A stretch of 64,000 bases of DNA, taken from positions 1-64,000 of IMG/VR virus record IMGVR_UViG_3300037419_001469, one strand, 5' to 3'. Shown here piece after piece: positions 1 to 64,000 of the stretch. A program made the translations under genes and the position numbers. Positions within the stretch are counted from its first letter, which is position 1. Each line of letters starts with the position of its first letter. The notes beneath the pieces were generated by a model. That model saw nothing but the letters and a program-made list of their open reading frames with translations. It had not been told where the DNA came from and did no database searches. This DNA is from a virus. Taxonomy: Duplodnaviria > Caudoviricetes.

Positions 1-735
1 CGAGCCATCAGCATTCACCTGAACCATGCCCGTGCCGTTTGCTATGGCATCGTGGATGCCTGCCTCGATTGGTGCGGGCAGCGCGGCGCGCGGGGCTTCC
101 TGCTGCGGCGCTGCGGGTGCGGCGGCATCTTTCAGTTCGCGGATTGCTTGCGCTGCTTCTCTGCCGAGTGAGAAGCGGAAAGCGTCTCTGGCGTATGTTC
201 GCTCTGCAATTTGCGCCGCTTCTTCCAGCGCAGCATTGCGCACGGTCTGCGCATCGACAGGCGCGGCACCCATCTCGGCATCGATGGCCGCGTCGAACTG
301 ATTGATGCCGTTTTCGATACGCGGGATGCCATTGAGCAAGGCTTCCAGCGCCTCGGTATTGTCCGGACTATCACGCAGCCACTGATACCGCGCCGCCACC
401 TGCAGCAAGGTCCGCAGCATGCGGTCGACACCTTCCTTGTCATAACCGAACACCATGCCGCTGCCATCGTTGTGCGCGTACTGCCGCAGGTGTGGCAGCA
501 GCTGTTCCGGCGTAGCCTGGTCCGGCATCGGCTCGACCAGCGTCATGCGCTCGCAGAAGTAGTCCAGCTCGCGCGCGGAGTAGCCGGTGCGACCATCGAC
601 CGGCATGTAGTCGACGCAGTCCGTCCAGGGCTGGTGCTCGTTCATGCGCACCTTGCGCATTCCGGTGACCAGATAAATTCCGCCGTCCTCGTGGCGCACG
701 ATGGCGCCGGGTTTCACATCATCTTTGTTTATCAT
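1..735 (-). CDS. hypothetical protein, truncated by window edge (MINKDDVKPGAIVRHEDGGIYLV...)
   Basis: ATG at 735 with GAAGGA upstream; frame read manually stays open to position 1; absent from ORF track because no stop lies in the window. Confidence 0.7.
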   Translation of the reverse strand, partial: MINKDDVKPGAIVRHEDGGIYLVTGMRKVRMNEHQPWTDCVDYMPVDGRTGYSARELDYFCERMTLVEPMPDQATPEQLLPHLRQYAHNDGSGMVFGYDKEGVDRMLRTLLQVAARYQWLRDSPDNTEALEALLNGIPRIENGINQFDAAIDAEMGAAPVDAQTVRNAALEEAAQIAERTYARDAFRFSLGREAAQAIRELKDAAAPAAPQQEAPRAALPAPIEAGIHDAIANGTGMVQVNADGS

Positions 736-743
736 GGGTTCCT

Positions 744-1127
744 TCAATCCAGGTGTAAGCGCCTGCCGGTACGCAGGAAGTGCTCCGTTTTTACGAGGTG
801 CTGGTGATGCCTGCACAGGTCACACATGTCATGTACCTTGGACCGCTCCTGCGCCTTCTTGATCGTGCGGGCATTACGCATCGTGTACTTACCGCAGACA
901 CAGCGGCATATCCACTGGTGCTTGCATGTCCCCTCGCCGTTGCGGTTCATGTTCGCACCCCAATAACCGACGACCGTCAAGCGTCCGAGCCTGTGTCCGG
1001 TCCAATCCTTCGGCGGATCTCCAGGCCACTTGACCCGCTTGAGGTCAATCATCGGCGGAGGCGCATCCCATATCGGCTGGCTGCACTTCTTGCTTGGTGT
1101 GTACTTCTCGTTGCGGTCATAGATCAT
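744..1127 (-). CDS. hypothetical Cys-rich protein resembling the N-terminal module of phage HNH/AP2 endonucleases
   Basis: DWTGHRLGRLTVV...WICRCVCG motif plus CxxC; no HNH catalytic region visible. Confidence 0.55.
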   Translation of the reverse strand: MIYDRNEKYTPSKKCSQPIWDAPPPMIDLKRVKWPGDPPKDWTGHRLGRLTVVGYWGANMNRNGEGTCKHQWICRCVCGKYTMRNARTIKKAQERSKVHDMCDLCRHHQHLVKTEHFLRTGRRLHLD

Positions 1128-1453
1128 GGCTTAATACTTTGCTGCCTCAGACGCCGCAGTTCGTCCTGCAAGCCGTCGCGCTGCTCGATCAGCACCTTGC
1201 GCGCCCACTCCTTGTTTTTGATCGTCTGCTCCAGCTCAGCAATCTGCCGGGCCTGCAGATCGATGGTCTCGCGCTGCACCTTCGACAGCACCTCCCCTTC
1301 CGCCACGCCAGCCGCATAGGTCCGGCGTAGCAGGTTAAACAATTCTTCACGACTGGTCAGGGCATCGCGCACGAAAAGGCGGCGATAGCCAGATTGCTGG
1401 CTGACCCACCAGGCAAGGAATCCGGTCATAGGCGCCTCACGCAACCAGGTCAA
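1124..1453 (-). CDS. hypothetical coiled-coil protein
   Basis: ORF tiles with neighbours via short overlaps; true start may be the internal MTGFL. Confidence 0.6.
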   Translation of the reverse strand: MTWLREAPMTGFLAWWVSQQSGYRRLFVRDALTSREELFNLLRRTYAAGVAEGEVLSKVQRETIDLQARQIAELEQTIKNKEWARKVLIEQRDGLQDELRRLRQQSIKP

Positions 1454-2048
1454 GCTCGGCCATCACCTGCTGCAGGCGCTGCAGCTTGACCAGGGCCTCA
1501 TCGTTGGCAGCATTGTCGTGCTGCACCTCTGCCGTCGCGCGCTGCAGATCGACCGCCAGCTGCGACAGCTGCTCGGACAGCGCCGCCGCCCGCTGTGCCA
1601 GATCCTCTAGCAGGCTCGGCGGCCGTGCCGATTCCAGCGGCGCAGCGCAGACCGCCTCCGGCTCGACCTCCATCGGGATCAGCCGGCGCGCGATCTCCGG
1701 GAATGCCGCAGCCATCGCTGTTGCCGGTATCGGTGCCGGCGATTCTTCCTGGATCTCCGTGCGCACCGGCTCGGCAAAATGCCAGCCGGTGTCGATGGTG
1801 TCCCGGATCTCGGCGCGCTCGAACTTGCCGCGCCGCTCCTGGGTCAGCAAGCCCTCGGTCACCAGCGCGCCGAGGCTGCCCAGGATCTGCCGGTGCTCCA
1901 GGAACACGCCCGTCTCCTGCAGCGGCTTGACCACGTCGTCTGCGATGAATGAGCGGCCCTTCGGCGTCGCGTCGTACACGCGCTGCAGCCGGTAGTTGAG
2001 GTCGTGATAAATCTGATCGAACTTCGACTTGCTGATGGAATTAGACAT
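1437..2048 (-). CDS. hypothetical protein, possible winged-helix N-terminus and coiled-coil C-terminus
   Basis: 203 aa ORF, GC3-rich codons, overlaps neighbours. Confidence 0.65.
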   Translation of the reverse strand: MSNSISKSKFDQIYHDLNYRLQRVYDATPKGRSFIADDVVKPLQETGVFLEHRQILGSLGALVTEGLLTQERRGKFERAEIRDTIDTGWHFAEPVRTEIQEESPAPIPATAMAAAFPEIARRLIPMEVEPEAVCAAPLESARPPSLLEDLAQRAAALSEQLSQLAVDLQRATAEVQHDNAANDEALVKLQRLQQVMAELDLVA

Positions 2049-2493
2049 CGTCTTCCTTCTCCTCTGGTAAAAATCTCTGCTTCGGCCGCTTGCCTTTGGC
2101 AGGCTTGGCTACATACCTCTCCTGCCGCTTCTTGATGTGCGACAGCTTCACCTCGTCGCGCCGCTGCCGTATCGATTTCAAGGTCGGCACATGCGCCTTG
2201 TCGATCAGGACCATGTAGGGCGTGCTTTCCTCAAGTCGGACCTGCGCCGACAGGTGCCAGTCGCCGCAGTACACGCATCGGTAGGCCGTCATGCGCGGGA
2301 TCTCGAGGCGCATCATGAAGTCCTGCGCGGCGACGGCGGCCAGCGACGCCGACAGGAACCGCACCTTCAGCACGCACGATTTCTGCCGCGACCGTTCCCA
2401 CTCGGCGGGCAGGCTGCGCCGTCGCAGCATGCCGACAGCATGCTGCCTGCGGCTCTCCCATTCTTCAAGGGTTCGAATCACGATCTTGTCCAT
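2041..2493 (-). CDS. hypothetical basic protein with YRCxxCGxWHL motif
   Basis: GGAGG RBS upstream; motif common in phage hypotheticals. Confidence 0.65.
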   Translation of the reverse strand: MDKIVIRTLEEWESRRQHAVGMLRRRSLPAEWERSRQKSCVLKVRFLSASLAAVAAQDFMMRLEIPRMTAYRCVYCGDWHLSAQVRLEESTPYMVLIDKAHVPTLKSIRQRRDEVKLSHIKKRQERYVAKPAKGKRPKQRFLPEEKEDDV

Positions 2494-2629
2494 GATCCTC
2501 CCACTTAGTGTGATCTCCCTTCCAGCCGAAGCAGTCCAGGTAGTTCAGCAAGAACAGGACCACGAACAGGATGGTCCCGCCCAGGAACAGCACCTTCAGC
2601 ACGATCGGCAGGTGTTCAGGATTCGTCAT
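2465..2629 (-). CDS. small single-pass membrane protein (MTNPEHLPIVLKVLFLGG...)
   Basis: manual translation, GGAGAA RBS, hydrophobic stretch; not in ORF track. Confidence 0.5.
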   Translation of the reverse strand: MTNPEHLPIVLKVLFLGGTILFVVLFLLNYLDCFGWKGDHTKWEDHGQDRDSNP

Positions 2630-2753
2630 CGCTTTTCTCCCGATCCTGGAGGTACTTCCTGCAGCGACGGTTCTGCCGCCAGACCTCGATCCTGCAGGCC
2701 ACGGCTACAGCCCAGGCAATCGTGATGACGGTGCCGATGACCCAGGCGCTCAT
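2616..2753 (-). CDS. small single-pass membrane protein (MSAWVIGTVITIAWAVAVACR...)
   Basis: ATGA overlap with thyA stop; hydrophobic N-terminus, basic tail. Confidence 0.5.
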   Translation of the reverse strand: MSAWVIGTVITIAWAVAVACRIEVWRQNRRCRKYLQDREKSDDES

Positions 2754-3649
2754 ACGGCCATCGGCGCCGGCAGCGCGTCATACGATTGATAACCGACCAG
2801 CGAGAACGAGTCCGGTGTCAGGGCCGACAGGATCGCGTCGTCGCTGGCCATGCCCAACAGCGGGATCGACAGGCTCAGTGTCGGCGGCGTCAGCGGGTCG
2901 CGGTTCAGCTGCTGCTTCGCCTGTTCGAGATGATTCACGTACAGGTGCGGATTCGCCATGAAGATCGACACGCGGCGCGGAGACAAGCCGGTCATCCGGG
3001 CGAACAGGGCCAGCATCAGCGCGCACGATCCCATGTTCATCGGCAGCCCAAGGAAGACGTCCGTGCTGCGCATGTACATCGCCAGCGACAATTCCCGCTG
3101 CGCCGTATTGACCAGGAACTGGTACGACACATGACATGGCGGCAGGGCCATCTGGTCGAACTCCTCCGGCCGCCAGGCGGAAATGATGATGCGGCGGGAG
3201 GTTGGATCGTTGCGGATCATGCCGAGCGCGGTCAGCACCTGGTCGATGCGCCCGCCCGCGCCGTTGTCCCAATCGCGCCACTGCGCGCCGTAGATGCGCC
3301 CGAGGTCGTCTTCACCCTTGCGGTAATGCGAGTCCAGCCACTTGTTCGGGTGGCCGGGCAAGCCGGGATCGTTCGCGTTCGCGTCCCAAAAATTGCAGCC
3401 GAGCGCGCGGAAATCGGCAGCACTGGTCTTCCCCTGCAGGAAGCCGATCAGCTCGCCCCGGCACGCCTTGAACGCAAACCGCTTCGTCGTCGGCACCGGC
3501 ACGCCGAGAGCCAGGTCGGCCTCCAGCATCCGCGGCGGCAGCACCAGGGCATCGATGCCGGTGCGGTTTTCCTCCCGTCGCCCGCCATAGACGAGGTCCG
3601 ATAGCAGGCTCAGGTACTTGTTCTCGTTCACGCTGATGTTCATCAACAC
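2750..3649 (-). CDS. thyA: thymidylate synthase
   Basis: NRTGID, DLGRIYGAQWR, SRRIIISAW, ALPPCH (catalytic Cys), RSTDVFLGLPMN, HLYVNH motifs; true start may be ATG 3643. Confidence 0.95.
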   Translation of the reverse strand: MLMNISVNENKYLSLLSDLVYGGRREENRTGIDALVLPPRMLEADLALGVPVPTTKRFAFKACRGELIGFLQGKTSAADFRALGCNFWDANANDPGLPGHPNKWLDSHYRKGEDDLGRIYGAQWRDWDNGAGGRIDQVLTALGMIRNDPTSRRIIISAWRPEEFDQMALPPCHVSYQFLVNTAQRELSLAMYMRSTDVFLGLPMNMGSCALMLALFARMTGLSPRRVSIFMANPHLYVNHLEQAKQQLNRDPLTPPTLSLSIPLLGMASDDAILSALTPDSFSLVGYQSYDALPAPMAV

Positions 3650-3658
3650 TTCTCCTAG

Positions 3659-3979
3659 TCAGAACGGTACTTCAGTCGGCGCCGGAGTCACCGGCGAATC
3701 AAAGGCAAGGTCGAGGGCGATGTCGGCCCGGCTCTCCCCCGCGCGCAGGCGGTCAAGCAGCTGGCGTTGCGGATGGTAGAGGCAGTACGTGCTGCCGCGG
3801 CGATGGGTGTGATGCCAGCCGTCGCAGCGGCAGTAGTCCTGCCGGTTCGTTCGCTCCTTGTCGGCGTAGAAGCGCGCATGGCCGCAGGACTTGCACTTGC
3901 GCGGCCGGATGTACATCTCTACCGGCATCGCAAACACGTTCCTGCTGCGGCACTTCATGCAGCGGTAGTAGTAGCGCAT
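3659..3979 (-). CDS. zinc-ribbon hypothetical protein
   Basis: multiple CxxC pairs plus His/Cys cluster. Confidence 0.6.
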   Translation of the reverse strand: MRYYYRCMKCRSRNVFAMPVEMYIRPRKCKSCGHARFYADKERTNRQDYCRCDGWHHTHRRGSTYCLYHPQRQLLDRLRAGESRADIALDLAFDSPVTPAPTEVPF

Positions 3980-3982
3980 GGC

Positions 3983-6091
3983 TCATATCAGGATCAGGTT
4001 GTCCGCACTGGTTTCGCTTATCCCCTCGTGCGTGATGAGGATCGTCTGCGTGAAATCGCAGGCGGCAAGGAAGCCGAGCATGGCGGCGGTGCGGTCGTCG
4101 TCGCAAGCCGACATCGGCTCGTCCAGGACCAGGAAGGAACAGTCCGGCACGAACGATTTAATTAACGCCACGCGCAGAGCCATGCCGAGCACATCCAGCG
4201 CCGAGCCGGACAAGCCCTCGATCGCATGGCCGTTGACGGTGAAGCCGTTGGCAGTACGGGCCACAACCGACTTCGTGCCGCGCACCTGGGAAAACATCGT
4301 TGAGACGGACGCCAGGATGATGTCCCACAACTTGGCGGCGACGATCGGGCGCGCGGCGCGGATCTTCTTGACCAGGGTGTTGTTGAACACCAGGGCTTCG
4401 CGCTGCTGCTTCTTCGTTGCCAGCTGGTCGACCAGCTCGGCGTGCCGGCGCTTGGCCTGTTCATGCCCGGCACGGATGGCCGACAGCCGGGAGTTCAAGT
4501 CCCGGATCGATTGCTCGACCGCGGCCAGATGGCCCTCACGCTCTCGCAAGGCTTCGCGCGCGTCCATGTGCGCCACGCTGGCGGCGACGGAATCGATGGC
4601 AGCCGGCATGTCCTGCTCCTGGCTGGCGACCTCGTCCCGGGCCACTTCCAGCGCCTGCTTTGCCTCCTCCAGCCGCGACACGGCAATCGTCTTGGCCAGG
4701 TGATTCGCACTTAGTGTGTCGCGCTCGTTACGCAACGCGACCAGGTCCGGCAGTTCCTGTGGAGGCTCACCTTTCCAGGTGATCCGCGGCGGCACGAAAG
4801 CGCGGTCGACGTCGACGTACTGGCCGAACCACTCGGCATAGTTGTTCCACGGCTGCGCGCTGTTCAGCACCGCCTGTAGTGAGCGCAAGTCGGACTCCCC
4901 GGCGCGGATCAGGTCGTCCTGCGCCACGATCAGGTTGGCGAACGTCTGGCATGCGGCGTCGATCTCGGCGTTGGCGGCAGCAACTTCCGGCACCTCGCTG
5001 AAATCCTTGCCGCAGTAGCCGCAAGCCGATGCGGTCACCTTCTTCGCCCGCGCCTCCCGGATCTGCGCGTTCAGCTCTGCGCGCAGATCCTGCGCCTTCT
5101 TTACGCGCGCCAGCGTGTCGTTCAGTTCACGCTTGATGGAATCGACATCGCCTTCCCAATAGCTCTCCGGGTACGCAGGAAGCGCCTGCAGCTCACGAAA
5201 CGCCTCGGCCCGATGCGAGGCAGCCACCGCGCCGTCGACGGTCTCAGAGACCGTTTTAAGCCGCTCCTCGTCGACCTCGATCTCGGCGTCGCGCGCAAGC
5301 GCCTCGACATTTCTCTCGGCGCGGACCATCGCGCCCTGCGCCCGCTTCAGCGACTCCTCGGCCAGCCTCCGGGTCTCGGCCTGCGCCCGCGCCCGCGCCG
5401 CCGCTTCCCCGGCTTGCTCGACGGCAGCCTTGGCCTCGGCCACCTGCACCTTCGCCGCCTCCAGCGTCAGCAAGTCCTGCGCAAGCTTGCCGTCGATTGC
5501 CGTCGTATCCGGCGCCGTCAGGTCCAGCGCCTCGATGCTGTCCTCGATCATGGCGATCTCGGTGTCGAGGGCCTTGGTCGGGCCGGTCGCCAGCTTCGTC
5601 TGCGCCGCATCGAGCAGGCGGTCGAACAGGTCCATGCCGGACAGGTTCTCGATGTATTGGGCCAGCGCCTTCGGGCCGCCTTCGAGCGCGCCGCGCAGCC
5701 CGCCCTGCCCGGCGAACATCATGTTGACCGCGATGTTGCGCTCGACGCCCAGGAGTTCTTCGGCAAATTTACTCACCTCGTTCTGGCCGGTGACGGTGCC
5801 GCCGCTGTGCCGGCACTCCGCGCCGGAGTCGCCACGCTTGAACTCGTAGAGCTCGCCGCGCAGCCGGATCACCAGGACTACTTCCAGCTCGCGCACGCCG
5901 CGGCCCCAGGTGACGAGTTCGGCCAGCGGCTGCGGCATCGCCTTCACGCCGAACAGCGCATAGACCACGGCCAGCAAGAGCGACGTCTTGCCGCCCTCGT
6001 TCGGGCCGCGCACCGCATTCAAACCTTCGGTGAACGCGACCGATCTCTCGACATGCTGCCTCCAGCATGTCATCTTCAGGCTCACGAGCAT
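3983..6091 (-). CDS. SbcC/Rad50 (SMC-family) ATPase, recombination exonuclease subunit
   Basis: Walker A GPNEGGKT, long coiled coil with central CxxC hook (CGYCG), signature LSGS, Walker B LVLDEP, H-loop LITH. Confidence 0.9.
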   Translation of the reverse strand: MLVSLKMTCWRQHVERSVAFTEGLNAVRGPNEGGKTSLLLAVVYALFGVKAMPQPLAELVTWGRGVRELEVVLVIRLRGELYEFKRGDSGAECRHSGGTVTGQNEVSKFAEELLGVERNIAVNMMFAGQGGLRGALEGGPKALAQYIENLSGMDLFDRLLDAAQTKLATGPTKALDTEIAMIEDSIEALDLTAPDTTAIDGKLAQDLLTLEAAKVQVAEAKAAVEQAGEAAARARAQAETRRLAEESLKRAQGAMVRAERNVEALARDAEIEVDEERLKTVSETVDGAVAASHRAEAFRELQALPAYPESYWEGDVDSIKRELNDTLARVKKAQDLRAELNAQIREARAKKVTASACGYCGKDFSEVPEVAAANAEIDAACQTFANLIVAQDDLIRAGESDLRSLQAVLNSAQPWNNYAEWFGQYVDVDRAFVPPRITWKGEPPQELPDLVALRNERDTLSANHLAKTIAVSRLEEAKQALEVARDEVASQEQDMPAAIDSVAASVAHMDAREALREREGHLAAVEQSIRDLNSRLSAIRAGHEQAKRRHAELVDQLATKKQQREALVFNNTLVKKIRAARPIVAAKLWDIILASVSTMFSQVRGTKSVVARTANGFTVNGHAIEGLSGSALDVLGMALRVALIKSFVPDCSFLVLDEPMSACDDDRTAAMLGFLAACDFTQTILITHEGISETSADNLILI

Positions 6092-6330
6092 GGTATGACC
6101 TCCTTGTTCTGGCGCTGGTGGTAATTCTTCAACGCACTGCGGCAGGCCTCCTCGGGCGTTGCGCCCTGGCCGTTGCAGATCACCTCGCGGTTCGGATCGT
6201 CATCGCGATGATTCGAGCACAGCCAGGCCATCCAGTCGGTGCGGCGGGTATAGGCCAGCTCGAAATAGCAGTAGGCGTTCGTCTCCAGCAGCCCGGCATG
6301 CAAGTCGAGCAGGTCCTGGTAGGCGCTCAT
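6082..6330 (-). CDS. hypothetical protein
   Basis: GGAG RBS, tiles with neighbours. Confidence 0.6.
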   Translation of the reverse strand: MSAYQDLLDLHAGLLETNAYCYFELAYTRRTDWMAWLCSNHRDDDPNREVICNGQGATPEEACRSALKNYHQRQNKEVIPCS

Positions 6331-6509
6331 GGGTTGGCTCCTTTCTTTTCCGTCTCGATCACGCCGGCCCGGTAGCCCTGCGCGTACACCGTGTGCAGCA
6401 GCTCCATCAACACCTCGCGAGTCGAATAGCCCTTGCGCAGCTTGAAGTAGTACAGCTTGATCATGTCGCGGCAGACGCCGCTATTGAGCATTGGTCCCTG
6501 CTGGCTCAT
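6327..6509 (-). CDS. hypothetical protein
   Basis: 4-nt overlaps at both ends. Confidence 0.55.
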   Translation of the reverse strand: MSQQGPMLNSGVCRDMIKLYYFKLRKGYSTREVLMELLHTVYAQGYRAGVIETEKKGANP

Positions 6510-7594
6510 TGCTCGTCCTCCAGCAGGTACTTCACCGCGACCTGCTCCGGAGGCGTCAACTCCTCCATCAAGGCGGCCAGCACATCGACGCTGGCCAGCT
6601 TCTCGCTGGTCAGCCCGCTCATGTCATCGATGCCGTCGATGCCCTCTATGCGCACCGCGTTCGTGATGACGAGCGCCTCGCTTTTCTGGCGGTATTTCGC
6701 GATCGCGGCAATGACTTCGGAGGCTTCGTCGGCGGTGGCGGTGCCGGTGACCCTGATGAAGCGGAAGAACGAGACTGGCTCCTCGCCGCGCAGCGCGCGC
6801 CAGTCGATCTCGACGAAGTCGCCCAGGGCATCCCAGGTCTGGACCGGATACAGTCCGCTGTCATCGAGGATGTGCATGCACTTCATGCCATCCTTCTGCG
6901 CGCCGTTGTGCTCCAGGCAGTCCGCGACCGATGACGGCCACTGGTTCCCCAAAACTCTCACCTTACCGGCCTTCAGGGTCCGGGCCTGGTGCTCATGGGC
7001 GAAGACCAGCCGGTGGCCGTGGGCCAGCAGCCGGTTGACCCATTCCTCGTTGACGTTCAGCGAGTGGTCCGCCTGTTCCGCGAAACGGTTCATGCAGTTG
7101 GCATGCAGCAGCAGCCAGCCCGGCTTGACCTCCAGCGCCTTCGCCAGCTCGATGTCGAACAGGTCCTGGTTCAGCACATGCGGGACCACGTACACGTTGG
7201 CACTGGTGCCCAGGTACATCTCGGCAAAGCCGGTCGCATACACGCGCGCCTGGTCTGGCGAGTGCTTGGTCAGCAGCGCGCACAGGAAGGCGAAAGCGGA
7301 GGTCTTCTCCGAGTTCTTGGCCACGTCATGGTTGCCCTGCACCAGATGCAGCAGGCAGGCAGGATGCGCATGCATCCAGTCGGCCAGCGTGAAATACGCC
7401 TGCAGGATCTGCGACATCTCGACATTGAACGCGTCGAAGATGTCACCCAACAGGATCACGTCACACTCAGTGTGAGCAAGGGTATCGCGCAGCTGCTGCT
7501 GCAGGTAGTCCTGGATCAGCTTGCGCGTGACGATGGTAGTGCCGGCGCTGCGCACGGCGCCGAGGTGCAGATCATTGAGGATGAGAGCTTGCAT
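6506..7594 (-). CDS. SbcD/Mre11-like metallophosphoesterase nuclease
   Basis: start MQALILNDLHLG; DxH, GDIFD, GNHD and AHEH motifs; adjacent to SbcC-like ATPase. Confidence 0.9.
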   Translation of the reverse strand: MQALILNDLHLGAVRSAGTTIVTRKLIQDYLQQQLRDTLAHTECDVILLGDIFDAFNVEMSQILQAYFTLADWMHAHPACLLHLVQGNHDVAKNSEKTSAFAFLCALLTKHSPDQARVYATGFAEMYLGTSANVYVVPHVLNQDLFDIELAKALEVKPGWLLLHANCMNRFAEQADHSLNVNEEWVNRLLAHGHRLVFAHEHQARTLKAGKVRVLGNQWPSSVADCLEHNGAQKDGMKCMHILDDSGLYPVQTWDALGDFVEIDWRALRGEEPVSFFRFIRVTGTATADEASEVIAAIAKYRQKSEALVITNAVRIEGIDGIDDMSGLTSEKLASVDVLAALMEELTPPEQVAVKYLLEDEQ

Positions 7595-7844
7595 GGTTTC
7601 TCCACGGTGAAGAAGCGAGGGCCGTAGGCCAGGTATGCCAGGCGCGCGGCGCGAGTTCGGTATCGAGCTGCAGCTGCCGCCGCACGGCGCGCACGGTAAG
7701 CCGGCGCATCGCGGGCGACATCGCATCCCACTCTGCCCAGGTCAGCTCCTGCGCGAACGCATGGCGCTGGCCGAAGGCATCGATGCAGGTCGCCTCGATG
7801 GCGATGCCGACGCTGGAGACGTAATGGCGGGAGACGATTTTCAT
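7572..7844 (-). CDS. hypothetical protein
   Basis: tiles between neighbours. Confidence 0.5.
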   Translation of the reverse strand: MKIVSRHYVSSVGIAIEATCIDAFGQRHAFAQELTWAEWDAMSPAMRRLTVRAVRRQLQLDTELAPRAWHTWPTALASSPWRNHASSHPQ

Positions 7845-8053
7845 GGCAGCAGGGCCTTCCGGTAGGTGGCGGTCTTGATGCGCAGCGTGGCTTCGGTGCC
7901 GACCACCAGCAAGGGTTGGTCTTCCGGGTGGACGTGCTTGACCGGGACGATGCCGCCGACACCGGCATCGGTCTTCAGGTCGGCGGCGAAGTCGGTCAGC
8001 GAGCGCACGGTGACGGTGACCAGCGTGTAATCGGGTGGCGCTATAGTCCGCAT
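7841..8053 (-). CDS. hypothetical protein
   Basis: tiles between neighbours. Confidence 0.55.
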   Translation of the reverse strand: MRTIAPPDYTLVTVTVRSLTDFAADLKTDAGVGGIVPVKHVHPEDQPLLVVGTEATLRIKTATYRKALLP

Positions 8054-8054
8054 G

Positions 8055-8966
8055 TCACACCGCCATGTCGTCGGCGCTGCGGAAACCCTTCCAGATCGGG
8101 AAGCGCGGCTTGTCCTTGACGCCGATCGGGAAGTGCTTGTAGGTGATGATCTTGCCGAGATAGGCTTCGCGCTCGTTCCAGATTTGCTGGCGCAATTCGA
8201 TGGTCAAGCCGACGCCGGTGCCGCAGGAAAATTCGACGCCGGTCTTGATGTCGCGCACGATGAACTTGCCGAGCGTACCCTTGCCGACCATGCCCGCCTT
8301 GTGGCTGGACCGCTGGCTGTGGCCGAGCTCGTTGACCGTCTTCTCGTTCGTGTTCTCGTTCTGTTCCTCGAAGCCGATGATGATCGCCTCGGCGTCAGCG
8401 AAACGCTTGACCTTCAGGATGATGCCTTCCTTCACTGTCGAGCGGCCTTGCTTGTACGGCGCATGCGGGCAGCGGAACATCGCGCCCTCATAGCCCTGCT
8501 CCAGCCACGCGCCTTCCAGCGCCTCCATCTCGGCAAGGCTCTCGATCTCCTTCTGATCCACCAGCACGACGTCAGGGTGTCCCAGGTTCAGCGTGCTGCG
8601 CGCCGCTTCGGCAAGCCGTGCGTAATAGGGCTCATCCATGTAGCCGATATGGTCGAACACATAGAAGCGCACGTTGTCGGCGCTCTTGCCCGACTTGCTC
8701 ATCACGACGGAGTTGGTGTCGCGGTAGCAGGTGGGTGAGGTGGGGTCGCCGTAGATCAGCTCGCCGTCCAGGTGCAGGCAATCCTTGAACTTCTCCCGCA
8801 CATGCGGGTTCGGGATCGGCTTCATGTTGCGCGACATCAGCACGCCGTTATGGTTGATGGCGCGGATGCCATCGAGCTTCACACTAAGTAGGCCGGGGAA
8901 CCGCAGTTCGGCCTCAATGAAATCCTCCGCGAGCAGAGGCTTAAACGGTTTCAGCATCGTCGTCAT
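8055..8966 (-). CDS. ATP-dependent DNA ligase
   Basis: KLDGIR adenylation motif, LDGEL, FYVFD, EGAMFR, LKVK, C-terminal OB fold (GTG...PRFP). Confidence 0.93.
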   Translation of the reverse strand: MTTMLKPFKPLLAEDFIEAELRFPGLLSVKLDGIRAINHNGVLMSRNMKPIPNPHVREKFKDCLHLDGELIYGDPTSPTCYRDTNSVVMSKSGKSADNVRFYVFDHIGYMDEPYYARLAEAARSTLNLGHPDVVLVDQKEIESLAEMEALEGAWLEQGYEGAMFRCPHAPYKQGRSTVKEGIILKVKRFADAEAIIIGFEEQNENTNEKTVNELGHSQRSSHKAGMVGKGTLGKFIVRDIKTGVEFSCGTGVGLTIELRQQIWNEREAYLGKIITYKHFPIGVKDKPRFPIWKGFRSADDMAV

Positions 8967-8999
8967 GGTCTTCTCCTAGTCGTCTGCAAAATTAAAAGG

Positions 9000-9431
9000 T
9001 CACTTCAGGTATTGCAGCGGATCAATGGCGAGCTTCTGGCTCACCATCGCGTCCGCGCCCAGGACCTGCTGCCACGTCGCGTTCGTCAGCACGCGATTGA
9101 GATAGGCGGCAAGTCCTGCCTGCACCGGCCCGTACTCGGCGGGCAGCAGGTCGACAGTGGGCTGCTGTCGAGCGCAGGCAATACTAAATGCCTTGACAGC
9201 CCTGGCCATCAAGTCATACAGCGCGCGGTCCTTCCAGAGGCTCCCCATGCACATGCCGATCATGAGGTGCTTGGAGACCACGTTGGCGCCGTAGTCGGTT
9301 CCCTCGCCTCTGTGGCAGGCGTCGAGGGCGACAAGCAGGGCCATCTCCATCTCCTCGCGCTGCACGGCCGTCAGCCGCTGCGCGAGCGCCTGGCGCGTTG
9401 CGGCTTGGCTGTGATTGGTCATCGGGATCAT
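9000..9431 (-). CDS. hypothetical protein
   Basis: start MIPMTNHSQ overlapping upstream stop. Confidence 0.6.
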   Translation of the reverse strand: MIPMTNHSQAATRQALAQRLTAVQREEMEMALLVALDACHRGEGTDYGANVVSKHLMIGMCMGSLWKDRALYDLMARAVKAFSIACARQQPTVDLLPAEYGPVQAGLAAYLNRVLTNATWQQVLGADAMVSQKLAIDPLQYLK

Positions 9432-9658
9432 TTGACGCTCCGTGCCAGGAGTCGCTGTCGCGTCTCCGGCTTCAGCCTGCCGTGGTATTCCCAGGCGACG
9501 AAGTGCTTCTCGTCGCCCTTCTTCCAGGTGGTGCGGATCGTCACGCCGCCGTTGTTGGTCGCCAGCACGTCGGCCCCTGTCGGCGGGCAACCGTCGACCT
9601 CGCAGTCATTCATGAAACGGTCTGCCGTTGGCACGCTTTTCTCTCCCGGGACAGTCAT
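9428..9658 (-). CDS. hypothetical protein
   Basis: GGAGA RBS, start MTVPGEK. Confidence 0.55.
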   Translation of the reverse strand: MTVPGEKSVPTADRFMNDCEVDGCPPTGADVLATNNGGVTIRTTWKKGDEKHFVAWEYHGRLKPETRQRLLARSVK

Positions 9659-10116
9659 GGCTTCTCCACCAGGATCGGGAAGTCGCCCGTGGATTCGAGC
9701 GCGGCTTGGGCGCTCGCATACAGAGGCAGGTCGCGCATGTCCCACGAGGGCTTGCCGAACTCGAAGTAGTCGACCGGCGCGATCCGCCACTGTGCAAGGC
9801 CCTTGAATAGGACCAGCACATACGGACGCGCGCCGGCCTTCGCCACCTTCTTCAGCCTCGGCAGTTGGGTGAGGTGGTCGGAGGGGAGGCGGTAGTCATG
9901 CTCGGTGCTCTTGACCTCCAGCGGGATCGAGGTCCCGGTCCACCAGCACAGGAAGTCGGAGAGCTGCTTTTTCAGCCTCCCGCCCGCGGCGCGGGCGTCG
10001 GAGGTGCGCTCATAGGCAAACGCCATGAAGCGCGTGTTGAGGCGATCAAAATGCGACATGACGGCCTTCTCCGCCGTCTTGCCGCGCTCGCCTATCGATT
10101 CCTTTTTCATTGTCAC
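9655..10116 (-). CDS. PD-(D/E)xK nuclease, RecU-like Holliday junction resolvase
   Basis: E...SDF...LEVKST catalytic pattern; located in replication/recombination block. Confidence 0.7.
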   Translation of the reverse strand: MTMKKESIGERGKTAEKAVMSHFDRLNTRFMAFAYERTSDARAAGGRLKKQLSDFLCWWTGTSIPLEVKSTEHDYRLPSDHLTQLPRLKKVAKAGARPYVLVLFKGLAQWRIAPVDYFEFGKPSWDMRDLPLYASAQAALESTGDFPILVEKP

Positions 10117-10215
10117 CTCAGTCGGAACAGAGACAGCTCAAGAGGCAGACCGCCAGCATCAAGCCTGGCGAATGCCCCATGTAGCAGATCACGCAGATCA
10201 GGAAGGTGGGTAGGC

Positions 10216-10557
10216 TCATGACGCCTCGACCTCCATGTCGTCGGCGTCGTAGGACATCTCGTCGTAGCGCACCAGCTCGATGCCCTCGCTGCCGTCCATC
10301 GGTGGCCAGCCCTCGACACCCCTATTGAACTGGTCTACGACATCTCCCCACGGTAACAGGGACAGCCGCAGCACTTCCGCGGCCAGCATTTTCAGCACGG
10401 CGTGCAGCACCGAGCCCGCGCGCCGCACGCGCCAGTCGTCATCGCTCCAGAAGCTGTTGATCTCGTGGAGCTTCGCTTCCGTCATCACGTCGTGGTCGAT
10501 CCTGACCACGACCTGGTGCCGGTCGTTGTAGGTGATGGTGTATTCCTTGGTATTCAT
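10216..10557 (-). CDS. DUF2528-like phage protein
   Basis: YTITYNDRHQVVVRIDH...LHEINSFWS...EGWPPMDGSEGIEL recalled pattern. Confidence 0.6.
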   Translation of the reverse strand: MNTKEYTITYNDRHQVVVRIDHDVMTEAKLHEINSFWSDDDWRVRRAGSVLHAVLKMLAAEVLRLSLLPWGDVVDQFNRGVEGWPPMDGSEGIELVRYDEMSYDADDMEVEAS

Positions 10558-12740
10558 GCCGCCTCCGCCTGCGCAAAGATTTCCGCCAGTGCCTTCTCGA
10601 TTTTTACGGGATCGACCGTGCTGCCGACTTCCCACTGCTGGCCGAAGTTCGGGCCGATGGAAATCTCGGACACGACCGGCACCTTCATCGTCGCGTAAGG
10701 CATCGTCATCTCGCGATGGATTATGGTCAGCGCCGGGATCAAGTCGTCAACCGCAATCGAGAACACGAACTCATCGTGGACCGGCGCAATGAAGCGGCAG
10801 TCGTAGTCGAAGCACACGCCCGAGTCCCATATCCGGCCTGCGGCCAGCTTCGTCATTTCGGCCGCACTGCCCTGCACTTCGAAGTTCGGCCCCTGGCGCC
10901 CTGCCTTGTTGGCGGTGGCGTTGTCGGCCATCAGCGCGGCAAGGTGGCGCCGACCGCCGAGATAGGTCTTCGCGTAGCCGGTGCGCATGACGCGCTCGCG
11001 CACTTCATCCTTCCACACCGACACGCCCGGGAACATCTTCTCGCGCGCGTCCAGGAACGACTGCGCATCCTGCACCGGGATGATCAGCTGGTACGACAGC
11101 GTCAGCGCCTGGGCATCGTATTGCGCGCCAAAATTGACGTTCTTCGCCACCTTGCGCAGGTCGTCGGCCATCTTCGCGATGGCTTCGTCCTCGTGCTTGC
11201 GCAGCTTCGTGAAAACGTCGTACAGGTCGTCCGCCGTCCTCGGCGCTTCGGCCTTGATCAAGGCCACCATTTCATCCAGCTTCGCGCGGCCCCATTTCTT
11301 TTCCATCGCGCCGGACGCGGTGATCGAATGGATGTCCTTCAACCGGTCACCGATGTAGCAGGCCAGCATCGCTTCGTCGCCGGACATGTCGGCGGCAAGC
11401 CTCAGTTCCTGGCCGGAGAAGTCGAGCGACACAACCACGGCATTGCGGTGGTGCGGCACGATCATTTCGCGGATCTTGACGCCCTCTCCCTTCTTCGGCA
11501 GCTGCTGCAGGTTCGGTCCCGAGCTGGAGTAGCGGCGCGTCACCGTCGCGCACTGGTTCATCGACGAATGGATCTTGCCGTCTTTCCAGTGCTTCAGCGG
11601 CGGGTATTTGTAGTAATAGAAATTGCGGCGCGTGGTGATCTTCTTCATCGCCATCATCGCTTCCAGGATGTCCCGCGCGTCGCCGGTCGCATCCATCGCC
11701 AGCGCGAACTGCACCGCGACCTCATTCGTCTTCGCCTTGGCCCGCACCAGTTCCCACTCAGTGGGATCAAGCTGCGGCTCGACGCCTTCCATCGCCGCCT
11801 TGTTGAATTTCGTGACCGCCCGGGCCAGGTCGCGGTTGTGCTGCCGCTCCAGCGGCGTGACCTTGTTCAGCACGCGGATCGGCAGCTTCAAGGTGTCGTA
11901 CAAAAACTCGCGCATCTGCTTCGGACTGCCGATGTCGATCACCGGATTGTTCCGGTACTTCGCCATCAGCAAGCCGTTCACATAGCGCAGGTCCCCGGCT
12001 TCGATCGCGCCGATCAGGTCCGTGATCCAGGGCTGCGACGCATACAGGTCTTCCGGCACTTCCGCCGTGATCGCCGCGGCCAGCTTGTCCAGATTTCTCG
12101 CCTTGGATTCTGGCCGGAAGCCGACCAGTTCCTCGAACGCGTCCTTGGCGGTGGCGGCGGTCAGCTCGGTATAGGGCTTCCACAGCTTGTTGATGACGCC
12201 GGAGCGCTCCAGCGTCTCGGCCAGCTTTACGCGCGCCGCTTCATACTTGCGGTCGTCCTCGCGCTCCAGCTGCTTCAGGCGCTCGATCGACACATCCGCG
12301 CCGGTGACGAAGCCGAGTGCCGTCAGGTAGGCCGGCTTGACTTCGACTTCCTCGTACACCGACAACGTGTCCTCGATCTCCATCAGGATAGAGAAGTGGT
12401 TGAACAAGGCGGCGGTGCAGATCGTGTCGTCCGCGCCATAGGCCAGCACATGCTGCGCTGGCAGCTCGTTCATGCGGAATACGCGCGTCTGCTCGGTCGC
12501 GGGGATCGCGTCGCGCGTCTTGGTCGCGGCCTGGGCGTTGTCGGCAATGATGCGCCCGCCCGGATACGGAAATTGCCCGATCGGCGCGGTGATCGTGGTC
12601 ACGCTCGCATAGTCGGCTTGCTCGTAGCCAAGCACGGTGCGGCTGTTCTGCTTCAGGCCGCCCGGACGGTTCTCGTCGACGTAGTTCGACATGATGCGGG
12701 TATCCCACACGTTGGGAATGAAGCCCCTCCACTTGTTCAT
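10554..12740 (-). CDS. polA: family A DNA polymerase, C-terminal part (rest of 3'-5' exonuclease plus polymerase domain)
   Basis: WDTRIM, ExoIII YGADD, PNLQQLP, motif A DFSGQELR, motif B KNVNFGAQY, motif C VHDEFV; GAGGAGG RBS before ATG 12740. Confidence 0.9.
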   Translation of the reverse strand: MNKWRGFIPNVWDTRIMSNYVDENRPGGLKQNSRTVLGYEQADYASVTTITAPIGQFPYPGGRIIADNAQAATKTRDAIPATEQTRVFRMNELPAQHVLAYGADDTICTAALFNHFSILMEIEDTLSVYEEVEVKPAYLTALGFVTGADVSIERLKQLEREDDRKYEAARVKLAETLERSGVINKLWKPYTELTAATAKDAFEELVGFRPESKARNLDKLAAAITAEVPEDLYASQPWITDLIGAIEAGDLRYVNGLLMAKYRNNPVIDIGSPKQMREFLYDTLKLPIRVLNKVTPLERQHNRDLARAVTKFNKAAMEGVEPQLDPTEWELVRAKAKTNEVAVQFALAMDATGDARDILEAMMAMKKITTRRNFYYYKYPPLKHWKDGKIHSSMNQCATVTRRYSSSGPNLQQLPKKGEGVKIREMIVPHHRNAVVVSLDFSGQELRLAADMSGDEAMLACYIGDRLKDIHSITASGAMEKKWGRAKLDEMVALIKAEAPRTADDLYDVFTKLRKHEDEAIAKMADDLRKVAKNVNFGAQYDAQALTLSYQLIIPVQDAQSFLDAREKMFPGVSVWKDEVRERVMRTGYAKTYLGGRRHLAALMADNATANKAGRQGPNFEVQGSAAEMTKLAAGRIWDSGVCFDYDCRFIAPVHDEFVFSIAVDDLIPALTIIHREMTMPYATMKVPVVSEISIGPNFGQQWEVGSTVDPVKIEKALAEIFAQAEAA

Positions 12741-14083
12741 GCCAGTGCCTCCTCGTCGGCCTGCAGCGGTCCCAGGTCCTCGTAGATGACGGGAAGCTCG
12801 AACTGCGCGTTGTGAACGATCGTGCGCAGCGTCGGCGGGATCGCCTGCAGCACGGCCTTGGCCTGCTCCTTCGTGATGTTGGTCACGCCGGGCTGCTCCA
12901 GGTGAGCATGGGTCCAGTAGAAGGTGTACTGGTTGTTCTTGCCGAACGTGGTGGCAAAGCCGGTCAGGGTGGATCCAAAGACATCGACGCCGAGCCGGTC
13001 TTCCTCGCCATCGACCAGGCCCTGGGCGATTTTCAGCCAATCGTCGGAGCGGTCCGAAGTCGACGTCTCGATGTCGAACGCGACGAACGGAGATTCCGCC
13101 AGCTTGGCCTTGAAGAAGGCCAGCGCATCGTCGTAATTGCCCGAGTGGATCAGGCGCACGGCGCCGGCCCACTGCTTCAGGCGCTCATCGGTAGTCGCGT
13201 CGCGCGGCTTGACCATGCCGGCCGTCCACTGCAGCGGCTTGCGCAAGGTGTTGACCTTCTCCGGGTACAGCTTGGCCACGATGAAGCTGTTCATCGAGCC
13301 CTGCATGTCGTCCAGGATCTTCTGCAACGGCTTGAACTCGGCCACGTCCTCTGCCAGGCGGGCCAATTGCCTCGTCACGTACAGCTGGTGCAGGTTTTCC
13401 AGGCCCTCGACGCCGAAATTGACCAGCAGATTCAGCCAGGCGGTTTCGCCAAAGCCCTTCGCGCCGGGGATCTTGTCGGATGTATCCCCGACCAGCGCCT
13501 TGAACACGGTGATGTATTTGCAGGGGAACGGCCCGAGCGGGTTTTCCGTCTCGCGCCGGCCATCGCGCCACAGGCAGACGCCGGTCGTCGGCGTGGAGCC
13601 GTCCGAGATCAGGACAGCAAGGTCGCGATCCGCCGTGTCGATGATCTTCTCGCCCTTCAGGTGCAGCGCAAGATACGCCAGCACGTCGTCGGCCTCGACA
13701 CCGTCCTGTGTGACGGCCTGCGCGCCGAGCGCGGTGAAGGTGGTGATCAGGCGCTGCCTCAGCTTGTCGAATTCGAGGTAGGCTTCGGGCGGGTGCGACG
13801 GCGCATCGCCGCCCTTGTAGGTCGGCATGACGCTCTGGCGCAGCAGCTTGCTGTGCAAGCCCTCGACCACCAGGATCATGTCGACCGGGGACAGGCCGTT
13901 GGCATCGAGCGCGGCAACCAGGTGGTTGATCGCATTCTCGTAGCCATATTCGGCGGAATTGACGAGGGTCTTGCGGCCGTTGAATTCGACGGTGAAGCCG
14001 AATTCCTTGTCGGTGCCGGCCTTCAGGGAAGTCCACAGGATCGAGGACAAGTCGACGAGGAGTCGCTTGGATGGCGTCTGCAT
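12737..14083 (-). CDS. PolA N-terminal part: 5'-3' exonuclease/flap endonuclease plus first half of 3'-5' exonuclease
   Basis: LLVDLS, EADDVLA, DTADRD, GDTSDKIPG(A)KG(F)G H3TH motif; then ExoI FDIETS and ExoII HNAQFE near C-terminus. Confidence 0.88.
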   Translation of the reverse strand: MQTPSKRLLVDLSSILWTSLKAGTDKEFGFTVEFNGRKTLVNSAEYGYENAINHLVAALDANGLSPVDMILVVEGLHSKLLRQSVMPTYKGGDAPSHPPEAYLEFDKLRQRLITTFTALGAQAVTQDGVEADDVLAYLALHLKGEKIIDTADRDLAVLISDGSTPTTGVCLWRDGRRETENPLGPFPCKYITVFKALVGDTSDKIPGAKGFGETAWLNLLVNFGVEGLENLHQLYVTRQLARLAEDVAEFKPLQKILDDMQGSMNSFIVAKLYPEKVNTLRKPLQWTAGMVKPRDATTDERLKQWAGAVRLIHSGNYDDALAFFKAKLAESPFVAFDIETSTSDRSDDWLKIAQGLVDGEEDRLGVDVFGSTLTGFATTFGKNNQYTFYWTHAHLEQPGVTNITKEQAKAVLQAIPPTLRTIVHNAQFELPVIYEDLGPLQADEEALA

Positions 14084-14117
14084 AAAAGTCTCCAACAGTT
14101 GAAGTGAGGTAAGGCGA

Positions 14118-14330
14118 CTACAGGTTGTTCTTGATCGATTGCCAGAACCGTTCCGGCGCATCGAACAAGGTGATGAAAAACGCGATGGCGGTGGCGATGA
14201 TCGCGCCGCCAGTCGGTACGATGAAGCCCTTCCAGAACATGCACAGCATCGCGAGCAGGAATGCCAGCGGCCAGCCGAAGCCGGCCGCAGCCACGCGCGC
14301 CGCCCGGCTCTTGAACTTCAGCCGGCGCAT
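14118..14330 (-). CDS. small two-pass membrane protein
   Basis: MRRLKFKSR followed by two hydrophobic segments. Confidence 0.55.
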   Translation of the reverse strand: MRRLKFKSRAARVAAAGFGWPLAFLLAMLCMFWKGFIVPTGGAIIATAIAFFITLFDAPERFWQSIKNNL

Positions 14331-14340
14331 GATAAAACCT

Positions 14341-14661
14341 TCAGTGACGTCCACGGGATGCCCTTTCACGCTTGGTCTGGCATTCGGTGCAGCGGATGCG
14401 GCCCATCTCCAGGCGCGCAGCCGGCAGTTCTTCGCCGCAGTCTTCCTCGACGCAGTGCGGGAACGGGTAATTGCCCGCGGCGTCCTTCTCCTGCGACACG
14501 AGCCTCTCCTTGCCGTTGACACACTTGGCGTACTTCTCCGGCGTCAGCTTGGCCCGGGCATGCTCCAGGTGGTTATGGTTCGACATCAGCATGTCGTCGG
14601 AGGCCCGATCAAGCGGGTCGGCGTGGCGTTCCATTTCGTAGTCCTGGAGCGGCTTGACCAT
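14341..14661 (-). CDS. TraR/DksA C4-type zinc finger protein
   Basis: D(P)LD(R)A coiled-coil tip, C-x(4)-CGEELPAARL...RCTECQ. Confidence 0.8.
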   Translation of the reverse strand: MVKPLQDYEMERHADPLDRASDDMLMSNHNHLEHARAKLTPEKYAKCVNGKERLVSQEKDAAGNYPFPHCVEEDCGEELPAARLEMGRIRCTECQTKRERASRGRH

Positions 14662-14664
14662 CGG

Positions 14665-15225
14665 TCAGACCGGCTGGTGCGGTATCGCATCGGGGATGCC
14701 GTATCCCACGGCAGTCCCGATCAGGGAAGCATCGATGGTCCCACCTAGTGGGAGGACATCGATGGAGGCGGCCTCGGAGGCCGAGTCCGCGATCGTGAAA
14801 TGGTGCGGGCTCTTGTCGGCGTGCAGTGCCTGCAGCCTCGTCACATGCGGCGTCATCTCGGTCAGCAGGCGGCGGTAGCCGCTGACCTCGCCGCGCACAT
14901 ACTGGCGGTCGTCGATCAGCGTGCCGTTCGCCTCCGCGTCGACCAGGATCGCCATGCAGGCCAGCGCGTGGCCCATGTGCGGGATGCCCGAGTCCGGATC
15001 GGTCCACTCCCCTTCGAACCAGGCGGCCAGGTGGCGGCGCGCGGCGGCGATGTAGACCGAGGCCCGCACCTCCGTTGCCCGCCAGTTCAAGCGGCCATAC
15101 TTCAGCGCGCCATCGAGCAGGCCGAGCGCACCAAGCATCGTTGCCGTCTCCGGCCACAGCGTCAGATCCAGCTTGGTCGAGGCGATCGAGTCCTTGGGAT
15201 TGGGAGACTTGGGCGAGGTGTCCAT
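14665..15225 (-). CDS. dATP/dGTP diphosphohydrolase-domain protein (DUF5664-like)
   Basis: NPKD...K..L.L.P, GALKYGRLNWR, AARRHL.AW.EGE..DPDSGIPH..HA. Confidence 0.8.
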   Translation of the reverse strand: MDTSPKSPNPKDSIASTKLDLTLWPETATMLGALGLLDGALKYGRLNWRATEVRASVYIAAARRHLAAWFEGEWTDPDSGIPHMGHALACMAILVDAEANGTLIDDRQYVRGEVSGYRRLLTEMTPHVTRLQALHADKSPHHFTIADSASEAASIDVLPLGGTIDASLIGTAVGYGIPDAIPHQPV

Positions 15226-15304
15226 TGGAGGCGGAGGTCTGCAAGGAGGTTTGATCTGAGGCAAGATCCTACACGAAAACTTTCGGCGCGGAATGGTTGC
15301 TGGC

Positions 15305-15335
15305 AATAAAAAGGCCCGGGCGCAGCCGGGCCTTG
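15305..15335 (-). terminator. intrinsic terminator
   Basis: AAGGCCCGG/CCGGGCCTT stem followed by TTTTATT on minus strand. Confidence 0.75.
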
Positions 15336-15348
15336 TCGCTGATCCGCG

Positions 15349-15579
15349 TCAGTGTGTGCGCCAGACGCGCACGCCGCCTTCGACCGAGCGCACCGTGAAT
15401 TTCTTGGTGTTGCCGCAGGAGCGCACATAACGGGCGACGCTGGAATACATCGTGGTCGCCTTGACATCGGTGGCGAGGAACGAATCCCCCGGCTCCATGT
15501 CGGCAAACGGATATTTGCTGCTACGGGTCGGCCGGTGCTGTTGCGGCAGCGGCACTGCCTTTTCAATGGCAATCGTCAT
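15349..15579 (-). CDS. small basic phage protein, putative DNA-binding
   Basis: KYPFADMEPGDSF...GGVRVWR pattern; AGGAG RBS. Confidence 0.65.
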   Translation of the reverse strand: MTIAIEKAVPLPQQHRPTRSSKYPFADMEPGDSFLATDVKATTMYSSVARYVRSCGNTKKFTVRSVEGGVRVWRTH

Positions 15580-15601
15580 GTCTAACTCCTTGTAAATTAA
15601 A

Positions 15602-16276
15602 CTACGCCATCTGACTTAGCGTGTATTTCACATCTTCATCTATATTATCTTGTTTGCGTAGCCATGCCAAGTATGACTTAGGCACTTTACTAAACGGTAT
15701 GCCCTTGTGCTTACCGAATGGCATGACACTCAGCAATTGAGGTTTATTACATAGCGCAATCATGTCGTACAGGCTCATCTGCAGCTTGTTTGCGCACAGT
15801 CTAAGCAAGTCTGCACAGTCCTCGACATCGGCCAGCGCGCCGTGCGAGGCCGCACCCTCGGTGCCGAGATTGAACATGTACTTCAGCGTCGCCAGCTTGT
15901 GGTCCGGCGCATCCGGAAACGCCAGTCTCGCCAGCTTCAGCGTGCAGATCGTCACCGAGTCCCCCAGGTGCGGCTTGACCAGCGGGTGGTCGAAGCGCGC
16001 GTTGTGCGCGACCATGACGACTTCCTGTCCGGCGAACGGGTTATCCAGCACGATCTCGAACCACTCCTGCAAGGTCGGTTCGTGCTCGACCATCGCGTTC
16101 GTGATCCGGTGTACGCCCGAGGCGGACGGGGAAATCGGCACCTGCGGATCGATCAGTGAATGCGCCCTGCGCACCTCGTTCAAGGTGGCGGGGTCGATCT
16201 CGATAAAGGCGCATTCACAGACGCCCACAGGCGGCGTCAGGCCGCTCGTTTCCGTGTCCAGCACGATCAGGTGCAT
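15602..16276 (-). CDS. DEDDh 3'-5' exonuclease (exonuclease X/DnaQ-like)
   Basis: DTETSG, AHNARFD, HGALAD motifs and C-terminal MPFGKHKG module. Confidence 0.88.
   Translation of the reverse strand: MHLIVLDTETSGLTPPVGVCECAFIEIDPATLNEVRRAHSLIDPQVPISPSASGVHRITNAMVEHEPTLQEWFEIVLDNPFAGQEVVMVAHNARFDHPLVKPHLGDSVTICTLKLARLAFPDAPDHKLATLKYMFNLGTEGAASHGALADVEDCADLLRLCANKLQMSLYDMIALCNKPQLLSVMPFGKHKGIPFSKVPKSYLAWLRKQDNIDEDVKYTLSQMA
15642..15670 (-). promoter_or_regulatory. sigma70-like promoter embedded in exonuclease 3' end
   Basis: TTGGCA-17 nt-TAATAT on minus strand inside an AT-rich patch. Confidence 0.5.
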
Positions 16277-16337
16277 GCGATTCCTCCGGTTGCGCAAAGG
16301 GCCGCTGTTGCCAGCGGCCCTTCACCTACTTAGTCGA

Positions 16338-17138
16338 TCAGCCCCGGCTGAATTTCACGATCGCGTACTTCTTCTGACCGTTGACCACTTTTTCCTGGGT
16401 CATCGTGATGACGTTGGTCGGCTGCATGATGCCGGCCTTGATCTTCACGCCCGACTCGATGTTGTAGCGGTCGAACAGCGCCTTCGATTGCGGCGGCACC
16501 TGCACGGCAACGATCGTGCGATCGATGTCCGGCACGTCCTCGCCGCGGGCGAAGGTCATGAAGCCGTACAGGTTGATGTACTGCTTCACGGCGGCCTTGT
16601 CGTAGCCCTCGACTTCCTTCAGGCGCTTGACGTAGTCGTGGATGCTCTGGCCCGCCTCGTCGCCGCGGCTGATGGTTTCGCCATCGTCCGAGTAGCGCAC
16701 CAGCGCCTTCGCATCGTCATCGTCCACGCCCGGGGACGCGGTCCAGGTGAAGCTCCAGGACAGCAAGTCCACCTTGATCACCTTGCCCAGGTCGACATTG
16801 CCCTCGGTCAGCGAGAAGCCGTCGAGACCGGCGACCACCTTCGGAAACGTATTCCAGTCCAGCGATTCCTTATCGAGCGAATCCTGCAGGTGGGCCAGCG
16901 CATACATGGCGTTTTTCGACACCATTTTCGCCGCCGAGATGGCCGTGCCGGCTGCCTTGACGACCTCGGTCGATGCGGCAGGAGTGGACGGGGTGTCGGC
17001 GGCGGCGCTGCCCGCATCCGCAGCTGCCGCCGTATCGGCGGCAGGCAGATCGGTCACGGTGGCGGTGGCCAGGCCCGGTTCTTCCGCTTCGAAAGCCGGG
17101 GATGCATTGCTCTTGTCATTGCCATTGCGAAGTGCCAT
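16338..17138 (-). CDS. hypothetical replication protein, possibly ssDNA-binding/annealing
   Basis: strong RBS, own promoter, disordered Ala-rich N-terminus; function inferred from position only. Confidence 0.5.
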   Translation of the reverse strand: MALRNGNDKSNASPAFEAEEPGLATATVTDLPAADTAAAADAGSAAADTPSTPAASTEVVKAAGTAISAAKMVSKNAMYALAHLQDSLDKESLDWNTFPKVVAGLDGFSLTEGNVDLGKVIKVDLLSWSFTWTASPGVDDDDAKALVRYSDDGETISRGDEAGQSIHDYVKRLKEVEGYDKAAVKQYINLYGFMTFARGEDVPDIDRTIVAVQVPPQSKALFDRYNIESGVKIKAGIMQPTNVITMTQEKVVNGQKKYAIVKFSRG

Positions 17139-17237
17139 TTGAATTTCTCCTAGTCGTTTTACATCGTCGGTTGCTGCTTCATTAACGCATTACCATCGTC
17201 ATTGGCTATGCGTATCCCGTTTTGCAACGGAGATTCG

Positions 17238-17266
17238 ATACTACTGACGACCTTATCGGTCGTCAA
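17238..17266 (-). promoter_or_regulatory. sigma70-like promoter
   Basis: TTGACG-17 nt-TAGTAT on minus strand upstream of 17138. Confidence 0.7.
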
Positions 17267-17281
17267 TTACTATTTGTGTTG

Positions 17282-20149
17282 CTATTGTGTATTGAATTCT
17301 TCAATACCCTCTTTATACATGTATTGCGTGCTGAAACTGAACACCTGCGTTTGCGGCGAGATTTTCAGTGCGCTCGTTACGCATTTGGTATCGACAGTGC
17401 CGGTGTACAGCGACATCGCCGCCCAAAACGATTCGAAGTTGTCGTACAGGGCTTCCTCTCCCATGCCCTTCTTGAAGCGCACATACTTCGTGTAGACGTT
17501 CTGCAGCCGCATCTCGATGGTCGTCCCCAGGTTCAGGTAGTCCTCGCCGTGCCGCAGGTGGACGCGCTCGTCCAGCGCCTCGTGCTGCGTGAGATACGCC
17601 ATCGTCGACAGCACCTTGGCCGCCTCGCTCATGACCTTGGGCGCCAGGGTTTCCGGCTTCTTCATGACGGCGCCGATCAGGTCGTTGAAGACGGCATCGA
17701 ACGCGCCGCCGAAGACCTGGTTCATCACCTGCTTGCCGAACTCGAGGCCGGTGACGGCGATGGCCATGTTGAAAATCGGCCGGTCCGCCGCGTCGGCGCG
17801 GCTGCCCACCATCTCGCGGATCTTCAGCACATTGGCCCGGACCTGGTCGCGCAAGGCGTTCAGGTCGACGGCGCGGGCGGCATCGATGCACAGCCGGCCC
17901 AGGCCGGACAGCACTTCCCGGTGCTGCATGCAGTAATCCATCTGCGCCTCGCGGCCGTAGCGGTCCTCGGGGCGCATCGGCACCGGCACCTGCCGTTCCA
18001 TCAAGGCCGACTGCGTGACCTGCGCCTCGGCCAGCACCGCGATCGGGGAACGGTTCGCCATCTTGTTCAAAACGAGCTTGCCTGCGCCGGTCGTGGTGGA
18101 AATCCCCCCTTTGCCGATACCATCGCCGTTGTAGTTGCTGCGCAGGATGCCCTTGGCCTTTTCCAGCAAATCCTTCTTCATCTCGCGCGGCTTGAATTCC
18201 TCCAGCACGAACGGAATCGAGCCGGAGCAGGTCGCCAGCTCGTCGTAGGTGAAGCGCGTCGCATCCATCGCGGACGTGAATTGCGGCTCCTGGCGGTAGT
18301 AATGCAGCTGCGTCAGCAGGTGCATCGTCTTCGACTTGCCGGAGCCGGCCTGGCCGTATATTGCAAGGAATGGAAACTGTCCGAACAATTGGCGAATGGG
18401 TTGGCACAGAAACGATGCCAACAGCCAGCCAAACATGCGACCGATGGTCTCCGTGCTATTGATCGAGAACATCTGCTCGAAGAATTGCCGAGTTTGAGGC
18501 GAATCAACAAGTGCAGGTGCATTGCGCAAGTCAGTGCGAAACGATAGATTTTCTGTCATACTCCCGCTCAGGCGGTAAGCCACCTGGTGGTTCGACGACA
18601 CCCCGAACTGGTCGGCCCAAATCACGTCAAGGCGCGAATCCGGAAGTGCTATGACATCGATGCCCTCCCTTCGGACTGTGTAGACTTGCCGCGCTTCCTT
18701 TTCCGTTTGCTTTCGCATGATGTCCGCCAATGCTCCGACTTGCGCATCCGTCAGCGACACCGAACACGACGCCGCACTTAGTGTGAATTCAACGAAGGCG
18801 TTGCGGCTCTTGAAGGCATTCATGCCGAGCTGCTTCGCCTTCCCCGTCGGCTTCCCCTCCACGTAGACCTGCACTTCATAGCCGTGTACCTCGCCGGTAT
18901 TGAGATCGACCAGCTGTTTCGGGTCGGCCAGGCCGAGCACGGACACCTGCGTATAGCCGCCCTCGTCGCTTTTCTTGAAGATGCCCTGGCGCGAGATGCG
19001 CAAGCCCTGGGTGACCGAGTACGGCAGCGCTTCGGCCGCCTGCTCGTCTTCGCCTTCGATGAACTCGCCCGCTTCGTTCACCGCCGCCTTGCCCATCTCC
19101 AGGTCCGGCGTGCGGGTCCCCTTGACCAGGATCGATTTCAGGCCGCCGAGCGAATACGAATAGCAGGGGTTGCCGAGCATGTAGTCGTACATGCGCAACA
19201 GTTCCCGCCGTCTCTTGGCCGGAGTGTTGTAGCGGCTGCCGTCGCCCTGATGGTTGTGGATCAGGCCCTCGCAGGCGAACAGGAACTGGTCCCGCGTCAT
19301 GCCGGTGCCGTCGCCATTGGTCAGGGCGGCGGCGGTGATCGCCAGTTGCGTGGCGATCTTCTGGAAACCGATGGACGAGTTGATGACCTCGCCGGACATC
19401 GCCGCCCTGAACGACGGGGGAATTTCTCCACCGAAGTCCTTCAGCAGGTTGACCGCGTTACGGTTTTTCTTGGCCGACTCGACCGCGCTGGCCAGCTTCG
19501 ATGCCGCCGACGAATACAGTACGGCCAGCGCCGAATTCAGCGCGGGCGCCTTGGTGAAGCGCTCATGCCGCTTTTGCGAGGTGATGGCGATGTACTTGTC
19601 GACCGTCATCTCCATCGCTTCCTGCACCGAGATCGGCACCTTGTAGCGGCCGTTCGTGCGCTGGACATTCGGCTCGCGCCACATGCGGCCGCGCCGCGCG
19701 CTGTAGATGTTCATGTCGACGGTGTCGACATACAGCTGGTTCGCCATCTCCCGGTAGATCAGCGGCAGGTTCGACTGCCCGCGCGGGTTCGGCTTGCAAA
19801 ACATCTCGGGCGCGAATTCCAGGTGAAAGCCGCGCCCGCCCGTGGCATACAGCGCGATCTGCTCCAGGTCGACGTCGTATTCGTCGCGCAGCATGCGCAG
19901 CAGCTTCTTGAACTGGACGATGACCAACTCGGGGTCGTCGCTGTCCAGGTCCTGGTAGAACGGGCCGCGGTAGTGGGTTTTCGCCACTTCCTCGGGCGTC
20001 GTGTTTTCATCGATCGGGTGGTCAAGCTCCAGGACCGACGTGAACGGGCAGCCCTTTTCCTTGACGATGCGCTGGCGGTGCTCGGCCAGGATCGGGAACC
20101 AGCGAGACTCCGGCTCCAGCTGGTAATAGCAATACCATGTTGTGCTCAT
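17282..20149 (-). CDS. primase-helicase (AEP/PrimPol N-terminus, P-loop helicase C-terminus)
   Basis: DLDSDD and TGGRGFH AEP motifs; Walker A GQAGSGKS, Walker B LEEF. Confidence 0.85.
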   Translation of the reverse strand: MSTTWYCYYQLEPESRWFPILAEHRQRIVKEKGCPFTSVLELDHPIDENTTPEEVAKTHYRGPFYQDLDSDDPELVIVQFKKLLRMLRDEYDVDLEQIALYATGGRGFHLEFAPEMFCKPNPRGQSNLPLIYREMANQLYVDTVDMNIYSARRGRMWREPNVQRTNGRYKVPISVQEAMEMTVDKYIAITSQKRHERFTKAPALNSALAVLYSSAASKLASAVESAKKNRNAVNLLKDFGGEIPPSFRAAMSGEVINSSIGFQKIATQLAITAAALTNGDGTGMTRDQFLFACEGLIHNHQGDGSRYNTPAKRRRELLRMYDYMLGNPCYSYSLGGLKSILVKGTRTPDLEMGKAAVNEAGEFIEGEDEQAAEALPYSVTQGLRISRQGIFKKSDEGGYTQVSVLGLADPKQLVDLNTGEVHGYEVQVYVEGKPTGKAKQLGMNAFKSRNAFVEFTLSAASCSVSLTDAQVGALADIMRKQTEKEARQVYTVRREGIDVIALPDSRLDVIWADQFGVSSNHQVAYRLSGSMTENLSFRTDLRNAPALVDSPQTRQFFEQMFSINSTETIGRMFGWLLASFLCQPIRQLFGQFPFLAIYGQAGSGKSKTMHLLTQLHYYRQEPQFTSAMDATRFTYDELATCSGSIPFVLEEFKPREMKKDLLEKAKGILRSNYNGDGIGKGGISTTTGAGKLVLNKMANRSPIAVLAEAQVTQSALMERQVPVPMRPEDRYGREAQMDYCMQHREVLSGLGRLCIDAARAVDLNALRDQVRANVLKIREMVGSRADAADRPIFNMAIAVTGLEFGKQVMNQVFGGAFDAVFNDLIGAVMKKPETLAPKVMSEAAKVLSTMAYLTQHEALDERVHLRHGEDYLNLGTTIEMRLQNVYTKYVRFKKGMGEEALYDNFESFWAAMSLYTGTVDTKCVTSALKISPQTQVFSFSTQYMYKEGIEEFNTQ

Positions 20150-20207
20150 TGTTCAGCCTTATCGTTCGCTACCGCAAAATGCGGGGTTTCAGGTCCACAA
20201 CGGACGG

Positions 20208-20741
20208 TTAGCAGGAGAGCAGGTCGAGACTGACGTGAGGAAACAGCTCACGGAACTTGGCCGGCGTGACAACGGAAGTGGCGCCGGCGCTGTAGTAGTC
20301 GTCGCGCGAGCGGCATTTGAACATGATCATGAACGACAGCGAGCGCCGGGTGACGCCGCCGATGATCGTGCCGTCCCACTGCAATCGCTGGCGCGGCGCG
20401 ACCGAGGCGAACACCTCGAAGCCGAACAAGCGCTTCGGGATGTAGTCGAGGGTCATGACCTCGTGGGTTTGGAGGTCTTCGATGTCAACCTCCGCTCCAT
20501 CCTTGGAGTTGGCCCGGAAGCCGAGCACCTTCAGCTGCGTCAGGATCTCCGGAGGCCGATGCTGCTTGTCTCTCGTCAGGCCAGAGGGCTGGTAGACGAT
20601 GAAAATGCGGTTGGCGAAGGAGACTTCGACCTTCAGCGACTTGTACGTCTCATAGACCTCGCGGTCCGGAGAGATCATCCGAGAGACGAGGTCGGCCAAG
20701 GAGGCGTCCTCGCTCAGAGGGTGGGGCTGAAGTTGGGTCAA
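20208..20741 (-). CDS. hypothetical protein
   Basis: likely TTG start after GGAGAG (ORF track extends to 20810). Confidence 0.6.
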   Translation of the reverse strand: MTQLQPHPLSEDASLADLVSRMISPDREVYETYKSLKVEVSFANRIFIVYQPSGLTRDKQHRPPEILTQLKVLGFRANSKDGAEVDIEDLQTHEVMTLDYIPKRLFGFEVFASVAPRQRLQWDGTIIGGVTRRSLSFMIMFKCRSRDDYYSAGATSVVTPAKFRELFPHVSLDLLSC

Positions 20742-20776
20742 AGCTCTCTCCGCAAATAAGTGTCTCCGAAGCCCCG

Positions 20777-20805
20777 ATTCTAAAACCAAAGATTCCCTGC
20801 TGGAA
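20777..20805 (-). promoter_or_regulatory. sigma70-like promoter
   Basis: TTCCAG-17 nt-TAGAAT on minus strand in AT-rich patch. Confidence 0.45.
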
Positions 20806-20812
20806 AGCATTT

Positions 20813-22201
20813 TTATTCTCCATAGAGGGCCTTGCGTATGTCCTTGTAATTTCGCACGACGCGATTAACTTGCTCATCTTTTCTCAAGAGCGATTCTTGC
20901 CTGTTAACTTGTATTGTACCACTTGCAATGGCAAGTCGTACACGAACTTTACGCTTTTGGCCATTGCGATAAACCCTGCCGACTGCCTGCTCGAACTGGA
21001 TCGGTGTCAGTGGCATTTCCATAAACAGCACGTCTGCGCACATGTCTTGCAGGTTCAAGCCGTAGCCAGCACTCTGCACCTGTGCAACCAGCACTTGGCA
21101 TGCCGGGTCTTCCATGAACTTAACGATATTTCTTTCCTGCTCCTTGGCGGATATACCGCCGTAGACCGCGACCGCGCCACACTTAGTGAGATACGCGTGC
21201 ATCGCCGCCGAGGTCATCCGGTAATTCGTGAACACGATCAGCTTCTGGCCTGCCAGCTCATCGAGGACCTGGTCGACCAGCTCGAAGCCGGCCGAGGTCG
21301 CATTGGGGTTGCCGGAGAAATAGGCGTGGTTCAGGATGATCTGCTGCATGCAGTGCCACAGCCGGGTCTCCTGGGTCGCATCGATCTTGCCGCCGTCCTC
21401 CAGCTCCAGCATCTGCTCCTCGGCCAGGCGCCGATACAGCGCCATGTGGTCGTCGGCCAGGTCGTAGAACAGCGGCTGATACGCGATCTCCGGCAGCTCG
21501 GCCAGCACGTCTTCCTTCAGCAGCCGGCGCGAGTGGACGCGCAGGTTCTGTTCGAGCAAGTCGAGGTTCGCGTACTCGACGGGTTTCCCGAAAAAATCCT
21601 CCTTCGTGATGTGGATGTTTCTCCACATATTGAAATTGCGGTAAATCTGTGGCGCGATCAGCTTGATGTAGGCATACGCATCCTCGATCTTGGCCAGCGG
21701 CGTGCCGGTCAGCAGCATCAGGTGGCCATCCATCGAGTAGTCGCGCACCGTCTTGTAGTTCTGGCTGGCGTAGTTCTTGATCGAGGTCGCCTCGTCGACG
21801 ATCAGGACCGTCCGGTTCGGGTTGGTCTCGGTCAGGATACGGGCCTGGTCGCGCTTGAACATCTCGATCGTCATCAGCGTGAACATCGCCTCGAAGTTCA
21901 GCTTCCTGCGCTGTGCCGGCTCGCCGCGGTAGATCGTCGCGGTCACGCCGGGTATCGACATCAGCCACTTGTACCAGCCGCGCAAGAGGATCGGCGGCAT
22001 GGTAACAATCACGCGGTCGGCCTCGCCCATGATGATCTTGAACAGGGCGCTGACCGTGGACGTGGCGGTCTTGCCCACGCCCACGGCCAGGTAGTGGCCG
22101 GACTTCGGATACAGCGCAAGCTCGTTGACGACGGATTTCTGGTAGCCGTACAGCTCGAACGGCAACTTGAACCGGGAGGCAACGATGTCGCACGGTGTCA
22201 T
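20813..22201 (-). CDS. SNF2-family helicase
   Basis: GVGKT, VDEAT, LLTGTP, GYGLNLQ, QAVGRVYRNGQ. Confidence 0.9.
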   Translation of the reverse strand: MTPCDIVASRFKLPFELYGYQKSVVNELALYPKSGHYLAVGVGKTATSTVSALFKIIMGEADRVIVTMPPILLRGWYKWLMSIPGVTATIYRGEPAQRRKLNFEAMFTLMTIEMFKRDQARILTETNPNRTVLIVDEATSIKNYASQNYKTVRDYSMDGHLMLLTGTPLAKIEDAYAYIKLIAPQIYRNFNMWRNIHITKEDFFGKPVEYANLDLLEQNLRVHSRRLLKEDVLAELPEIAYQPLFYDLADDHMALYRRLAEEQMLELEDGGKIDATQETRLWHCMQQIILNHAYFSGNPNATSAGFELVDQVLDELAGQKLIVFTNYRMTSAAMHAYLTKCGAVAVYGGISAKEQERNIVKFMEDPACQVLVAQVQSAGYGLNLQDMCADVLFMEMPLTPIQFEQAVGRVYRNGQKRKVRVRLAIASGTIQVNRQESLLRKDEQVNRVVRNYKDIRKALYGE

Positions 22202-22204
22202 GGC

Positions 22205-22690
22205 TTACTCCTTCTGCTGTTTTCCATGACGCAATATGCCATCCAGGACCGAGCGGGTGTCGGCCCAGGACCTGGCTTCGATGTCGGCGGCGATGTCGGC
22301 CGCGCGCATCGTGACCGTCTCTATCCAGCGCGGGTTGAACGCGACCATCGGCAGGTAGGACAACCGCTTGGCGTCCATGCGGGACACGCGTTCGACGAAC
22401 GTCGTTGGATCCTCCTGCAGCCAGCCACGCATCTCGGGAAACAATCGCCTGCAGTTGTCGCCCTTCATCGTAGCCAGCGCATGGCCGAGCGCGCCGAACG
22501 GCATGCGCTGCGTGACCAGCAGCGCATTGGCGCCGGGCGCCAGGTACTGATCGACCATCGGGTAGCTGATGTAGACGAGGTTCCACAGCGGCATGTCGCC
22601 GCGGCAGCTCGGGCCGTAGCCTATGCTGCCCTTGCCGTAATCCTCCGGTGGCCGCGGCGACCAGCAGAGTTCTCCACGTACATGAATCAT
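22205..22690 (-). CDS. hypothetical protein
   Basis: start MIHVRGEL after GGAG. Confidence 0.6.
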   Translation of the reverse strand: MIHVRGELCWSPRPPEDYGKGSIGYGPSCRGDMPLWNLVYISYPMVDQYLAPGANALLVTQRMPFGALGHALATMKGDNCRRLFPEMRGWLQEDPTTFVERVSRMDAKRLSYLPMVAFNPRWIETVTMRAADIAADIEARSWADTRSVLDGILRHGKQQKE

Positions 22691-22702
22691 GGTGCTGACT
22701 CC

Positions 22703-22733
22703 AAAAAAGAAGGCCCACACTAAGTGTGGGCCT
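22703..22733 (-). terminator. intrinsic terminator whose hairpin is a CACTNAGTG palindrome
   Basis: AGGCCCACACTTAGTGTGGGCCT then TCTTTTTT on minus strand. Confidence 0.7.
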
Positions 22734-22749
22734 GGGCTGTCGCATGGAT

Positions 22750-23229
22750 TTAATCGAACACGGGTTCGACGAAATCCACGCACTTCAGGAACTTGTGCTG
22801 CGGATAGAACTTGCCATCGCTGCCAGTCTGGTCCCGGGCTGACTTCAAAGCCATCGCCGGAAACTGGCCCACGGCATATACCTCCAGGCCCAGGCCGTGG
22901 TACTTCTCGGCAGTGCGATTCAGTTGGTCCTGGTTCATCACCAGGCGCGACATCAGCGCGCTCACCACGAGCTCCATATCCTTGTCGGCATCGAAGCCGG
23001 CAAGGTGGTGGCCGCCGAGGCTGAACACGTTGACATCGCACAGCGCATCGCGCAGCTTTTTCGGGTCGCGCTGCTCGATGGCCTCCAGCGCTTCCTCGAC
23101 CTCCTCGGGAATGCACTGGACCTGCTTCCTGAGGCGGTCCCAATCGATGGCCTCCGGATTTCCCTGCGGGTTGCCGAAGGCGGTGTTCATGGCGGCGACG
23201 AGGCCGAACATTGAGGGTTGCGTCATCAC
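22750..23229 (-). CDS. MazG-like/PRA-PH nucleotide pyrophosphohydrolase
   Basis: EExxE...DALCD all-alpha NTPase pattern. Confidence 0.75.
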   Translation of the reverse strand: MMTQPSMFGLVAAMNTAFGNPQGNPEAIDWDRLRKQVQCIPEEVEEALEAIEQRDPKKLRDALCDVNVFSLGGHHLAGFDADKDMELVVSALMSRLVMNQDQLNRTAEKYHGLGLEVYAVGQFPAMALKSARDQTGSDGKFYPQHKFLKCVDFVEPVFD

Positions 23230-23235
23230 TTCTCC

Positions 23236-23442
23236 TTACAGTTTGAACGTGGCATAGCGGTCCACGATGTTGGCATGCACGAAGCGGCCCGGGCTCTCGG
23301 CCCGGGTCAGGTCTTCGTACACGGTTAACGGCACGCCCACATAGCGGTACTTGCCGCCCTTGATGAACGTGAGGGTCAGGGTGGAGATGCCGTCATGTTC
23401 GGCCTCCACCACATTGGAGCTATTCAGCTTTGTCCATGGCAC
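23236..23442 (-). CDS. KTSC domain protein
   Basis: SSNV...Y.Y.GVP..VY..L..AESPGRF. Confidence 0.85.
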   Translation of the reverse strand: MPWTKLNSSNVVEAEHDGISTLTLTFIKGGKYRYVGVPLTVYEDLTRAESPGRFVHANIVDRYATFKL

Positions 23443-23443
23443 T

Positions 23444-23893
23444 TTAATCTCCTGGCGGCTTCTGATCCACGATCACGCGGAACAGGCCGGTAATGGGGTT
23501 CACACCGAGTGTGAGGACCACGCCAGCGAATTCGACCTCCATCTTTTCCGGAGCGATGTGCGGTCTTGAAATCGCAACTTCCCCCGGCTCCCTGACGGCA
23601 GCCTTCTTGGCGCGGTTACCTAGTTGAAAAGGCGGCGCGCTTGGGTTCCATCGGTAGGTCGCCTCACGCCCCATGCCGTTCTTGATGATGGCGTTATGGC
23701 GCTCCAGCACTTTTAAAATGTCGCGCACCTGCCAGTTGGTCCGCTCTGTCCTGGAGATGTCATCCTTCTGCCTCAGAGCGGCAAGAGATAGCTCCTCTCT
23801 GCGTAAGTGCTCCTCGATGAATTTGTACATCAAGGCCAGGTTCGCCATCGGCGGTTGGGCTACGTCTTTGGTCTCGTCGGTAAGGTCTAGCAT
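23444..23893 (-). CDS. hypothetical protein, possible winged-helix DNA-binding domain
   Basis: GAGG RBS before MLDL; helical region then G..R..TY.W wing-like segment; atypical codon usage. Confidence 0.45.
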   Translation of the reverse strand: MLDLTDETKDVAQPPMANLALMYKFIEEHLRREELSLAALRQKDDISRTERTNWQVRDILKVLERHNAIIKNGMGREATYRWNPSAPPFQLGNRAKKAAVREPGEVAISRPHIAPEKMEVEFAGVVLTLGVNPITGLFRVIVDQKPPGD

Positions 23894-24061
23894 GGTGGTC
23901 CTCATTAAAAAATCTGCACAGTTCCCTGTGAAATGGCTGCGTGGTGATGCTGAGACTCCAAGAACTGCCAATTGGAGCGGTATTGTCAGTGACAAACCCG
24001 GCATGGTGGATGATCGACTATCGGTCGCCCATAGATACCTCAAGATAGTCCAATAGTCGAG

Positions 24062-24244
24062 TTAAAGCCAGTCGTCGTGCGAGGTCCGTGGAGGCACGTC
24101 ATCCGACAACTGGTCCTCGAATCGGCGGTTACGCGGAGGCGCCTTCGCCTGCTCCTCCGCGCGCCGCTTCAGCGCCTCATATTCCGCATGCAGGCGCTGA
24201 AACTTCCGTCGATTCAGGGCGTTGGATAGCCACTGGAAAATCAT
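24062..24244 (-). CDS. hypothetical protein
   Basis: ATGA overlap with ParB-like stop. Confidence 0.55.
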   Translation of the reverse strand: MIFQWLSNALNRRKFQRLHAEYEALKRRAEEQAKAPPRNRRFEDQLSDDVPPRTSHDDWL

Positions 24245-25332
24245 GGGGCGGCCTTGCCGTCTTCGCCCTTCGGCTTGAACGGCCAGTTGCCATTGGCAAC
24301 CTCTCCCTGTTCCGGCGCCGGCCCGTCGCCGTCGTCGTCCTCGTCCTCGTCGGTGCCGAGCATCGCCTGCAGTTCCAGCAAGCGCTTCAGCACGGTGCCA
24401 GGCACCTTGACCGAATACTTGCGGGTGTCGCTGATCGACTCGACCTTGTACTCCAGGTCCGGCAGGAAATGCACCATGTCCTTGGCGATGTCGACGACTT
24501 TCTTCGGGCTGACCTTCTTCTTCGGTGCGGCTTCGCGCTGCGCGGCGGCGACGGCGGCCGGATCACCATCGGTGCCAGCAGCCGGATTGGCTGCCATCTG
24601 CTTGGCGATCGACGTCGTCACCTTCGGCTTGCCGGTTTCAGCCAGGCGCGTAACGTAGTCACGCAACACATCTACCGCCCCTTCGGCGCCGTGCTTTTTC
24701 ACGGCGTCCAGCGCGACATCCACGCTGATCTTGTCGTCGCGGATCAGGTCCTTGATCGGATGCGCCAGGTTCGAGATCGCTTCGAGCTTGTCGATGTACG
24801 ACGCCGACCAGGACAGCTTCTTGGCGATGTGGGTCTTCGGCAGATTGAGGGTGTCGATGGCGCGGCGCACGACGACGGACAGTTCCAGCACGGTCAGCTT
24901 CTCGCCCGCGTTCGAGGTCACCGTCATCATCAGGCAATCCTCGTCGGAGCCCTTGAACGGCACGCACATCAGGAAGCCGACGCCCTCCTGCCCTTCGGCC
25001 TTCAGCTCGGCATCGGCCTGCAAGGCTGCCGTGTAGCGGCACTCGCCATTGACGATGGAGACCTTCTCCTTCGACTCCAGGCGAACCTCGATGGCCGGCA
25101 CATACTGGCCGCTCTTGTAGGCTTCCTTGATCGCGGCGATCTTCTCGACCGTCTCCGGTTTCGATAGGTCGCGCGGATTGAAACCCTCGCGCTTGACGAT
25201 GCGGTGCAGCGGCACCTTCATCAGCTCGCCGCGGCCGACGTCGGCATTGCCGCGCTCGAAATCGCGGAACGATCCGGAGCCCGGCACGCGGCTGGTGTTG
25301 GCGGTATCTTTCAATTGCTTCGTCTTCGACAT
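24241..25332 (-). CDS. ParB-like protein (N-terminal CTPase-type domain plus HTH)
   Basis: VPLHRI...FNPR box, PAIEV...IVNGECRYTAA box, N...LTVLE...IAKKLSWSASYI HTH; acidic tail. Confidence 0.75.
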   Translation of the reverse strand: MSKTKQLKDTANTSRVPGSGSFRDFERGNADVGRGELMKVPLHRIVKREGFNPRDLSKPETVEKIAAIKEAYKSGQYVPAIEVRLESKEKVSIVNGECRYTAALQADAELKAEGQEGVGFLMCVPFKGSDEDCLMMTVTSNAGEKLTVLELSVVVRRAIDTLNLPKTHIAKKLSWSASYIDKLEAISNLAHPIKDLIRDDKISVDVALDAVKKHGAEGAVDVLRDYVTRLAETGKPKVTTSIAKQMAANPAAGTDGDPAAVAAAQREAAPKKKVSPKKVVDIAKDMVHFLPDLEYKVESISDTRKYSVKVPGTVLKRLLELQAMLGTDEDEDDDGDGPAPEQGEVANGNWPFKPKGEDGKAAP

Positions 25333-25381
25333 GATCTTCTCCATTTACAGTAAAGGAATGCCCATCTCGTCAATGGGCCTA

Positions 25382-25825
25382 CTACGGCACGACAACACCA
25401 GGATTTAGCCTGGCTTCCAGCTCTTTCACCTTCTTGCGCAGCTCGTCGACCTCCTGCACCAGTGCAAGCACGAACCCGTCCCCGGTCACGTCCCGGTTCC
25501 ACGGCTCGCCGTGGCGGAACACTTCAGTCTTGCCATCCTGGTGCATGACATAGCGGTACTTGCCGTCATAGACGGTGACGTCATACATAGGGATTGGCGC
25601 GAAATCGGCAAAGCTGTGACCAAGCTTCTCGATCATGGCGCCCTTGCACGAATCGCACAGCGACATGCTGCCGCGCTCGCCATCGCTTCCCGCCTTGCGT
25701 TCGGTGGCGATAACGGTCGGCTTGCTCGTGCAGCGTACCCAGGGACGCGGTCCGAGCGTCATGAAGCTGCCTTCCTGGATCAGTGCCTGGCACTGGTTCG
25801 GGTCCGGTGGGATCAGGTCAGCCAT
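25382..25825 (-). CDS. hypothetical protein
   Basis: start MADLIPPD. Confidence 0.55.
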   Translation of the reverse strand: MADLIPPDPNQCQALIQEGSFMTLGPRPWVRCTSKPTVIATERKAGSDGERGSMSLCDSCKGAMIEKLGHSFADFAPIPMYDVTVYDGKYRYVMHQDGKTEVFRHGEPWNRDVTGDGFVLALVQEVDELRKKVKELEARLNPGVVVP

Positions 25826-26183
25826 ACACGATCTCCCCGAAGCACGCGACCTGCACGATGACGTCAGCCGCGTCGGCGTCGATGTAGCAGCCGATGTTGT
25901 CCTGGTCACCAATCGAGTCGCGGATCCATTGCCGGATCTGGTCGTTGACCTGGACCTCGCCGTTGGCCAGCTGGCGCACGGCGGCGCGAATCTGGTCATA
26001 GTCGACGGAGACTGCCTTATCTCTGTCTGGCATGATCTTCCAGCCAACGACCTTGTTGTCATCATCCAGCAGATGATGTGCCCCGGCGCACCAGTAATTG
26101 ATACCGCCTTCGAAAGCGGTGTCCATGACATCAACCACATACCGATCAGTGATCGTGGTTGACGGTGTGATCAAGGTGTCCAT
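25818..26183 (-). CDS. hypothetical phage protein (EGGINYW family)
   Basis: GGAGAG RBS; AFEGGINYWC...IDADAADVIVQ...FGEIVYG. Confidence 0.7.
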   Translation of the reverse strand: MDTLITPSTTITDRYVVDVMDTAFEGGINYWCAGAHHLLDDDNKVVGWKIMPDRDKAVSVDYDQIRAAVRQLANGEVQVNDQIRQWIRDSIGDQDNIGCYIDADAADVIVQVACFGEIVYG

Positions 26184-26385
26184 CTTTTCTCTCCTCGGAG
26201 AATTCGACATAGAAGCCGTCCCGTTCAGCACGCACTGTCCCATGCGCCTCGGATGACCGGAACGGATGCTGGTAAAACAGCACATAGGCCATCGAGTTCG
26301 CACAGAACAAGGCACGAATGCGAGATCGATATTCGATGTACTTGTGGGCCGAGCCATCGCAGCGGCCGAAAGAGACGGTGTACAT
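26146..26385 (-). CDS. hypothetical protein
   Basis: fills gap between neighbours. Confidence 0.4.
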   Translation of the reverse strand: MYTVSFGRCDGSAHKYIEYRSRIRALFCANSMAYVLFYQHPFRSSEAHGTVRAERDGFYVEFSEERKDGHLDHTVNHDH

Positions 26386-26390
26386 AATTG

Positions 26391-27545
26391 CTATCCAATA
26401 TAGGTTTTGCGCGGCGGGTCTTCCCCGTACAGGTACTCGCGCAGCTCGTTGACGAAGCCAACAGGATCGTTACGTGCGTATCGGACCATTTCCTCCCTGG
26501 TCATGAAGCCGTCCGGGTCATCGAGATCGATGTATCCGCCATAGCCGAGATCGAACATGCTGCGGCTGAACTGCCGCGCCTCGGCCGGGTCCCTCTTAGT
26601 GGGAAGCGATTCCCAATCAAGAGAGATGCAGGCATCGCGCAGCGCCATCAGGTGACCGACATCGAGCATTTCGCTGCCGGTGTGCTCCTTCTGGTAGCCG
26701 ACCGAGACGTTCGTGCATTCAGGGATGCACTCGATGTATTCCTTCGTGTCGGTATAGACGCCGCTATCGTCCGGGCTGTAAAAGAAATTGAAGTTGAGCG
26801 TATTCAGGGCGTCGGCCAGGGCCAGCGCGAATTCATCCGAGCAGCAAGGCTCTCCGCCCTGGTGCGAGATGATGGAATCGGTCGCCTTGCGGTCGAACGC
26901 GATGGCCCGATTAAACTGCCGCAGGAAGTCGGGCTCGTATTGGGCCATCCAGGACGCGCCGATGCCCCCACACTCCTCGCCGCGGGTGATGACATAAGTG
27001 CCTGGCACGCCTGCGTCGATCATCTCCAGCAGCAGCCACACGCCGGCCCCGTCATCCGCGCCCAGGGGCTCGCCGTCTTCCTTGAAGATGTGCCTCAGGA
27101 TCGGGTCGTAGGACAGCACCTGCGGCCCTTCCTTGCGGTGGACGGTGTCGACGTGGGCCGAGAACAGCGTTTTCGAATTCTCTCCCACGGTGATCACATA
27201 AGCGGCGATCTGCCGGTCCCCGTAGATGGCCGGGTTGTAGGGTTTGATATACCTCTCGCACCATGCCCGCTCGGCATCGGAATCGTGCGGACGCTTCACG
27301 CCGAGCATGGCAAACAGCCGCGCGTCCAGGCCCTCCGGCAGAGACTTGACCTGCGCCTTCGGCGGTGGCAGCGGTTCCGGCTCGGCCTTCTTGAACCAGG
27401 CCGTGGGCAGCCCCGTGTGCAGTGGGTTCGGCGCCTTGCTGATCTTGGTGGTCTTGACCTCGATGTCGGGCTTGGAGGTCTTGGATGTCTTGGAGGACTT
27501 CGGGGCGCTCGTGTTGAGCACGCCCTTCTTTTCGGCGGTTTTCAT
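26391..27545 (-). CDS. M20/M28-family zinc peptidase-like protein
   Basis: AHVDTV, GADDGAG, GEECGG(I)G, AFDR, GYQKEH metal-ligand pattern. Confidence 0.8.
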   Translation of the reverse strand: MKTAEKKGVLNTSAPKSSKTSKTSKPDIEVKTTKISKAPNPLHTGLPTAWFKKAEPEPLPPPKAQVKSLPEGLDARLFAMLGVKRPHDSDAERAWCERYIKPYNPAIYGDRQIAAYVITVGENSKTLFSAHVDTVHRKEGPQVLSYDPILRHIFKEDGEPLGADDGAGVWLLLEMIDAGVPGTYVITRGEECGGIGASWMAQYEPDFLRQFNRAIAFDRKATDSIISHQGGEPCCSDEFALALADALNTLNFNFFYSPDDSGVYTDTKEYIECIPECTNVSVGYQKEHTGSEMLDVGHLMALRDACISLDWESLPTKRDPAEARQFSRSMFDLGYGGYIDLDDPDGFMTREEMVRYARNDPVGFVNELREYLYGEDPPRKTYIG

Positions 27546-29356
27546 GCGCACACCTCTTGTTCAGGTTCATTTACAGTAAATGGGACAACTGCATCAATGC
27601 GTGCAGCGTGAACAAGTTCGGGGTGGAATAGGCTCCAATCCCATGTTCCGTCCGGGCACTGAATCATATCCGCTTCCTTGAACCAATAAAAGCCCCCGGG
27701 TGACATATCGACAACAGCTTCGTCTTGATCCCACGCAAGCTTTCCGTCGATCAGCTCGACGGTATCGGCAACGTGCGCGAATTCCCCGTTGTAGAGCATG
27801 CGGCAGTCGGTGTCATTGAGGAGCATCCAACTCTCGTCGGCGCACTGCACGCAGTCCTCCTCCAAGGCGTAGTCGCCGTTATAGAGCTCGACCACGCCCT
27901 CATCGTCGTCCAAGGCCCAATCGCCTCCGACCAGTTCGACCACGCTGCTATCCGAAGACAAGGCCCACCGCTCATCGCCATCCTTGTCATCGATCAGCTG
28001 GACCAGGTCGTCGTGGCCATCGGAGGCATAGCGGCCGTCGTACAACTCGGTGCAGTAGTCCTTGTCCTGGTAATCGCCGTCGACGTCGAGCACGATGCCG
28101 TGGTAATCCAGCACGCTCTGCCGGTCCAGATACCAGTTCTCCCCGACCTGGATGGCGCTGCCGATGCGGACATAGGTTTCATCGCCATGCTGGCCGTAAT
28201 AGGCATAAACATAGTGCTCGTCCCTGCAGTAGCTGCAGATGTCATGATCATGGTGCTCGGAATAGCTCAGGTCATCGTTATGGACGCGGGAATCGCAGCA
28301 GTCGCAGTAGCTGTAGTGCTCGTCGTCGTCATCGTTATCGTCGTCACCATCCATGATGCCGTTGGCATTGGCCGCATCCTTGCCCGTGTCGCTCCAGAGG
28401 AAGTAATCGCGCTGCGTGGCCGAGTCGTAAAGCGGCCCCTCGACTCTCTGGTGGCAGCCGTCGAGGTACGGCATCAGCCAGCCGCCGCAGTCGAGGTCGA
28501 TGCACTGCAGCTTGATGCCGAGGCCGCCGAATCCGTCGACCTTCTCGTAGCCCAGGTCCTTCAGGCGCGAAGCCAGGATCTCGCCATCGTTGCCGTAGTA
28601 GCGCACGAAGGCCTTGTTCTTCATGTCGCACAGGCAGCGCGCGGAAGCGCCGTTGGGCGAGCCGAGGTAGGCAAGGCCAAGACGGTACGAGCCGTCCGCC
28701 TCCTGGTAGCCGTAGACCTCGACCGGGTGCATGTTATCGACGCGGCAATCGTCCCCTTCCATGCAGGACTGGATGCCGCAGTTCTCGTACACCTCGCGGA
28801 TCGCCTCCGGCCCGACCGCCCACTTGATCTCGTCCTGGTGGATGTTATTGGCGATGTCGCGGATCTGCTCCTGCGTCAGCACGTCCGCATAGAACTTCTG
28901 CAGGTAGCGGCCTAGCTTCATTTTCACTTGGCGATCGGCCAGCCCATACTGGTGGCTCGGCGTGTACGCGATCATCGTCGGGTCGTCGGTCGACAGGTGG
29001 ACGAAGTGGTACACATAGCGCAGCCGGACATTCTCCGGCAGGTTGCGCAGGCCGTAAATCAGATTCGACACCGGCTGGTAGTGGCCGTGCCAGAAACGCA
29101 TCGCCTCGCGGTACAGCCACCAGTTGAGGTCGTTCGGCTCGGCATTGCAGTAATCCTTGAACCGATCAAGGTCTTCGGGCGCGACGCCCTCCGGAGGGTA
29201 ATTGCACATCGGGCTTTGCTTGACGCGGAAAGGATGGCCGACCGGGCTCCTGTGCGTCTCCAGATACCAGTGCGTGGTCCAGAAGTAATCGGTCTCCCGG
29301 TCGACATAGACCCGGTAATCCTCGAACGTCTTGATCGGGGTGATGTTCTCAGCCAT
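27542..29356 (-). CDS. large acidic protein with Cys/His cluster and C-terminal ~13-residue repeats
   Basis: 604 aa ORF, GGAG RBS, CDCC/CSYC, repeated V.L..G.(W/Y)AL units. Confidence 0.75.
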   Translation of the reverse strand: MAENITPIKTFEDYRVYVDRETDYFWTTHWYLETHRSPVGHPFRVKQSPMCNYPPEGVAPEDLDRFKDYCNAEPNDLNWWLYREAMRFWHGHYQPVSNLIYGLRNLPENVRLRYVYHFVHLSTDDPTMIAYTPSHQYGLADRQVKMKLGRYLQKFYADVLTQEQIRDIANNIHQDEIKWAVGPEAIREVYENCGIQSCMEGDDCRVDNMHPVEVYGYQEADGSYRLGLAYLGSPNGASARCLCDMKNKAFVRYYGNDGEILASRLKDLGYEKVDGFGGLGIKLQCIDLDCGGWLMPYLDGCHQRVEGPLYDSATQRDYFLWSDTGKDAANANGIMDGDDDNDDDDEHYSYCDCCDSRVHNDDLSYSEHHDHDICSYCRDEHYVYAYYGQHGDETYVRIGSAIQVGENWYLDRQSVLDYHGIVLDVDGDYQDKDYCTELYDGRYASDGHDDLVQLIDDKDGDERWALSSDSSVVELVGGDWALDDDEGVVELYNGDYALEEDCVQCADESWMLLNDTDCRMLYNGEFAHVADTVELIDGKLAWDQDEAVVDMSPGGFYWFKEADMIQCPDGTWDWSLFHPELVHAARIDAVVPFTVNEPEQEVCA

Positions 29357-29449
29357 TTTGCTACTCCTTCGAGTGAAATTAAGCCCACAGTGGGCGGCTA
29401 GAAACGGGCCTCAATGGCGAGGCCCTGGGAATCACACTTAGTGGGGATC

Positions 29450-29770
29450 TCATCCCATTGCGCGGACTTGGCGCTGCACCTCGGACAGCGGGATCGGAGA
29501 CCAGTACAGGTCGCGCTCGATGGTCAAGCCTCCGGGTCCGCGGATCATCTCGAGTTCGTCGATCGAGACATAGCCAAGCTCGGCCTCGTCGGCGTAATTC
29601 AGCAGGCAGAAGCCGAAGGCCAGGCGCTTCTCGGGGTCGTACTCGGTCAGCCACCACGTTGCCATGGCCCAAGGACAGAACAGCTTGACGACGCATTGCG
29701 GGTCCGGGATGCGCTCCTGCGAGTACAGCGGCGGCAAGAGCTTGGCCGCTTCGTTATCGATCAGCGTCAT
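29450..29770 (-). CDS. DUF2958-like protein
   Basis: VKLF.P...ATWWLTEYD...FG...ELGYVSIDEL...IERDLYW. Confidence 0.75.
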   Translation of the reverse strand: MTLIDNEAAKLLPPLYSQERIPDPQCVVKLFCPWAMATWWLTEYDPEKRLAFGFCLLNYADEAELGYVSIDELEMIRGPGGLTIERDLYWSPIPLSEVQRQVRAMG

Positions 29771-30057
29771 TGCCGGCCTCCGCACGTCGGGATCACGTTG
29801 TCTTTCGGCTGCACCAGGTGCAGCACGATCTCGAGCGATGCGGCCAGCTCCATCGCCGCGTCGTGGTCGCTGAAGTCGGCCACCGATTCGATGCCGCCGA
29901 CTTCGCCGCGGTAATGCAGCGCCACCATCCAGGCGTTGGCCTGGGCTTCGTCAGTGGGCAGCAGGGCGCCATTCATGTATCGCATCGGAAGCAGCTCGAC
30001 GGCATCGAAGTCCAGCAGGCTGCCGGTGAACTCAATACGGGCAAAGGTCTCAGCCAT
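29767..30057 (-). CDS. hypothetical protein
   Basis: RBS and overlaps. Confidence 0.6.
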   Translation of the reverse strand: MAETFARIEFTGSLLDFDAVELLPMRYMNGALLPTDEAQANAWMVALHYRGEVGGIESVADFSDHDAAMELAASLEIVLHLVQPKDNVIPTCGGRQ

Positions 30058-30403
30058 GATCGGTCTCCCTGATCTTGGCCTCGACTTCCTCGACGGCCTT
30101 CGTGTACGGTGCGATACCGCCGCTGTTCAAGCCGTCGACGTTGAGCAGGAAGGCCAGCTGGTGGCAGATCAGGCGGACCGCGGTGTCCTGGCAGACGGAG
30201 TCGGTGCCGCGGTAATCGGCCGATCTCGCGAACTCGTCGATGGCCGCGACCAGCGAGCGGGCCACGCCGCTCGGATTGCAGGCGCCCTGCGAGATCGCGA
30301 TCGCATCGCGGTATCTCTTGCCGAGTTCGTTCTTGCTGATGACGATATGGGTCATGTCCAGGGTCCGGAGTGCGGACTGGACAAGCGTGATGTCTCCGCT
30401 CAT
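30050..30403 (-). CDS. hypothetical protein
   Basis: follows TTTACNGTAAATGGAGG element. Confidence 0.65.
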   Translation of the reverse strand: MSGDITLVQSALRTLDMTHIVISKNELGKRYRDAIAISQGACNPSGVARSLVAAIDEFARSADYRGTDSVCQDTAVRLICHQLAFLLNVDGLNSGGIAPYTKAVEEVEAKIRETDHG

Positions 30404-30429
30404 GGGAGCCTCCATTTACAGTAAACGGG

Positions 30430-30681
30430 TTAAAGGCGATCGACCAGCGACTCGATCTCGGGTTGGGGCAAGGTGGTGACTTCCTTCTTCGGATCGGCCC
30501 CGCGATCCTCGAAGTATTTGCCGACCACGCGCGAGGTCGTGCGGCTGTGCCTGGTCTGCGACTTGAAGTAGCCGTGCTCCGGGCGGTAGCCCGCGACCGG
30601 CGTGTCGTGGTGAAACAGCAGCTCGGTGCCGTCGTGGAGCGTGACGGCGATGGCGTTGTTGTGGAATTGGGCGACCATCAT
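30430..30681 (-). CDS. hypothetical protein
   Basis: GGAG RBS; HSRTTSR motif. Confidence 0.6.
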   Translation of the reverse strand: MMVAQFHNNAIAVTLHDGTELLFHHDTPVAGYRPEHGYFKSQTRHSRTTSRVVGKYFEDRGADPKKEVTTLPQPEIESLVDRL

Positions 30682-30989
30682 TTCAGTGTCTCCAACAGGA
30701 TGTCGATCCAGCGCAGTTCTTCCTGCTTCAACCTCATGTGAGGAACCAGGGCCGGCGTGATCGTGGCCAGCACGCCGCGCGCGGAGGTCAAGGCGGCGAC
30801 CAGGGCCTCGTGGTTGTTGACGGCCTTGACGATGAATTCGACATTGGCTCGCCGCTTGTCGTCGAACGTGTGGAAACAGGCAACCTCCCTGCCATCGGCG
30901 CCTGCGATGCTCAGTGGGTAGTAATAGGTTCCCCCGGTCCTGATTTCCCACGGTGTCGGTGCCGGTGCGTTTTCAGTTCCCATGATCAT
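30678..30989 (-). CDS. hypothetical protein (TPxPW...NAxxIxxAxN type)
   Basis: PTPWEI...ANVEFIVKAVNNH..L..AL. Confidence 0.65.
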   Translation of the reverse strand: MIMGTENAPAPTPWEIRTGGTYYYPLSIAGADGREVACFHTFDDKRRANVEFIVKAVNNHEALVAALTSARGVLATITPALVPHMRLKQEELRWIDILLETLK

Positions 30990-31257
30990 CTCCGATCAGC
31001 TTTGCGTTGATGGCGGCGATGAACACCGACTTCTTCGCTTCGTCATCGAGGAAGTACGGCTCGGGCATGCCGAGATCCTTGGCCAGCTCGCGCACATCGA
31101 TGTCGTCGCGCTCATCGCCGTTCAGCACCGGATCTAGGGTGTAGAAGCAGAAGTTGACGCCCTGCTCGATTTCGTCATCCTTGTAGGTGTGGTACACCTT
31201 GACGCCGTCATGCTCGATGAACAGTTCGGCGTCGACTTCGGTTGTCAGGTATGGCAT
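30973..31257 (-). CDS. hypothetical protein
   Basis: AGGAGG RBS. Confidence 0.65.
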   Translation of the reverse strand: MPYLTTEVDAELFIEHDGVKVYHTYKDDEIEQGVNFCFYTLDPVLNGDERDDIDVRELAKDLGMPEPYFLDDEAKKSVFIAAINAKLIGDDHGN

Positions 31258-31266
31258 GTGGGCCTC

Positions 31267-31674
31267 CTAGTAATTGAAGCTGACTCGAATCTCTACCCGG
31301 TACTCGCGACCGCGGATGTGGCGCGCGGTGGCGCTGTAGCTGGCACAGCCGCAGCAGTCATATTCGTGATCGCAGCCCCAGGCCGAGAACTCGCTTTGCA
31401 GCGCGCGAATCATCAGGTCTTTGTCCTTCCAGCCGCGCGGCGCAATCACGCGGTGGACGTAGGTCGGACCATCGGACGGGTCGAGCTGGTCGATGGCGCG
31501 GTCCAGGCCGCGCGCATGACGCAGGCCGTTGGCGATGGCGAAACGGGTGGCCGCGTGGATCTTTTTCGGCTGCAGAACTTTCACCCGCGCCACGTCGCGC
31601 CATGCGTCGAGATGGCGCCAGGTGCCGACATACTTGTGCGTCAGGCGCTCGGACAGGGTTTGGTAGTGGGCCAT
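31267..31674 (-). CDS. hypothetical protein with CxHxxDCCGC motif
   Basis: GAGG RBS before MAHYQ. Confidence 0.65.
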   Translation of the reverse strand: MAHYQTLSERLTHKYVGTWRHLDAWRDVARVKVLQPKKIHAATRFAIANGLRHARGLDRAIDQLDPSDGPTYVHRVIAPRGWKDKDLMIRALQSEFSAWGCDHEYDCCGCASYSATARHIRGREYRVEIRVSFNY

Positions 31675-31675
31675 G

Positions 31676-31924
31676 TCACACCTCGACGTGGGTCGTGACG
31701 GTGTAGGTGCCGTCGTCGCACAGGTGCAGCTTATGCACTGTGGGCGTGTCACCGATCCAGATCGTGAACTCGCCTGACGTGCCTTCTCCAGATGGGACCA
31801 GGGACATGTATTCCATCTCCTCCAGTCTGCGCATCATCTCGAAAGCGTTAAACGGACGCAGCACGACCTCCATCGTCGGTATGGTCGTACTGCCCTCTTT
31901 GACTTCCATCGTCTTGATGGACAT
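31676..31924 (-). CDS. hypothetical protein
   Basis: AAGGAG RBS. Confidence 0.65.
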   Translation of the reverse strand: MSIKTMEVKEGSTTIPTMEVVLRPFNAFEMMRRLEEMEYMSLVPSGEGTSGEFTIWIGDTPTVHKLHLCDDGTYTVTTHVEV

Positions 31925-31942
31925 GGTGCTTCTCCTTAGCGG

Positions 31943-32293
31943 TTAAGGGTTGGCGATATGCCGCAGGACACGGTGCGCCTTGTCCTTGAAGGCGTTGAGC
32001 AGTTCCCACACCTCGCCGGTATCGGTGTGCTCGTTCTTGCGGCACTTGAGGTTGAAGGTTTTCACTTGCTCAAGGTGGTGGCGCACCAGGGTCTCCAGGC
32101 GCCGATGCACGTTCGGCATCTGTTTCATGCTGCTATCGAGCAGGTCGACCTGGGTCATGCAGCCGACCTCGTCGACGACGTTAAACACCAGGGCGTGCGT
32201 GGCCGGATGCTGCGCGGCGCGCGCCGCGGTGGCCGCCTCGAGCGGGTTGTTGGCTTCGACATCGATATGCCAGGAGACGCGGTAGGTTTTCAT
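31943..32293 (-). CDS. hypothetical protein
   Basis: GAGG RBS; Y.V.W.ID..A..P.EAA pattern. Confidence 0.6.
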   Translation of the reverse strand: MKTYRVSWHIDVEANNPLEAATAARAAQHPATHALVFNVVDEVGCMTQVDLLDSSMKQMPNVHRRLETLVRHHLEQVKTFNLKCRKNEHTDTGEVWELLNAFKDKAHRVLRHIANP

Positions 32294-32529
32294 TCCTCGC
32301 TCCCACTAAGTATGACGACGTCGGACATGTCGATCTCAGCCCCGGAAATCGTGCTCGGGTCGAGGACCATGACCAGGCACGCCTCCACGCTGATCTCGCC
32401 GCCCGGCGCAAGCAGGTCCCGGGCATCCGTCTCCGTCATCCCGTCGACCTCGACGGCGTGTTCCAGCGCGACATCAAACACCGCCTGCACATCGAAGATG
32501 CGCAGGTCCATGATGAATCTGGCTTGCAT
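32290..32529 (-). CDS. hypothetical acidic protein
   Basis: GGAGG RBS. Confidence 0.6.
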   Translation of the reverse strand: MQARFIMDLRIFDVQAVFDVALEHAVEVDGMTETDARDLLAPGGEISVEACLVMVLDPSTISGAEIDMSDVVILSGSEE

Positions 32530-32538
32530 GATTGCCTC

Positions 32539-32997
32539 CTATGCGTGGTACATCACGAATCGCGAATACAGCTCGCCCAACAGGTCCGAGTTGACCGGAG
32601 ACGAGGCCCGAATCCAGACGCGGTGCGATCGCTGCATCAGCTCGATCAGGCCACGCGCAGTGGCGTTGTCCGCCCACAGCATCGTGTGAGTGACGACGAG
32701 CAGGTCCTGGGCCGGGATCGCGTAGCTTTTTTCGACGGCATGCTTCGGCGCCATCAGGTTGACGTAGCGCGGCGCCGAATGCGCCCGGGCCTTGTCCCTT
32801 CTCCAGAAGTGCTGCAGCGTCGTCGGCGTGATGCCGAGCACGCGGCTGCCGGCCGGCAGGGTTTCGATGGCGGCCAGCATCGGGCTGGTCTGGTCCCGGC
32901 TCACGTCCGCATAGAAAATCACATGCGAGTTCTTCGTCAGGAATTCGGCGAGGTCGGCCTGTTCGACGTCCAGGGTTGGCGAGGTAATGCTGTTCAT
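32539..32997 (-). CDS. hypothetical protein
   Basis: start MNSITSP overlapping upstream stop. Confidence 0.55.
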   Translation of the reverse strand: MNSITSPTLDVEQADLAEFLTKNSHVIFYADVSRDQTSPMLAAIETLPAGSRVLGITPTTLQHFWRRDKARAHSAPRYVNLMAPKHAVEKSYAIPAQDLLVVTHTMLWADNATARGLIELMQRSHRVWIRASSPVNSDLLGELYSRFVMYHA

Positions 32998-33422
32998 TGC
33001 TTGGGCTCCGGAAGGTAAGTTCGTGTGATGGCAGGCAGCAGCAAGCCGTGCTGCAGGGCCAGGTCGTTGAGGGCTTGCGCGACGACGTGGAGATTGCGGA
33101 TGCGGGTGCCGTAAGCGCCGTCGTCTTCGCGTGGCATGTGGGAGTCGTGGATTTCCTGCAGCTGGCACATCAGCCTTGGATGCTGCATCCAGTCCATGTC
33201 GACGCCGTCGCGGCGCAACTTCGAAATCACGGTGAAGGCGCCGACGCCTTCGAATGCATCCCTGTAGGCATAGTCCGGGATCATCACGCCGACTGCGCAC
33301 TTGTTGCCCGCCTCGTCTCGGTAGCAGCAGCCGATGCCCTCGTCGCCGCGCTCGCCCCAGGCTGCGACCTTTTGCGCGAACAGGTGAATGCAGACCTTGT
33401 CGAAAATTTCTTGCTTGGTCAT
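32994..33422 (-). CDS. hypothetical protein (C.YR...KCAVG family)
   Basis: follows palindromic element; LQ..HD motif. Confidence 0.65.
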   Translation of the reverse strand: MTKQEIFDKVCIHLFAQKVAAWGERGDEGIGCCYRDEAGNKCAVGVMIPDYAYRDAFEGVGAFTVISKLRRDGVDMDWMQHPRLMCQLQEIHDSHMPREDDGAYGTRIRNLHVVAQALNDLALQHGLLLPAITRTYLPEPKQ

Positions 33423-33448
33423 GGTCATCTCCATTTACGGTAAATGGT

Positions 33449-33907
33449 TCAAGCGGTCTTGGGCGGCAGCTTCTTGTAGGCGATGACGCTGCCCCAGGTC
33501 ACGAAGTCGGCCTGCTCATCGAAGTGCGCGCCGGCCTCGAACCAGACGCGCACGCGATCGGTATCGGCCAGCTCGGAGGGCATCTTCGGGGTCTTGTCCC
33601 ACACCAGGCGGTCCGGGTCCGGAATCAGGTTCTGCAGGCCGAACAGGGAATCGTCGATGACGCCGTCGATGTGGCTGATGTGGTCGCGCAGCTTGGCCAT
33701 GACCAGGCGAGCATCGGGAGGCAGGAACTGGTCGGCGCGCTGGCTGACGACGGCCTCGTAGTCGGTGGCGATGGAATCCAGGTCTTCCACGATATTGCGC
33801 AGATGCGCGATCAGGTCCGGGACCAGGTTCACCGAGGCGGCGAGGTTGCCCAGGGCGTCGCGCCTGGCTTCGTTTGCTGCTTGCACTGCATCGAAATCGA
33901 TCTTCAT
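33449..33907 (-). CDS. hypothetical protein with C-terminal W...IAY(K/R) domain
   Basis: AAGGAG RBS; domain shared with 34446-35531. Confidence 0.65.
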   Translation of the reverse strand: MKIDFDAVQAANEARRDALGNLAASVNLVPDLIAHLRNIVEDLDSIATDYEAVVSQRADQFLPPDARLVMAKLRDHISHIDGVIDDSLFGLQNLIPDPDRLVWDKTPKMPSELADTDRVRVWFEAGAHFDEQADFVTWGSVIAYKKLPPKTA

Positions 33908-33926
33908 GTCACTTCTCCTTTGTTGA

Positions 33927-34124
33927 TCAAGCCAGGACCGTCAAATCCCGGACACGCCATAACTCGATTCTTCCTTCGAGCTTGGCCAGCTCGCCGTAGC
34001 TTGCCGACCGGACCACACGCTCGACGGTGCCGAGGATGACGCCACAGGTTGTGGCGACTTTCACCCTCTTGCCCACGAGCTTGTGGTTGAACTGCTGCTG
34101 ATACACCTGCTGTTTTGCCGCCAT
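33927..34124 (-). CDS. hypothetical SH3/KOW-like small protein
   Basis: GGAGG RBS before MAAKQQ; VGKRVKV...GTVE. Confidence 0.5.
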   Translation of the reverse strand: MAAKQQVYQQQFNHKLVGKRVKVATTCGVILGTVERVVRSASYGELAKLEGRIELWRVRDLTVLA

Positions 34125-34250
34125 GCACGCCCTCCAGATCGAAAGGTGAGTCCCACTCAGTGGGAGTGCCGGACAACCCGACATGGCAGACGCCTCGGAT
34201 GCGAAGCATCTGTGATGTCGGCGCTCAAAGGAGCGCCGGATAGTTGCATT

Positions 34251-34442
34251 TCAATTGCGGCGTTTCACGCGGATGTCGCTGCGGAAGCCGTCGTGATGGA
34301 TCAGGCTGCGGCGCACGTCATCCGGGCTGCAGGCCGGCGTGAAATACACGGTCGTCAGCAGCTTTTCCCCTGCGGTCTTGCGCCGCGGGTAGACCCGCGG
34401 CGGCACCGGCACGTACACGTCCCAGGCAATGGTCGCGCTCAT
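34251..34442 (-). CDS. hypothetical protein
   Basis: tiles after 34446 ORF. Confidence 0.55.
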   Translation of the reverse strand: MSATIAWDVYVPVPPRVYPRRKTAGEKLLTTVYFTPACSPDDVRRSLIHHDGFRSDIRVKRRN

Positions 34443-34445
34443 GGC

Positions 34446-35531
34446 TCACTCCACGAATCGGTAGTGGGTGATGCGGCAAGGATCGCCAGGCGGCTCGTCC
34501 CACAACCATCTTTCTGGCAATTGCGACATGGTCTCGGTGCCGTCTTTCAGTCGGACCTGGATCTTCCTGGTGTTGAGCGGAGCGCCGATTGGGCAGGACC
34601 GAATGATGTCTCCGACCTCTATCCAACCCTTGCTCGGATTGCGCCACACCATGCGGTACGCGACGATGCGGCCGGTGTTCCCGGGAGGCAGGTTCCAGAC
34701 GAAGGACTTGGCGGTGTTGCAGACCTCGGTGCCATCGGCAAGCCGGACCTCGATCAGCTGATTGCCCTCGTATACCGGGGACTTCATGTACATGCCAGGC
34801 ACGTTGATCCACGGCCCGTACTCGGTGTCGGGCTCGACCTCTGCCTCCGGCTTGACCTCGATCTGTGGCGCCGGCTCGGGCATCGCTGCATCCGCGGCAC
34901 AGATATAACCCTTGTGGCTGAACCTCCAGGCGACGACGCGCCCAGGGTCTTCCGGATTGCATTCCCAATCGACGTGGTCGACGGATGCAAATTCGCTGAT
35001 GGTGCCGTCCCTGAACAACGCCTCGAATCGGATTCCGTCATCGAGGTCCGGCTTGATCGTGGCATCGTCAGAGATCGTGATCCAGCCCTCTCCAGGCGGC
35101 ACGCGCAAGGGTTTGATCTCAGCCTCCGCCTTCGGCGCCTGGTACAGCGCCTCACCGGCCAGGAAGCGGCGCGCGCCGGTCATGAAGTCATCCAGGAATT
35201 CGCGCACCTCGGTACGCGGCATCAGGATGACATCACCGATGCGTTTGTCGAAGTGCTCGACCTCCGCCGCCCAATGCGCAATGAACCAGCGCGCATCGGC
35301 CTCGCCCTTGAACAAGGGTTGCCCCTTGGAGGCGTAATAGTCAACGATCTCCATCGCCTCGATCACGTTCACGCCGTACTGGCATTCGAGGAAGGTCGTC
35401 ATGTGGGCCGTGACGTCGGCATTCGAGTTGCACAGCGCAAGCAGCATGTCGTGGTAGCACGCATCGATCTTGATCACGCGCTTGTCGGCCGTCTCGAAGG
35501 TGTCGGTCACGGTTGGGTATATCGGTGTCAT
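34446..35531 (-). CDS. hypothetical protein with three tandem ~55-aa domains
   Basis: three W...(E/Q)V(R)L.DGT...W...G.(I/V)..(Y/W)R units. Confidence 0.7.
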   Translation of the reverse strand: MTPIYPTVTDTFETADKRVIKIDACYHDMLLALCNSNADVTAHMTTFLECQYGVNVIEAMEIVDYYASKGQPLFKGEADARWFIAHWAAEVEHFDKRIGDVILMPRTEVREFLDDFMTGARRFLAGEALYQAPKAEAEIKPLRVPPGEGWITISDDATIKPDLDDGIRFEALFRDGTISEFASVDHVDWECNPEDPGRVVAWRFSHKGYICAADAAMPEPAPQIEVKPEAEVEPDTEYGPWINVPGMYMKSPVYEGNQLIEVRLADGTEVCNTAKSFVWNLPPGNTGRIVAYRMVWRNPSKGWIEVGDIIRSCPIGAPLNTRKIQVRLKDGTETMSQLPERWLWDEPPGDPCRITHYRFVE

Positions 35532-35561
35532 GTGGGTCTCCATTTACGGTAAATGGCTTGG

Positions 35562-36038
35562 TCAGCCGATGGGTTCTGGTTCGGGGTCGGAAGCCTGGCT
35601 CGGCACTTCGAGCGGGCGCGTCGTCGCCATCTGCAGGTAGGCCCAGGCCTTGTCGAGGATCGTGCCGAGATCCTTGTTGAGGCGGTCCGCCACCTCCTTG
35701 TCCTTGATGATGTCGGTGACGCCGGCTCGGTGCGTCAGGTGGCCGCCATGCTGGTACGTGGCGGCCGCCTCCTTCAGCGCATACGCCTGCTTGTACAGGT
35801 CGCGGATCACCCACCAGTCCGAGTCCGAGATCAAGGTGTGCTCGAACAGGTCCTTGACCTTGTGCCTACCGATCAGCGTGTCGAAGTGGAAGTGGCACTG
35901 CGCATTGCCGATATAGCCGAAGCCCCAATACCAGCCGCAGTCCCAGGAATGCTTGTGGATCACCAGCGTCTGGCCATCCGCATAAGTGCCAGCGCCCTGC
36001 TTGACCCGGCCCAGGATGATGTATTCGCCATTTGCCAT
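35562..36038 (-). CDS. hypothetical protein (SWDCGWYWGFG family)
   Basis: GGAGG RBS. Confidence 0.7.
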   Translation of the reverse strand: MANGEYIILGRVKQGAGTYADGQTLVIHKHSWDCGWYWGFGYIGNAQCHFHFDTLIGRHKVKDLFEHTLISDSDWWVIRDLYKQAYALKEAAATYQHGGHLTHRAGVTDIIKDKEVADRLNKDLGTILDKAWAYLQMATTRPLEVPSQASDPEPEPIG

Positions 36039-36039
36039 G

Positions 36040-36597
36040 TCAGCCTCCATTACTCAGTTCAGCTTCGCGCTGCGCGATCGCATATTCGAGGCGGGCGATG
36101 GCAAGGTCCTTGTGATGCTGGTATCCGAGGTGAGACGTTCCCTTGGACAGAGGAAGACCGTGATCCGCAATCAGCATCCGGTCGTGAGTGCCGCCGCCAT
36201 AGGTCGAGAACAGACGATCGTAGGCATCCTTGCCGAACAGGGCAGCCATTGCGCCCTCCCTCTTATCCCCATTCTCGTCGAGCGGCGCAACATCCTCCGC
36301 CGTCACGAAGTGCGTGATGCATTCGCTTTTCTCGATCCACATGCCCTGCTTCTGGAAATAGTCGTACAGGGAAATGGTGCCGGCCAGGCAAAACAGCGTG
36401 CCGCATCCGGTCTCGTTCGTGAAAAACGCGAGGTTGAACTTCTCCACGGGCGCCGCCTTTGCGATTTCCAGCGCGACGTGCAGGTTGCGCAGGATCGGGT
36501 CTTTCACACTGAGTATGGCCGGGTCGATGATGGTGGCGATGGGCTTCGTCACGATCTCGCCATAGGTCTTGATCGGGAATTGCAGTTCGGTGTTCAT
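36040..36597 (-). CDS. hypothetical protein, paralog of 39197-39772
   Basis: shared CGTxFCLAG and LFSTYG motifs. Confidence 0.7.
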   Translation of the reverse strand: MNTELQFPIKTYGEIVTKPIATIIDPAILSVKDPILRNLHVALEIAKAAPVEKFNLAFFTNETGCGTLFCLAGTISLYDYFQKQGMWIEKSECITHFVTAEDVAPLDENGDKREGAMAALFGKDAYDRLFSTYGGGTHDRMLIADHGLPLSKGTSHLGYQHHKDLAIARLEYAIAQREAELSNGG

Positions 36598-36646
36598 GGT
36601 CTTCTCCTAGTCAGGGTTTCACTTCTTGGCGTCTCGTCACGCCATA

Positions 36647-36817
36647 TCAGGCGTCTGCATTCTTCAGTTCGATGCGCGCGAGCTTCTTCAGGGAGCGGCG
36701 CTGCCTCCAGTATTCGGTCTCGAACTGGAGCATGGCGTCACTCCAGCTCGATGCGAATATCTGCATGTCCATCAGAACCGCACCTTGCGCGTCATACGCA
36801 TAGCCATAGATGCGCAT
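36647..36817 (-). CDS. small hypothetical protein (MRIYGYAYDAQG...)
   Basis: manual translation; GGAGG RBS. Confidence 0.5.
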   Translation of the reverse strand: MRIYGYAYDAQGAVLMDMQIFASSWSDAMLQFETEYWRQRRSLKKLARIELKNADA

Positions 36818-36954
36818 CACTTCCTCCTTCTCTTTTCATAGCGCGCCTTCACGGCGCTCGGCCGCGACCTCCACAGATCCCACGCGCGCCGGCCCAGGTG
36901 CATCAGCACGGCCGCATACGCCAGGCACAGCAACAACAGCATCAGGTCGCCCAT
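36817..36954 (-). CDS. small membrane protein (MGDLMLLLLCLAY...)
   Basis: manual translation; hydrophobic N-terminus, basic tail. Confidence 0.45.
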   Translation of the reverse strand: MGDLMLLLLCLAYAAVLMHLGRRAWDLWRSRPSAVKARYEKRRRK

Positions 36955-36955
36955 C

Positions 36956-37327
36956 TCAGGTCTCCTTGAAGGCGGTGGCGAGGACGATGTTGGTGTCGGA
37001 TTCGATCACGTCGACAATCGCCGTGTCGGTCGCCTCGCCCCAATTCGCAACCCACAGGCGGGTGTCGCGGTCGACCAGGTAGTCTCCGCCCTTGTAGCCA
37101 GTAATGGTTTTGCCGAGCATGTCGCTGGCGCGGTTGTACAGGTCGAGGGCGGAGATCGACAGGCCTCGGTCATAGGACTCATAACCGAGGGCCAGGTCTT
37201 CGTAGAAGCCGCGGTAGCTGCGGAACTGCTTGGGCATGAAGAAGCAGAAATCGAACAGGATTTCCTTGGCCGGATCGACGTCCTGCAGCTGCTCGATCAA
37301 GCCGCCGAGGGTGAGGTGGTCAGCCAT
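36956..37327 (-). CDS. hypothetical protein
   Basis: GGAGG RBS; SYRGxYxDLA motif. Confidence 0.7.
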   Translation of the reverse strand: MADHLTLGGLIEQLQDVDPAKEILFDFCFFMPKQFRSYRGFYEDLALGYESYDRGLSISALDLYNRASDMLGKTITGYKGGDYLVDRDTRLWVANWGEATDTAIVDVIESDTNIVLATAFKET

Positions 37328-37508
37328 GATCGTCCTCCGTATCGGCAGCCAGGTACTCATTGCCTCGCTCGATGGCAATGTCCTCCAGCTGGCCAGCATC
37401 GGCCTCCCCGACTTCCTCCGGGGTCCAGATGACAACGACATACCCGGCGTCGCGCAGCTGGCGCACGGTCTTGTTCCAGATATCCACGTCAGATCCTTTC
37501 CGGGACAT
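37320..37508 (-). CDS. hypothetical protein
   Basis: LRDAGYVVVIWTPEE motif. Confidence 0.55.
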   Translation of the reverse strand: MSRKGSDVDIWNKTVRQLRDAGYVVVIWTPEEVGEADAGQLEDIAIERGNEYLAADTEDDHG

Positions 37509-37704
37509 AGTCCCGATTCCTGGCACGCAAGCAGGCAAGCTCCCGGGCTTGCCGCTTGGTCGTGCCGTAGTCGATGCAGAAGGAAAAGTAGGTCTCGCGC
37601 GCGGCCCCGGTCTTACCGGCAGCCGCGCGCCTGGCCTCTATCGTGGTGAAGTAGATCGCCTCCTTGTGATGCCCTTCGAGGGCGATGCAGTGTAGGCGGA
37701 TCAT
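37489..37704 (-). CDS. hypothetical protein, paralog of 38229-38480
   Basis: shared L.CIALEG...YF. Confidence 0.6.
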   Translation of the reverse strand: MIRLHCIALEGHHKEAIYFTTIEARRAAAGKTGAARETYFSFCIDYGTTKRQARELACLRARNRDYVPERI

Positions 37705-37705
37705 T

Positions 37706-37807
37706 TCAGCCTCCGATCAGACCGCGAATCCAGTCCAGCACCAGTGTCGGTGCCGAGACGAACACGCAGGCGGCAAGCGTGATCAGATAGAACACGCCCC
37801 GGTTCAT
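37706..37807 (-). CDS. 33-aa membrane peptide
   Basis: MNRGVFYLITLAACVFVSAPTLVLDW; GGAGG RBS. Confidence 0.45.
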   Translation of the reverse strand: MNRGVFYLITLAACVFVSAPTLVLDWIRGLIGG

Positions 37808-37938
37808 GGCTTGCCTCCGACCTGCTCGATGCCGAGGATGATCCCACTGAGTCGGAACATGAAATCGGCATAGCTATTGGCCGCGGCGAACGTGTCGAAC
37901 ACACGGCCGCCGCAGGTGTAGCGGATGGTGGTTTCCAT
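37804..37938 (-). CDS. small hypothetical protein (METTIRYTCGG...)
   Basis: GAGG RBS; manual translation. Confidence 0.5.
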   Translation of the reverse strand: METTIRYTCGGRVFDTFAAANSYADFMFRLSGIILGIEQVGGKP

Positions 37939-37941
37939 GTC

Positions 37942-38232
37942 TCACCTCCACACCTGAACCTGGCCATCCGCGACCATCTGGCGCTCGATCGCGCAGTCTC
38001 GCCTCCAGTGGTGGTCAGGCTCCTCATAGGTGCCATCCTTGAGGAAGTAGCCGAGGTCGAGGATGTCGTACCCGCGGACCTCTTTCTCATCCGGGTATTG
38101 GGCGCGGTATTCCTCCAGGTCGAAGCGCGCGATGTCGGCATACTCGGTGTTGTTGCCGTGGCTGATAACGACGCCGGTTTGGGCGTCGATCGTGATGTCG
38201 CCGTGGCTGGAATGGACGGTGGCGGTTTTCAT
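37942..38232 (-). CDS. hypothetical protein
   Basis: GGAGG RBS before MKTAT. Confidence 0.6.
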   Translation of the reverse strand: MKTATVHSSHGDITIDAQTGVVISHGNNTEYADIARFDLEEYRAQYPDEKEVRGYDILDLGYFLKDGTYEEPDHHWRRDCAIERQMVADGQVQVWR

Positions 38233-38480
38233 GGCGCGACCTCCGCGAATGCCGGGTTCTTCCACGAGCCTTCGGCCACGTAATCCTTTTCCCAGGCGGC
38301 GTCATCGGCCAGCTCGGTCATCTCGTCATCATTGAGGCCGTCTGCGACCTCCAGGGTGAAGTAGATTTCCTCCTCGGCCCCGGTATGCGTTGCGGCGGCG
38401 TCGCGGTCCGCCCGGGTGTCGTACCAATCCACGCCGGTCGGCCCATTGCCCTCAAGGGCGATGCAGTAAAGGGTTTTCAT
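38229..38480 (-). CDS. hypothetical protein, paralog of 37489-37704
   Basis: GGGAG RBS before MKTLYCIALEG. Confidence 0.6.
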   Translation of the reverse strand: MKTLYCIALEGNGPTGVDWYDTRADRDAAATHTGAEEEIYFTLEVADGLNDDEMTELADDAAWEKDYVAEGSWKNPAFAEVAP

Positions 38481-38860
38481 AGCGGCTCCCTGTCCCAATC
38501 CGACTTCGCATCGTCGGCCAGCAGCTTGACCAGGTACGCATTGAACTGCGCGCGGGTCTTGGTCGAGACGTTGGTGCGCAAACCGACCAGGGTCTTCAGC
38601 TCGGCCGCCGTGAAGTATTGCGGCTTGATCTGGTCGTTGTCGTCCACGCGCTTGCGCATGGCGCCCCGGGCATGCTCGTACATGTGGATGCGCTGATAGA
38701 CCTCGTGCAGATTGGCCGTGGTGATCTCGGTCATACTCACCGACAGCAGCGCCCAAATCGCCGCCTCCAGGTGCGGCTTCAGCGTGACCATGCCGCCTCC
38801 GGCATCGTCGAGGATGGCCGTCTTGTCTTCGACGGCGGAATAGTCGTAATCAAGGCTCAT
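38477..38860 (-). CDS. hypothetical protein
   Basis: follows palindromic element plus GGAG; IGL.TN-like VGLRTN. Confidence 0.65.
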   Translation of the reverse strand: MSLDYDYSAVEDKTAILDDAGGGMVTLKPHLEAAIWALLSVSMTEITTANLHEVYQRIHMYEHARGAMRKRVDDNDQIKPQYFTAAELKTLVGLRTNVSTKTRAQFNAYLVKLLADDAKSDWDREPL

Positions 38861-38892
38861 GACACTTCTCCATTTACAGTAAATGCGGGTAG

Positions 38893-39186
38893 TCAGCCCG
38901 GGATTGTTTTTGCTGCGCGCTCCTGCTCGATGGCTTTCCAGCCCTTGATAACAACAGACTCGGGGTCGAGAGCCGCCTTCAGCATCGACCCCATCATCTG
39001 CTGACTGTGGGCGATGGAGCTGTTAAGCAGTTCTATGTATTCAGTCTGGTAATGCTCAAGCTCCTTCACCCTACGGCGCAGGTACTGGTTCTCGTCATAG
39101 ATGGCCAGCACTTCCTCGGCCATCCTGACCACGGACGGCGTTTGCACGCGCTGGAAGTCATCTTCCATATCGAATGGGGATTCCAT
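38893..39186 (-). CDS. hypothetical coiled-coil protein
   Basis: GAGGAG RBS before MESPF. Confidence 0.6.
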   Translation of the reverse strand: MESPFDMEDDFQRVQTPSVVRMAEEVLAIYDENQYLRRRVKELEHYQTEYIELLNSSIAHSQQMMGSMLKAALDPESVVIKGWKAIEQERAAKTIPG

Positions 39187-39196
39187 CTCGTTCTCC

Positions 39197-39772
39197 TCAG
39201 CCGCCGAACGTGCGATCCAGCTCGTGCTCGATCCTGGCAATGGCCAGCGCCTTGTGGTCGGCATTGGTCTCGTGGCCCTGCAGCGGCAGGCCGTGATACG
39301 CGATCAGCTCGGCGTCATAGCGGCCCTCGCCATAGGTCGAGAACAGGCGGTCGAAGGCAAGGTCGCGCATTGAAAACGGCGCGTTGTCATGGTCGGTGCC
39401 GCCGAAGATGCGGTTCAGGGTGGCGTCCATGCCGTAGTTGGCCTCGAAAAGGGCGAAGCGCCCGCCGCGGTGCCGGCCGGAGCTGGCCTCGATGTAGATG
39501 CCCTGCTGCTGAAAATAGTCATACAGCGCGGCGGTGCCGGCCAGGCAGAACATGGTCCCGCAGGCGGGCTCGAACTCGCCAGTCGGCCTTCCGTCTTCCG
39601 TGTGCTTTTCATCGACACCGCCGTAGGCGAAATCGGCCAGGTTGAAACGCTCGACATCTGCCGCCTTGGCGATGGCCAGTAGCACGCGCAGGTTGCGGCG
39701 CACAGGGTCGGACTCAGGAATCGAGGCCGGGTCGATGATGTTCTTGATCGGGAACGTGACGAGGTGTTTCAT
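39197..39772 (-). CDS. hypothetical protein, paralog of 36040-36597
   Basis: follows palindromic element; shared motifs. Confidence 0.7.
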   Translation of the reverse strand: MKHLVTFPIKNIIDPASIPESDPVRRNLRVLLAIAKAADVERFNLADFAYGGVDEKHTEDGRPTGEFEPACGTMFCLAGTAALYDYFQQQGIYIEASSGRHRGGRFALFEANYGMDATLNRIFGGTDHDNAPFSMRDLAFDRLFSTYGEGRYDAELIAYHGLPLQGHETNADHKALAIARIEHELDRTFGG

Positions 39773-39808
39773 GTGGGTCTCCATTTACAGTAAATGGGTG
39801 GATAGGGA

Positions 39809-40453
39809 CTACTTGATGCGCACCTGGTGGAACTTCTGTTCGACGACGATGCGCACCGGCTTGCCGTCGCGCTCGATCTTGGCTTCCATCACCATCGGGT
39901 CGTTGCAGACGGTTTGCCAGACGTTTTGATCCTTGCCGCCGACTGCCTGGGCCATGCGCTTTTCCAGGTCGTCGATCGCTTCCTCGGAAACGAAGTCGGC
40001 ATTAAAGCGGTGGAACAACTGCTTCTGGCGCCCGGCCTCGTCGATCTCGGTGATCGTGTGCTCGATCATGTTCCCGAATTTCACCTGGTCCTGCTTGGCC
40101 GCCATCAGGTTGGCCAGTTCGAGCAGGGCTTCGGTGTCGGAGATCGTCCCGGCCTCGATCCTGCGGCGCAGCTGGCAGCCCTGGCACTCGCAGCCGTTAT
40201 CCGGCTCGGTATTGGCCTTGGCCGCGCCCAACAGATCCACCATGTCGAGCAGCTTCAGGTTCGACGCCGGGGACACGCCGAGCGATTGCGCGATCGCCTT
40301 CTCGAGTGAATCGCGCAGCCGCGGCGGCATGTCCTCGACTTTTATCGCCTTGCCCAAGCCGCCCTTGATGTGGACCAGGGTTTCCAGCATTTCGCTGGAG
40401 GCAGGGTCCAGCAGCACCGGAAGCGGGACGCCGGGCATATTCTTCTTTTCCAT
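39809..40453 (-). CDS. hypothetical protein with CxCxxC
   Basis: AAGGA RBS. Confidence 0.6.
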   Translation of the reverse strand: MEKKNMPGVPLPVLLDPASSEMLETLVHIKGGLGKAIKVEDMPPRLRDSLEKAIAQSLGVSPASNLKLLDMVDLLGAAKANTEPDNGCECQGCQLRRRIEAGTISDTEALLELANLMAAKQDQVKFGNMIEHTITEIDEAGRQKQLFHRFNADFVSEEAIDDLEKRMAQAVGGKDQNVWQTVCNDPMVMEAKIERDGKPVRIVVEQKFHQVRIK

Positions 40454-40579
40454 AGTCATTTCCTTTGGCGATGGCGGTGGCGAGCAGCAAGCCGGCAAGG
40501 GCCATCACAACCAGGCCGGCAAACAGGGACAGGATGAAAACGGACTCCGCCTCCATCCCGATGAACAGTTGGATCCACC

Positions 40580-40738
40580 TCACAACTTTGCGACGAGCCA
40601 GCAGACCGCACCTCCGATAGCAACATAGGCGGCGGTCCAGCCCTGGAATGAGAAGGCGGCGAACCAGTCGTGAATCTGCTTGACCGTGTCGTGCGCCTGG
40701 CCGGTGGCGATCGCCACCAGGATGTCAAAGGCATCCAT
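40580..40738 (-). CDS. small membrane protein
   Basis: AAGGAG RBS before MDAFDIL; C-terminal hydrophobic helix. Confidence 0.5.
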   Translation of the reverse strand: MDAFDILVAIATGQAHDTVKQIHDWFAAFSFQGWTAAYVAIGGAVCWLVAKL

Positions 40739-41135
40739 GAGAGCTCCTTTCGTCCTGATCCATGCGCTCGGCCTCGTCTTCCCACGAGTAGCAGGTCGAG
40801 CCATAGGCGCACGGTTGCTGCGTCCAGCCCATGCGGGCAAAGAAAGACATATCTCCCCGGCTCAACTCGAACACCTCCCGGACGATCTCCAGCGTGTTCT
40901 CGGCCAGGCCCCTCGCCTCGCGCCTCCGGTCGCGGAACAGCGGATGGCCCTCCTCGCTGCGCCGCACCTGCACGCCCTTGAAATAGGACGGATGCGACCA
41001 GCGTCGGCCATCGGCGTGCTCGGCAACGACGAAATAGGCTTCTCCATAGAACGGGGTGCCGTCCTCGGAAACGCCAGCGTGATAGGACTCGGAAGCGATG
41101 CCAAAGCTGATTTGGGTTTGCATGATGGACTCCAA
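40725..41135 (-). CDS. hypothetical protein
   Basis: YGS..Y...D...E C-terminal motif. Confidence 0.6.
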   Translation of the reverse strand: MESIMQTQISFGIASESYHAGVSEDGTPFYGEAYFVVAEHADGRRWSHPSYFKGVQVRRSEEGHPLFRDRRREARGLAENTLEIVREVFELSRGDMSFFARMGWTQQPCAYGSTCYSWEDEAERMDQDERSSHGCL

Positions 41136-41188
41136 CAGTTGGAGAGGTGGGCTCCCACTCAGTGTGGGAGGGTGAGGTCAGACTGAGT

Positions 41189-41704
41189 TCAGGCTGTCGT
41201 CAAGCCTTTGTCAGCATCCGGGCAAAACTGTGGCGCTTCGGCGCCGGCATCGGCCAGCTCCGCCGCTTCGATCTCCGCCAACTCCGCCTCCGCCGCCTCG
41301 CTCAAGGGTTCGAGTGGCGCGACATACGGAGCTTCGACCAGGGCATTGTGGTCCCGGTTCAGGCGGATGATGTCGGAGATGACTTTGGCCTCGATCAGGT
41401 CCAGGGCCGGCAGGCCGGTCTTGTCATACGGGGAGGCATAGGCGGAGAAGACGCTGCGCAGCTGGAATTCGTAGCTGTTCGGGCTGATGGAATTGAGGCC
41501 GAAATTGAGGTCCATCTTGGGGCCATTCAGAGGAATCGATTCCTGCCTCAGGCAGCGCATGAACTCCGGATGCGTGATGCGCTCATGGTAGAGGGCGCAG
41601 ACCAGGTCTCCGATACGCACGCGGCGCTCCGCGTCCATGTCGATTTGCATGCCCTGGAAGATGCCGAGTACGGTGTCGGTTAAAGCTTGCGTTTTCGTTT
41701 TCAT
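41189..41704 (-). CDS. hypothetical protein with acidic tail
   Basis: AGGAG RBS downstream of AT-rich promoter region. Confidence 0.65.
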   Translation of the reverse strand: MKTKTQALTDTVLGIFQGMQIDMDAERRVRIGDLVCALYHERITHPEFMRCLRQESIPLNGPKMDLNFGLNSISPNSYEFQLRSVFSAYASPYDKTGLPALDLIEAKVISDIIRLNRDHNALVEAPYVAPLEPLSEAAEAELAEIEAAELADAGAEAPQFCPDADKGLTTA

Positions 41705-41979
41705 AGTCTCTTTCTCCTAAACGTTAGGGTTTAATTAAGCCCATTTACGGTAAATGGGTGCTTCCGACTGGTAACTTACAGTTGCGAAATGGCACTATCA
41801 CAAACATCCCTGCTTCGACATCGAATTACCGTTTGGTATTGATTATAGTCGGAGATTTTCGCGTATCGCTATGGATTTTAGGATGGTCGAGTGATTTTGT
41901 CGGGTTTTGTCCTACATTACCTCCTCTCAACATGTTTGGCGTAATTCAAACTATTAGTACATTAACTTTTCAGTTTGCA

Positions 41980-42759
41980 TTAACTGTTGGAGAACATGAA
42001 TTCCTTGCGGCTGCCATCGGCATAGTGCTTGGCATCGTACTCGGCCAGCGTCATGCCCAACGCCTCTGCCGCCTTCTGCCGCCTCTGCCGGTCAGCCTCC
42101 AATTGTGACAAGTGGTGTTGGGCGATGATCTCGTCCGTCTCTCCGTAGGGCCTTGTCGGCCTCAGAAGATCCTGGCCGCGTTGGTGGCGGCGGCGCAGCT
42201 CGTGGAAATTCACCGCGGAGATCGTCGTGACTTCGATCTCGGTCGTGACCAGGGCATCGGCCTCGTCGCTCCACTCGCGCACGCGCAAGGTGTAGGGGCC
42301 GTAGCCCTCGGGCAGATCCTCGCCTTGGTGCGCCTCCAGGTATTGCGCCAGCTGCCGCAGCGTCATCAGCTGCCCATTGTTGAACGGCGTCTTGACCAGG
42401 ATCGTTTTCGCCTGCACCGATTTGGCCTCGGCACGGGTTACCCATACGGCATTGGTCGGGTTGAAGCCGACTTTCAGGTTCTTGCGCCCGAGATAGATGC
42501 GGCGAAAGCGCATCGGCTTGGATTCGTCATCGTCCCAGGCCGGGTACATGTCCTCGACGAAGGCATGGAAATCGAACCAGCGCCGCATCACGAACGCACC
42601 CTTGGCGCCCAGGGCGCTCCAGTGCTTCGATTTCGGGTCGGCGCAGCCGTCGATCATCTTTTTCCATTCCCGGTACAGCGGATGGTTCGAGGAGCCGCGC
42701 GGTGCCGATGGCGGCGGGTAATCGAGGTCGGCAAGGTCGGCCGGTTGGACGGTTTCCAT
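41980..42759 (-). CDS. degenerate HNH-endonuclease-like protein
   Basis: HPLY..W..M...C..P....W..LG.KG..V..RW..F..F..DM pattern; expected LDRIDN..GY.P.N segment reads LGRKNLKVGFNPTN. Confidence 0.55.
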   Translation of the reverse strand: METVQPADLADLDYPPPSAPRGSSNHPLYREWKKMIDGCADPKSKHWSALGAKGAFVMRRWFDFHAFVEDMYPAWDDDESKPMRFRRIYLGRKNLKVGFNPTNAVWVTRAEAKSVQAKTILVKTPFNNGQLMTLRQLAQYLEAHQGEDLPEGYGPYTLRVREWSDEADALVTTEIEVTTISAVNFHELRRRHQRGQDLLRPTRPYGETDEIIAQHHLSQLEADRQRRQKAAEALGMTLAEYDAKHYADGSRKEFMFSNS

Positions 42760-42816
42760 GAAATCTCCATTTACAGTAAAGGACTAGGCGGATAAGGCTT
42801 GGCATTCCGGCTTGGC

Positions 42817-42822
42817 ATTATA
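42817..42822 (-). promoter_or_regulatory. perfect -10 TATAAT of a probable early promoter
   Basis: TATAAT ~58 nt upstream of 42759; TTGCGG 19 nt further upstream. Confidence 0.45.
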
Positions 42823-42844
42823 CGGCCGAAAATGGCTTGTCCCG

Positions 42845-43168
42845 CAAGTATGAGCAAATGTTGAGAAAATATTTTCGAAGGATTTTTGAATTGATCAAAC
42901 TTGGATCACAAAAATATGCCGGCTAAAAAAATTCTCAACATTTGTTTATACTTGAATGTCATTTATAAGAAAAAAATTTAATCCTTATGAATCCTTGACT
43001 TATAAATGTTGTTATATTTGAAATCGGTCGACCTTGCGCTTGTGAATCTGGCAATTTCGATGGCAGTGTGACAAGACAATAACCATGCTTGCGGTAGGGC
43101 CGATTTCGTTGTCAGAGTGCTATGCCAAGTACCGAGTGCAGAATGGTCGTGCCATTTGCTCATACTTG
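42845..43168. repeat. nested inverted repeats around an AT-rich core (origin-like)
   Basis: 16-bp IR 42845-42860/43153-43168; 13-bp IR 42855-42867/42932-42944. Confidence 0.7.
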
Positions 43169-43199
43169 GGTAGTTTTTCCATAGCACGAGCTTGGCGGG

Positions 43200-43900
43200 A
43201 ATAAGTGTCGGGAATAACTGGTGAAATGGGCTGTCTGCGCAGGGCGCTCGGGAGAACGCCCTGGGGAGACACCTTTCGGTGTCGGTGGGACTGGCGCGCG
43301 TCTCCCGACGCTCGCCACGGTAGGCTCCAGGACGCTTGCCATCCCGGCAATCGCCCCTCGTCCTTGTGCTCCCGTGCTGGCGGCAGAGCCGTGTGCCGCT
43401 CGGGGAGCCGCATCGTCGAATGTCGCTGAGGTGACAGTCGTTCAGAGCTTCGAGGCCGCCAAGAACGCTTGATGGAGCAGGGGCTGACAACGCTCGAACC
43501 CACACGTTGCCAGTGCCGGCCGCCCGCGCGTATCGCTACGCCTGAGGCAGTGGCCGGGTCCGCTTGCGCGGCTCTACTCCAGGGGTCACCGGAATCTCAC
43601 GACCGGCGCTTGCGCGCCGCATCCTTCGATGCCGGAATCGGCCCGGGCGATGCTGCTGCCCGGGCCTATCCTGATAATCAAATTGTCAGATCATGGGTTC
43701 ATCCGCGCGCCAGGGGCGATCATCACCACCAGCTGGTGCGCGAAGCCGCAGGGCCGCGCCTGATCTGCGCATGGCCCTGCAGGAACCGCCCGTTCATGTC
43801 ACCGCCGCGCCGCGCGAGGCCGAATCGGTGATACCGGGTCGATTGGTTCATCCTGCCGAAGAATCGGCATTGGCAAGCGCGGGGCTTGCCGATGCGGACT
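43200..43900 (-). ncRNA. candidate large structured ncRNA
   Basis: at least 12 hairpins; five clean GNRA tetraloops on minus strand; no RBS-supported ORF. Confidence 0.5.
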
Positions 43901-43905
43901 CGCAT

Positions 43906-44088
43906 TTACTGTAAATGGCGCGGCCGGTGAGATTCGAGACACGCCTTGATGGCGGCGCAGTAGCGTCTGTCGCATTCCTTGACATCGCCATCGCTGCACA
44001 TGCCAGCGGCGCGCATGCGCCGCGCCTCTTCCAGTTCTTCGCCATACTGATCTGCCAGCGCGCCAAGGCGCTTTTGTTCGCTTGTCAT
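43906..44088 (-). CDS. small hypothetical protein ending RHLQ* inside palindromic element
   Basis: GGGAGG RBS before MTSEQK; stop supplied by element. Confidence 0.6.
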   Translation of the reverse strand: MTSEQKRLGALADQYGEELEEARRMRAAGMCSDGDVKECDRRYCAAIKACLESHRPRHLQ

Positions 44089-44101
44089 GTCAGCCTCCCA
44101 T

Positions 44102-44242
44102 TTACTGTAAATGGCGGCGCTGGCCGCGCTGTTTGGCGGCGCGCATCGCGTCGCGCACGTTGATAGCCAGCGCGCCGAGGGCGATGCCGCAAGCGGCGGC
44201 GGCAAGCGCGAGATTGCCCGCCGCATGAATGATCGTTTCCAT
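44102..44242 (-). CDS. 46-aa hydrophobic peptide ending RHLQ* inside palindromic element
   Basis: AGGAGG RBS before METIIH; manual translation. Confidence 0.55.
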   Translation of the reverse strand: METIIHAAGNLALAAAACGIALGALAINVRDAMRAAKQRGQRRHLQ

Positions 44243-44484
44243 GATTTGCTGCCTCCTATGCGATGGCAGGCGGCGCATTTACTGTAAATGGCGCGCTGCC
44301 TGCCGATTGCGGCGCGATAGCGCGAAAGTTCGCGGGCAAGCATGCACAAGCGCGGAAAGAATCCGCCCTATTGCGCCGCCTGCCGCGCCAAATCGCCCCA
44401 TAGCGCCGCCAAATATGCCAGCGCGGCAGAATGCCCGCGCCAGCGCCGAAAATGCCGTATAGCGCCGCTATGGCGCTGCCAGCA

Positions 44485-44522
44485 TAAGAAAAGCGGCAGG
44501 GGTGATTGCTCACGCCTGCCGC
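44485..44522 (-). terminator. intrinsic terminator
   Basis: GCGGCAGG..GTGA GCAA TCAC..CCTGCCGC stem then TTTTCTT on minus strand. Confidence 0.65.
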
Positions 44523-44562
44523 CTTACTTATGCCGCCTGCCTTGCGGCAGGCGCTGAAGCGA

Positions 44563-45411
44563 TTACTTGCCGCGCTTGCCTTGCGGCGCGCTGCCTGCCG
44601 CTTCCAACTCTGCGACGCGCGCCGCCGCCGCATCGCGCGCCGCTTCCGCCGCCGCGAGATCGGCGCGCACAGCGGCCAGTTCTTCGCGCAACGTCAGCAC
44701 AAGCGCCGCGTTCGCTTCGGCGGTTTCCAGCGCCCTTTTTTGCGCCGCCGCTTCATTGCGCGCCGCTTCTATGCGCCGCGATTGCTCATTGGCCGCGCCT
44801 TCCGCCGCCGCCTTTGCCGCCGCGATGCCGCCGCCGCTGAGGAGGGCGTCGCCTGCCGCCGCCCTTGCCGCTTCGAGCACTTCCGGCGCATCGAAACCGG
44901 AGGAACAGACGGTCTGCACGATGGCGGCAACGTCGCGCTGCACCTGCTCTGCCATGCGCGTTTTTTCTTCCGCCTCCGCCGCTTCCGCCGCCTTTTTATC
45001 CTGCGCCGCGATGCGAGAACGGGCGACGGCAATCGCGTTATACGCGGCGGTTTTGTCGGCATTCGTTGCCAGCGAGCCTTCCCTTGTCCCAAGGAAAGCG
45101 CCATGCCAGTCTGTCGGGGCGATGCCGCCATCGCCGCGCATCAAGGCTTGCATCATGGCAAGGCGCGACACGGAACGCGGCACCTCGAACAGTTCGCACA
45201 GCGTGATAGCGTCGCGCAGCGCGCCGTTTTCATCGCGGCAATTTTGTTCGACTGCCGCAGAGATGGTTTTCTTTGCGGCATCGACGGTTTTTTTCGCGCC
45301 GTCAAGAATCGGTGCCGTGTCGCACAGTGCCTGCACAGCAGAGACGATTTGCTGATGCGTGACGGCAAGTGCTTTGTTGCTTTCCAGCGAGACGATATTT
45401 GCGGTTTTCAT
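44563..45411 (-). CDS. Ala-rich coiled-coil protein, first gene of the leftward arm
   Basis: 282 aa ORF, AGGAG RBS, terminator downstream, atypical GCG/GCA/AAA codons. Confidence 0.7.
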   Translation of the reverse strand: MKTANIVSLESNKALAVTHQQIVSAVQALCDTAPILDGAKKTVDAAKKTISAAVEQNCRDENGALRDAITLCELFEVPRSVSRLAMMQALMRGDGGIAPTDWHGAFLGTREGSLATNADKTAAYNAIAVARSRIAAQDKKAAEAAEAEEKTRMAEQVQRDVAAIVQTVCSSGFDAPEVLEAARAAAGDALLSGGGIAAAKAAAEGAANEQSRRIEAARNEAAAQKRALETAEANAALVLTLREELAAVRADLAAAEAARDAAAARVAELEAAGSAPQGKRGK

Positions 45412-46637
45412 GACTAGCTCCTATGGATGAAGGTTAAGGCGCACAGCGCGCCGCTGCCTGCCGCGCCGCCCATTTACTGTAAAGGGCCGGCGCTTACTGC
45501 CGAGAAACTTACTACACTGCAACTACATCAAACCATCTACTACAGTGCCAAGCATAGGCCATCAAGGAATAGAACGCAAGGTTTATCGAAAGACGACATG
45601 CCTAGTATGTATGACAGAGATCAAATGCACAGCATGTGCCGCCATGCCGTGCGCCATGTAGGAGGCGGCATGTAGCGCCGCCATATATAAGGCAGCATGC
45701 GCCGCCGCCATGCCAGCGCCGCAAGGAAGATTGTTAATAGAATGTGTCAGAATAGATGCCCACAGGCAGCAACAATGTTAACTAAATGTGTCATAAAAGA
45801 TGCACACAGGCAAAGAAAAGACACAAAAGACAGGCAAAAGTTAACAATGTTGCCTATAAAGAATGCCCATAGGAGGCGCAAGGAAGGCGCATAGGCGGCG
45901 CGGCGCGCTGTGCATGCCGACATATTGCCGCCTGCCCGATCGTTCAACAGGGACGTTTTCCTGTATGTATATACAGGTGAAATTGCACTCAAGAATCGAA
46001 AAGACAGTCTGTAAATCAATGCTTATCAGACAGTTTAGCCACCCCGCCATTGTCCACCGGCAACTAATGAGCCATCTAAGTTGTTGCCGCAAAGACAATA
46101 GCCAGCGCCGCTGACCTTGCCCAGGAGCAATGTCATGCCTATAGGCAATGGCAGCGGCAGGGATGCTGCCAGCGCCGCCGCCACTGCCGCCGCCGCCACT
46201 GCCAGCGCCGACGCCGAGCACATTGCCAGGTGGAAACCTCGAGGCCGGATGGCAGCGGCAGCGTATAGCGGCGGCGGCAGTGCCGACAGCGGCGGCAGCG
46301 CCAGAGACAGCGGCGGCGGCAGTGGCGGCGCGCATGCCGGGGAGGATGGCGGCGGCGGGGACGATGGCAGGGTGACGCCCTAGACTTTGCCGATGGGACT
46401 AACGGCGGCGCGCCCCAGGCCCCTCAAAAATTTTTTGAAAAATTTCCGGCAATAAATTGACATTGATTAGAAACAAGACCATGCTCGGCCTCTGAGACAT
46501 GCCCGGAGGCAAGAATGTGGCACCCAACCCTCGCTCTGTTGTTGCTCTGGATGGCGCCTCTGCTACTGCAGGCGTCCGTACCGCCCTGGCCTGTCTTTTA
46601 CTGGCCATCGCCCTAATTCCCGCCAACGCCGTCGACC

Positions 46638-46910
46638 ATGCGCGACCTCACCCCCGCCCTCATCCATATCACCATCAGCGCGGCCATCGCCATTGCCTGC
46701 TATGCCGCCCTTGCCTGGCACGAGCGCCGCTACAAACGGCGGCTTTCACTGGCGGACCTGATCTTCCGGCGCAAGGTCGAGGACTATGCGCGCTTGCGAG
46801 CCTGGTCACGCGAAATGGAGCGGAAGGAGGCCGCCGCCAGAGGCCAATGGTCCAAGACCATCCGCCCGCTGCCGCCACCCAAGCCGACGCCGCGCGGCGC
46901 GAGGTACTAA
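46638..46910 (+). CDS. small membrane protein
   Basis: N-terminal hydrophobic helix, basic/Pro-rich tail; first clear plus-strand ORF. Confidence 0.5.
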   Translation: MRDLTPALIHITISAAIAIACYAALAWHERRYKRRLSLADLIFRRKVEDYARLRAWSREMERKEAAARGQWSKTIRPLPPPKPTPRGARY

Positions 46911-46914
46911 CGCC

Positions 46915-47022
46915 ATGAGCCGTTTCGACAGCTTCGACCTGCTGGAGTGGCTGATCGCCTGCCTGTGCTGGCTCGCCTGGGCCGCCTATGCCTCCGACCT
47001 TGACCGGGACAACGACCAATGA
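46915..47022 (+). CDS. 35-aa membrane peptide
   Basis: GAGG RBS; MSRFDSFDLLEWLIACLCWLAW. Confidence 0.45.
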   Translation: MSRFDSFDLLEWLIACLCWLAWAAYASDLDRDNDQ

Positions 47023-47666
47023 ACTTCGCCCCCTACTTCGACGCATTCGATGCCAGCGACTGGCTGCCGACGCTGGCCCTAGCCATCATCCTGGTCATCT
47101 TCGTCATTACGATCCTGCGCGACGACAGCTGGTTCATGGACCTGCTGAGAGCGGACATGTGCCGGGAGATGCCGCCGCGCCCGCCTCTGCCGCCGCCGCA
47201 AGTACAGATGAGCCCCATCGGCATGATCACGCGCTGCGATCCGCCACCGCCCGAACCGCCGCGACCGGGCATGATCCTCACAAGGGTCAAAGGCAGGGAA
47301 ACCTGGATCCCCGCACCTCCGCCAATACCGCCCGCGCGCACCGTCAAGGGCGATCGCCTCCCGGACGACCTGCAGCAACGGCCACAGCGCCGATGCGCGC
47401 CGCCCGCGCAGCGCGGCGACACCGTCATGGTCAAGGGCATGCGCTCGAACGGGCTGGACACGCACCCGGCGGTCATCACGCGGCTGTTCACGCCGGACCA
47501 GGCGAACGTGACGCTGCTGCCGGATGGCGCCCTACCCTTGCCAATGCAGTCGGTGCGGCTGTTTCCAAGCCAGGCGGAGGCGGAGGCGTACCTGCAAAGC
47601 CTCAATGGCGCCTCCGACATCGTCGCCTGGCAGCGCTCCAACACCGACACCGACAGCCTGAAGTGA
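47019..47666 (+). CDS. membrane-anchored Pro-rich hypothetical protein
   Basis: TM segment, poly-Pro linkers, C-terminal P.VG-like...PAVIT...NV.LLPDG module. Confidence 0.6.
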   Translation: MNFAPYFDAFDASDWLPTLALAIILVIFVITILRDDSWFMDLLRADMCREMPPRPPLPPPQVQMSPIGMITRCDPPPPEPPRPGMILTRVKGRETWIPAPPPIPPARTVKGDRLPDDLQQRPQRRCAPPAQRGDTVMVKGMRSNGLDTHPAVITRLFTPDQANVTLLPDGALPLPMQSVRLFPSQAEAEAYLQSLNGASDIVAWQRSNTDTDSLK

Positions 47667-47974
47667 TGGAAAACGACGATTCCGTAAAGCAATATGCCAA
47701 CCGCAAGGCCCGAACGGAGGCGAAACGGCAACTGGCAGCGCAATACAACGTGTCCATTCGCACAATTAACAGGCAGAAACTATGTGACAAGCCATTGAAA
47801 AGCGTGGAAATTCGTGCAAAACGAACGGAAATTCATGCAAAACACAGAGAAAAGTGTGAAAAAATGGCGTCTCTTGTCGTAAATCGCAAGGTTTCCGCGC
47901 AAGAAGGGGCGATACAGTGTGGCATCAGCTTGCGCCAAATGTATCGGTATGTCGCGCTGCAAAAAGGAAAATAA
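47666..47974 (+). CDS. small basic protein with two HTH motifs
   Basis: RQLAAQYNVSIRTINR and QEGAIQCGISLRQMYRY; start overlaps upstream stop. Confidence 0.65.
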   Translation: MENDDSVKQYANRKARTEAKRQLAAQYNVSIRTINRQKLCDKPLKSVEIRAKRTEIHAKHREKCEKMASLVVNRKVSAQEGAIQCGISLRQMYRYVALQKGK

Positions 47975-48030
47975 GTCGAAAATGCAACGTAGTACGGCAA
48001 GGTAATTTGCACAGGAATAGACGAAAACGC

Positions 48031-48039
48031 TGCTACAAT
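48031..48039 (+). promoter_or_regulatory. extended -10 promoter
   Basis: TGc-TACAAT ~70 nt upstream of 48109. Confidence 0.45.
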
Positions 48040-48108
48040 CCGCGACTTTTGCCTATCGCAGCCCCTGCCAGTACAAGAAACGGCGCGAAACGACTTTAAG
48101 GATGAGAC

Positions 48109-48456
48109 ATGTTGACTGATTCAACGATGAAAGCCGAGGGCTACCTGATCGAGACGATGGGCGGAGGCAGAGACCTGAGATTCAACGCGCCTCTGAATGA
48201 CCCAACGATCCTCGCGGTGACGCCGCTGTACAAGCGCGTGCCGCGCCGCGGCTTTTCCGATGCCCGGATACTCGAAATCGCTGGCGCGCAGGCCGCGCCG
48301 GCGCCGTTCCAGGCTTACATCCTGCGCGCGATGCGCAACATGATGCACGAGCTGCAGAGGTCGGAGACGGATGAGAGGCAATACCCGCCCGCCGTGCTGC
48401 CCGACCTGTCTCCGCCGAGCGTCCCACTCAGTGCGACCCAGGACGCCACCGAATGA
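48109..48456 (+). CDS. hypothetical protein
   Basis: AAGGA RBS; overlaps next ORF. Confidence 0.55.
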   Translation: MLTDSTMKAEGYLIETMGGGRDLRFNAPLNDPTILAVTPLYKRVPRRGFSDARILEIAGAQAAPAPFQAYILRAMRNMMHELQRSETDERQYPPAVLPDLSPPSVPLSATQDATE

Positions 48457-48893
48457 AAACCCCTCCCCGCATGTTCTCCGACGAGGTCAAGCCGCTTGAC
48501 TACGTGCCTCCGGCTGGAGCCGAAGCCCCGAAGATCGACCTCTCGCTATACAGCCCGTCCGAGCTGCTGACGCTGCGCAGCCGCATCGATTCCCTGCTGC
48601 CGCCGCTGTCCCTGGGTGGCCTGAACCTGGCCGACGAGCTCGCGGTGCAGTACCAGACGGTCAAGGCGATGCAGGCTGACACGATCGCCGGAGACGAGGA
48701 TTCCTCAAAGAAGGCAGCCGCTGTCAACGCCTGCCTCTCCGCCCTCGGCGCCATCATCCGCATGCAGAACGACTTGCACAACAGCGAGCGCTTCAAGGCG
48801 CTCGAAACCCTGATGATCCGCTACATGAAGCGATTGCCGAAAGACGTCGTCGACCGCTTCATGGAGGATTACGCCAACCTGATCGAAGGCTGA
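48453..48893 (+). CDS. helical protein, possible terminase small subunit
   Basis: size and position upstream of TerL only; no diagnostic motif. Confidence 0.35.
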   Translation: MKTPPRMFSDEVKPLDYVPPAGAEAPKIDLSLYSPSELLTLRSRIDSLLPPLSLGGLNLADELAVQYQTVKAMQADTIAGDEDSSKKAAAVNACLSALGAIIRMQNDLHNSERFKALETLMIRYMKRLPKDVVDRFMEDYANLIEG

Positions 48894-48895
48894 AA

Positions 48896-49087
48896 ATGAA
48901 GAAAGACACCCAGGAATTCACCGACTACATGCTCATCTGCGGCATCGTCTCGCAGCTGGAGCCGGCCGAGCAGGGCGCGGTCAACGAGCTGGCACTGCAG
49001 ATCGAGCAGATCGTCAAAGCCAATGGCGAGCGCGGCACCGTCGCCCTCGCGCTGGCCGGCGCGAAGATCCAGGCGGAGCAGGCATGA
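48896..49087 (+). CDS. small helical protein, paralog 1 of 4
   Basis: shared G..G..AL.LA motif. Confidence 0.65.
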   Translation: MKKDTQEFTDYMLICGIVSQLEPAEQGAVNELALQIEQIVKANGERGTVALALAGAKIQAEQA

Positions 49088-49293
49088 GCGCGACCAAGTC
49101 CAAGACCCCGCAGCGCACCGAATACGAGCGCATGATGGCAAGCCTGTTGCGCGTGTCCAGCGACGACCAGGCCGAGGTGCATGAGGTTACCCGGATCATT
49201 GCCGGCGTCGTCGAATCCCACGGCATCTTTGGCCGGATGGCCCTGACCCTTGCCTTCGCCAAACTGGCCGCCATCGAATCCGAGCATGGCTGA
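49084..49293 (+). CDS. small helical protein, paralog 2 of 4
   Basis: shared motif; ATGA overlap. Confidence 0.65.
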   Translation: MSATKSKTPQRTEYERMMASLLRVSSDDQAEVHEVTRIIAGVVESHGIFGRMALTLAFAKLAAIESEHG

Positions 49294-49468
49294 CGCGCGC
49301 ACCGAAGCCCTCATCATCGTCAACCAGATGGACCCGGCATCGCAGCGGGTCATCGCCATTCTCCAACAGTCCTTTATTGCCCTGGTGCAAAGTCACGGGG
49401 ACCTCGGTATGATCGCCCTGTCTCTGGCCGCAGATGATCTCCAACACCGAGAGGGCAATCATGGATAA
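49286..49468 (+). CDS. small helical protein, paralog 3 of 4
   Basis: start MADART; shared motif. Confidence 0.6.
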   Translation: MADARTEALIIVNQMDPASQRVIAILQQSFIALVQSHGDLGMIALSLAADDLQHREGNHG

Positions 49469-49709
49469 CGCCATCAAGCGCGAATGCACGGACCCGCTGG
49501 TGCATGACGGCTATTACGAGGTCTCGCCGGAGGCGGCTGCGCTGAAGAAGGTCAACGAGGAATTCGACGCCCTCGAACACGAGGCGCAGCGGGAAGTCCA
49601 CGAAATTTACGAGACCCTGATCGCCGTGGTGGAAGACCGCGGCGAAGCGGGCGTGTTGGCGCTGGCCCTGCTGTGCGCCGAAATCGATGCCGGAGTCAGA
49701 AGAACATGA
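49461..49709 (+). CDS. small helical protein, paralog 4 of 4
   Basis: GAGGG RBS before MDNAIK; shared motif. Confidence 0.65.
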   Translation: MDNAIKRECTDPLVHDGYYEVSPEAAALKKVNEEFDALEHEAQREVHEIYETLIAVVEDRGEAGVLALALLCAEIDAGVRRT

Positions 49710-49990
49710 GCTTCATCAGGGAGAGTTGTCAGATCATCAGAGACGTCGCCGTCTCGCCATTCCGCAGCGAGGTCGGAGGCGATGCCTGGGAGGGCGTCAA
49801 GGCGCAGGGCTATTTCCTGTTCGTGGCAGCCCTGTCGCTGCTGGTACTTGCCCTATTCCCGATCAGCATCCCGGGCCTGGTATGGCTGCAGCGCGCCAGC
49901 GAGCGGCGCTACGCCGCGCAGCGCGCCGCCATCGCCGCGCGCCACGCCGCATTCCGGGAAGACGTGGTGAGCCGTTACGGCCTGGAGTGA
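49706..49990 (+). CDS. membrane protein
   Basis: hydrophobic segment; GGAG RBS. Confidence 0.55.
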   Translation: MSFIRESCQIIRDVAVSPFRSEVGGDAWEGVKAQGYFLFVAALSLLVLALFPISIPGLVWLQRASERRYAAQRAAIAARHAAFREDVVSRYGLE

Positions 49991-49995
49991 GGTCG

Positions 49996-51732
49996 ATGAC
50001 GGAGGCCACACTTAGTGGGACCGTAGAGGTCATCCACCGCAACCCGATGCTCAATGACCCGGTGTTCCAGCGGCATGTGGCACGCCTGCGCAGCTCGCTG
50101 TCGGCGCATTCACGCGACACGATCTGTCAATTCATTACCGAAAACACATTCCTGCGCAGCGCGCCGTTTTCTTTCAAGGACCACGAATACCAGCAATTCA
50201 TCCTGGAAGATAAATCCGCGGAAAAGGTCATCATCAAAAGCGCGCAAATGGGCATTTCCGAAATGTCCGCGCGCATGGCCCTGGCAATGGGTAATTTGAT
50301 CGACGGCTTTTCCACGATTTACACGCTGCCTTCGGCACTTGCTGCAGCGAATTTCATGAAAACCCGGATCGATCCGGTGATCGATTCGTCGCCGTATTTG
50401 TCGGAGGCCGTTTCCAAGGAAATCGACAATACGCTGATCAAGAAATTCGGGGAATCCTATTTGTACCTGAAAGGGGCGCAAGTCGATTCCCAGGCGATTT
50501 CGGTGCCGGCCGATATGCTCATTGGCGACGAGGTCGATAATTCGAACCAGGACGTATTGACGCTATTCGAATCCCGCTTGATCCATTCGCCCTATGCGTA
50601 CAAGGTTTATTTGTCCACGCCCTCGGTGCCGGGATATGGTATCGACGCGCGCTATAAACAATCGCGCCGCCATGTCCACATGTGCAAGTGTGTGCATTGC
50701 AATCACTGGTTTGAGCCTGATTATTTTCGGGACGTTAAAATTCCGAAGTTCAAAGGCGAGATTGGCGACATCGTCAAGGCCACTTTCAGCGACCCCGTCT
50801 TCCTCTGGCAGCAAGCCTATGTCGCCTGCCCGGGCTGCGGCAAACCTGCGGATTTGTCGGAACCGAACCGCACCTGGGTCTGCGAAAACCCGAATGATGC
50901 TTATGTCGCAGCCGGATTCCGCGTGTCGCCATTTTCCTGCCCGAATATCATTAAAGCGTCGGCGCTCGTAAAGGCGTCGGTCGACTATGCGCGCGTGCAG
51001 GATTTCCATAACCAGCGCCTGGGCATGCCGCTCGAAGACAAGGAATCGACGCTGACGGCCGAGGAATTGCGCAATTGCCTGGTCTCCGATTTCGGCGCGA
51101 CCGGGGCGTTTTCGTATGTCATGGGCCTGGATATGGGCAATGTCTGCCATTGCACGATCCTCGCCTGTTTGCCCGACAATCAATACGTCGTGGTTCACCG
51201 CGAGAGAATCCCGCTATTCCAGGTATTCGAGCGCCGGCAGGAATTGTCGCGACAATGGCGAATCCGCATTTGCGTCGTCGACCACGGCCCGTATACCGAA
51301 ACGGTCTATCGCATGCAGCAATACGACCGCAGCGTATTTGCCGGCGTGTATGTGCGCACCAAGGGCATCGACCTGTATCGAATCAAAGACCAGGAAGAAG
51401 ACAAGGAAAAGGGCAAGCAGGAATTGCGGCAGGCGAATATCGCGCGCGACAAGGTGTTCGACCTGATCATGCTGATGCTGCGCGCCGGGCAATTCAAGGT
51501 CGTCGCTGGCTCGGAGGATGACCTTTGGATCCAACAGATGACCTCGCAAAAACGGGTGCGCGAGTTCGTCAACGACGAGCTGGTATTCGTGTGGGCGAAG
51601 ACCGATGGCAATGACCATTACCACCACAGCATGCTGTATGCCTACATCGCCAGCCAGATCCTCGGCGTGGCCGGTAACACCCTTGCGCTGCCGTCGCTGA
51701 TCAGCAAATTCAAGGTTACGGCAGGGCAATAG
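49996..51732 (+). CDS. terL: terminase large subunit, lambda gpA-like
   Basis: KSAQMGISE Walker A, LIGDEVD Walker B, LSTP, CxxC/CxxC zinc module, GLDMG nuclease motif. Confidence 0.9.
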   Translation: MTEATLSGTVEVIHRNPMLNDPVFQRHVARLRSSLSAHSRDTICQFITENTFLRSAPFSFKDHEYQQFILEDKSAEKVIIKSAQMGISEMSARMALAMGNLIDGFSTIYTLPSALAAANFMKTRIDPVIDSSPYLSEAVSKEIDNTLIKKFGESYLYLKGAQVDSQAISVPADMLIGDEVDNSNQDVLTLFESRLIHSPYAYKVYLSTPSVPGYGIDARYKQSRRHVHMCKCVHCNHWFEPDYFRDVKIPKFKGEIGDIVKATFSDPVFLWQQAYVACPGCGKPADLSEPNRTWVCENPNDAYVAAGFRVSPFSCPNIIKASALVKASVDYARVQDFHNQRLGMPLEDKESTLTAEELRNCLVSDFGATGAFSYVMGLDMGNVCHCTILACLPDNQYVVVHRERIPLFQVFERRQELSRQWRIRICVVDHGPYTETVYRMQQYDRSVFAGVYVRTKGIDLYRIKDQEEDKEKGKQELRQANIARDKVFDLIMLMLRAGQFKVVAGSEDDLWIQQMTSQKRVREFVNDELVFVWAKTDGNDHYHHSMLYAYIASQILGVAGNTLALPSLISKFKVTAGQ

Positions 51733-51771
51733 TGATAGCATGGCGAAAATTCCGTACAGGAAACTTTCGCC

Positions 51772-53289
51772 ATGATCAAGAGCTTGCTGTCCTCCTGGGG
51801 CATCTCCGCCGCCACCGCCATCCCGACTGACCCTGCGCCGAAGGTGCGCAGCAAGCGTCAGGCGCTGCCCTCTTACCTGCTGACGGCCAAGCCGCCGCAG
51901 ACGCCGATGCCGGTGACGGACCGGCAGCTGGCGAACACGGACACCGTGCCGACCTTTGCCGGCGCCGGCAGCACGAGCAAGACGCTGCGGGCGATGGGCT
52001 ACATGTCGCCCGAGTTCTCCTCGGCCATCTTCTCGTACCTGCGCGTGGGCATCCCGAACGGCTATGTCGCTGTCGCGAAAAATCCGGACGGCAGTTTTAA
52101 CCCGGAGGCGACCCAGGCGCTGCAGCAGATCATCGCGCGCTTCGATGTGCTGCCGGATTACACGCAGGGGTTCAATGGCGTGGCCTCCTTGCGCAGCCTG
52201 TCGGAATCGCTGGCCAAGGACTTGCTGTACGAGGGCGCGATGTGCGGAGAGCTCGTGCTGGACAAGAGCTACCTGCCCTCGCGCATCCAGCCGATCTCCG
52301 TGTACAACATGCGGCAGCAGCCAGACAAGGATGGCTACCTGGTGCCGGTGCAGTACATCGGCGGCTCGCACACGGTGCTCGATGCGCCGACGATTTTCTA
52401 TGTCGCGCTGGACCAGGCGCTGATCGATGCGTACCCGTCCTCGCCAATGGAATCCGCGATCAAGGCGGTCCAGTTCTCGGAGAATTTCGTCAACGACGTG
52501 CAGCGCGTGATGAAGCGCGCCGTCCACCCGCGGCTGACGGTGACCCTGGACGAGGACAAGTTCCGCAAGTCCGTGCCGCAGGACATCGTCAACGACCCGG
52601 TGAAGCTGATCGCGTACCAGAACGAGGTCGTCGCCAATATCCAGGCAATGATCAACGGCCTGCAGCCGGAGGATGCGCTGGTGTATTTCGACATGCTCGG
52701 CATCCAGCTGATGAACAACGGCAACCAGTCGCTGTCGCACGAATACACGTTCATCCAGGACATGGCCAACGCGAAGATGGCCTCTGGCGCGAAAACCATG
52801 CCGGCCGTGCTCGGCATGGGCAGCGGCAGCCAGAACGTCGCTTCCACCGAGACGATGCTGTTCGCGAAAGCGGTCAGCGGCGCGATCACGAAGAAGCTCG
52901 ACGAATTCTATTCCCGGATTTTCACGCTGGCCGTGCGCCTGCTCGGCTACGACGTGGTGGCCGAGTTCACCTATGACCCGATCGACCTGCGCCCGGAGTC
53001 GGAGCTGGAGTCGTTCCGCTCGGTCAAGCAGGCCCGCATCCTCGAGCTGCTGTCGCTCGGCTTGCTCACCGACGAGGAAGCGAGCCTGCAGCTGACCGGG
53101 AGATTACCGCCGAAAGGCTACGTCCCACTAAGTGGGACCCAATTCAAGAGCGCGGGGCCGGCAGAGGCGACCGATCCCACCTCCAACGCCGGCAGCGCCG
53201 CCAACAAGGCGATAAAAGCCGACAGCGCGGGCGTAAAAGGTCAGAACAAGAAGGCGAATCCGCAACAGGCGGCGCCGACCAAGCATTGA
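51772..53289 (+). CDS. portal protein
   Basis: 505 aa, position between TerL and protease. Confidence 0.75.
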   Translation: MIKSLLSSWGISAATAIPTDPAPKVRSKRQALPSYLLTAKPPQTPMPVTDRQLANTDTVPTFAGAGSTSKTLRAMGYMSPEFSSAIFSYLRVGIPNGYVAVAKNPDGSFNPEATQALQQIIARFDVLPDYTQGFNGVASLRSLSESLAKDLLYEGAMCGELVLDKSYLPSRIQPISVYNMRQQPDKDGYLVPVQYIGGSHTVLDAPTIFYVALDQALIDAYPSSPMESAIKAVQFSENFVNDVQRVMKRAVHPRLTVTLDEDKFRKSVPQDIVNDPVKLIAYQNEVVANIQAMINGLQPEDALVYFDMLGIQLMNNGNQSLSHEYTFIQDMANAKMASGAKTMPAVLGMGSGSQNVASTETMLFAKAVSGAITKKLDEFYSRIFTLAVRLLGYDVVAEFTYDPIDLRPESELESFRSVKQARILELLSLGLLTDEEASLQLTGRLPPKGYVPLSGTQFKSAGPAEATDPTSNAGSAANKAIKADSAGVKGQNKKANPQQAAPTKH

Positions 53290-53296
53290 GAATTTC

Positions 53297-53326
53297 CTGA
53301 CACACATAATTCCTCCATGCAATAAT
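53297..53326 (+). promoter_or_regulatory. sigma70-like promoter for head genes
   Basis: CTGACA-18 nt-AATAAT with TG extension. Confidence 0.5.
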
Positions 53327-53359
53327 GCCGGAAATTTCAGAGGTCACTCAGAGGTCACT

Positions 53360-54865
53360 ATGCCGAAACAGTTTGTGCTCCAGGATGTGATGTGGGCCGG
53401 GACGGAAGCGTCCCTGCACGCCTACATTCAATCGGCAACGGCCATTTCCGAGTTGCCTCCCGGCGCGCTGCCCGCGGGCCACCCGCAGGCGGACGCGAAT
53501 GCCGAGGCCGATCCGCTGCCTCCGGGCCTGGATATCCAGGGCGGCGTCGGCGTCGTCTCGGTCAATGGCTCGCTGGTGAACAAGGCGCAGTGGTGGCACA
53601 AGTATGAAAACGTCGCCTCGTATGAATCGATCCGCGAGGCGCTGATCGCCGCGGCAACGATGCCGGACGTGCGCGCCATCGTGCTCGACATCTCCTCCGG
53701 AGGCGGCGCGGTCGCCGGGCTGGCGGATCTGTCCTCGCTGATCCAGACCATTGACAACCAGATCAAGCCGGTCTATTCCTTCACCGATTCCGCGATGATG
53801 AGCGCGGCCTACTGGATCGGCGCCTCCGCACGCGAGGTCTACGCCTCGAACGTGGCCGCGGTCGGCTCCATTGGCGTGATCGCCACGCACATGGAGCAGA
53901 GCAAGCTGATGGAAAAGATCGGCATCACGCCGACCGTGCTGCGCGCCGGCAAATACAAGGCGCTGGCCAACAGCAACGAGCCGCTGACGGAGGCGGCAAA
54001 ACAACAGCTGCAGGACGGCCTTGACGCCCTGTACACCGTATTCGTGCAGCACGCGGCCGACGCGCGCGGCATGCCCTATGACGCTTTCGACAAGAAAGCC
54101 GCCCAGGGCCGGGAGTTTTACGGCCAGCAAGCGGTGGAGGCGGGGTTGGTCGATGGCATCACCTCCTTTGACGGCCTCATCTCAAAGGTGCAAACGGAGA
54201 TTGACAAAGCTCAATCTCTTTCTCAAAATCGAAGCATATTGACTACAGGAAATACTTCCATGCCTAAAGCTCTGACTGAGGCCGACATCGCGGCCCTGGC
54301 CGCAGGCGGGGCTGCCGCCCAAGCGTCTTCGGCGCCGGCGCAGGCCGCGGCTCCTGCCAATACCGACCCGGCTGCGCCGGCAGATGGCGCTGCACCGGCC
54401 TCCGCCTCCGCTCCGGCCGACACCACCCAAGCCTCTGCTCCGGCAGCGGCACCGGCTGCTGCGCCTGCGCCTGCTGCCGCGCCGGCTGCGCAAGCCGACG
54501 TGGTCAGCTTCCTGCAGGCGCAGGTCAAGGAAAAGGACACGGCCCTGCTGGCGGCCAACGTCGAGATCGCCGGCCTGAAGTCGCGCGCCGCCGATGGCGA
54601 GAGCGCGCTGTCCGGCTTGCTGGCGATTGCCGCGGCCTCGGTCAACAACATGCGCGTGGCCCTGGGCGGCACGGCAGCGGACTTCAGCGCGATGAGCGCG
54701 ACGCAGCTGCTGGCCGAGCACGCCAGCATCAAGGACACGTTCCAGTCCAAATTCAAGGTCGGCGGGGTCGCGGCAGTCAGCGCCACGGTGACCGAGAAGC
54801 CGACACCTGCAGCCTCCGATGTCACGCTGCAGCGCCTCGGCGCGGTCATGCAACCTTCCAAATAA
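53360..54865 (+). CDS. S49 (SppA/lambda C-like) prohead protease with C-terminal scaffold region
   Basis: IVLDISSGGG, MMSAAYWI, VGSIGV, AGKYK, AVEAGLVDGI; Ala/Pro-rich linker. Confidence 0.88.
   Translation: MPKQFVLQDVMWAGTEASLHAYIQSATAISELPPGALPAGHPQADANAEADPLPPGLDIQGGVGVVSVNGSLVNKAQWWHKYENVASYESIREALIAAATMPDVRAIVLDISSGGGAVAGLADLSSLIQTIDNQIKPVYSFTDSAMMSAAYWIGASAREVYASNVAAVGSIGVIATHMEQSKLMEKIGITPTVLRAGKYKALANSNEPLTEAAKQQLQDGLDALYTVFVQHAADARGMPYDAFDKKAAQGREFYGQQAVEAGLVDGITSFDGLISKVQTEIDKAQSLSQNRSILTTGNTSMPKALTEADIAALAAGGAAAQASSAPAQAAAPANTDPAAPADGAAPASASAPADTTQASAPAAAPAAAPAPAAAPAAQADVVSFLQAQVKEKDTALLAANVEIAGLKSRAADGESALSGLLAIAAASVNNMRVALGGTAADFSAMSATQLLAEHASIKDTFQSKFKVGGVAAVSATVTEKPTPAASDVTLQRLGAVMQPSK
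54201..54229 (+). promoter_or_regulatory. internal sigma70-like promoter
   Basis: TTGACA-17 nt-CAAAAT in AT-rich patch upstream of in-frame ATG 54260. Confidence 0.55.
54260..54865 (+). CDS. nested in-frame scaffold protein (Nu3-like)
   Basis: in frame with 53360 (offset 900), ACAGGA RBS, internal promoter. Confidence 0.6.
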   Translation: MPKALTEADIAALAAGGAAAQASSAPAQAAAPANTDPAAPADGAAPASASAPADTTQASAPAAAPAAAPAPAAAPAAQADVVSFLQAQVKEKDTALLAANVEIAGLKSRAADGESALSGLLAIAAASVNNMRVALGGTAADFSAMSATQLLAEHASIKDTFQSKFKVGGVAAVSATVTEKPTPAASDVTLQRLGAVMQPSK

Positions 54866-54880
54866 TCAAGGAGCATTCTC

Positions 54881-55354
54881 ATGGCAAAGTTTCAAATGAC
54901 CGAGCTGCTTGGCGCAGACGTGATCACCGCCCGCCTGGGCGGTGGTGCCGGTGCCCAATACCTGCTCAATGACAAGGATGTCAACAAGGCCGTGAAGCTG
55001 GCGGGCGATTCCCGCTACGACTTCTGCGCCGTGGGCGATCGCATCGAGGGTTTCATCACCTCGGTCGACACCGCCACCTCCGATGGCTACTCGACGGGCG
55101 GCGTCCAGACCGAAGACCGCAAGACCGTCGTGTTCGACGGCATCCAGGCGGACGGCACCGGCAACATCGCCGTGGGCGACTACGTCGTGGCCGGCACCCC
55201 GGTTGCGCTGAACACTGCGCTCACCGAAGCCGGTCCGCGCGTGCGCAAGGCCACCAGCCAAGCTTTCGCTGCCTTCGCCTGGCGCGTCGTGTCGATCCTG
55301 TCCGGGACCGGCGCGGCCGGCTCGGTCGGTGTCATCGAACGCGTCGACGGCTAA
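54881..55354 (+). CDS. head decoration/capsid stabilising protein
   Basis: AAGGAG RBS; position between scaffold and MCP; Gly-rich beta pattern. Confidence 0.65.
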   Translation: MAKFQMTELLGADVITARLGGGAGAQYLLNDKDVNKAVKLAGDSRYDFCAVGDRIEGFITSVDTATSDGYSTGGVQTEDRKTVVFDGIQADGTGNIAVGDYVVAGTPVALNTALTEAGPRVRKATSQAFAAFAWRVVSILSGTGAAGSVGVIERVDG

Positions 55355-55391
55355 TCCCGGCGATCCCCCACATCCACAGGAGCCTATTACC

Positions 55392-56570
55392 ATGCCAGCA
55401 TTCATCGACGCAAACGGCCAGGTACAGCAAGTCCAACTCGAAGTTGGCATGTACCGCACCGCGCACGACCAGGGCTTGACCCTGCCGCAGTACCTGAACC
55501 GCCAGTACCCGACCGCAGCCGGCCAGCCGAAGGCGTTCGAGCAGCTGTGCGCTTCCGAGGGCATCTTCCTGAAGCCGAACAAGGATACCGGCGTGCGTCC
55601 GGCGTCCATGCACGAGATCATGAACGGCTCGCCGCAGGCGGCCGGCACGATCCTGAAGGAAGGCGTCCCGGCGTCGCGCATTCTGTTCCCCTCGGCCTAC
55701 CTGACCGCCATCGAAGACAAGCTGGTGCCGGACTACACCCAGGCCGCCGCCACCTTCGACACGCTGGTCGCGATCGACGACTCGATCAACAACGACCGCT
55801 TCGAGCGTCCGGTGCTGAACTTCAGCCGCCCGGAAGGCGCTCGCAGCATGGCGGTCACGCAGCTGGCCATGCCGAACACGATGCTGGCGATCACCGCGCA
55901 TGACGTGATGCGCAAGATCCCGGTGCGCTCGCTCGGCCTGGAGATTTCCGAGCAGGCGATGAAGGCGACTTCCTTCGACATCGTCGGCCTGTCGCTCGCG
56001 CGCCAGGCGATGGTCGAGCGCAACGAGCGCGCGAACCAGCACATCCTCGCCTTGCTCAACGGCGACCCGGACATCGGTGACGTCGCGCTGTCGACCATCA
56101 CCGACAAGGTCGTCAAGGCCAAGGACCTGGATGCGAGCATCACCGATGCCGGCAAGCTGACGCAGACTGCCTGGATCAAGTGGCTCGCGCGCAATGCCCT
56201 GAAGCGCAAGATCACCCACGTCATCACCGACCTCGACGGCGCGATGGCCATCGAGAACCGCCAGGGTCGCCCGGTCATCACCCAGGACAACCCGACCAGC
56301 CCGCGCATCGACACGATCGGCCAGGTGCTGAACCCGTCGTGGGAGCCGGAAGTGAAAATCTTCCTGTCGACCGACCCGAACTGGCCGGCTGGCACGATCA
56401 TGGGTATCGACCAGCGCTATGGCATCCACCGCGTGACCTCGCTGACCGCGACCTACGAAGCGATCGAAGCGCTGGTGATGCGCCGCTCGACGCAGATGCG
56501 CTTCGACGTGGGCGACATCGCCTACAGGTTGTTTGACGAAGCCTTCGAGGTACTGACCCTGACCCTGTAA
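55392..56570 (+). CDS. major capsid protein
   Basis: 392 aa, optimal codons, AGGAG RBS, followed by terminator. Confidence 0.8.
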   Translation: MPAFIDANGQVQQVQLEVGMYRTAHDQGLTLPQYLNRQYPTAAGQPKAFEQLCASEGIFLKPNKDTGVRPASMHEIMNGSPQAAGTILKEGVPASRILFPSAYLTAIEDKLVPDYTQAAATFDTLVAIDDSINNDRFERPVLNFSRPEGARSMAVTQLAMPNTMLAITAHDVMRKIPVRSLGLEISEQAMKATSFDIVGLSLARQAMVERNERANQHILALLNGDPDIGDVALSTITDKVVKAKDLDASITDAGKLTQTAWIKWLARNALKRKITHVITDLDGAMAIENRQGRPVITQDNPTSPRIDTIGQVLNPSWEPEVKIFLSTDPNWPAGTIMGIDQRYGIHRVTSLTATYEAIEALVMRRSTQMRFDVGDIAYRLFDEAFEVLTLTL

Positions 56571-56594
56571 TGCGGCCCGGGTAACGCAGAGACG

Positions 56595-56622
56595 AAAAGG
56601 GAGCCCTCTGCGGCTCCCTTTT
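56595..56622 (+). terminator. intrinsic terminator, possibly bidirectional
   Basis: AAAAGGGAGCC/GGCTCCCTTTT. Confidence 0.85.
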
Positions 56623-56650
56623 TACCAACTTCACACTCAGTGGGAATCCC

Positions 56651-56917
56651 ATGCCAGAAATTGAAAAGAACGTCGAGGTGCCTGCCGATGGCGCAGCCGC
56701 TGCCGCCCCCGCCGCCAAGCCCGCCGCCAAGCCGGCAGCGAAAGCCGCGCCCGCGGCCGAAGCGCCTGCCAAGGAGGGCAAGTTCATTGCCGTCCACGGC
56801 GGCCCGATGATCGACCCGGCCTCGGGTATCGCCTTCACCAACGAGCCGAAGGTCTCCGTCGAGACCGGATGGGTCAAGCACCAACTGCAGCACAAGAAGC
56901 TCGCGCGCGTGGAGTAA
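56651..56917 (+). CDS. small virion-associated protein with PAAK repeats
   Basis: position after MCP; low-complexity N-terminus. Confidence 0.6.
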   Translation: MPEIEKNVEVPADGAAAAAPAAKPAAKPAAKAAPAAEAPAKEGKFIAVHGGPMIDPASGIAFTNEPKVSVETGWVKHQLQHKKLARVE

Positions 56918-56920
56918 CGC

Positions 56921-57412
56921 ATGGACCTGCTCGATTACACCGACTACGACAACGTGCGCTCGCTGTTGGGCGTCAACGCCAAGGAAGTCGCGGACGCGAC
57001 GATCGGCCTGGAGGTGTATTCGAACGGCTTGCTGCTGGACTTGCAGGACATCGCCGCCGCGATCCCGGCGCGCTACCTGGCGGTCGATGAAACCCAGGAG
57101 GCGGACCGCACGGCGGAGGAAGCCCGGTTCTACATGACCGCGCGCACCTTCGCCGCCTATTCCGTCGCCAAGCTGCTGACGACGTCCTTGCCGATGTTCG
57201 CGCCGAAGGAAATTTCGGATAGCAAGACCTTGCTCGGCCGCTTCGCCGCCAACCCGTATGCCGACACCATCCTCAAGGTCGAGGAGGGCTTTGCGCTGAA
57301 CCGGCAGCGACTCATCGCCGCCTTCAATACCCTGATCACGCCACCCGACGCGCCGCCGCGCACCTGGCTGGCGATCTCGTCGCCGTCGTCCGACCCGGTG
57401 ACCGGCACATGA
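56921..57412 (+). CDS. head-tail connector/adaptor
   Basis: position and size; Y...D.VR..LG pattern. Confidence 0.55.
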   Translation: MDLLDYTDYDNVRSLLGVNAKEVADATIGLEVYSNGLLLDLQDIAAAIPARYLAVDETQEADRTAEEARFYMTARTFAAYSVAKLLTTSLPMFAPKEISDSKTLLGRFAANPYADTILKVEEGFALNRQRLIAAFNTLITPPDAPPRTWLAISSPSSDPVTGT

Positions 57413-58251
57413 TGACCCTCTACGATGCGGCGTCGTATTTCAACGACGACCAGTTCCTCGATGCCTACGGCGGCGACGGCGCGTTTGCCGGCCGCCTCGA
57501 GCCCTACCCGGACACGATGCGCGACTCGCTCGTGACCGAGCGCCGCATCCTGATCACCGCGCCCGACACCGAGATCCCGCCGCGGCGCACCGTCACCCTG
57601 GGCGACCAGGTCTGGCTGATTGGCACGATGTCGGCCGACACCCACCGCGGCCGGGTGCTGCGCAACAAATACATCGTGCATCGTGCCGACGACAGCGCGG
57701 CGGTCGGCACCTTTGCCGACGTGCTGGCCGGCGCGCCCCTGACCACGCTGTGGGCTTCGCTGCTGTGGGTAAAGGAGTGGCGGGATTCACAGGAGTCCTC
57801 GGCCATGACCGGGGAATTCAACCTGTTCTTCGGCGCGACCGAGTCGGCCCTGCTCGGCAAATACACGCTGGCGCGCGTAAAAAACCGCTGGTATATCCAC
57901 CGCGCCGCGTATGACGCGGCGGGCGGCGTGCTGGTGTCGATTGCCGACGAGCTGCCCGGCAACGTGCTGGTCGACGCGGCCTACAACACGGTGACCTACA
58001 ACCCGAAGACGGATGTCCGGACGACATCGGCGTCCACGATCAAGGCCCTGTTCATCCGCTGGCAGAGCCACTTCCGCTACTTCTCGGATGCCTCCGCCAC
58101 GTACCAGCCGGGCGATGTAAAACTGGTCATCCTGAAGGCGGCGCTGACCCCGAAGGCGGGAGATACCGTCACCGCCGAGGGCCTGCCCTTCCGCGTCATC
58201 GAGGTGGCCGACGAGGGAGACTGTTGGGGCTTGCATATCCGCCATGCTTGA
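57409..58251 (+). CDS. head closure/neck protein (putative)
   Basis: position; C-terminal P..GD.V...G..F.V..V beta-barrel-like pattern. Confidence 0.5.
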   Translation: MMTLYDAASYFNDDQFLDAYGGDGAFAGRLEPYPDTMRDSLVTERRILITAPDTEIPPRRTVTLGDQVWLIGTMSADTHRGRVLRNKYIVHRADDSAAVGTFADVLAGAPLTTLWASLLWVKEWRDSQESSAMTGEFNLFFGATESALLGKYTLARVKNRWYIHRAAYDAAGGVLVSIADELPGNVLVDAAYNTVTYNPKTDVRTTSASTIKALFIRWQSHFRYFSDASATYQPGDVKLVILKAALTPKAGDTVTAEGLPFRVIEVADEGDCWGLHIRHA

Positions 58252-58756
58252 GATCAAGAATAAAGCGCAGGTGTTCCGGCAGATGGACGACTGGCTGGCC
58301 GCCGTCGAGGCGGAAATCGTCGCCGTGGCCAAGGGCATGGCGAGAGAGGCGCTGGCCGTGCTGCTGGAAAACTCGCCGCAGTACAGCGGCGACTTCGCCG
58401 CGAACTGGAACATCAGCATCGGGGAAAAGGATGTGTCGTTTCAGCCGCTGCTGTTCGGGGACGACAAGGCGTTTCCTTCGAAAGACCCGTTCATTGCCGG
58501 CGATGCCCCGGCGATCTCGTATGCGCTGGCGCACAACGCCGGCCGGCTCGACGGCTTCCAGCTCGGGCAAACGATCTGGATCACGAATGCTGCCGCGCAC
58601 GACCAGGATTACGCCTGGATGATCGAGAACAACCTGATCAAGTTCAGGGATGGCAACGCGGGCGAGCCGGTGTTCCACGCGCTGCAGCACCTGCAGATCC
58701 GCTACGGCACGATTGATAAAAGCCGCGCACAGCAGCTGACGGGAGGATTGACGTGA
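58244..58756 (+). CDS. tail completion protein (HK97 gp10-like, putative)
   Basis: SPQYSGDFAANW...IWITN...YA pattern. Confidence 0.6.
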   Translation: MLEIKNKAQVFRQMDDWLAAVEAEIVAVAKGMAREALAVLLENSPQYSGDFAANWNISIGEKDVSFQPLLFGDDKAFPSKDPFIAGDAPAISYALAHNAGRLDGFQLGQTIWITNAAAHDQDYAWMIENNLIKFRDGNAGEPVFHALQHLQIRYGTIDKSRAQQLTGGLT

Positions 58757-59160
58757 ATATGACACAGATGCGCGACGCGCTCGTGGCGAAGCTCGAAGAC
58801 GATTTCGTCGCACAGCATGCCATGACGGTCGTCTATGACAATGCAGGCGAGATCGACCTGGACCATGTCACCAGCCCGTTCCTGAACGTCAGCTTCACGT
58901 TTTACGGGGCAGTACAATCTTGCTTGGGGGAATCCCCATTTCATCGCACGCATGGTAGCATGCGGATAATTCTTATGAGCAAGTCCGGTACGGGCTTGCG
59001 CGAGCGGCTGGTGCTGATGGATGCGCTGACCGAGCTATTCAAATTTCAGGTGTTGGGCGGGCTTCACGTCCAGGTTCCCACGCCGGGTAGAACCGCGGAA
59101 CAAAACGGCTGGCACAGCGCCACGCTCCTCGTTCCCTTCTTTGCAGATTCCAACGCATAA
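58753..59160 (+). CDS. tail terminator (putative)
   Basis: position before tail tube; V.YDN...G pattern. Confidence 0.6.
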   Translation: MNMTQMRDALVAKLEDDFVAQHAMTVVYDNAGEIDLDHVTSPFLNVSFTFYGAVQSCLGESPFHRTHGSMRIILMSKSGTGLRERLVLMDALTELFKFQVLGGLHVQVPTPGRTAEQNGWHSATLLVPFFADSNA

Positions 59161-59175
59161 CCCGACGAGGACCAC

Positions 59176-60114
59176 ATGGCTACCACCCCACTCGCAACGA
59201 CTGCACTGGCGCAGCTGCGCTACATCAAGGAAACCGACTTCGGCGTGATCCCGGCTGCGGGCAACCCGAAAAACCTGCGCATGACCGGCGAGTCGCTGGC
59301 CTTCTCGCTGTCGAAGACCGAATCCGCCGAGATCCGCGCCGACCGCCAGACCACCGACCTGGTGCTGACCTCGGCATCGGCCTCCGGCGCCGTGAACTAC
59401 GAGCTGTCGTATGCGGAATTCGACGACTTCCTCGAAGCCGTGCTGTTCGGCACCTGGGCCGGCAACGTGCTGGTCAACGGCGTGACCCAACGCTCGTTCA
59501 CCATCGAGCGCGCACTGAACGACGTGAACCAGTTCTTTGCCTTCCGCGGCATGACGCTGTCGAAGATGTCGATGAAATGGCAGTCCGGTTCGATCACGGG
59601 CGGCTCGTTCGACTTCATGGGCAAGGATGCGGTGCGTGCCGGCGCGACCCAACTGCCGGGCTCCCCGATCGCGTCGCAGACCTTCGACGTGATGAATGGC
59701 GTGTCCGGCGTGACCGGCATCAAGGAAGGTGGCGCGGCGCTGGCCGGCACCTTCATCAAGTCGCTGGACCTGTCGATCGACAACAGCCTGCGCGCCCGCG
59801 ACGCGATCGGCACCCTGGGCGCGGTGTCGATCGGCGCCGGCACGATCAAGGTCACCGGCAACATCTCGGTGTATTTGTCGGACGGTACGCTCTACGACAA
59901 ATTCCTGAACAACACCTCGACCTCGCTGGAGTTCACCAGCCAGGACGGCGCGGGCAACGGCTACACGATCCTGCTGCCGCACGTCAAATACGGCGATGCG
60001 AAAGTTGCCGCTGGACAAAAAGATCAGGACGTGATGCTGGATCTGCCGTTCACTGCGCTGATGGATTCCGTGTCCGGCAACACGATCCAGATCACCAAGG
60101 TCGCCGCGGGCTGA
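59176..60114 (+). CDS. major tail tube protein
   Basis: LRYIKE..FGV.P...LRMTGESL...S.EIR.DR pattern; GAGGA RBS; terminator after. Confidence 0.85.
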   Translation: MATTPLATTALAQLRYIKETDFGVIPAAGNPKNLRMTGESLAFSLSKTESAEIRADRQTTDLVLTSASASGAVNYELSYAEFDDFLEAVLFGTWAGNVLVNGVTQRSFTIERALNDVNQFFAFRGMTLSKMSMKWQSGSITGGSFDFMGKDAVRAGATQLPGSPIASQTFDVMNGVSGVTGIKEGGAALAGTFIKSLDLSIDNSLRARDAIGTLGAVSIGAGTIKVTGNISVYLSDGTLYDKFLNNTSTSLEFTSQDGAGNGYTILLPHVKYGDAKVAAGQKDQDVMLDLPFTALMDSVSGNTIQITKVAAG

Positions 60115-60140
60115 TCGAGGCGGCTGTTGCCGCTGCCCAA

Positions 60141-60170
60141 GAGGCCGCCTCCGGGCGGCCTCTGTTTTTC
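60141..60170 (+). terminator. intrinsic terminator
   Basis: GAGGCCGCC-TCCG-GGCGGCCTC then TGTTTTT. Confidence 0.8.
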
Positions 60171-60199
60171 TCGACAGGGTTTTTGCCTGGAGGTAAGAT
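60171..60199 (+). promoter_or_regulatory. sigma70-like promoter
   Basis: TCGACA-17 nt-TAAGAT. Confidence 0.6.
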
Positions 60200-60258
60200 T
60201 GCGCGGTCTTTGACGAAGACGCAGTGCTTATCCAGATACCTTGACTAGGAGAACTTTC

Positions 60259-60669
60259 ATGCTCGATCTCTTTTCCCAATTTGCCACCGATGCCCAAGCC
60301 GAACTCAACGGCGTGCGGGTCCCGTACCAGGGCGTCGTGTTCATCATCGCCCGCTCGGGCAACAAGCGTTACGGCAAGCTGCTGGCCGAAAAATTCAAGA
60401 AGCACCAGGTGCAGCTGGAGCTGAAGGACGACGCCGCCGACGAGCTGTCCGACAAGCTGATGGCCGAGATCATGGCCGAGACCATCCTGCTCGGATGGGA
60501 AGGCGACATCGGCTACAAGGGTGAAAAACTCGCCTATTCGAAGGAAAACGCGGTCAAGGTGCTGATGCACCCGGACTTCCGCGCCTTCATCAGCAAGCTG
60601 GCCGACGATCGCGAGAAATTCCGCGCCGACGCCATCGACGAGAAGGTGGGAAACTCCGCAGCGTCCTGA
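60259..60669 (+). CDS. tail assembly chaperone (G)
   Basis: AGGAGA RBS; between tube and TMP; slippery GGGAAAC near end. Confidence 0.8.
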   Translation: MLDLFSQFATDAQAELNGVRVPYQGVVFIIARSGNKRYGKLLAEKFKKHQVQLELKDDAADELSDKLMAEIMAETILLGWEGDIGYKGEKLAYSKENAVKVLMHPDFRAFISKLADDREKFRADAIDEKVGNSAAS

Positions 60670-61004
60670 CCTGGGAAATGCAGTGGGGCAGCTCGGTCAA
60701 ATCCCTGCTGGAGATCAAGAAGGCCAGCGGCAAGACGCCCCTGGCCTTGCTGAACCGCCCCCTGCTGCGCGCTGACTGCCTGGACTGCAAGAAGGCGTTC
60801 CACTTGCTGTCTGGCCAGCGGCAATCCGACCAGACCGGGCCGCAACCGATCGCGATCTCGGAAATCGAGTCGTACCTGCGCTTGAAGCGCATCGACGACG
60901 AGGACGAGATCGACACCTACCTCGAAGCCATCACCGCCCTCGATGCGCTGTGGCTGGAGAACGTGCGCGAGAAGATGGCGCAGGCGATCAAAAGTCCCAC
61001 TTAG
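60648..61004 (+). CDS. tail chaperone T segment reached by -1 frameshift (G-T fusion)
   Basis: G GGA AAC at 60648-60654; -1 frame is continuous with ORF 60678-61004. Confidence 0.75.
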   Translation, partial: GKLRSVLTWEMQWGSSVKSLLEIKKASGKTPLALLNRPLLRADCLDCKKAFHLLSGQRQSDQTGPQPIAISEIESYLRLKRIDDEDEIDTYLEAITALDALWLENVREKMAQAIKSPT

Positions 61005-61094
61005 TGGGGATTCCCACTGAGTGGGATTTTGTTTCCTACCGGGAAGAATTGCCTGGTGATAATATCGACCTATCCCCGTTGACCATCCGCCATC

Positions 61095-64000
61095 ATGTCT
61101 GACGCCGTCTCGAACATTGCCCTTGGCGTAAGCTCGCAGGACGCCCTGACGCACCTGAAGGAGTTGCGCGAAGCGTTCGCGTCGCTGAAGACCGAGATGA
61201 ACGAATTCTCGGCGGCGCGGACGAGCACCGATGCGCTGTCGCAGGGTGCGGCCGCCTCCGCCTCCGCCATCGAGCGGCTGTCGGCAGACCTGAACCGGGC
61301 GCAGAGCGAGATGCGCGGCCTGCGCACGCTGGTCGACGAACTGACCCGGGCCAACCAGGGCTTGCAAACGGCGCTGTCCGGCGCGGCGCGTGCGCAGCAG
61401 GAGGCGTCGACTGGCGCCACGCAGGCGGTCACGCGCGCCAATGCCGAGCAAACCCGTTCCCTCACCGCCAGCCTCGAGCAGCAGGTGCGCGCGACCCAGG
61501 ACGCCGCCAACCGGCGCGTCAGTACCGAGGAAGAAACCTCGCGCCGCATCGCGGCTTCCTACCGGCAAAATCTCGGCAACAGCTTCTCGATCTCTTACCG
61601 CCTGTCTCCCGAGGAGGCGACCGCCTCCGCAATGGGGCCGTCGCGGCAGGAGATGGATGCGGCGATGCAGCGGCAAAACCTTGTGGCCATGCGCAACGAG
61701 TGGGCCGCCGCCGAGGAGGAGCGCCGCCGCCAGGGCCGCAGCACGTCGCAGGAAATGCTGCGCGCCGAACTGGACCGTCAGGCGCAGGCGCGGCAGACCG
61801 GCCAGGAAATGCAGCGCGCGGAGGTCGAGCGCCAGGCGGAGGCAAAGCAGACCGGCTGGTTGATGGTCAAGGCGGAGCTGGACCGCCGCAGCGAAGCCAA
61901 CCGCACCTACCAGGACATGCTGCGGGCGGAGACCGAGCGCCAGGCGCAGGCGAAGGTCACCGCGCAGGAGATGCAGCGCGCGGAGGCGGAGCGCGCCGCC
62001 GAGGGCCGCGCCACTGCGCAGGAAATGCTGCGCGCCGACCTGGAACGCCGCGCCCAGGGTATGGCGACGGCGCAGGACATGCTGCGCGCCGACCTGGAGC
62101 GCGCCGCCGAAGGGCGCGCGACCGCGCAGGACATGCAGCGCGCGGAGCTGGAGCGACAGGCGCAGGCGAAAGCGACCGCGCAGGAAATGCTGATGGCCGA
62201 GGTGCAGCGCCGCGAACAGAACTCGCTGGCGCTCAAGGATGCCCGCGCGCTGATCGCCACGCAGGAACGCCAGCTGCAACTAGCCAAGGAGGCGATGGCC
62301 TACCGCCTGAGCGGCGTGTCCGACGACATGGTCAAGGCGCAGTACGGCACGCTGGTCGAGGGGATGGCCAATCCTGCGGGCATCCGCAGCATGGAGCAGC
62401 AGCTGGCCGCCGCCAAGACCCAGGCCGAGCAGTTGGCCGCCGCCCTGCGCGACGCCGGCAAGAACACCGCCTTCCTGGCGGACGCGGCGCACTCGGATGT
62501 CCAGCGGCTGCAGCGGCAGCTGGACTTGCTGAAGACCGCCTACACGTTCTCGCAGCAGCCGGGCGTCACGCCGCAGCACGTCGAGGAGAAATACGGCTCG
62601 ATGGCGGCAGCCCGGGCCAACCCGGCCGACATCGCCGGGCATGAAGCACTGCTGGCCGCGGCCACGGCCGCCGCCGCGCAGCAGAATACGCTGGCCGGCG
62701 CCACCGGCCGCGTTTCCGCCGCCAACCGCGAAGCCTCCCTCGCGATGAAGGAATACGGCGACGCGATGAAGGAAGTCCACTCGCTTACGCGGGGCCTGGC
62801 GGGCGGCCTGCAGATGCTGTGGGTGACCTGGGGCTCGATGGCGCCGCTGGTCGCGGGCGCGGCGCTGACCGGCACCCTGCGCGCGGTGTACAACGTCGGC
62901 AAGGAGGTCGAATACCAGCTGCAGTTCGTCAAGGCGTTGGGCGAGGAGCCCGTCGACTTCGACCGCTTCATCAAGATTTCCGAAGGATCCATCGTCGGCC
63001 TGAAGGATGCGGCCAACGGCATGCGCGCCCTGTCGCAAGCCGGCCTGGACGCGCACCAGGCGCTGCTGGCGCTACCCACCGTCATGAACCTGGCAGTCGT
63101 GGGCGAGATGAGCGTTGGCCAGGCGGCGCTGGCGGCAACCGGCGTGATGAACGCCTTCAACCTTGCCATCGGTGACATCGACCGGGTAGGCGACATTTTC
63201 GCGAAGGTCGCAGCCACGACCAACACCAGCGTCGCGGGCATGACCGAGGCGATGAAGCAAGCGTCGACCGTGGGCGACATGTTCAAGGTCTCGATCGAGG
63301 AAACGGCCGCCTCCATCGGCGTGCTGGCCAAGAGAAACATCGAAGGCACCGCAGCCGGCACGTCGCTGACGAATGCGCTGAAGGGCCTGTATGAGCCGAG
63401 CGATAAGGCCAAGGAAGCCCTGCAGCGGCTCGGCATCGAGACGCGCGACCCGAACGGCCAGCTAAAGAACTACACCGAGCTACTGAAGGACCTTGCGCTG
63501 AAGCTGTCGACGCTGAACGAGTCCGGCAAGCAGAACTTCCTGGGAACGATCACCGACCAGCGCGGTGCGAAGACGATCTCCGCGATCACTTCCGACATGG
63601 GCGCGTACATGAAGGCGCTGGACGATGCCAAGCATGCGACCGGCTTCATGACGCAGGCGGTCTCCGTGCTCGAAGACACGACGACGGGTTCGCTCAAGCG
63701 CATGTCGAACGCCTTCGAAGGCTCGTTCGCCAAGGCATTCGAATCCGCCGCGCCGGCCATCCGCCAGGTGGTTGATGCGCTGGCCGAGGGCGCGCGCAGC
63801 CAGCAGTTCATCGACCTGATCGACAACCTGGCACGCGGTGCGTCGCAACTCACCTTGCTCATGGTCGAGCACGGCAAGACGATCCTGTGGGTGCTCGGTA
63901 TCTATGCCGGCGCACGGGTAATTTCCGGGTTCACCTCCGGGCTGGAAGTGCTGAAGCTGCGCTCGATCGAAGCGGCCGCCGCGCAACAGGCGATGGCAGC
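61095..64000 (+). CDS. tape measure protein, truncated by window edge
   Basis: ATG 61095; long Ala/Gln-rich helical ORF, 18-aa repeats, TP901-type segment (A..TNTSV..M.EA.K...IEETAA.IG.LA..G.AAGT.L). Confidence 0.9.
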   Translation, partial: MSDAVSNIALGVSSQDALTHLKELREAFASLKTEMNEFSAARTSTDALSQGAAASASAIERLSADLNRAQSEMRGLRTLVDELTRANQGLQTALSGAARAQQEASTGATQAVTRANAEQTRSLTASLEQQVRATQDAANRRVSTEEETSRRIAASYRQNLGNSFSISYRLSPEEATASAMGPSRQEMDAAMQRQNLVAMRNEWAAAEEERRRQGRSTSQEMLRAELDRQAQARQTGQEMQRAEVERQAEAKQTGWLMVKAELDRRSEANRTYQDMLRAETERQAQAKVTAQEMQRAEAERAAEGRATAQEMLRADLERRAQGMATAQDMLRADLERAAEGRATAQDMQRAELERQAQAKATAQEMLMAEVQRREQNSLALKDARALIATQERQLQLAKEAMAYRLSGVSDDMVKAQYGTLVEGMANPAGIRSMEQQLAAAKTQAEQLAAALRDAGKNTAFLADAAHSDVQRLQRQLDLLKTAYTFSQQPGVTPQHVEEKYGSMAAARANPADIAGHEALLAAATAAAAQQNTLAGATGRVSAANREASLAMKEYGDAMKEVHSLTRGLAGGLQMLWVTWGSMAPLVAGAALTGTLRAVYNVGKEVEYQLQFVKALGEEPVDFDRFIKISEGSIVGLKDAANGMRALSQAGLDAHQALLALPTVMNLAVVGEMSVGQAALAATGVMNAFNLAIGDIDRVGDIFAKVAATTNTSVAGMTEAMKQASTVGDMFKVSIEETAASIGVLAKRNIEGTAAGTSLTNALKGLYEPSDKAKEALQRLGIETRDPNGQLKNYTELLKDLALKLSTLNESGKQNFLGTITDQRGAKTISAITSDMGAYMKALDDAKHATGFMTQAVSVLEDTTTGSLKRMSNAFEGSFAKAFESAAPAIRQVVDALAEGARSQQFIDLIDNLARGASQLTLLMVEHGKTILWVLGIYAGARVISGFTSGLEVLKLRSIEAAAAQQAMA

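Follow-up and report, generated by a model that had tools for sequence, protein, structure and literature searches.

The genome of this phage carries a palindrome array that is kept by selection along its entire length. The best-supported reading, to which a probability of about 0.5 can be attached, is that the sites dock the phage's own orphan ParB/KorB/Noc-type protein, which is the candidate binder.

Number and enrichment of palindrome copies

The core palindrome, CACTNAGTG, was found in 16 perfect copies in the window (the 64,000-nt stretch of DNA analysed) and in 23 copies in the whole 84,785-bp phage genome. This corresponds to an enrichment of ~50-fold, which persisted under both null models. 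Dinucleotide shuffles of the window gave an expectation of 0.57 copies (maximum 2), while shuffles keeping every protein and the codon usage of each gene gave 0.44 (maximum 3) against the 23 observed, so that the enrichment stays under the codon-aware null that had been proposed as a check. All 15 perfect cores listed in the original prediction are present, and one further copy, at 11755, had been missed.

As a class, cores with one mismatch showed no excess (11 found, 11.5 expected), and such copies are therefore recognised by their flanks only. Eight of them have matching flanks, including the seven listed previously, all of which exist and carry the flank signature. The total is thus ~31 sites genome-wide, with a 15-bp consensus of TC[C/A]CACTNAGTG[G/T]GA. 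The phage is uncultured and virulent-looking, and its 85-kb genome is 98% complete.

Location and spacing of the sites

Sites are enriched between genes; of the 23 perfect and eight near copies in 85 kb, 17 fall within genes and 14 wholly or partly between them. Copies in the middle of genes were confirmed in the SbcC, SbcD, DNA polymerase, primase, SNF2 helicase, portal and tape measure genes, where they are written with the rarest codons. Perfect cores are located in the SbcC-like gene 3983-6091 (minus strand; site 4705-4719, written ACA CTA AGT), the SbcD-like gene 6506-7726 (minus strand; site 7461-7475), the primase gene 17282-20149 (minus strand; site 18772-18786, in F-T-L-S-A codons) and the SNF2 helicase gene 20813-22201 (minus strand; site 21177-21191). 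Perfect 15-bp dyads occur in the DNA polymerase I gene 10554-13172 (minus strand; site 11752-11766) and, in PLSG codons, in the portal gene (53123-53137). The copy in TerL (50006-50020, perfect core) had also been placed mid-gene but occupies codons 5-7, since the real TerL start is at ~49996.

Several perfect cores are positioned at gene boundaries. The site at 2499-2513, which is intergenic and has mixed half-sites (TCC / TCA), lies 9 nt 5' of the ATG of gene 2041-2493 (minus strand) and overlaps its Shine-Dalgarno sequence. A second copy with mixed half-sites (56631-56645) lies past the terminator that follows the major capsid gene and ahead of the ATG at 56651. The intergenic site at 29432-29446 is 7 nt past the stop of gene 29450-29785 (minus strand), and a perfect 15-bp dyad at 34151-34165 is found ~30 nt 5' of a probable start codon (ATG, with GGAGGG ahead of it). 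Between genes 40725-41135 and 41189-41704 (both minus strand), the site at 41153-41167 is the final one ahead of a 7.3-kb control region without sites. At the 3' end of gene 48109-48456 (plus strand), the copy at 48422-48436 is 20 nt 5' of the next start codon. The copy at 22715-22729, downstream of gene 22750-23229 (minus strand), supplies the upper part of a minus-strand terminator that has a 10-bp stem and a U-tract, in agreement with the terminator reported there (22718). The tandem pair ahead of the tape measure gene (60998/61015) was likewise present; its first copy (60995-61009) holds the TAG stop of gene 60678-61004 and its second (61012-61026) is 72 nt 5' of the tape measure gene. The two copies together could also fold, as RNA, into one 18-bp hairpin, followed by UUUUGUUU.

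The one-mismatch copies in the window comprise one in the DNA ligase gene (8879-8893, TCA flank), one in the MazZ-like gene 14665-15306 on the minus strand (14739-14753, TCC..GGA flanks), and five others with flanks of TCA..TGA (23500-23514), TCC..GGA (26590-26604 and 37842-37856), TCC (32301-32315) and TCA (36504-36518).

Spacing of the sites is more even than chance, with a coefficient of variation of the gaps of 0.59 against 0.95 expected (P=0.001), falling to 0.51 (P=8e-5) when close pairs are merged. The mode is near 3 kb, and 13 of 30 gaps are within 2.75-3.57 kb. Many copies are dispersed over the replicon and some are far from promoters, as in the KorB-OB network.

Codon cost and conservation of the sites

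The codons that the sites impose are rare in this phage, CTA accounting for 2% of Leu, AGT for 3% of Ser and ACA for 5% of Thr codons. Across the called genes, 10 of 44 AGT and 7 of 46 CTA codons are in-site. For example, the portal peptide PLSG is encoded by CCA CTA AGT GGG in this phage (G000) and by CCC TTG TCA GGC in a syntenic relative, G001 (35-64% protein identity). The primase site occupies the same alignment column and codons in G000 and G001 despite ~50% protein divergence. Taken together, the use of the rarest codons, the recoding of PLSG and the conserved primase site indicate that selection acts on the DNA. Positional conservation was rejected as a general rule, as the primase site alone is common to G001 and the other sites have turned over.

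An array produced by chance or composition, or as the by-product of a repeated peptide, is already refuted by the shuffles and the codon analysis. Most in-gene copies do encode (T/P)-L-S in a single frame. However, this frame is what the motif permits, the peptide is written with the rarest codons, the in-gene copies are spread over unrelated proteins and two frames, half of the copies are intergenic, and the 23 copies seen compare with shuffle expectations of 0.44-0.57 (maximum 3).

Structure of the site

The base counts of the half-sites bore out the symmetry previously noted in the flanks: all 46 have C at position -6, 34 have T at -7 and 41 have C or A at -5. Any base is allowed at the centre (A10, G5, C5, T3 on the coding strand). 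The dyad is perfect, and neither strand is favoured. Lone half-sites were not enriched, and a monomer or iteron reading was therefore dropped.

Whether one arm has C or A at position -5 does not depend on the other arm (nine CC, seven mixed and two AA, matching independence). Perfect copies fold as 6-7-bp stems with a 3-nt loop (-10 to -11.5 kcal/mol), while copies with mixed half-sites (7 of 18 informative copies) do not fold into hairpins. Independent variation of the two arms fits a double-stranded site of a dimeric protein rather than a hairpin.

The candidate binding protein

The candidate binder is an orphan ParB/KorB/Noc-type protein of 367 aa encoded at 24241-25344 on the minus strand. 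It contains GFNPR and DGECRYTAA (GxxRxxA) motifs and a helix-turn-helix (HTH), and its acidic tail has a WPF motif; GFNPR and DGECRYTAA are invariant in 11-13 homologs. The sequence aligns to the Noc GERRWRA motif, in which the second Arg of GERR is replaced by Cys (GECR), and this replacement makes CTP use by the protein uncertain. A Foldseek search with the predicted model returned ParB, Noc and KorB matches (E=1e-9 to 1e-7) spanning the N-terminal and HTH domains. The top fold match was KorB 8qa9_B (TM 0.67), and the KorB DNA-binding domain 1r71_C gave a TM of 0.70. Pfam HTH_ParB matched residues 148-209 at E=4e-4, under the curated cut-off, and residues 150-240 of the model have a pLDDT >90. 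Where a dimerisation domain would be expected in this family, a conserved C-terminal segment (LPD...Y..K..G..LK.L..LQ) has a pLDDT of 60-75 and no structural match. From its motifs and modelled fold, the protein is predicted to be of the two-domain ParB/KorB/Noc type.

Searches of the 98%-complete genome for a ParA-type ATPase (PF13614, PF01656) gave no match, while controls matched in 14 of 14 genomes. A search for tyrosine integrases, the class of integrase covered, also found none in the genome. Gene content is that of a virulent-type phage with its own replication genes. The lack of a ParA partner and of lysogeny genes indicates that the purpose of the array is not classical partition, and the description of the sites as parS-like is not supported in that sense. 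Orphan ParB-like proteins are, to our knowledge, often encoded by phages, and no role has been assigned to them.

None of the neighbours of parB was identified as a DNA methylase or TET/JBP gene. A role for the protein as a thymine dioxygenase activator was considered and rejected, as no TET/JBP match was found among these neighbours and a DNA-binding domain is missing from the ParB proteins published as activators of T-dioxygenases (PMC13229309).

Distribution among relatives

The original prediction had proposed co-occurrence of the motif and a ParB homolog across relatives as a check, and both are found together in eight genomes or contigs (G000, G001, L275, L276, L287, L288, L289 and L290). 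G001 keeps the array with changed flanks (CTACACTNAGTGTAG), and L276 has three copies of a variant, CACTAGGTG. Neither the motif nor a ParB homolog is present in Lana, PMBT3, UAntarctica, SHOU24 or PS14A.1; the first four are the nearest isolates, with ~30% protein identity, and megablast of the late arm against cultured phages gave no match. One contig, L274, encodes a ParB homolog whose C-terminal third is missing, and no motif copy occurs in its 20.7 kb. A scan of viral contigs for the TCACACT variant gave single chance matches only.

The flanks also vary with the protein: the recognition helix SASYIDKL is paired with TC[C/A] flanks and SIGWIDRL with CTA flanks. Sites are found 37-41 nt 5' of parB in L275, L287 and L288 and 65 nt 5' in L276, while neither G000 nor G001 has a site upstream of its own parB. 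A start-associated palindrome family (family A) did not track ParB. The co-occurrence and co-variation span essentially two clades that have many other genes in common and are therefore not independent. This evidence, drawn from sequence comparison, is circumstantial, and recognition by ParB is its best-supported reading. The earlier suggestion of ParB binding sites accordingly stands in part: it has the best support, from the fold, co-occurrence, helix-flank co-variation and upstream sites, while an unrelated fragment carrying the palindrome counts against it.

That fragment, from an unrelated phage (L015/L278/L279, 46-48% GC), has the identical palindrome eight times in ~10 kb. All eight copies are intergenic and 28-37 nt 5' of a start codon, and two are downstream of perfect sigma-70 promoters. 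In the ~10 kb examined there is no ParB and no protein common to G000 or G001, which means that a different common binder, of phage or host, is possible. Extension by exact-protein look-ups and one metagenome scan recovered the same ~12-kb region alone. In bacterial and archaeal genomes, the 15-mer gave scattered single matches and no dispersed host array among the matches listed, the sole exception among these being a tandem array in a Bacteroidetes MAG.

Alternative explanations

The dyads could be sites of a different dimeric sequence-specific DNA-binding protein, with ParB as a bystander. Candidates are a conserved degenerate HNH-like protein (41980-42759), small unknown proteins and a conserved host factor. 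Such a binder would account for the 15-17-bp palindrome that fills the intergenic spaces of the unrelated fragment, which has no protein in common with G000, and for the missing sites at parB in G000 and G001; many genes besides parB also set the motif clade apart from Lana-like phages. However, no other DNA-binding candidate was seen among the proteins scanned, the flanks differ between G000 and G001 in a way that tracks the ParB recognition helix, sites are found just 5' of parB in three or four relatives, and the single matches in bacterial genomes, with no dispersed array among those listed, argue weakly against a host factor. A different binder is considered rather unlikely.

Hairpins, acting either in RNA as a terminator, attenuator, processing site or stabiliser or as an extruded DNA promoter of the N4 type, are highly improbable. 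The perfect copies do have the stems described above, the copies at 22718 and 60998/61015 resemble terminator hairpins with U-tracts, and the positions of the unrelated-phage copies, 5' of start codons and in two cases past sigma-70 promoters, would suit such a function. Nevertheless, U-tracts occur at two loci only, the arms show no pairing covariation, the stem sequence is invariant rather than co-varying, the seven mixed copies have broken stems and at least seven copies are deep within long genes on either coding strand. An intrinsic terminator or structured RNA class was rejected on the independence of the arms, the unfolded mixed copies and the scarcity of U-tracts. The hairpin promoter was rejected because the large unknown ORFs scanned included no recognisable phage RNA polymerase; sigma-70-like sites in the late arm are about as frequent as chance predicts and do not adjoin motif copies. 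Equally improbable is that an enzyme acts on the sites, whether by programmed nicks (of the T5, phiKMV or tf types), by site-specific cleavage or recombination, or by modifying bases. Among the phage genes are those for a ligase, an HNH-like protein, SbcCD, a FEN-like exonuclease and a resolvase-like protein; a phage nuclease such as the HNH-like protein could make the nicks and the ligase could repair them, and the sites are regularly spaced. However, known phage nick sites are asymmetric and strand-specific, with consensus sequences on one strand, while the dyad here is perfect, leaves its centre free and favours neither strand, so that the nick or recombination sites put forward originally have no support. 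Symmetric nicking would leave genome pieces of ~3 kb, and the search beside parB, which found no methylase or TET/JBP, speaks against base modification.

Proposed role of the array

If the sites dock the phage ParB, dimers of the protein would recognise each dyad through their HTH domains and, by analogy with ParB, Noc and KorB, might close into CTP-dependent clamps that slide over the neighbouring few kb. An array with a ~3-kb pitch would then load ParB across the entire phage chromosome, where it would probably mark, organise, silence or protect the phage DNA genome-wide, in the manner of KorB on plasmid RK2. It is tentatively proposed that a CTP-clamp ParB without a partner forms a genome-wide coat in a virulent phage, with loading sites kept at this pitch despite the cost of the rarest codons. 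Such a coat could serve as a self mark on phage DNA against nucleases, whether of the phage itself or of the host; alternatively, it could organise or condense replicating DNA or act as a global KorB-like switch of transcription timing.

The case offers a testable pair of one protein and one 15-bp site, with a natural specificity variant (SASY helix and TCC flanks in one form, SIGW helix and CTA flanks in the other). The ~3-kb spacing can be measured and hints at a physical distance of spreading. Confirmation of ParB binding would carry the biology of ParB/KorB sliding clamps beyond plasmids and chromosomes into the genomes of virulent phages; refutation would leave another dimeric binder under unusually strong selection to be sought.

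Comparison with known systems

Stoperators of Cluster A mycobacteriophages are asymmetric, orientation-biased sites bound by the immunity repressor of temperate phages. The present array is similar in having dozens of short conserved sites genome-wide, including inside operons, but its sites are symmetric and no repressor or integrase was found. The plasmid-prophage N15 has dispersed SopB sites for partition with SopA. In the virulent phage phi29, five parS sites are bound by host Spo0J, resulting in spore entrapment (PMC2731898). Both are phage genomes with several dispersed sites for a ParB-family protein; here, by contrast, there is no host parS match, the ParB is phage-encoded, ~31 copies are present and there is no ParA.

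The parS consensus is TGTTTCAC-GTGAAACA and that of the Noc-binding site (NBS) is TATTTCCC-GGGAAATA (PMC7383237). The half-site T[C/T]NCAC resembles the TTNCAC of parS (PMC7383237), although the half-sites are 3 bp further apart here. The proteins belong to one family in which two HTH domains read a palindrome, and Noc shares with this system the absence of ParA and the many dispersed sites, which are putative here. However, the predicted recognition helix has WSA or KSI in place of the ParB KSR at the canonical contact positions, and the array is in a phage genome with no partition or nucleoid-occlusion context.

On the IncP plasmid RK2, KorB is a sliding clamp loaded at 12 OB operators (TTTAGCSGCTAAA) (PMC11790492; PMC13584720). 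The two systems are alike in a ParB-family protein with a CTPase fold and HTH (for the phage protein, the modelled fold has KorB 8qa9_B as its top match), in odd-length palindromes with a free centre base and in many copies over the replicon, both far from promoters and in genes. They differ in that the sequences are unrelated, RK2 has 12 sites in 60 kb where this genome has ~31 in 85 kb, the sites are carried by a virulent-looking phage and not by a plasmid, there is no IncC/ParA partner, no promoter association was seen in the late arm, and binding and CTP use are putative here.

Cluster O mycobacteriophages carry 17-bp dyad repeats (TGTTCGGNNNCCGAACA), with 34 in Corndog (PMC4351075). The authors of that study predicted a dimeric DNA-binding protein; the phages encode a protein with a parB-like domain, gp90, to which the repeats were not linked (PMC4351075). 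The stoperators of Cluster A are also taken up in that study. Dispersed dyad repeats of this type in non-temperate phages (2015) are still without an explanation. If the logic of a coat also underlies the Cluster O arrays, this would point to a widespread, undescribed phage chromosome-organising system and a function for orphan phage ParBs. Both arrays have invariant inverted arms, a variable centre and >30 copies in the genome of a non-temperate siphovirus, with many copies intergenic, about a third in genes and most away from promoters. Sequence, host phylum and phage lineage all differ, and the array described here is distinguished by its even spacing, its embedding in rare codons and its clade-wide co-variation with a full ParB-HTH protein.

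Enrichment and sequence of the dyad

The window contained 16 copies of the 15-letter dyad CACTNAGTG, where dinucleotide shuffles predict 0.57, and the whole genome contained 23. The original prediction listed 15 perfect cores; the array that it described is real, although a copy at 11755 had been overlooked. Loss of the enrichment under a codon-aware model had been set beforehand as grounds for rejection. When synonymous codons were permuted gene by gene, and bases spacer by spacer, the whole-genome count had a mean of 0.44 and a maximum of 3 copies, and refutation by a codon-aware model therefore fails. The flanks extended the symmetry as proposed, with a half-site consensus of T-C-C/A-C-A-C-T in which the leading T was present in 34, the C in 46 and the C/A in 41 of 46 half-sites, while the centre base was free to vary. 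One-mismatch cores were not in excess as a class (11 found, 11.5 expected), and eight carried the flank signature; counting these as degenerate copies gives a total of about 31 sites.

The parent IMG/VR record, of which the window is bases 1–64000, is 84,785 bp long with 62 % GC (completeness estimate 98 %), and its gene content is of a virulent siphovirus type. The leftward arm encodes thymidylate synthase, SbcCD, ligase and a resolvase-like protein, along with DNA polymerase I, a FEN-like exonuclease, RNase T, a primase and an SNF2 helicase; it also includes the gene for a ParB-like protein and numerous small genes without an assigned function. Encoded in the rightward arm are TerL, the portal, a protease and the major capsid protein, together with tail genes and a tape measure protein of 2655 aa. 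Neither a ParA-type ATPase nor a tyrosine integrase was found in the 84,785-bp genome. The nearest isolates, at approximately 30 % protein identity, are Pseudomonas phages Lana, PMBT3 and UAntarctica and Vibrio phage SHOU24.

Two further features of gene content were observed. At 49673–50020 the ORF from 49687 is the longest for TerL but does not represent the true gene: by GC3 phase, 49706–49990 forms a hydrophobic ORF in its own right (about 95 aa), and the true TerL start lies at about 49996, preceded by a GGAG-TGAGG ribosome-binding site. A hint of nucleotide-pool manipulation or a modified base comes from a MazZ-like protein whose N-terminal domain is of the dATP/dGTP diphosphohydrolase type (PF18909) and a second, MazG/PRA-PH-like protein (14665–15306 and 22750–23229), alongside the thymidylate-synthase homolog.

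Selection, spacing and site turnover

A syntenic relative, IMGVR_UViG_3300028586_000001 (G001; 86.8 kb, 58 % GC, direct terminal repeats, protein identity 35–64 %), had its own array of seven perfect copies, against 0.55 expected, plus about 10 one-mismatch copies, with different flanks (CTACACTNAGTGTAG). The only positionally conserved site was in primase: the two copies coincide in the alignment over F-T-L-S-A, with ACA and AGT retained in both phages and adjacent synonymous positions diverged. All other sites had turned over, and therefore copy number and coverage appear to outweigh exact location.

Selection acts at the DNA level. Of the 23 perfect copies, 13 were not wholly intragenic in a genome with a coding fraction of 81 % (P=2e-4), and the intragenic copies occupied long genes (SbcC, SbcD, polymerase, primase, helicase, portal and tape measure). 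Mid-gene copies were indeed built from the rarest codons (CTA, 2 % of Leu; AGT, 3 % of Ser; ACA, 5 % of Thr), such that sites held 10 of 44 AGT and 7 of 46 CTA codons. The portal peptide P-L-S-G is spelled CCA CTA AGT GGG in this phage and CCC TTG TCA GGC in G001.

Spacing was more even than under random placement, with a gap coefficient of variation (CV) for the 31 sites of 0.59 compared with 0.95 (P=0.001), falling to 0.51 (P=8e-5) after merging pairs less than 300 bp apart. The range 2.75–3.57 kb, picked post hoc, held 13 of 30 gaps compared with 2.8 expected. The sole long gap, 7.3 kb between 41156 and 48425, corresponds to the control region from which the two arms diverge. The array is real, strongly selected and kept across a clade.

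Candidate binders of the sites

The C/A choice at position −5 was independent between arms (nine CC, seven mixed and two AA; 8.7, 7.6 and 1.7 expected), arm sequence was invariant without co-variation, and lone half-sites were not enriched. Such a pattern is characteristic of a protein with two-fold symmetry bound to double-stranded DNA. That the palindrome instead acts as a hairpin is improbable: symmetric copies fold (−10 to −11.5 kcal/mol), but the hairpin does not form in mixed copies (2502 and 56634, for example). Terminator-like hairpins with U-tracts were present at 22718, the stem already predicted, and similarly at the pair 60998/61015, and these are sites co-opted into that role. There is likewise little probability that these duplex sites are a target for nicking or modification.

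The reading that we favour, with a probability of about 0.5, is that the array comprises putative docking sites for a phage ParB/KorB-type protein. In the product of 24241–25344 (minus strand; 367 aa) the motifs GFNPR and DGECRYTAA (GxxRxxA) are invariant, and an HTH and a C-terminal conserved segment are also present. Its AlphaFold model (pLDDT >90 throughout the core) resembles ParB, Noc and KorB in the two domains alike, the top match being KorB 8qa9_B (TM 0.67). A profile search identified 33 homologs, several on 84–87-kb contigs with shared gene order. The acidic C-terminal tail ends in a conserved G-x-W-P-F motif (24241–24300), seen in several but not all homologs (P0002–P0004, P0029), which may be a docking peptide for a partner.

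The predicted co-occurrence of motif and ParB homolog held in part. Within a set of few, mutually related clades, both were present in eight sequences (this phage, G001 and relatives L275, L276, L287, L288, L289 and L290), L276 having the variant CACTAGGTG (three copies in 5.5 kb). Both were absent from all five Lana-like isolates (Lana, PMBT3, UAntarctica, SHOU24 and PS14A.1), and in Lana no palindrome was enriched at all. The exception was the relative L274, whose 227-aa homolog (10001–10684) stops after the HTH and lacks the C-terminal third, with no further C-terminal homology beyond it; the motif was absent from its 20.7-kb stretch. The recognition helix SASYIDKL accompanied TC[C/A] flanks and SIGWIDRL accompanied CTA flanks, and these differences map to base-contacting positions of ParB and Noc (PMC7383237). 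L275, L287 and L288 each had a site 37–41 nt upstream of parB, and in L276 this distance was 65 nt; this phage and G001 had no site at their own parB.

Binding by another dimeric protein is a weaker candidate, though one to be taken seriously. An unrelated phage fragment of 46–48 % GC (L015 1–4519, L278 1–8419, L279 1–5992 and variants) carried GACTTCCCACTNAGTGGGAAGTC eight times in approximately 10 kb, all intergenic, between nearly all genes and 28–37 nt upstream of start codons, with two copies downstream of perfect TTGACA-17-TATAAT promoters. Neither ParB nor any protein shared with our phage was found in these ~10 kb, and therefore a shared non-ParB binder is possible. ParB/KorB-type docking remains our preferred reading.

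In the same fragment, GCTCTTTAACAA, the rrn-type boxA sequence, follows one copy by 10 nt downstream of a perfect sigma-70 promoter, and a nearby non-coding region is rich in GTTCC/GGAAC half-site-like words. A Bacteroidetes MAG contig (L206, 5946–6128) held six exact 15-mers in 183 bp, in pairs 21 bp apart; this tandem array is probably unrelated to the phage array.

A second palindrome, family A (CATTTACNGTAAATG), had 13 copies, all in the early leftward arm (25345–45483), and its terminal ATG was the gene start codon in nearly all of them. Its densest cluster was in the site-free 41168–48421. It was restricted to the sub-clade of this phage, with a distribution that did not follow that of ParB; analogues TTAACNGTTAA and CTAACNGTTAG were present in relatives L276 and L277, and none was found in G001 or L275.

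Comparison with known systems

No paper was found in which such an array, carried by a virulent phage, is attributed to a phage ParB. The phi29 genome has five sites for host ParB (PMC2731898). Among published observations the nearest parallel comes from Cluster O mycobacteriophages, with an array of 34 invariant 17-bp dyads for which a dimeric binder was predicted (PMC4351075). By analogy, the closest mechanistic model would be KorB of RK2, a ParB-family sliding clamp that acts from 12 OB palindromes in long-range silencing (PMC11790492).

Follow-up and report, generated by a model that had tools for sequence, protein, structure and literature searches.

A 17-bp palindrome repeated before gene starts in the early arm of an uncultivated tailed phage is a possible operator array

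Results

The window analysed here is a 64,000-nt stretch of the 84.8-kb genome of an uncultivated tailed phage (IMG/VR record IMGVR_UViG_3300037419_001469). Its early arm (26400..45411, minus strand) is a lineage-specific, ORFan-rich run of ~45 tightly packed genes, split into blocks by a short motif, TTTACNGTAAA. The motif occurs 13 times, always within 25.3-45.5 kb, against a chance expectation of 0.01 copies; shuffled sequences never reached 13. An earlier note had listed these copies and seen none outside 25-45.5 kb. All of its coordinates were confirmed, and a scan of the full 84,785-bp genome found no copy beyond 25.3-45.5 kb. The element is AT-rich in a genome whose GC content we measure at 62%, not the 65% assumed in that note.

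Conservation extends over a 17-bp palindrome, C-CATTTACNGTAAATG-G, and is two-fold symmetric with a free central base. The outer C and outer G each occur in 10 of the 13 copies, without covariation. Nine copies carry the 15-mer CATTTACNGTAAATG exactly, and the other four have a single-base change, always at position 2 of the gene-distal arm. The arm proximal to the Shine-Dalgarno (SD) sequence is thus invariant in 13/13 copies, while the distal arm varies in 4/13. Across the 13 copies, flanking sequence shows no conservation apart from the SD, so the palindrome is not part of a larger repeat. Adjacent copies tend to have the same central base (P = 0.036 against chance), and the four with a central A (A-type) cluster at one end (P = 0.003).

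All 13 copies precede minus-strand gene starts, the start at the 43905 copy being doubtful. In 12 of 13, a clear minus-strand start lies 8-59 nt downstream; the 43905 copy faces only a doubtful 42-aa ORF, 51 nt off. Eight copies run directly into a GGAG SD, as previously noted, leaving no spacing, and their ATG follows 8-10 nt past the end of the motif. Counted from the ATG, these copies occupy roughly positions -25 to -10, within the ribosome footprint. In the other five the ATG is 22-59 nt away and has an SD of its own. Were copies placed at random in the arm, the probability of finding 8 or more of the 13 at 8-10 nt would be ~3e-15, and that of finding 12 or more at 8-60 nt ~5e-11. [quoted passage not shown]

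All copies are given here on the minus strand, in leftward order. Copy 1 (CCTTTACAGTAAATG; 45471..45485) is the first one met after the divergent control region, with the ATG of the first leftward gene (44563-45411; 282 aa) 59 nt further on. The next three are exact with a central A. Copy 2 (44276..44290) lies 33 nt from the ATG of a 46-aa ORF (44102-44242), copy 3 (44099..44113) adjoins GGGAGG 10 nt from the ATG of a 60-aa ORF (43906-44088), and copy 4 (43903..43917) is followed by ~1.1 kb without a convincing ORF. The TAA of each terminates the small ORF upstream, respectively of 40 aa (44279-44401), 46 aa and 60 aa. All three end in RHLQ*; the use of the motif's TAA as their stop had been recognised before, with a count of two.

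AT-rich, sigma70-like promoter regions lie upstream of copies 5 and 6 (the 42770 and 41744 copies), placing the motif between promoter and gene. Copy 5 (CCTTTACTGTAAATG; 42768..42782) adjoins GAG 8 nt from the ATG of an HNH-like gene (41980-42759); copy 6 (exact, central C; 41742..41756) follows a 275-nt AT-rich gap and lies 37 nt from the ATG of a 171-aa gene (41189-41704). Five copies then occupy short intergenic gaps. Copy 7 (exact, central T; 39782..39796; gap 36 nt) adjoins GAG 9 nt from the ATG of a 191-aa gene (39197-39772), and copy 8 (exact, central T; 38871..38885; gap 32 nt) adjoins GAG 10 nt from that of a 127-aa gene (38477-38860). Copies 9 (35541..35555; gap 30 nt) and 10 (33432..33446; gap 26 nt), both exact with a central C, adjoin GAG 9 nt from the ATGs of a 361-aa gene (34446-35531) and a 142-aa gene (32994-33422). 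Copy 11 (CGTTTACTGTAAATG; 30413..30427; gap 26 nt) adjoins GAGG 9 nt from the ATG of a 117-aa gene (30050-30403). Copy 12, at 27570 (exact, central T; 27568..27582), lies within the final codons of the upstream 604-aa ORF (27542-29356), 22 nt from the ATG of an M28-peptidase-like gene (26391-27545). Copy 13 (CCTTTACTGTAAATG; 25342..25356) adjoins GAG 9 nt from the ATG of a ParB-like gene (24241-25332) that heads the conserved replication module.

As RNA, the motif forms a weak hairpin (about -4 to -5 kcal/mol) with z-scores against shuffles mostly from -0.4 to -1, and three of the four arm variants break a base pair without compensation. A fold no better than shuffles and uncompensated variants indicate selection on sequence rather than on a hairpin. 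The stable RNA control hairpin suggested earlier is accordingly disfavoured, which leaves, as the possible form of that idea, an operator beside the SD that is read by sequence in the RNA. Any two copies can also pair with each other as RNA, giving a 17-bp intermolecular duplex worth -19 to -24 kcal/mol versus -3.7 for the hairpin; complementarity is perfect between the four promoter-proximal copies, which have a central A, and the six that have a central U. We detected no RNA-binding protein or known RNA family.

Two complete relatives, G001 and G002, share 35-64% amino acid identity with this phage in the structural and replication modules. These relatives have almost no early genes in common with it; their homologues of the early arm are limited to the HNH-like gene and one 62-aa ORF. 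The motif is absent from both, including upstream of the ParB-like and HNH-like orthologues. Both keep the ParB-like gene and a second palindrome family (CACTNAGTG), and that family is the more likely ParB partner than the 17-bp motif.

Sigma70-like sites in the arm do not exceed the count in shuffles, and no conserved -35 or -10 partner lies upstream or downstream of the motif. The copies have no accompanying minus-strand terminator, and read-through transcription is therefore probable.

Searches of ~50 early proteins and of the genome in six frames found no Xre-type HTH, RHH or sigma factor. No classical repressor fold or lysogeny genes were found, and no integrase or recombinase was seen. 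RNA polymerase and sigma region 2 were likewise not found in six frames or in ~60 proteins, the T7-like search having no working control. Block-leading proteins are mostly acidic. The earlier note had listed the product of 47666..47974 (plus strand) among the candidates for binding tests. This genome-specific, 102-aa protein is very basic and combines a helical hairpin with an HTH at the C terminus, and its gene has an atypically low GC3 (0.50). No motif copy lies near the gene, and the protein is a weak candidate binder.

Discussion

The palindrome is most likely the docking site of a single regulator. Specifically, we propose, at a probability of roughly 0.45, that the 13 copies together serve as an operator array through which one dimeric regulator controls the early arm. 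Each would be a cis-regulatory site recognised by the same sequence-specific factor, probably dimeric, and located in the transcribed leader directly 5' of the ribosome binding site of each block's first gene. A single regulator, encoded by phage or host, would occupy the 13 sites on DNA and thereby shut off or time the entire 20-kb accessory early arm. At the three promoter-proximal sites it would block initiation, and at the intergenic sites it would act as a stoperator-like road-block to elongation. Copy number, placement, symmetry, lineage specificity and the lack of selection on structure are observed; protein binding, DNA rather than RNA as the target and repression as the effect are what we infer.

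Several observations argue for such an array. Near-identical copies far in excess of expectation are confined to one genome arm and placed strictly upstream of gene starts. Their two-fold symmetry about a free central base is the geometry of a dimeric HTH operator. The RNA hairpin is weak and its variants uncompensated, and nothing is conserved past the 17 bp and the SD. The position between promoter and gene at copies 5 and 6, the probable read-through where terminators are lacking, and at least one lineage-specific basic HTH protein in the genome point the same way. Dispersed phage repeats have elsewhere been proven or argued to be protein sites (PMC9283540, PMC10516654, PMC4351075). Of the 'phage-wide operator' first suggested, the operator thus fits best, with symmetric, sequence-conserved half-sites, no covariation and a 17-bp length suited to a dimer; the phage-wide scope does not, the element being confined to the early arm.

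Against an operator stand the failure of the HTH, RHH and sigma searches to find a binder, the mostly acidic block-leading proteins, a candidate HTH gene without a nearby motif, and the absence of the motif from relatives. The mild asymmetry between the arms is not predicted for a symmetric DNA-binding dimer, and exact SD abutment in eight copies combined with a variable stop-codon distance points to a link with translation and not with transcription.

These last features favour action in the mRNA, which we consider the less probable but strongest alternative. The motif would then be a sequence-specific translational operator or processing site by the SD; a phage protein or a second palindrome-bearing RNA would bind it and occlude the ribosome binding site or trigger cleavage, switching off translation of each block's first gene. 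All copies lie on one transcribed strand, the arm next to the SD is the invariant one, and an intermolecular duplex, perfect between A-type and U-type copies, would be far stronger than the hairpin. The same positional argument gave the mycobacteriophage start-associated sequences (SAS) a translational role (PMC3203893). However, occlusion would fail at the five copies that stand 22-59 nt before the ATG and have a separate SD, perfect two-fold symmetry is superfluous in a single-stranded RNA site, and the weak hairpin without covariation and the lack of a detected RNA-binding protein or RNA family also weigh against it.

It is improbable that the copies serve primarily as recombination junctions, short homologies for inserting, deleting or swapping cassettes with regulation secondary. 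The motif is limited to a hypervariable ORFan arm wholly replaced in G001 and G002, the HNH-like gene conserved in these relatives is a single-gene unit with a copy on either side, and a two-gene insertion relative to them stops at the copy before the ParB-like gene. Central-base sharing and A-type clustering are what local duplication gives, and recombination is documented between Cluster O repeats and between PeSLs (PMC4351075, PMC2839356). Yet 15-17 bp is very short for homologous recombination, the copies have no common flanks (an apparent 28-bp common leader is equalled by the identical SD leader of two motif-less genes), no integrase or recombinase was seen, and a junction role leaves exact SD abutment and near-perfect conservation unexplained. 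The hypervariable arm and the shared central bases do allow a secondary recombination role.

T7-type, N4-type and T4-late promoters look like short near-invariant elements before many transcription units, as the motif does, its TAAAT-GGAG junction loosely recalls the T7 promoter's TATA-GGGAGA junction, and the T7-like polymerase search, run without a working control, does not prove absence. That the motif is a phage-specific promoter, used by a phage RNA polymerase or sigma-like factor that escaped recognition and initiating at the motif or immediately past it, is nevertheless very unlikely: promoters are asymmetric and this element is symmetric over 17 bp, no polymerase or sigma region 2 was found and among unexplained ORFs only the 604-aa ORFan could accommodate a single-subunit polymerase, sigma70-type initiation 7 nt past TAAAT would strip the SD from eight messages, and neither a -35/-10 partner nor an excess of sigma70-like sites is present.

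The operator reading has precedents among dispersed repeats. The Cluster O mycobacteriophage repeats (TGTTCGGNNNCCGAACA) are likewise 17 bp, with near-invariant 7-bp inverted arms around a short free spacer and intergenic copies in short gaps, mostly of one leftward non-structural operon. Their dimeric binder was proposed and never found, they are missing from host genomes, and insertions and deletions have been linked to recombination between them (PMC4351075). They differ in an unrelated, GC-rich sequence, a 3-nt rather than 1-nt spacer, more than 30 copies genome-wide with about one-third intragenic, against 13 start-proximal copies in one arm, and cluster-wide conservation. SAS and ESAS elements also number 11-19 copies in the non-structural half only, lie a few nucleotides from the start codons of genes from unrelated families and sometimes contain the upstream stop codon; ESAS, which are inverted repeats, show no covariation of the RNA type and have been argued to be targets of DNA-binding proteins. 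In contrast to our palindrome, which ends where the SD begins, SAS is an asymmetric 13-bp sequence including the SD core (GGGATAGGAGCCC) and is conserved across subclusters; ESAS has 17-bp arms and 4-13-bp spacers, and both belong to another host phylum and phage lineage.

Cluster A stoperators, bound by L5 gp71 and its relatives, supply the mechanism proposed here: at least 20 near-identical sites in promoters and short intergenic spaces let one repressor silence whole arms by blocking initiation and elongation (PMC9283540). They are, however, asymmetric 13-mers that are bound by a monomer and work in one orientation only (PMC9283540), and their phages are temperate with an identifiable immunity repressor, whereas we found neither repressor nor lysogeny genes. 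SPBRE of SPbeta is a 15-bp repeat found upstream of ~10 phage genes, most without a known function. In silico prediction of the element preceded by decades the discovery of its binder, MrpR, a protein of recombinase fold that lacks a classical HTH signature (PMC10516654). A failed HTH search therefore does not exclude a repressor. SPBRE lies in promoter regions of a temperate Bacillus prophage rather than against the SD, and is unrelated in sequence and phage lineage. The operator OB of plasmid RK2 (core TTTAGCGGCTAAA) is also a multi-copy TTTA..-N-..TAAA palindrome, used by the ParB-family protein KorB as a global repressor (PMC11790492), and here a ParB-like gene directly follows the last copy; sequence and arm length differ, and KorB sites may be kilobases from promoters whereas ours are fused to ribosome sites (PMC11790492). 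T4-type PeSLs are repeated intergenic elements immediately upstream of early ORFans in hyperplastic regions and are implicated in modular shuffling (PMC2839356, PMC4122927). They are, though, composites of ~100 bp that combine a strong sigma70 promoter with a GC-rich, stable stem-loop terminator (PMC2839356, PMC4122927), and the 17-bp element has no promoter hexamers, stable stem-loop or T-run.

The analogies to SAS, stoperators and PeSLs drawn earlier therefore hold as resemblance and not as membership: the motif resembles Cluster O repeats, SAS/ESAS and stoperators and belongs to none of them. It is a further example of a known, functionally unsolved class of phage repeat.

Results

The window contains 13 copies of the palindrome TTTACNGTAAA, where shuffled sequences give 0.01 expected copies and no shuffle reaches 13. 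A recount agrees position for position with the earlier note (copies from 25344 to 45473), upholds its claim of rarity, and finds no copy beyond 25–45.5 kb, either in the window or in the remainder of the 84,785-bp genome. The GC content, previously put at 65%, is ~62% when measured. Alignment of the 13 copies leaves 13 positions invariant and the central base free (in mRNA sense, T in six copies, A in four, C in three and G in none). The 15-mer CATTTACNGTAAATG is exact in 9 of 13 copies and differs by a single base in the other four. Within the arms, only the second position of the gene-distal one varies (A to C in three copies, A to G in one), the gene-proximal arm being invariant in every copy. 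Since an outer C is found in 10 of 13 copies, and an outer G likewise in 10, we take the unit to be a 17-bp palindrome, with arms of 7 bp (8 bp counting the outer C and G) around a 1-nt spacer. Across the aligned copies no further sequence is conserved on the 5' side, and on the 3' side there is only the Shine-Dalgarno (SD) sequence. The element is clearly real, highly non-random and functional.

The genomic setting of the element is an arm of largely unassigned genes. The IMG/VR viral contig, 84,785 bp long and represented in the window by its bases 1–64000, is rated 98% complete. Its minus-strand arm runs from ~45.4 kb down to position 1; the structural arm, with terminase, portal and tape measure genes, occupies the plus strand from 46.6 kb. 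Between 45.4 and ~26 kb the minus arm holds ~45 small, tightly packed genes, nearly all without family assignment. The second part of the arm, from the ParB-like gene (25.3 kb) down, is a replication module encoding an SNF2 helicase, primase, family A DNA polymerase, ligase, SbcCD and ThyA. The element is limited to the first part of this arm, its last copy standing ahead of the ParB-like gene. One early gene (26391–27545, minus strand) is related to M28-type Zn-peptidases (phrog_4191; many homologues carry PF04389). Its metagenomic homologues number in the thousands, and it is also present in the early regions of unrelated podoviruses of Pectobacterium, Klebsiella and Pseudomonas; it is apparently an early gene that moves horizontally.

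Read on the minus strand, all 13 copies lie 5' of gene starts. Eight run straight into a GGAG-type SD, as had been noticed from the sequence at first reading, with the ATG 8–10 nt past the end of the element. Under random placement in the arm, the probability of at least 8 of 13 copies falling at this distance is ~3e-15. Other copies stand 22, 33, 37 or 59 nt from the ATG, each of these genes having a separate SD, and past copy 43905 there is no convincing ORF for ~1.1 kb. This stretch between two copies of the element (42783–43902) is mostly GC-rich and has an AT-rich end with a 30-nt inverted repeat (42845–42874 and 42925–42954) and promoter-like hexamers. An Rfam search matched neither this stretch nor any other part of the window.

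Junctions that carry the element have a characteristic anatomy. Their gaps measure 26–49 nt and contain little besides a stop codon, the element, the SD and a spacer; motif-free junctions in the early arm overlap or are at most 19 nt apart. Six longer gaps in the arm have no copy of the element, and three of these contain a second palindrome, CACTNAGTG. Twelve of the 13 copies are intergenic, and copy 27570 lies in the final codons of a 604-aa ORF (27542–29356, minus strand). The element can also end a reading frame: three consecutive putative mini-ORFs of 40, 46 and 60 aa (43906–44401, minus strand) all terminate in RHLQ* because the element supplies the codons CAT TTA CAG TAA. The earlier note had seen these endings correctly and counted two such ORFs where there are three. 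The 46-aa product is hydrophobic and the 60-aa product has four cysteines.

We considered whether duplication accounts for some of these arrangements. Three clustered copies were examined as tandem duplicates and rejected, as they have only the element and a preceding CGC in common. A 28-bp leader is identical between two motif-led genes; we do not accept it as proof of copy-and-paste, since a 16-nt SD leader is just as identical between two motif-free genes.

Three copies lie downstream of promoter-like DNA. Sigma70-like AT-rich promoter regions are found 5' of copies 42770 and 41744, and the divergent control region is 5' of copy 45473, the promoter-proximal end of the array; each of these copies sits in the leader, between promoter and gene. 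We found no minus-strand terminator-like sites at the copies and no conserved -35/-10 hexamers flanking them, and promoter-like sites in the arm are not in excess (5 versus 5.9 in shuffles).

As RNA, the element would form a 6–7-bp AU-rich stem of about -4 to -5 kcal/mol and lacks a T-run. Seven of eight sequence contexts fold no better than their shuffles, and neither the arm variants (including the three A-to-C changes) nor the outer-pair variants are accompanied by compensatory changes. The weak fold and the uncompensated variants point to selection on the sequence and not on a hairpin, which speaks against the stable RNA control hairpin that had been proposed. An operator of the MS2-coat or nut-boxB type calls for a stable, compensated hairpin, and the element does not provide one.

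Relatives of this phage are distant. Megablast against GenBank phages returned no near relatives, and neither two early proteins nor a peptidase homologue (P0014) gave a match when IMG/VR was scanned for their peptide words. The nearest cultured phages are Vibrio and Pseudomonas siphoviruses of 80–88 kb, at ~30% amino acid identity. Closer relatives are known as proteins (51–63% identity), among them homologues of the ParB-like protein (P0002–P0005, 51–59%) and of the peptidase (P0012–P0014), and one 5,508-bp JGI contig appears to carry both P0005 and P0014. With a ParB alignment we retrieved two complete viral genomes, G001 (86.5 kb) and G002 (86.8 kb), which are syntenic with this phage over the structural and replication modules at 35–64% amino acid identity. 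From 26.4 to 45.4 kb, the only genes they have in common with this phage are an HNH-like gene (41980–42759, minus strand; 44–47% identity) and one small ORF.

The element is absent throughout both of these genomes, and no palindrome is present in the leaders of their orthologues of the ParB-like and HNH-like genes. Their equivalent early arms contain no other dispersed repeat; the repeats present are tandem hexamers and a single local array of the palindrome TCTTATATAAGA. A motif scan of IMG/VR yielded only single chance matches, in lower-GC contigs; among the matches listed for GTDB bacterial genomes there were likewise only single chance ones; and a metagenome scan with the ParB alignment returned only distant loci, all without the element. 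Its absence from G001 and G002, including the leaders of two conserved genes, indicates that the element is a lineage-specific trait of a hypervariable accessory arm and is not bound to particular genes.

The control regions and leaders of the three genomes can also be compared. In our phage the divergent control region (45724–45811 and 46160–46360) contains a 44-bp AT-rich direct repeat, 80% identical. Also present there are hexamer repeats, rich in GGC/GCC and with long inverted arms, and these hexamer repeats resemble those of G001 and G002. The AT-rich TCTTATATAAGA array lies beside long hexamer repeats in the control regions of the latter (G001 81974–82055, G002 16246–16340), has four copies with a 23-bp period, and looks like origin or operator iterons; the window has a single degenerate copy near 45681–45692. 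Genes in the window nearly always have a GGAG-type SD at 5–7 nt. Four orthologous or neighbouring leaders inspected in G001 and G002 lack an SD and have A/C-rich leader words in common, which hints that these phages infect hosts with translation-initiation signals other than those used by this phage.

We searched the proteome for a protein that could read the element. Pfam and PHROGs comparisons of ~60 proteins, together with six-frame searches, revealed no sigma factor or classical repressor fold, the six-frame searches for Sigma70_r2, HTH_3 and RHH_1 giving no match. Nor did we find an integrase, a repressor or the Xre/RHH fold of a stoperator-type immunity repressor; most early proteins are ORFans, and those that head the gene blocks are mostly acidic. 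No RNA polymerase was recognised, and a six-frame search for a T7-type RNA_pol was uninformative, its control not being recovered. To our knowledge, none of the host boxes TyrR, LexA variants, EvgA, GacA, CRP and FNR fits the spacing of the element.

Two conserved proteins lie close to copies of the element. The HNH-like gene forms a single-gene unit with a copy on either side. Its product has no Pfam match, gave no decisive result in PDB and Atlas comparison, and ends in a basic coiled-coil C-terminal tail whose bZIP-like matches are insignificant. The ParB-like gene (24241–25332, minus strand) directly follows the last copy. Both proteins are conserved in the motif-free genomes, and because ParB-like orthologues persist in G001 and G002, which keep CACTNAGTG, sequence comparison suggests that the ParB-like protein is more plausibly paired with CACTNAGTG than with the element. 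The CACTNAGTG family numbers 23 copies genome-wide, where 0.7 are expected (consensus TCCCACTNAGTGGGA), found in both arms, inside genes and in early-arm gaps (in the window, for example, at 2502, 29435, 34154, 41156, 48425, 60998 and 61015). Its core occurs 5 and 7 times in G001 and G002 against ~1.4 expected, with flanks that differ and co-vary (CTACACTNAGTGTAG). By appearance the family is a site for some conserved protein, perhaps the ParB-like protein.

The only other recognisable DNA binder is a very basic 102-aa protein (47666–47974, plus strand) absent from G001 and G002. Its structural model (pLDDT 88) predicts a helical hairpin followed by a C-terminal helix-turn-helix, an architecture that would suit a palindrome-binding dimer. 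Matches to Pfam HTH_7 and HTH_23 are weak, Atlas neighbours all belong to HTH families at lead-level scores only, and a fold search returned only weak matches, all to HTH domains, at E >0.3. The protein is a weak candidate binder of the element. Its gene has a start/stop overlap with the upstream gene and an atypically low GC3 (0.50), and looks like a recent foreign acquisition within a high-GC3 operon.

Discussion

Dispersed start-linked repeats of phage early regions have been known since the stoperators, and SAS since 2011; the phiC31 repressor, which binds conserved inverted repeats, offers a further analogue. The kind of repeat described here is already known, and readers and mechanisms are mostly unsolved save in a few systems with a known binder. 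On sequence, symmetry or composition, the element falls outside the Cluster O repeats, SAS/ESAS, stoperators, SPBRE and PeSL, and probably outside KorB OB. The analogies to SAS, stoperators and PeSL drawn in the earlier note survive as resemblances (in the position of the first, the gaps of the second and the ORFans of the third) and fail as membership.

The closest formal match is to the 17-bp dyad repeats of Cluster O, with which the element has in common its length, 7-bp inverted arms, a short spacer and near-invariance of the arms (PMC4351075). Those repeats, TGTTCGGNNNCCGAACA, number >30 genome-wide, including copies inside genes, and are common to all members (PMC4351075), whereas the element differs in sequence, is confined to one arm, is nearly always intergenic and is missing from relatives. 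Closest in position are the SAS/ESAS of Cluster K (PMC3203893, PMC12699233). Like SAS, the element lies near start codons and is restricted to the minus-strand early, non-structural arm. The Cluster K SAS, however, has an asymmetric consensus of 13 bp, GGGATAGGAGCCC, with the SD core inside it (PMC3203893), and is kept before the same gene families in related phages; the element is a symmetric, AT-rich 17-mer that leaves the SD outside its invariant core and is not kept in G001 or G002.

Closest in proposed mechanism are the stoperators of Cluster A (PMC9283540), which the element resembles in occupying short intergenic gaps and, in three copies, in lying 3' of AT-rich promoter-like regions. 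Stoperators are asymmetric 13-mers that are bound by a monomer and oriented with transcription (PMC9283540), unlike a palindrome with a free central base; they go with a cognate immunity repressor that the temperate phage itself encodes. With PeSL the only point in common is a place 5' of ORFans in a variable early region (PMC2839356); the element has neither their sigma70 promoter nor their stable terminating stem-loop. KorB OB is a formally similar palindrome whose reader is a ParB-family regulator (PMC11790492), and SPBRE/MrpR demonstrates that a repeat of this sort can serve as a repressor site even though its binder has no HTH signature (PMC10516654).

We favour, with a probability of about 45%, a model in which the element is a multi-copy operator array on DNA, with one dimeric factor for all copies. 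By acting in the manner of stoperators, this factor would silence or time the whole accessory arm. The main rival, an operator that acts at the RNA level, we consider rather unlikely. Eight copies touch the SD exactly while their distance to the upstream stop codon varies, and the SD-proximal arm is invariant; both observations point to coupling with translation, yet five copies stand too far from the start codon for occlusion.

A primary role as a recombination junction seems to us improbable. The central base supports it only indirectly: neighbouring copies tend to match in it (P = 0.036), and all four A-type copies are found at the same end (P = 0.003). On the gene-content changes that the earlier note proposed to look for at the element, G001 and G002 give a coarse answer: the conserved HNH-like gene has a copy on either side, a two-gene insertion relative to these genomes ends at the copy ahead of the ParB-like gene, and the border between variable and conserved DNA falls within one block of the last copy.

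Copies of the element can also pair with one another. Any two could do so intermolecularly at -19 to -24 kcal/mol, and the four promoter-proximal A-type copies are the perfect complement of six U-type leaders. One can picture a trans-pairing switch in which one class of phage message regulates another through a self-complementary leader. Short abundant transcripts from 43.9–45.5 kb would carry the central-A copies, these would pair over 17 nt with the central-U leaders (-23.7 kcal/mol versus -3.7 for the hairpin), and the duplex beside the SD would shut down the leading gene of every early block or target it for cleavage. We regard this as very improbable, and know of no global RNA–RNA early-gene switch of this type in tailed phages. 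A promoter for an unrecognised polymerase is a similarly poor prospect, given a symmetric element, a missing enzyme and the SD that messages would lose to a nearby transcription start.

What is new here is the lineage-specific origin of the repeat and its unusually strict junction with the ribosome site. Near-perfect in its 13 copies, joined to the ribosome site in a fixed manner, held in one arm and dispensed with by relatives, the element is an unusually clean case of its kind. It therefore offers a compact test system, comprising one 17-mer and a small proteome, for distinguishing action on DNA from action on RNA. As read from the sequence, the element would mark the accessory arm, which probably serves host takeover, as one co-regulated unit, and may be useful in annotating uncultivated phages.

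Follow-up and report, generated by a model that had tools for sequence, protein, structure and literature searches.

The minus strand of a siphovirus genome carries, within the 64,000-nt window analysed here (bases 1-64000 of an 84,785-bp IMG/VR virus record, 98% complete), a stretch between 43905 and 43230 that is non-coding, belongs to no described RNA family, and is best explained, at about even strength, as a structured and untranslated segment of RNA read from the sense (minus) strand. Three features come together in this region: inverted repeats in genuine excess, a modest sense-strand advantage in folding that stems from wobble pairs, and GNRA-capped hairpins as a strong loop signature confined to the sense strand. 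Its features and those of its surroundings are summarized in Table 1.

The gene set of the phage includes a 2655-aa tape measure protein and a large terminase of the gpA type, together with genes for DNA polymerase A, 5'-3' exonuclease, primase, SNF2 helicase, SbcCD-like proteins and a ParB-like protein. Genes run leftwards on the minus strand from ~46.4 kb, and the candidate element is situated within this early arm, flanked on one side by a mini-gene of 60 aa (43906-44088) and on the other by the HNH-endonuclease-like gene P0001 (41980-42759), which starts ~450 nt downstream of the element with an RBS and start of its own. Residues 20-158 of P0001 resemble PHROG families annotated as HNH endonuclease (E 1e-16), while the Pfam search of the protein matched no domain, RuvC and IscB included. 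An independent gene call, made on a Logan contig from run SRR35145553 that encodes identical flanking proteins, likewise leaves 1146 nt between the 60-aa and 259-aa genes without a called gene.

Table 1. Positions of the candidate element, its predicted hairpins and domains, and the neighbouring features in the window.
Feature	Position	Strand	Basis or remark
Core of candidate structured ncRNA, GC ~66%	43230..43905	-	read 43905 to 43230
Orphan copy of CATTTACNGTAAATG palindrome at 5' boundary	43903..43917	-	also gives the stop codon of the 60-aa gene
Predicted 5' domain, strong local hairpins 43890-43872, 43869-43854, 43782-43746, 43744-43702, 43666-43640	43636..43902	-	
Predicted central closed multi-branch domain	43408..43634	-	MEA structure, pair probabilities 0.8-1.0
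Predicted 3' domain, hairpins 43408-43368, 43357-43329	43240..43408	-	MEA structure
GACACC-GAAA-GGUGUC	43283-43268	-	hairpin enumeration and MEA structure
GCGUC-GGGA-GACGC in 9/10 extended stem	43317-43292	-	hairpin enumeration and MEA structure
GCGUA-GCGA-UACGC	43541-43528	-	hairpin enumeration and MEA structure
CCGC-GCAA-GCGG	43571-43560	-	hairpin enumeration and MEA structure
CGGCGC-GCAA-GCGCCG	43619-43604	-	hairpin enumeration and MEA structure
GGUC-GUGA-GAUU, weak	43604-43593	-	hairpin enumeration and MEA structure
Stem, 10 bp	43263-43240	-	
Stem	43350-43336	-	
Stem	43632-43619	-	
Stem, 9 bp	43666-43640	-	
Stem	43782-43746	-	
Stem	43890-43872	-	
C-rich, G-poor zone, C/G 1.7-1.9	43140..43300	-	
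Hairpin bordering AT-rich island	43158..43191	-	pair probability 1.0; overlaps an arm of the 16-nt inverted repeat (I3)
AT-rich island, 375 bp, GC ~34%	42781..43157	.	context; may not belong to the RNA
Mini-gene, 60 aa, last coding unit ahead of the element	43906..44088	-	called as gene in protein collection
Downstream palindrome and RBS (42770-42780) with HNH-like gene P0001, 259 aa	41980..42780	-	synteny anchor

Several observations bear on the coding potential of the stretch. The GC contents at the three codon positions differ by at most 0.14 over 43200-43700, compared with 0.3-0.5 in the flanking genes, and thus no GC3 periodicity is present. The ORFs inside the stretch would yield implausible products rich in Arg, Cys and Trp, and no Pfam or PHROG match was obtained for any of those of at least 60 aa. 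The sequences of the two longest, P0003 and P0005, are themselves absent from the protein collections searched; for P0003, no homologue came up among 1.84 billion representatives in a full HMMER search, and a word-index search of 5.8 billion proteins returned none for P0005. The first-pass annotation of this DNA, made from the letters alone, had found no RBS-supported ORF here, and the missing periodicity, families, homologues and gene calls agree with it.

The GNRA signature is the most distinctive property of the region. When perfect stems of at least 4 bp closing 4-nt loops are counted, 6 of the 21 tetraloop hairpins on the minus strand of 43200-43900 carry a GNRA loop and none of the 24 on the plus strand does; the genome-wide minus-strand rate is ~4% (56/1340 tetraloop hairpins). 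Dinucleotide-preserving shuffles of the region (2000 in number) contain a mean of 0.44 GNRA hairpins and a maximum of 3, and the observed six are also the top count per 700 nt on both strands of the whole 84.8-kb genome, where the runner-up has 4. The GNRA hairpins and other stems listed in the first pass are all present, and the number of GNRA loops on the minus strand goes beyond what shuffling produces. Two GNRA hairpin pairs resemble internal duplicates (repeats D5 and D13), so that the independent GNRA events may number fewer than six; the members of one of these pairs differ by a C-G to A-U exchange that preserves the stem. U runs flank none of the six hairpins, and a cluster of intrinsic terminators was rejected as a candidate since no U-tracts follow the hairpins.

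The smaller elements pointed out along with the loops fared unequally. GAUUCCGG is indeed found twice in the stretch. The bulged GCAA hairpin near 43503-43515 is present but competes with a better 10-bp stem. The proposed T-loop-like GGUUCGAG, on the other hand, is unsupported: ARAGORN finds nothing there, and the motif sits in a 10-nt hairpin loop without a T-stem. We also note that further GNRA-capped hairpins occur in neighbouring intergenic spaces, at 44545, 44509 and 44396 upstream and at 41971 and 41810 downstream.

The 5' boundary of the element is marked by a palindrome, the full form of which is CCATTTACNGTAAATGG; its core TTTACNGTAAA has 13 copies in the window where 0.01 is expected. 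Most copies lead straight into GGAGA, a spacing of 5-7 nt and ATG, and the palindrome is therefore regarded as an RBS-associated cassette. The orphan TTTACAGTAAA copy at 43905-43915 is followed by GCGAGUCC, with no GGAG or other Shine-Dalgarno sequence and no plausible gene behind it, which confirms what had been remarked of this boundary copy.

In the predicted fold, the 5' domain has pair probabilities of 0.9-1.0 and contains the repeated word GGAUGAACC(A/C)AU (repeat D10). The central domain is built from nested long-range helices, GCAUCG/CGAUGC, GGUGAC/GUCACC and UGGAGUAG/CUGCUCCA, all with predicted pair probabilities above 0.9, and these enclose the hairpins capped by GCAA, GCAA and GCGA as well as the weak GUGA one. 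The 3' domain also includes the GGGA-capped stem, the GAAA hairpin and the 10-bp stem at 43263-43240, which would act as a clamp. Beyond it, 43239-43192 is predicted by the MEA structure to be largely unpaired and holds two tandem copies of the 13-mer (G/C)UUAUUCCCG(A/C)CA at 43218-43193 (repeat D9); the C-rich zone in which this part lies could conceivably be a site of Rho loading. The hairpin next to the AT-rich island contains UAUGG...CCAAG, which is one base short of what we take to be the 11-nt GAAA-tetraloop receptor; this near match, at 43182-43163, is the only one, and a canonical receptor is not claimed. The two arms of a perfect inverted repeat of 16 nt (42845-42860 / 43153-43168) flank the island itself; a third, imperfect copy is located at 42939-42954, and a 30-nt imperfect inverted repeat is present in addition. 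On the minus strand, neither a sigma-70-like promoter nor an intrinsic terminator bounds the element; no terminator-like site was found on that strand in 42600-44700, and the terminator scan gave none between the 60-aa mini-gene and the element. The repeat search revealed no direct-repeat arrays in 43200-43900.

Folding energies were compared with those of shuffled sequences. For the whole 701 nt, 20 shuffles gave z of -5.96 on the minus and -2.33 on the plus strand, and 70 shuffles gave MFE z of -4.9 and -3.3, respectively. When G-U pairs are forbidden (70 shuffles), z becomes -3.3 on both strands; the difference between the strands vanishes, which indicates that the sense advantage comes from wobble pairs. 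The domains behave differently when taken separately (200 shuffles each). The 5' domain (43636-43905) is symmetric between the strands, with z of -4.05 on the minus and -4.26 on the plus strand, the central domain (43408-43634) gives -1.9 and +0.5, and the 3' part (43150-43409) gives -4.44 and -2.09. The MFE of the central domain is -105.7 kcal/mol on the minus strand and -91.7 on the plus strand, and thus the minus strand is more stable by 14 kcal/mol. Six 701-nt coding controls ranged from -2.3 to +1.7, and 200-nt windows of the flanking genes were near 0. Folding with DNA parameters yielded -4.1 for the minus and -1.5 for the plus strand. The minus strand hence folds better than its shuffles, but the thermodynamic signal is moderate, partly strand-symmetric, and less striking than the GNRA loop signature. 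The weak z of the GNRA-rich central domain, only -1.9, and the equal stability of the 5' domain on both strands count against the RNA reading. The upstream gap at 44235-44600 folds at z -5.9. Unpaired A is also over-represented on the sense strand. This is judged uninformative, since A outnumbers T along the entire sense strand of the phage.

Known RNA families were searched with Rfam 15, whose models include GOLLD, ROOL, OLE, raiA, HEARO, group I/II introns, RNase P, tmRNA and 6S. At the gathering score no match was obtained in the 64-kb window, and at E<=10 on 42700-44300 only sub-threshold noise appeared, the best hit being SorY on the plus strand, which scored 24.9 bits where its gathering score is 111; the relatives described below gave no match at E<=1. 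ARAGORN found no tRNA or tmRNA genes in the window. The remark that intron, RNase P and tmRNA hallmarks are missing from the stretch is thereby borne out. Among the specific candidates rejected, a group I/II intron would need flanking exons or a split ORF, neither of which is seen, and the upstream gene ends at a TAA within the palindrome; for HEARO/omega RNA, P0001 shows only PHROG HNH similarity and no RuvC or IscB-like features. Hairpin promoters of the N4 kind, used with a virion RNA polymerase, were rejected as well because the 2655-aa ORF is the tape measure protein.

The element itself could not be matched elsewhere: blastn gave no match in phage records, in the related 86.8-kb phage G001 or among the syntenic gaps, and 21-mer scans of IMG/VR and GTDB genomes found none. 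The neighbouring genes provided another route, in which P0001, P0004 and TerL were followed in IMG/VR, JGI metagenomes and GTDB genomes, and P0001 and the 60-aa protein in protein collections, including Logan-derived proteins. The 60-aa protein finds only itself in the protein collection, and P0001 has only six homologues, of 45-53% identity, in 5.8 billion proteins; its homologues in G001, L013 and L009 have 44-53% identity. Besides the one contig with identical flanking proteins, three distant relatives were obtained, namely the 86-kb phage contigs G001 (loci L002, L012 and L016) and L013 and the 3.3-kb Logan contig L009, all at ~50% protein identity to this phage.

All three relatives share a common layout, in which an upstream early gene is followed by a gap of 0.8-1.1 kb, an AT-rich stretch and the HNH-like gene. 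The gaps show no codon periodicity, contain no called genes, and have folds much more stable than those of shuffled sequences. Sense and antisense z values are -12.5 and -6.9 for the gap of G001 (L002), -6.6 and -1.9 for that of L013, and -3.5 and -4.1 for that of L009. A structured gap is thus present at the same position in each relative, although the window element could be aligned with none of them. The gaps of L002 and L013 share conserved sequence blocks, and in them the loops CAAAACGA and CCAACCAA are kept on differing stems. Over the 3' 260 nt of this pair, every one of the 45 predicted pairs is retained, 11 of these through double changes. Such values never arose in 500 column shuffles, and slid controls collapsed. 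The 5' 160 nt adds a further 33 predicted pairs, with 5 double changes and none broken. Coming from two sequences and from a structure derived from those same two, these compensatory changes are suggestive rather than conclusive. In L009 a different, lineage-specific palindrome, TCCTAACGTTAGGA, appears in the same roles, bracketing the structured part on both sides as it does with cistrons.

Comparison of the window element with that of G001 and L013 reveals that both occupy the slot after a coiled-coil gene and before an AT-rich stretch and HNH-like gene, and that they have similar length and sense-biased folding. They differ in having no alignable sequence, in the GNRA enrichment, which is present in none of the three relatives' gaps, and in GC content, which is 50-56% in G001 (L002) and L013 against 66% in the window. 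A covariance model (R1) built from the L002/L013 element found no match in the window or in L009, and a scan for the pattern of conserved blocks found only the L002/G001 and L013 contigs. Since the model finds nothing and the relatives are without GNRA enrichment, homology between the window element and the relatives' elements is unproven.

An element acting at the level of DNA, either as origin hairpins for strand-specific single-strand initiation or as an injection-stop or regulatory region of the T5 iss kind, is the main alternative, though an unlikely one. It would account for the position of the stretch against an AT-rich island with a bracketing 16-nt inverted repeat and tandem 13-mers at the border, for the T5-like replication set of the phage (PolA, FEN, primase and SbcCD-like proteins), and for Watson-Crick-only folding that is equally non-random on both strands with a symmetric 5' domain. 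DNA-parameter folding likewise favours the minus strand, so single-stranded DNA of that strand could be the folded species, and according to Hirao and co-workers loops of the GNA/GNRA type reportedly stabilise DNA mini-hairpins too. Nevertheless, 42700-44000 contains no exact DnaA box (TTWTNCACA), a single one-mismatch version and no cluster, and arrays of direct repeats resembling iterons or those of T5 are missing from 43200-43900. Duplex or cruciform DNA would not be expected to show a 6:0 strand bias of GNRA loops or to profit from G-U pairs on one strand only, and in two of the three relatives the sense strand has much the better fold. A spacer without dedicated function, being a fast-evolving or decayed gene remnant whose hairpins are generically selected, for example against Rho or exonucleases, is in our view improbable. 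It fits the sequence turnover, which leaves no conservation between phages of ~50% protein identity, the moderate overall z with a weak central domain, the C-rich tail after the element, and the GNRA hairpins and stable folding of other intergenic gaps nearby. Against it stand the persistence of a 0.8-1.1 kb gap at one position in four phages whose genomes are otherwise compact, the retention of CAAAACGA and CCAACCAA in L002 and L013 while their stems covary, and a count of six GNRA hairpins in 700 nt, far above the shuffles and the rest of the genome.

Hidden small protein genes are very improbable. The example that comes closest is a 60-aa ORF at 43723-43905, which starts at an ATG within the palindrome, directly after the TAA stop of the upstream gene, so that translational coupling is conceivable; third-position GC is modestly raised in its frame, the only ORF of the stretch with such a signal, with a spread of 0.18-0.26 over 43700-43900. 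This ORF has no Shine-Dalgarno sequence, its product, rich in arginine, tryptophan and cysteine and without family matches, is implausible, and it would explain at most 180 nt of a stretch in which the larger ORFs P0003 and P0005 are without homologues and the gene caller leaves the whole 1146-nt gap empty. Still fainter is the prospect of a highly diverged known ribozyme or intron, whether a group I/II intron, an RNase P-like RNA or a HEARO/omega RNA of the type that lies next to HNH-domain genes. The many GNRA loops, the multi-branch junction and the HNH-like ORF 450 nt downstream are what one would look for in such a case, but the permissive Rfam search of 1.6 kb returned only noise and the relatives returned nothing, no exons flank the stretch, the HNH-like protein has no RuvC, IscB or Pfam domain, and ARAGORN is empty.

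A structured RNA is favoured because of the sense-only GNRA signature, the gain from wobble pairs and, in two of the three relatives, a fold biased towards the sense strand, because iterons, DnaA boxes and terminators are missing, and because a structured kilobase persists at a fixed slot in compact genomes. The large folded RNA proposed in the first-pass annotation thus retains its main grounds, namely a non-coding stretch, a sense-specific structure signal and the lack of a known family. Its designation as a possible new class fares less well, in that the element has no homologue in the collections searched and no bounding promoter or terminator, and the relatives' elements are unalignable and without the GNRA signature.

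If the RNA reading holds, the element would form part of the first leftward early transcription unit of the phage. The polymerase would probably enter it by read-through from two mini-genes, as suggested by the missing terminator between the mini-genes and the element, and the RNA may begin at the orphan palindrome, other copies of which stand in front of each early cistron. It would adopt three domains, a 5' domain, a central multi-branch junction and a 3' domain, and its GNRA loops might engage in tertiary contacts, as in other ornate RNAs.

Two kinds of function can be envisaged for such an RNA. With low confidence, we lean slightly towards a role in cis at the adjacent AT-rich island, because the sequence turns over although slot, size and structured character persist, and because the element always abuts the island. 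It could be a structured end module of the first early transcript that insulates or protects this transcript, or it could deliver a primer or R-loop to the origin-like unwinding region. An ornate RNA of the GOLLD/ROOL kind that acts in trans has about the same likelihood. A wider and doubtful proposition is that a small siphovirus lineage with T5-like replication genes possesses a fast-evolving class of ornate RNA, 0.7-1 kb in size, at a fixed slot of the early arm and acting at the AT-rich island. The GNRA-rich version in the window would then be one form of the class, and these RNAs might prime or license replication, or control when the remainder of the early programme takes over from the first early genes, as an RNA counterpart of the untranslated iss region of T5.

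The element, if real, would credibly be a new example of the large structured RNAs already described in phages. Large tertiary-folded RNAs without assigned function are rare, and several of them are phage-derived; one that lies beside an origin-like island, in the first-expressed part of a genome, would be well suited to studying their roles during infection. That four related phages hold a structured non-coding kilobase at one slot despite sequence turnover is useful either way, as it would imply either an RNA with a partner that co-evolves inside each phage or a DNA control site similar to the injection-stop region of T5, itself still unexplained. A generic structured spacer would be ordinary.

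Transcripts that prime origins are known from RNA II of ColE1, the R-loop origins of T4 and the primary origin of T7 with its promoter and AT-rich stretch. The likeness to these systems is one of anatomy only, in which a structured untranslated segment of several hundred nt leads into an AT-rich unwinding region, and this phage also encodes PolA and a 5'-3' exonuclease; unlike in these systems, no promoter, RNase H site or antisense regulator was recognised at the element.

T5-like phages carry an untranslated region of 1.2-1.7 kb, rich in inverted repeats, after the first-injected genes, and an HNH gene is inserted near the untranslated iss region of T5 (10.1101/866236). The present locus, in a siphovirus whose replication module is T5-like, resembles iss/repeat region 3 of T5-like phages in having more than 1 kb of non-coding DNA behind the first early genes, dense inverted repeats and palindromes, and an HNH gene nearby. 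In contrast to T5 iss, it has no DnaA-box cluster and no direct-repeat arrays, and it shows a strand-specific loop bias; no dmp, A1 or A2 homologues were recognised in this phage, and its terminase belongs to the gpA (cos) type, not to one that generates long terminal repeats. Membership in the T5-type iss regions, marked by an ordered DnaA-box cluster in inverted repeats, was rejected with 0 exact boxes found.

The ornate bacterial and phage RNAs GOLLD, ROOL, OLE and raiA are reportedly multi-branched, tetraloop-rich molecules of several hundred nt that are often borne by phages or prophages and whose biochemical role is not established (PMC12286853). The element differs from them in matching no Rfam model, in having no tRNA genes nearby and in its moderate thermodynamic excess. 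The likeness to ornate RNAs, which is that of the predicted fold of one sequence rather than of a homologue set, consists in a phage-borne stretch of several hundred nt with a multi-branched architecture and many tetraloop-capped hairpins.

A structured non-coding element is common to both 86-kb relatives, L013 and G001 (locus L002), and is a candidate for an RNA motif in its own right. The loops CAAAACGA and CCAACCAA are conserved between the two copies, and the stems covary: the parts examined contain 16 double compensatory changes. Folding of the sense strand gave z-scores of -12.5 for the L002 element and -6.6 for that of L013, and no match to either was found in Rfam. The positions of this and the other features are collected in the table.

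Features of the window phage and its relatives
Feature	Location	Strand	Remarks
Structured non-coding element, ~800 nt	L002 4440-5245; L013 2815-3740	minus (L002); plus (L013)	common to both 86-kb relatives
Palindrome CCATTTACNGTAAATGG	window 25344-45483, 13 sites		RBS cassette
Palindrome TCCTAACGTTAGGA	L009 40-53, 348-361, 380-393, 1242-1256, 1706-1720		differs from CCATTTACNGTAAATGG of the window
Perfect inverted repeat CAAGTATGAGCAAATG, 16 nt	window 42845-42860 / 43153-43168		within 42781-43168
Third, imperfect copy of CAAGTATGAGCAAATG	window 42939-42954		
C-rich, G-poor zone, ~150 nt	window 43140-43300	minus	C/G up to 1.9
Intergenic gap	window 44243-44562	minus	3' of 282-aa coiled-coil gene
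CCTATCAGTGAT(A/G), 2 copies	L002 ~5055-5075 and ~4935-4955	minus	within the relative's non-coding gap
Tape measure protein, 2655 aa	G000 61095-69062 (= L019 96-8060)		

In the window, the core of the AT-rich island is bracketed by the CAAGTATGAGCAAATG inverted repeat and its imperfect third copy, and G001 carries a single AGTATGAG word at the corresponding border (L002 4433-4440). These words may be binding sites of a phage protein, perhaps the HNH-endonuclease-like P0001. The C-rich zone, which is situated at the structured part's 3' end, contains tandem 13-mers, UUAUUCCCG; it could serve as a Rho loading site, with the first early transcript ending within the AT-rich island. Further upstream, the gap behind the coiled-coil gene has a folding z-score of -5.9 and contains an 8-bp hairpin with a GCAA cap, as well as a long hairpin which, together with the UUUUCUUAU behind it, resembles an intrinsic terminator.

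The majority of the CCATTTACNGTAAATGG copies are followed by AAATGGAGA and, after 5-7 nt, by ATG, and several provide the TAA stop codon that ends the gene before them. Read on the transcribed strand, the four rightmost copies have A at their centre; the remaining nine have U or C there. In the relative L009, a 3.3-kb contig, the equivalent positions are occupied by TCCTAACGTTAGGA rather than CCATTTACNGTAAATGG, and therefore the palindrome at cistron starts seems to be specific to each phage. Its role could be that of a translational operator, or it could be a site for processing or for protein binding.

A 65,062-nt contig from a second sample (Logan run SRR35145553) encodes 60-aa and 259-aa proteins identical to those of the window and has the same gene-free gap of 1146 nt. 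The phage thus recurs in public data, from which its reads could be mined. From the length of its tape measure protein, the tail can be deduced to be very long.

The two CCTATCAGTGAT(A/G) copies in L002 resemble the core of the tet operator; they could form an operator recognised by a TetR-like protein, or the likeness could be fortuitous.
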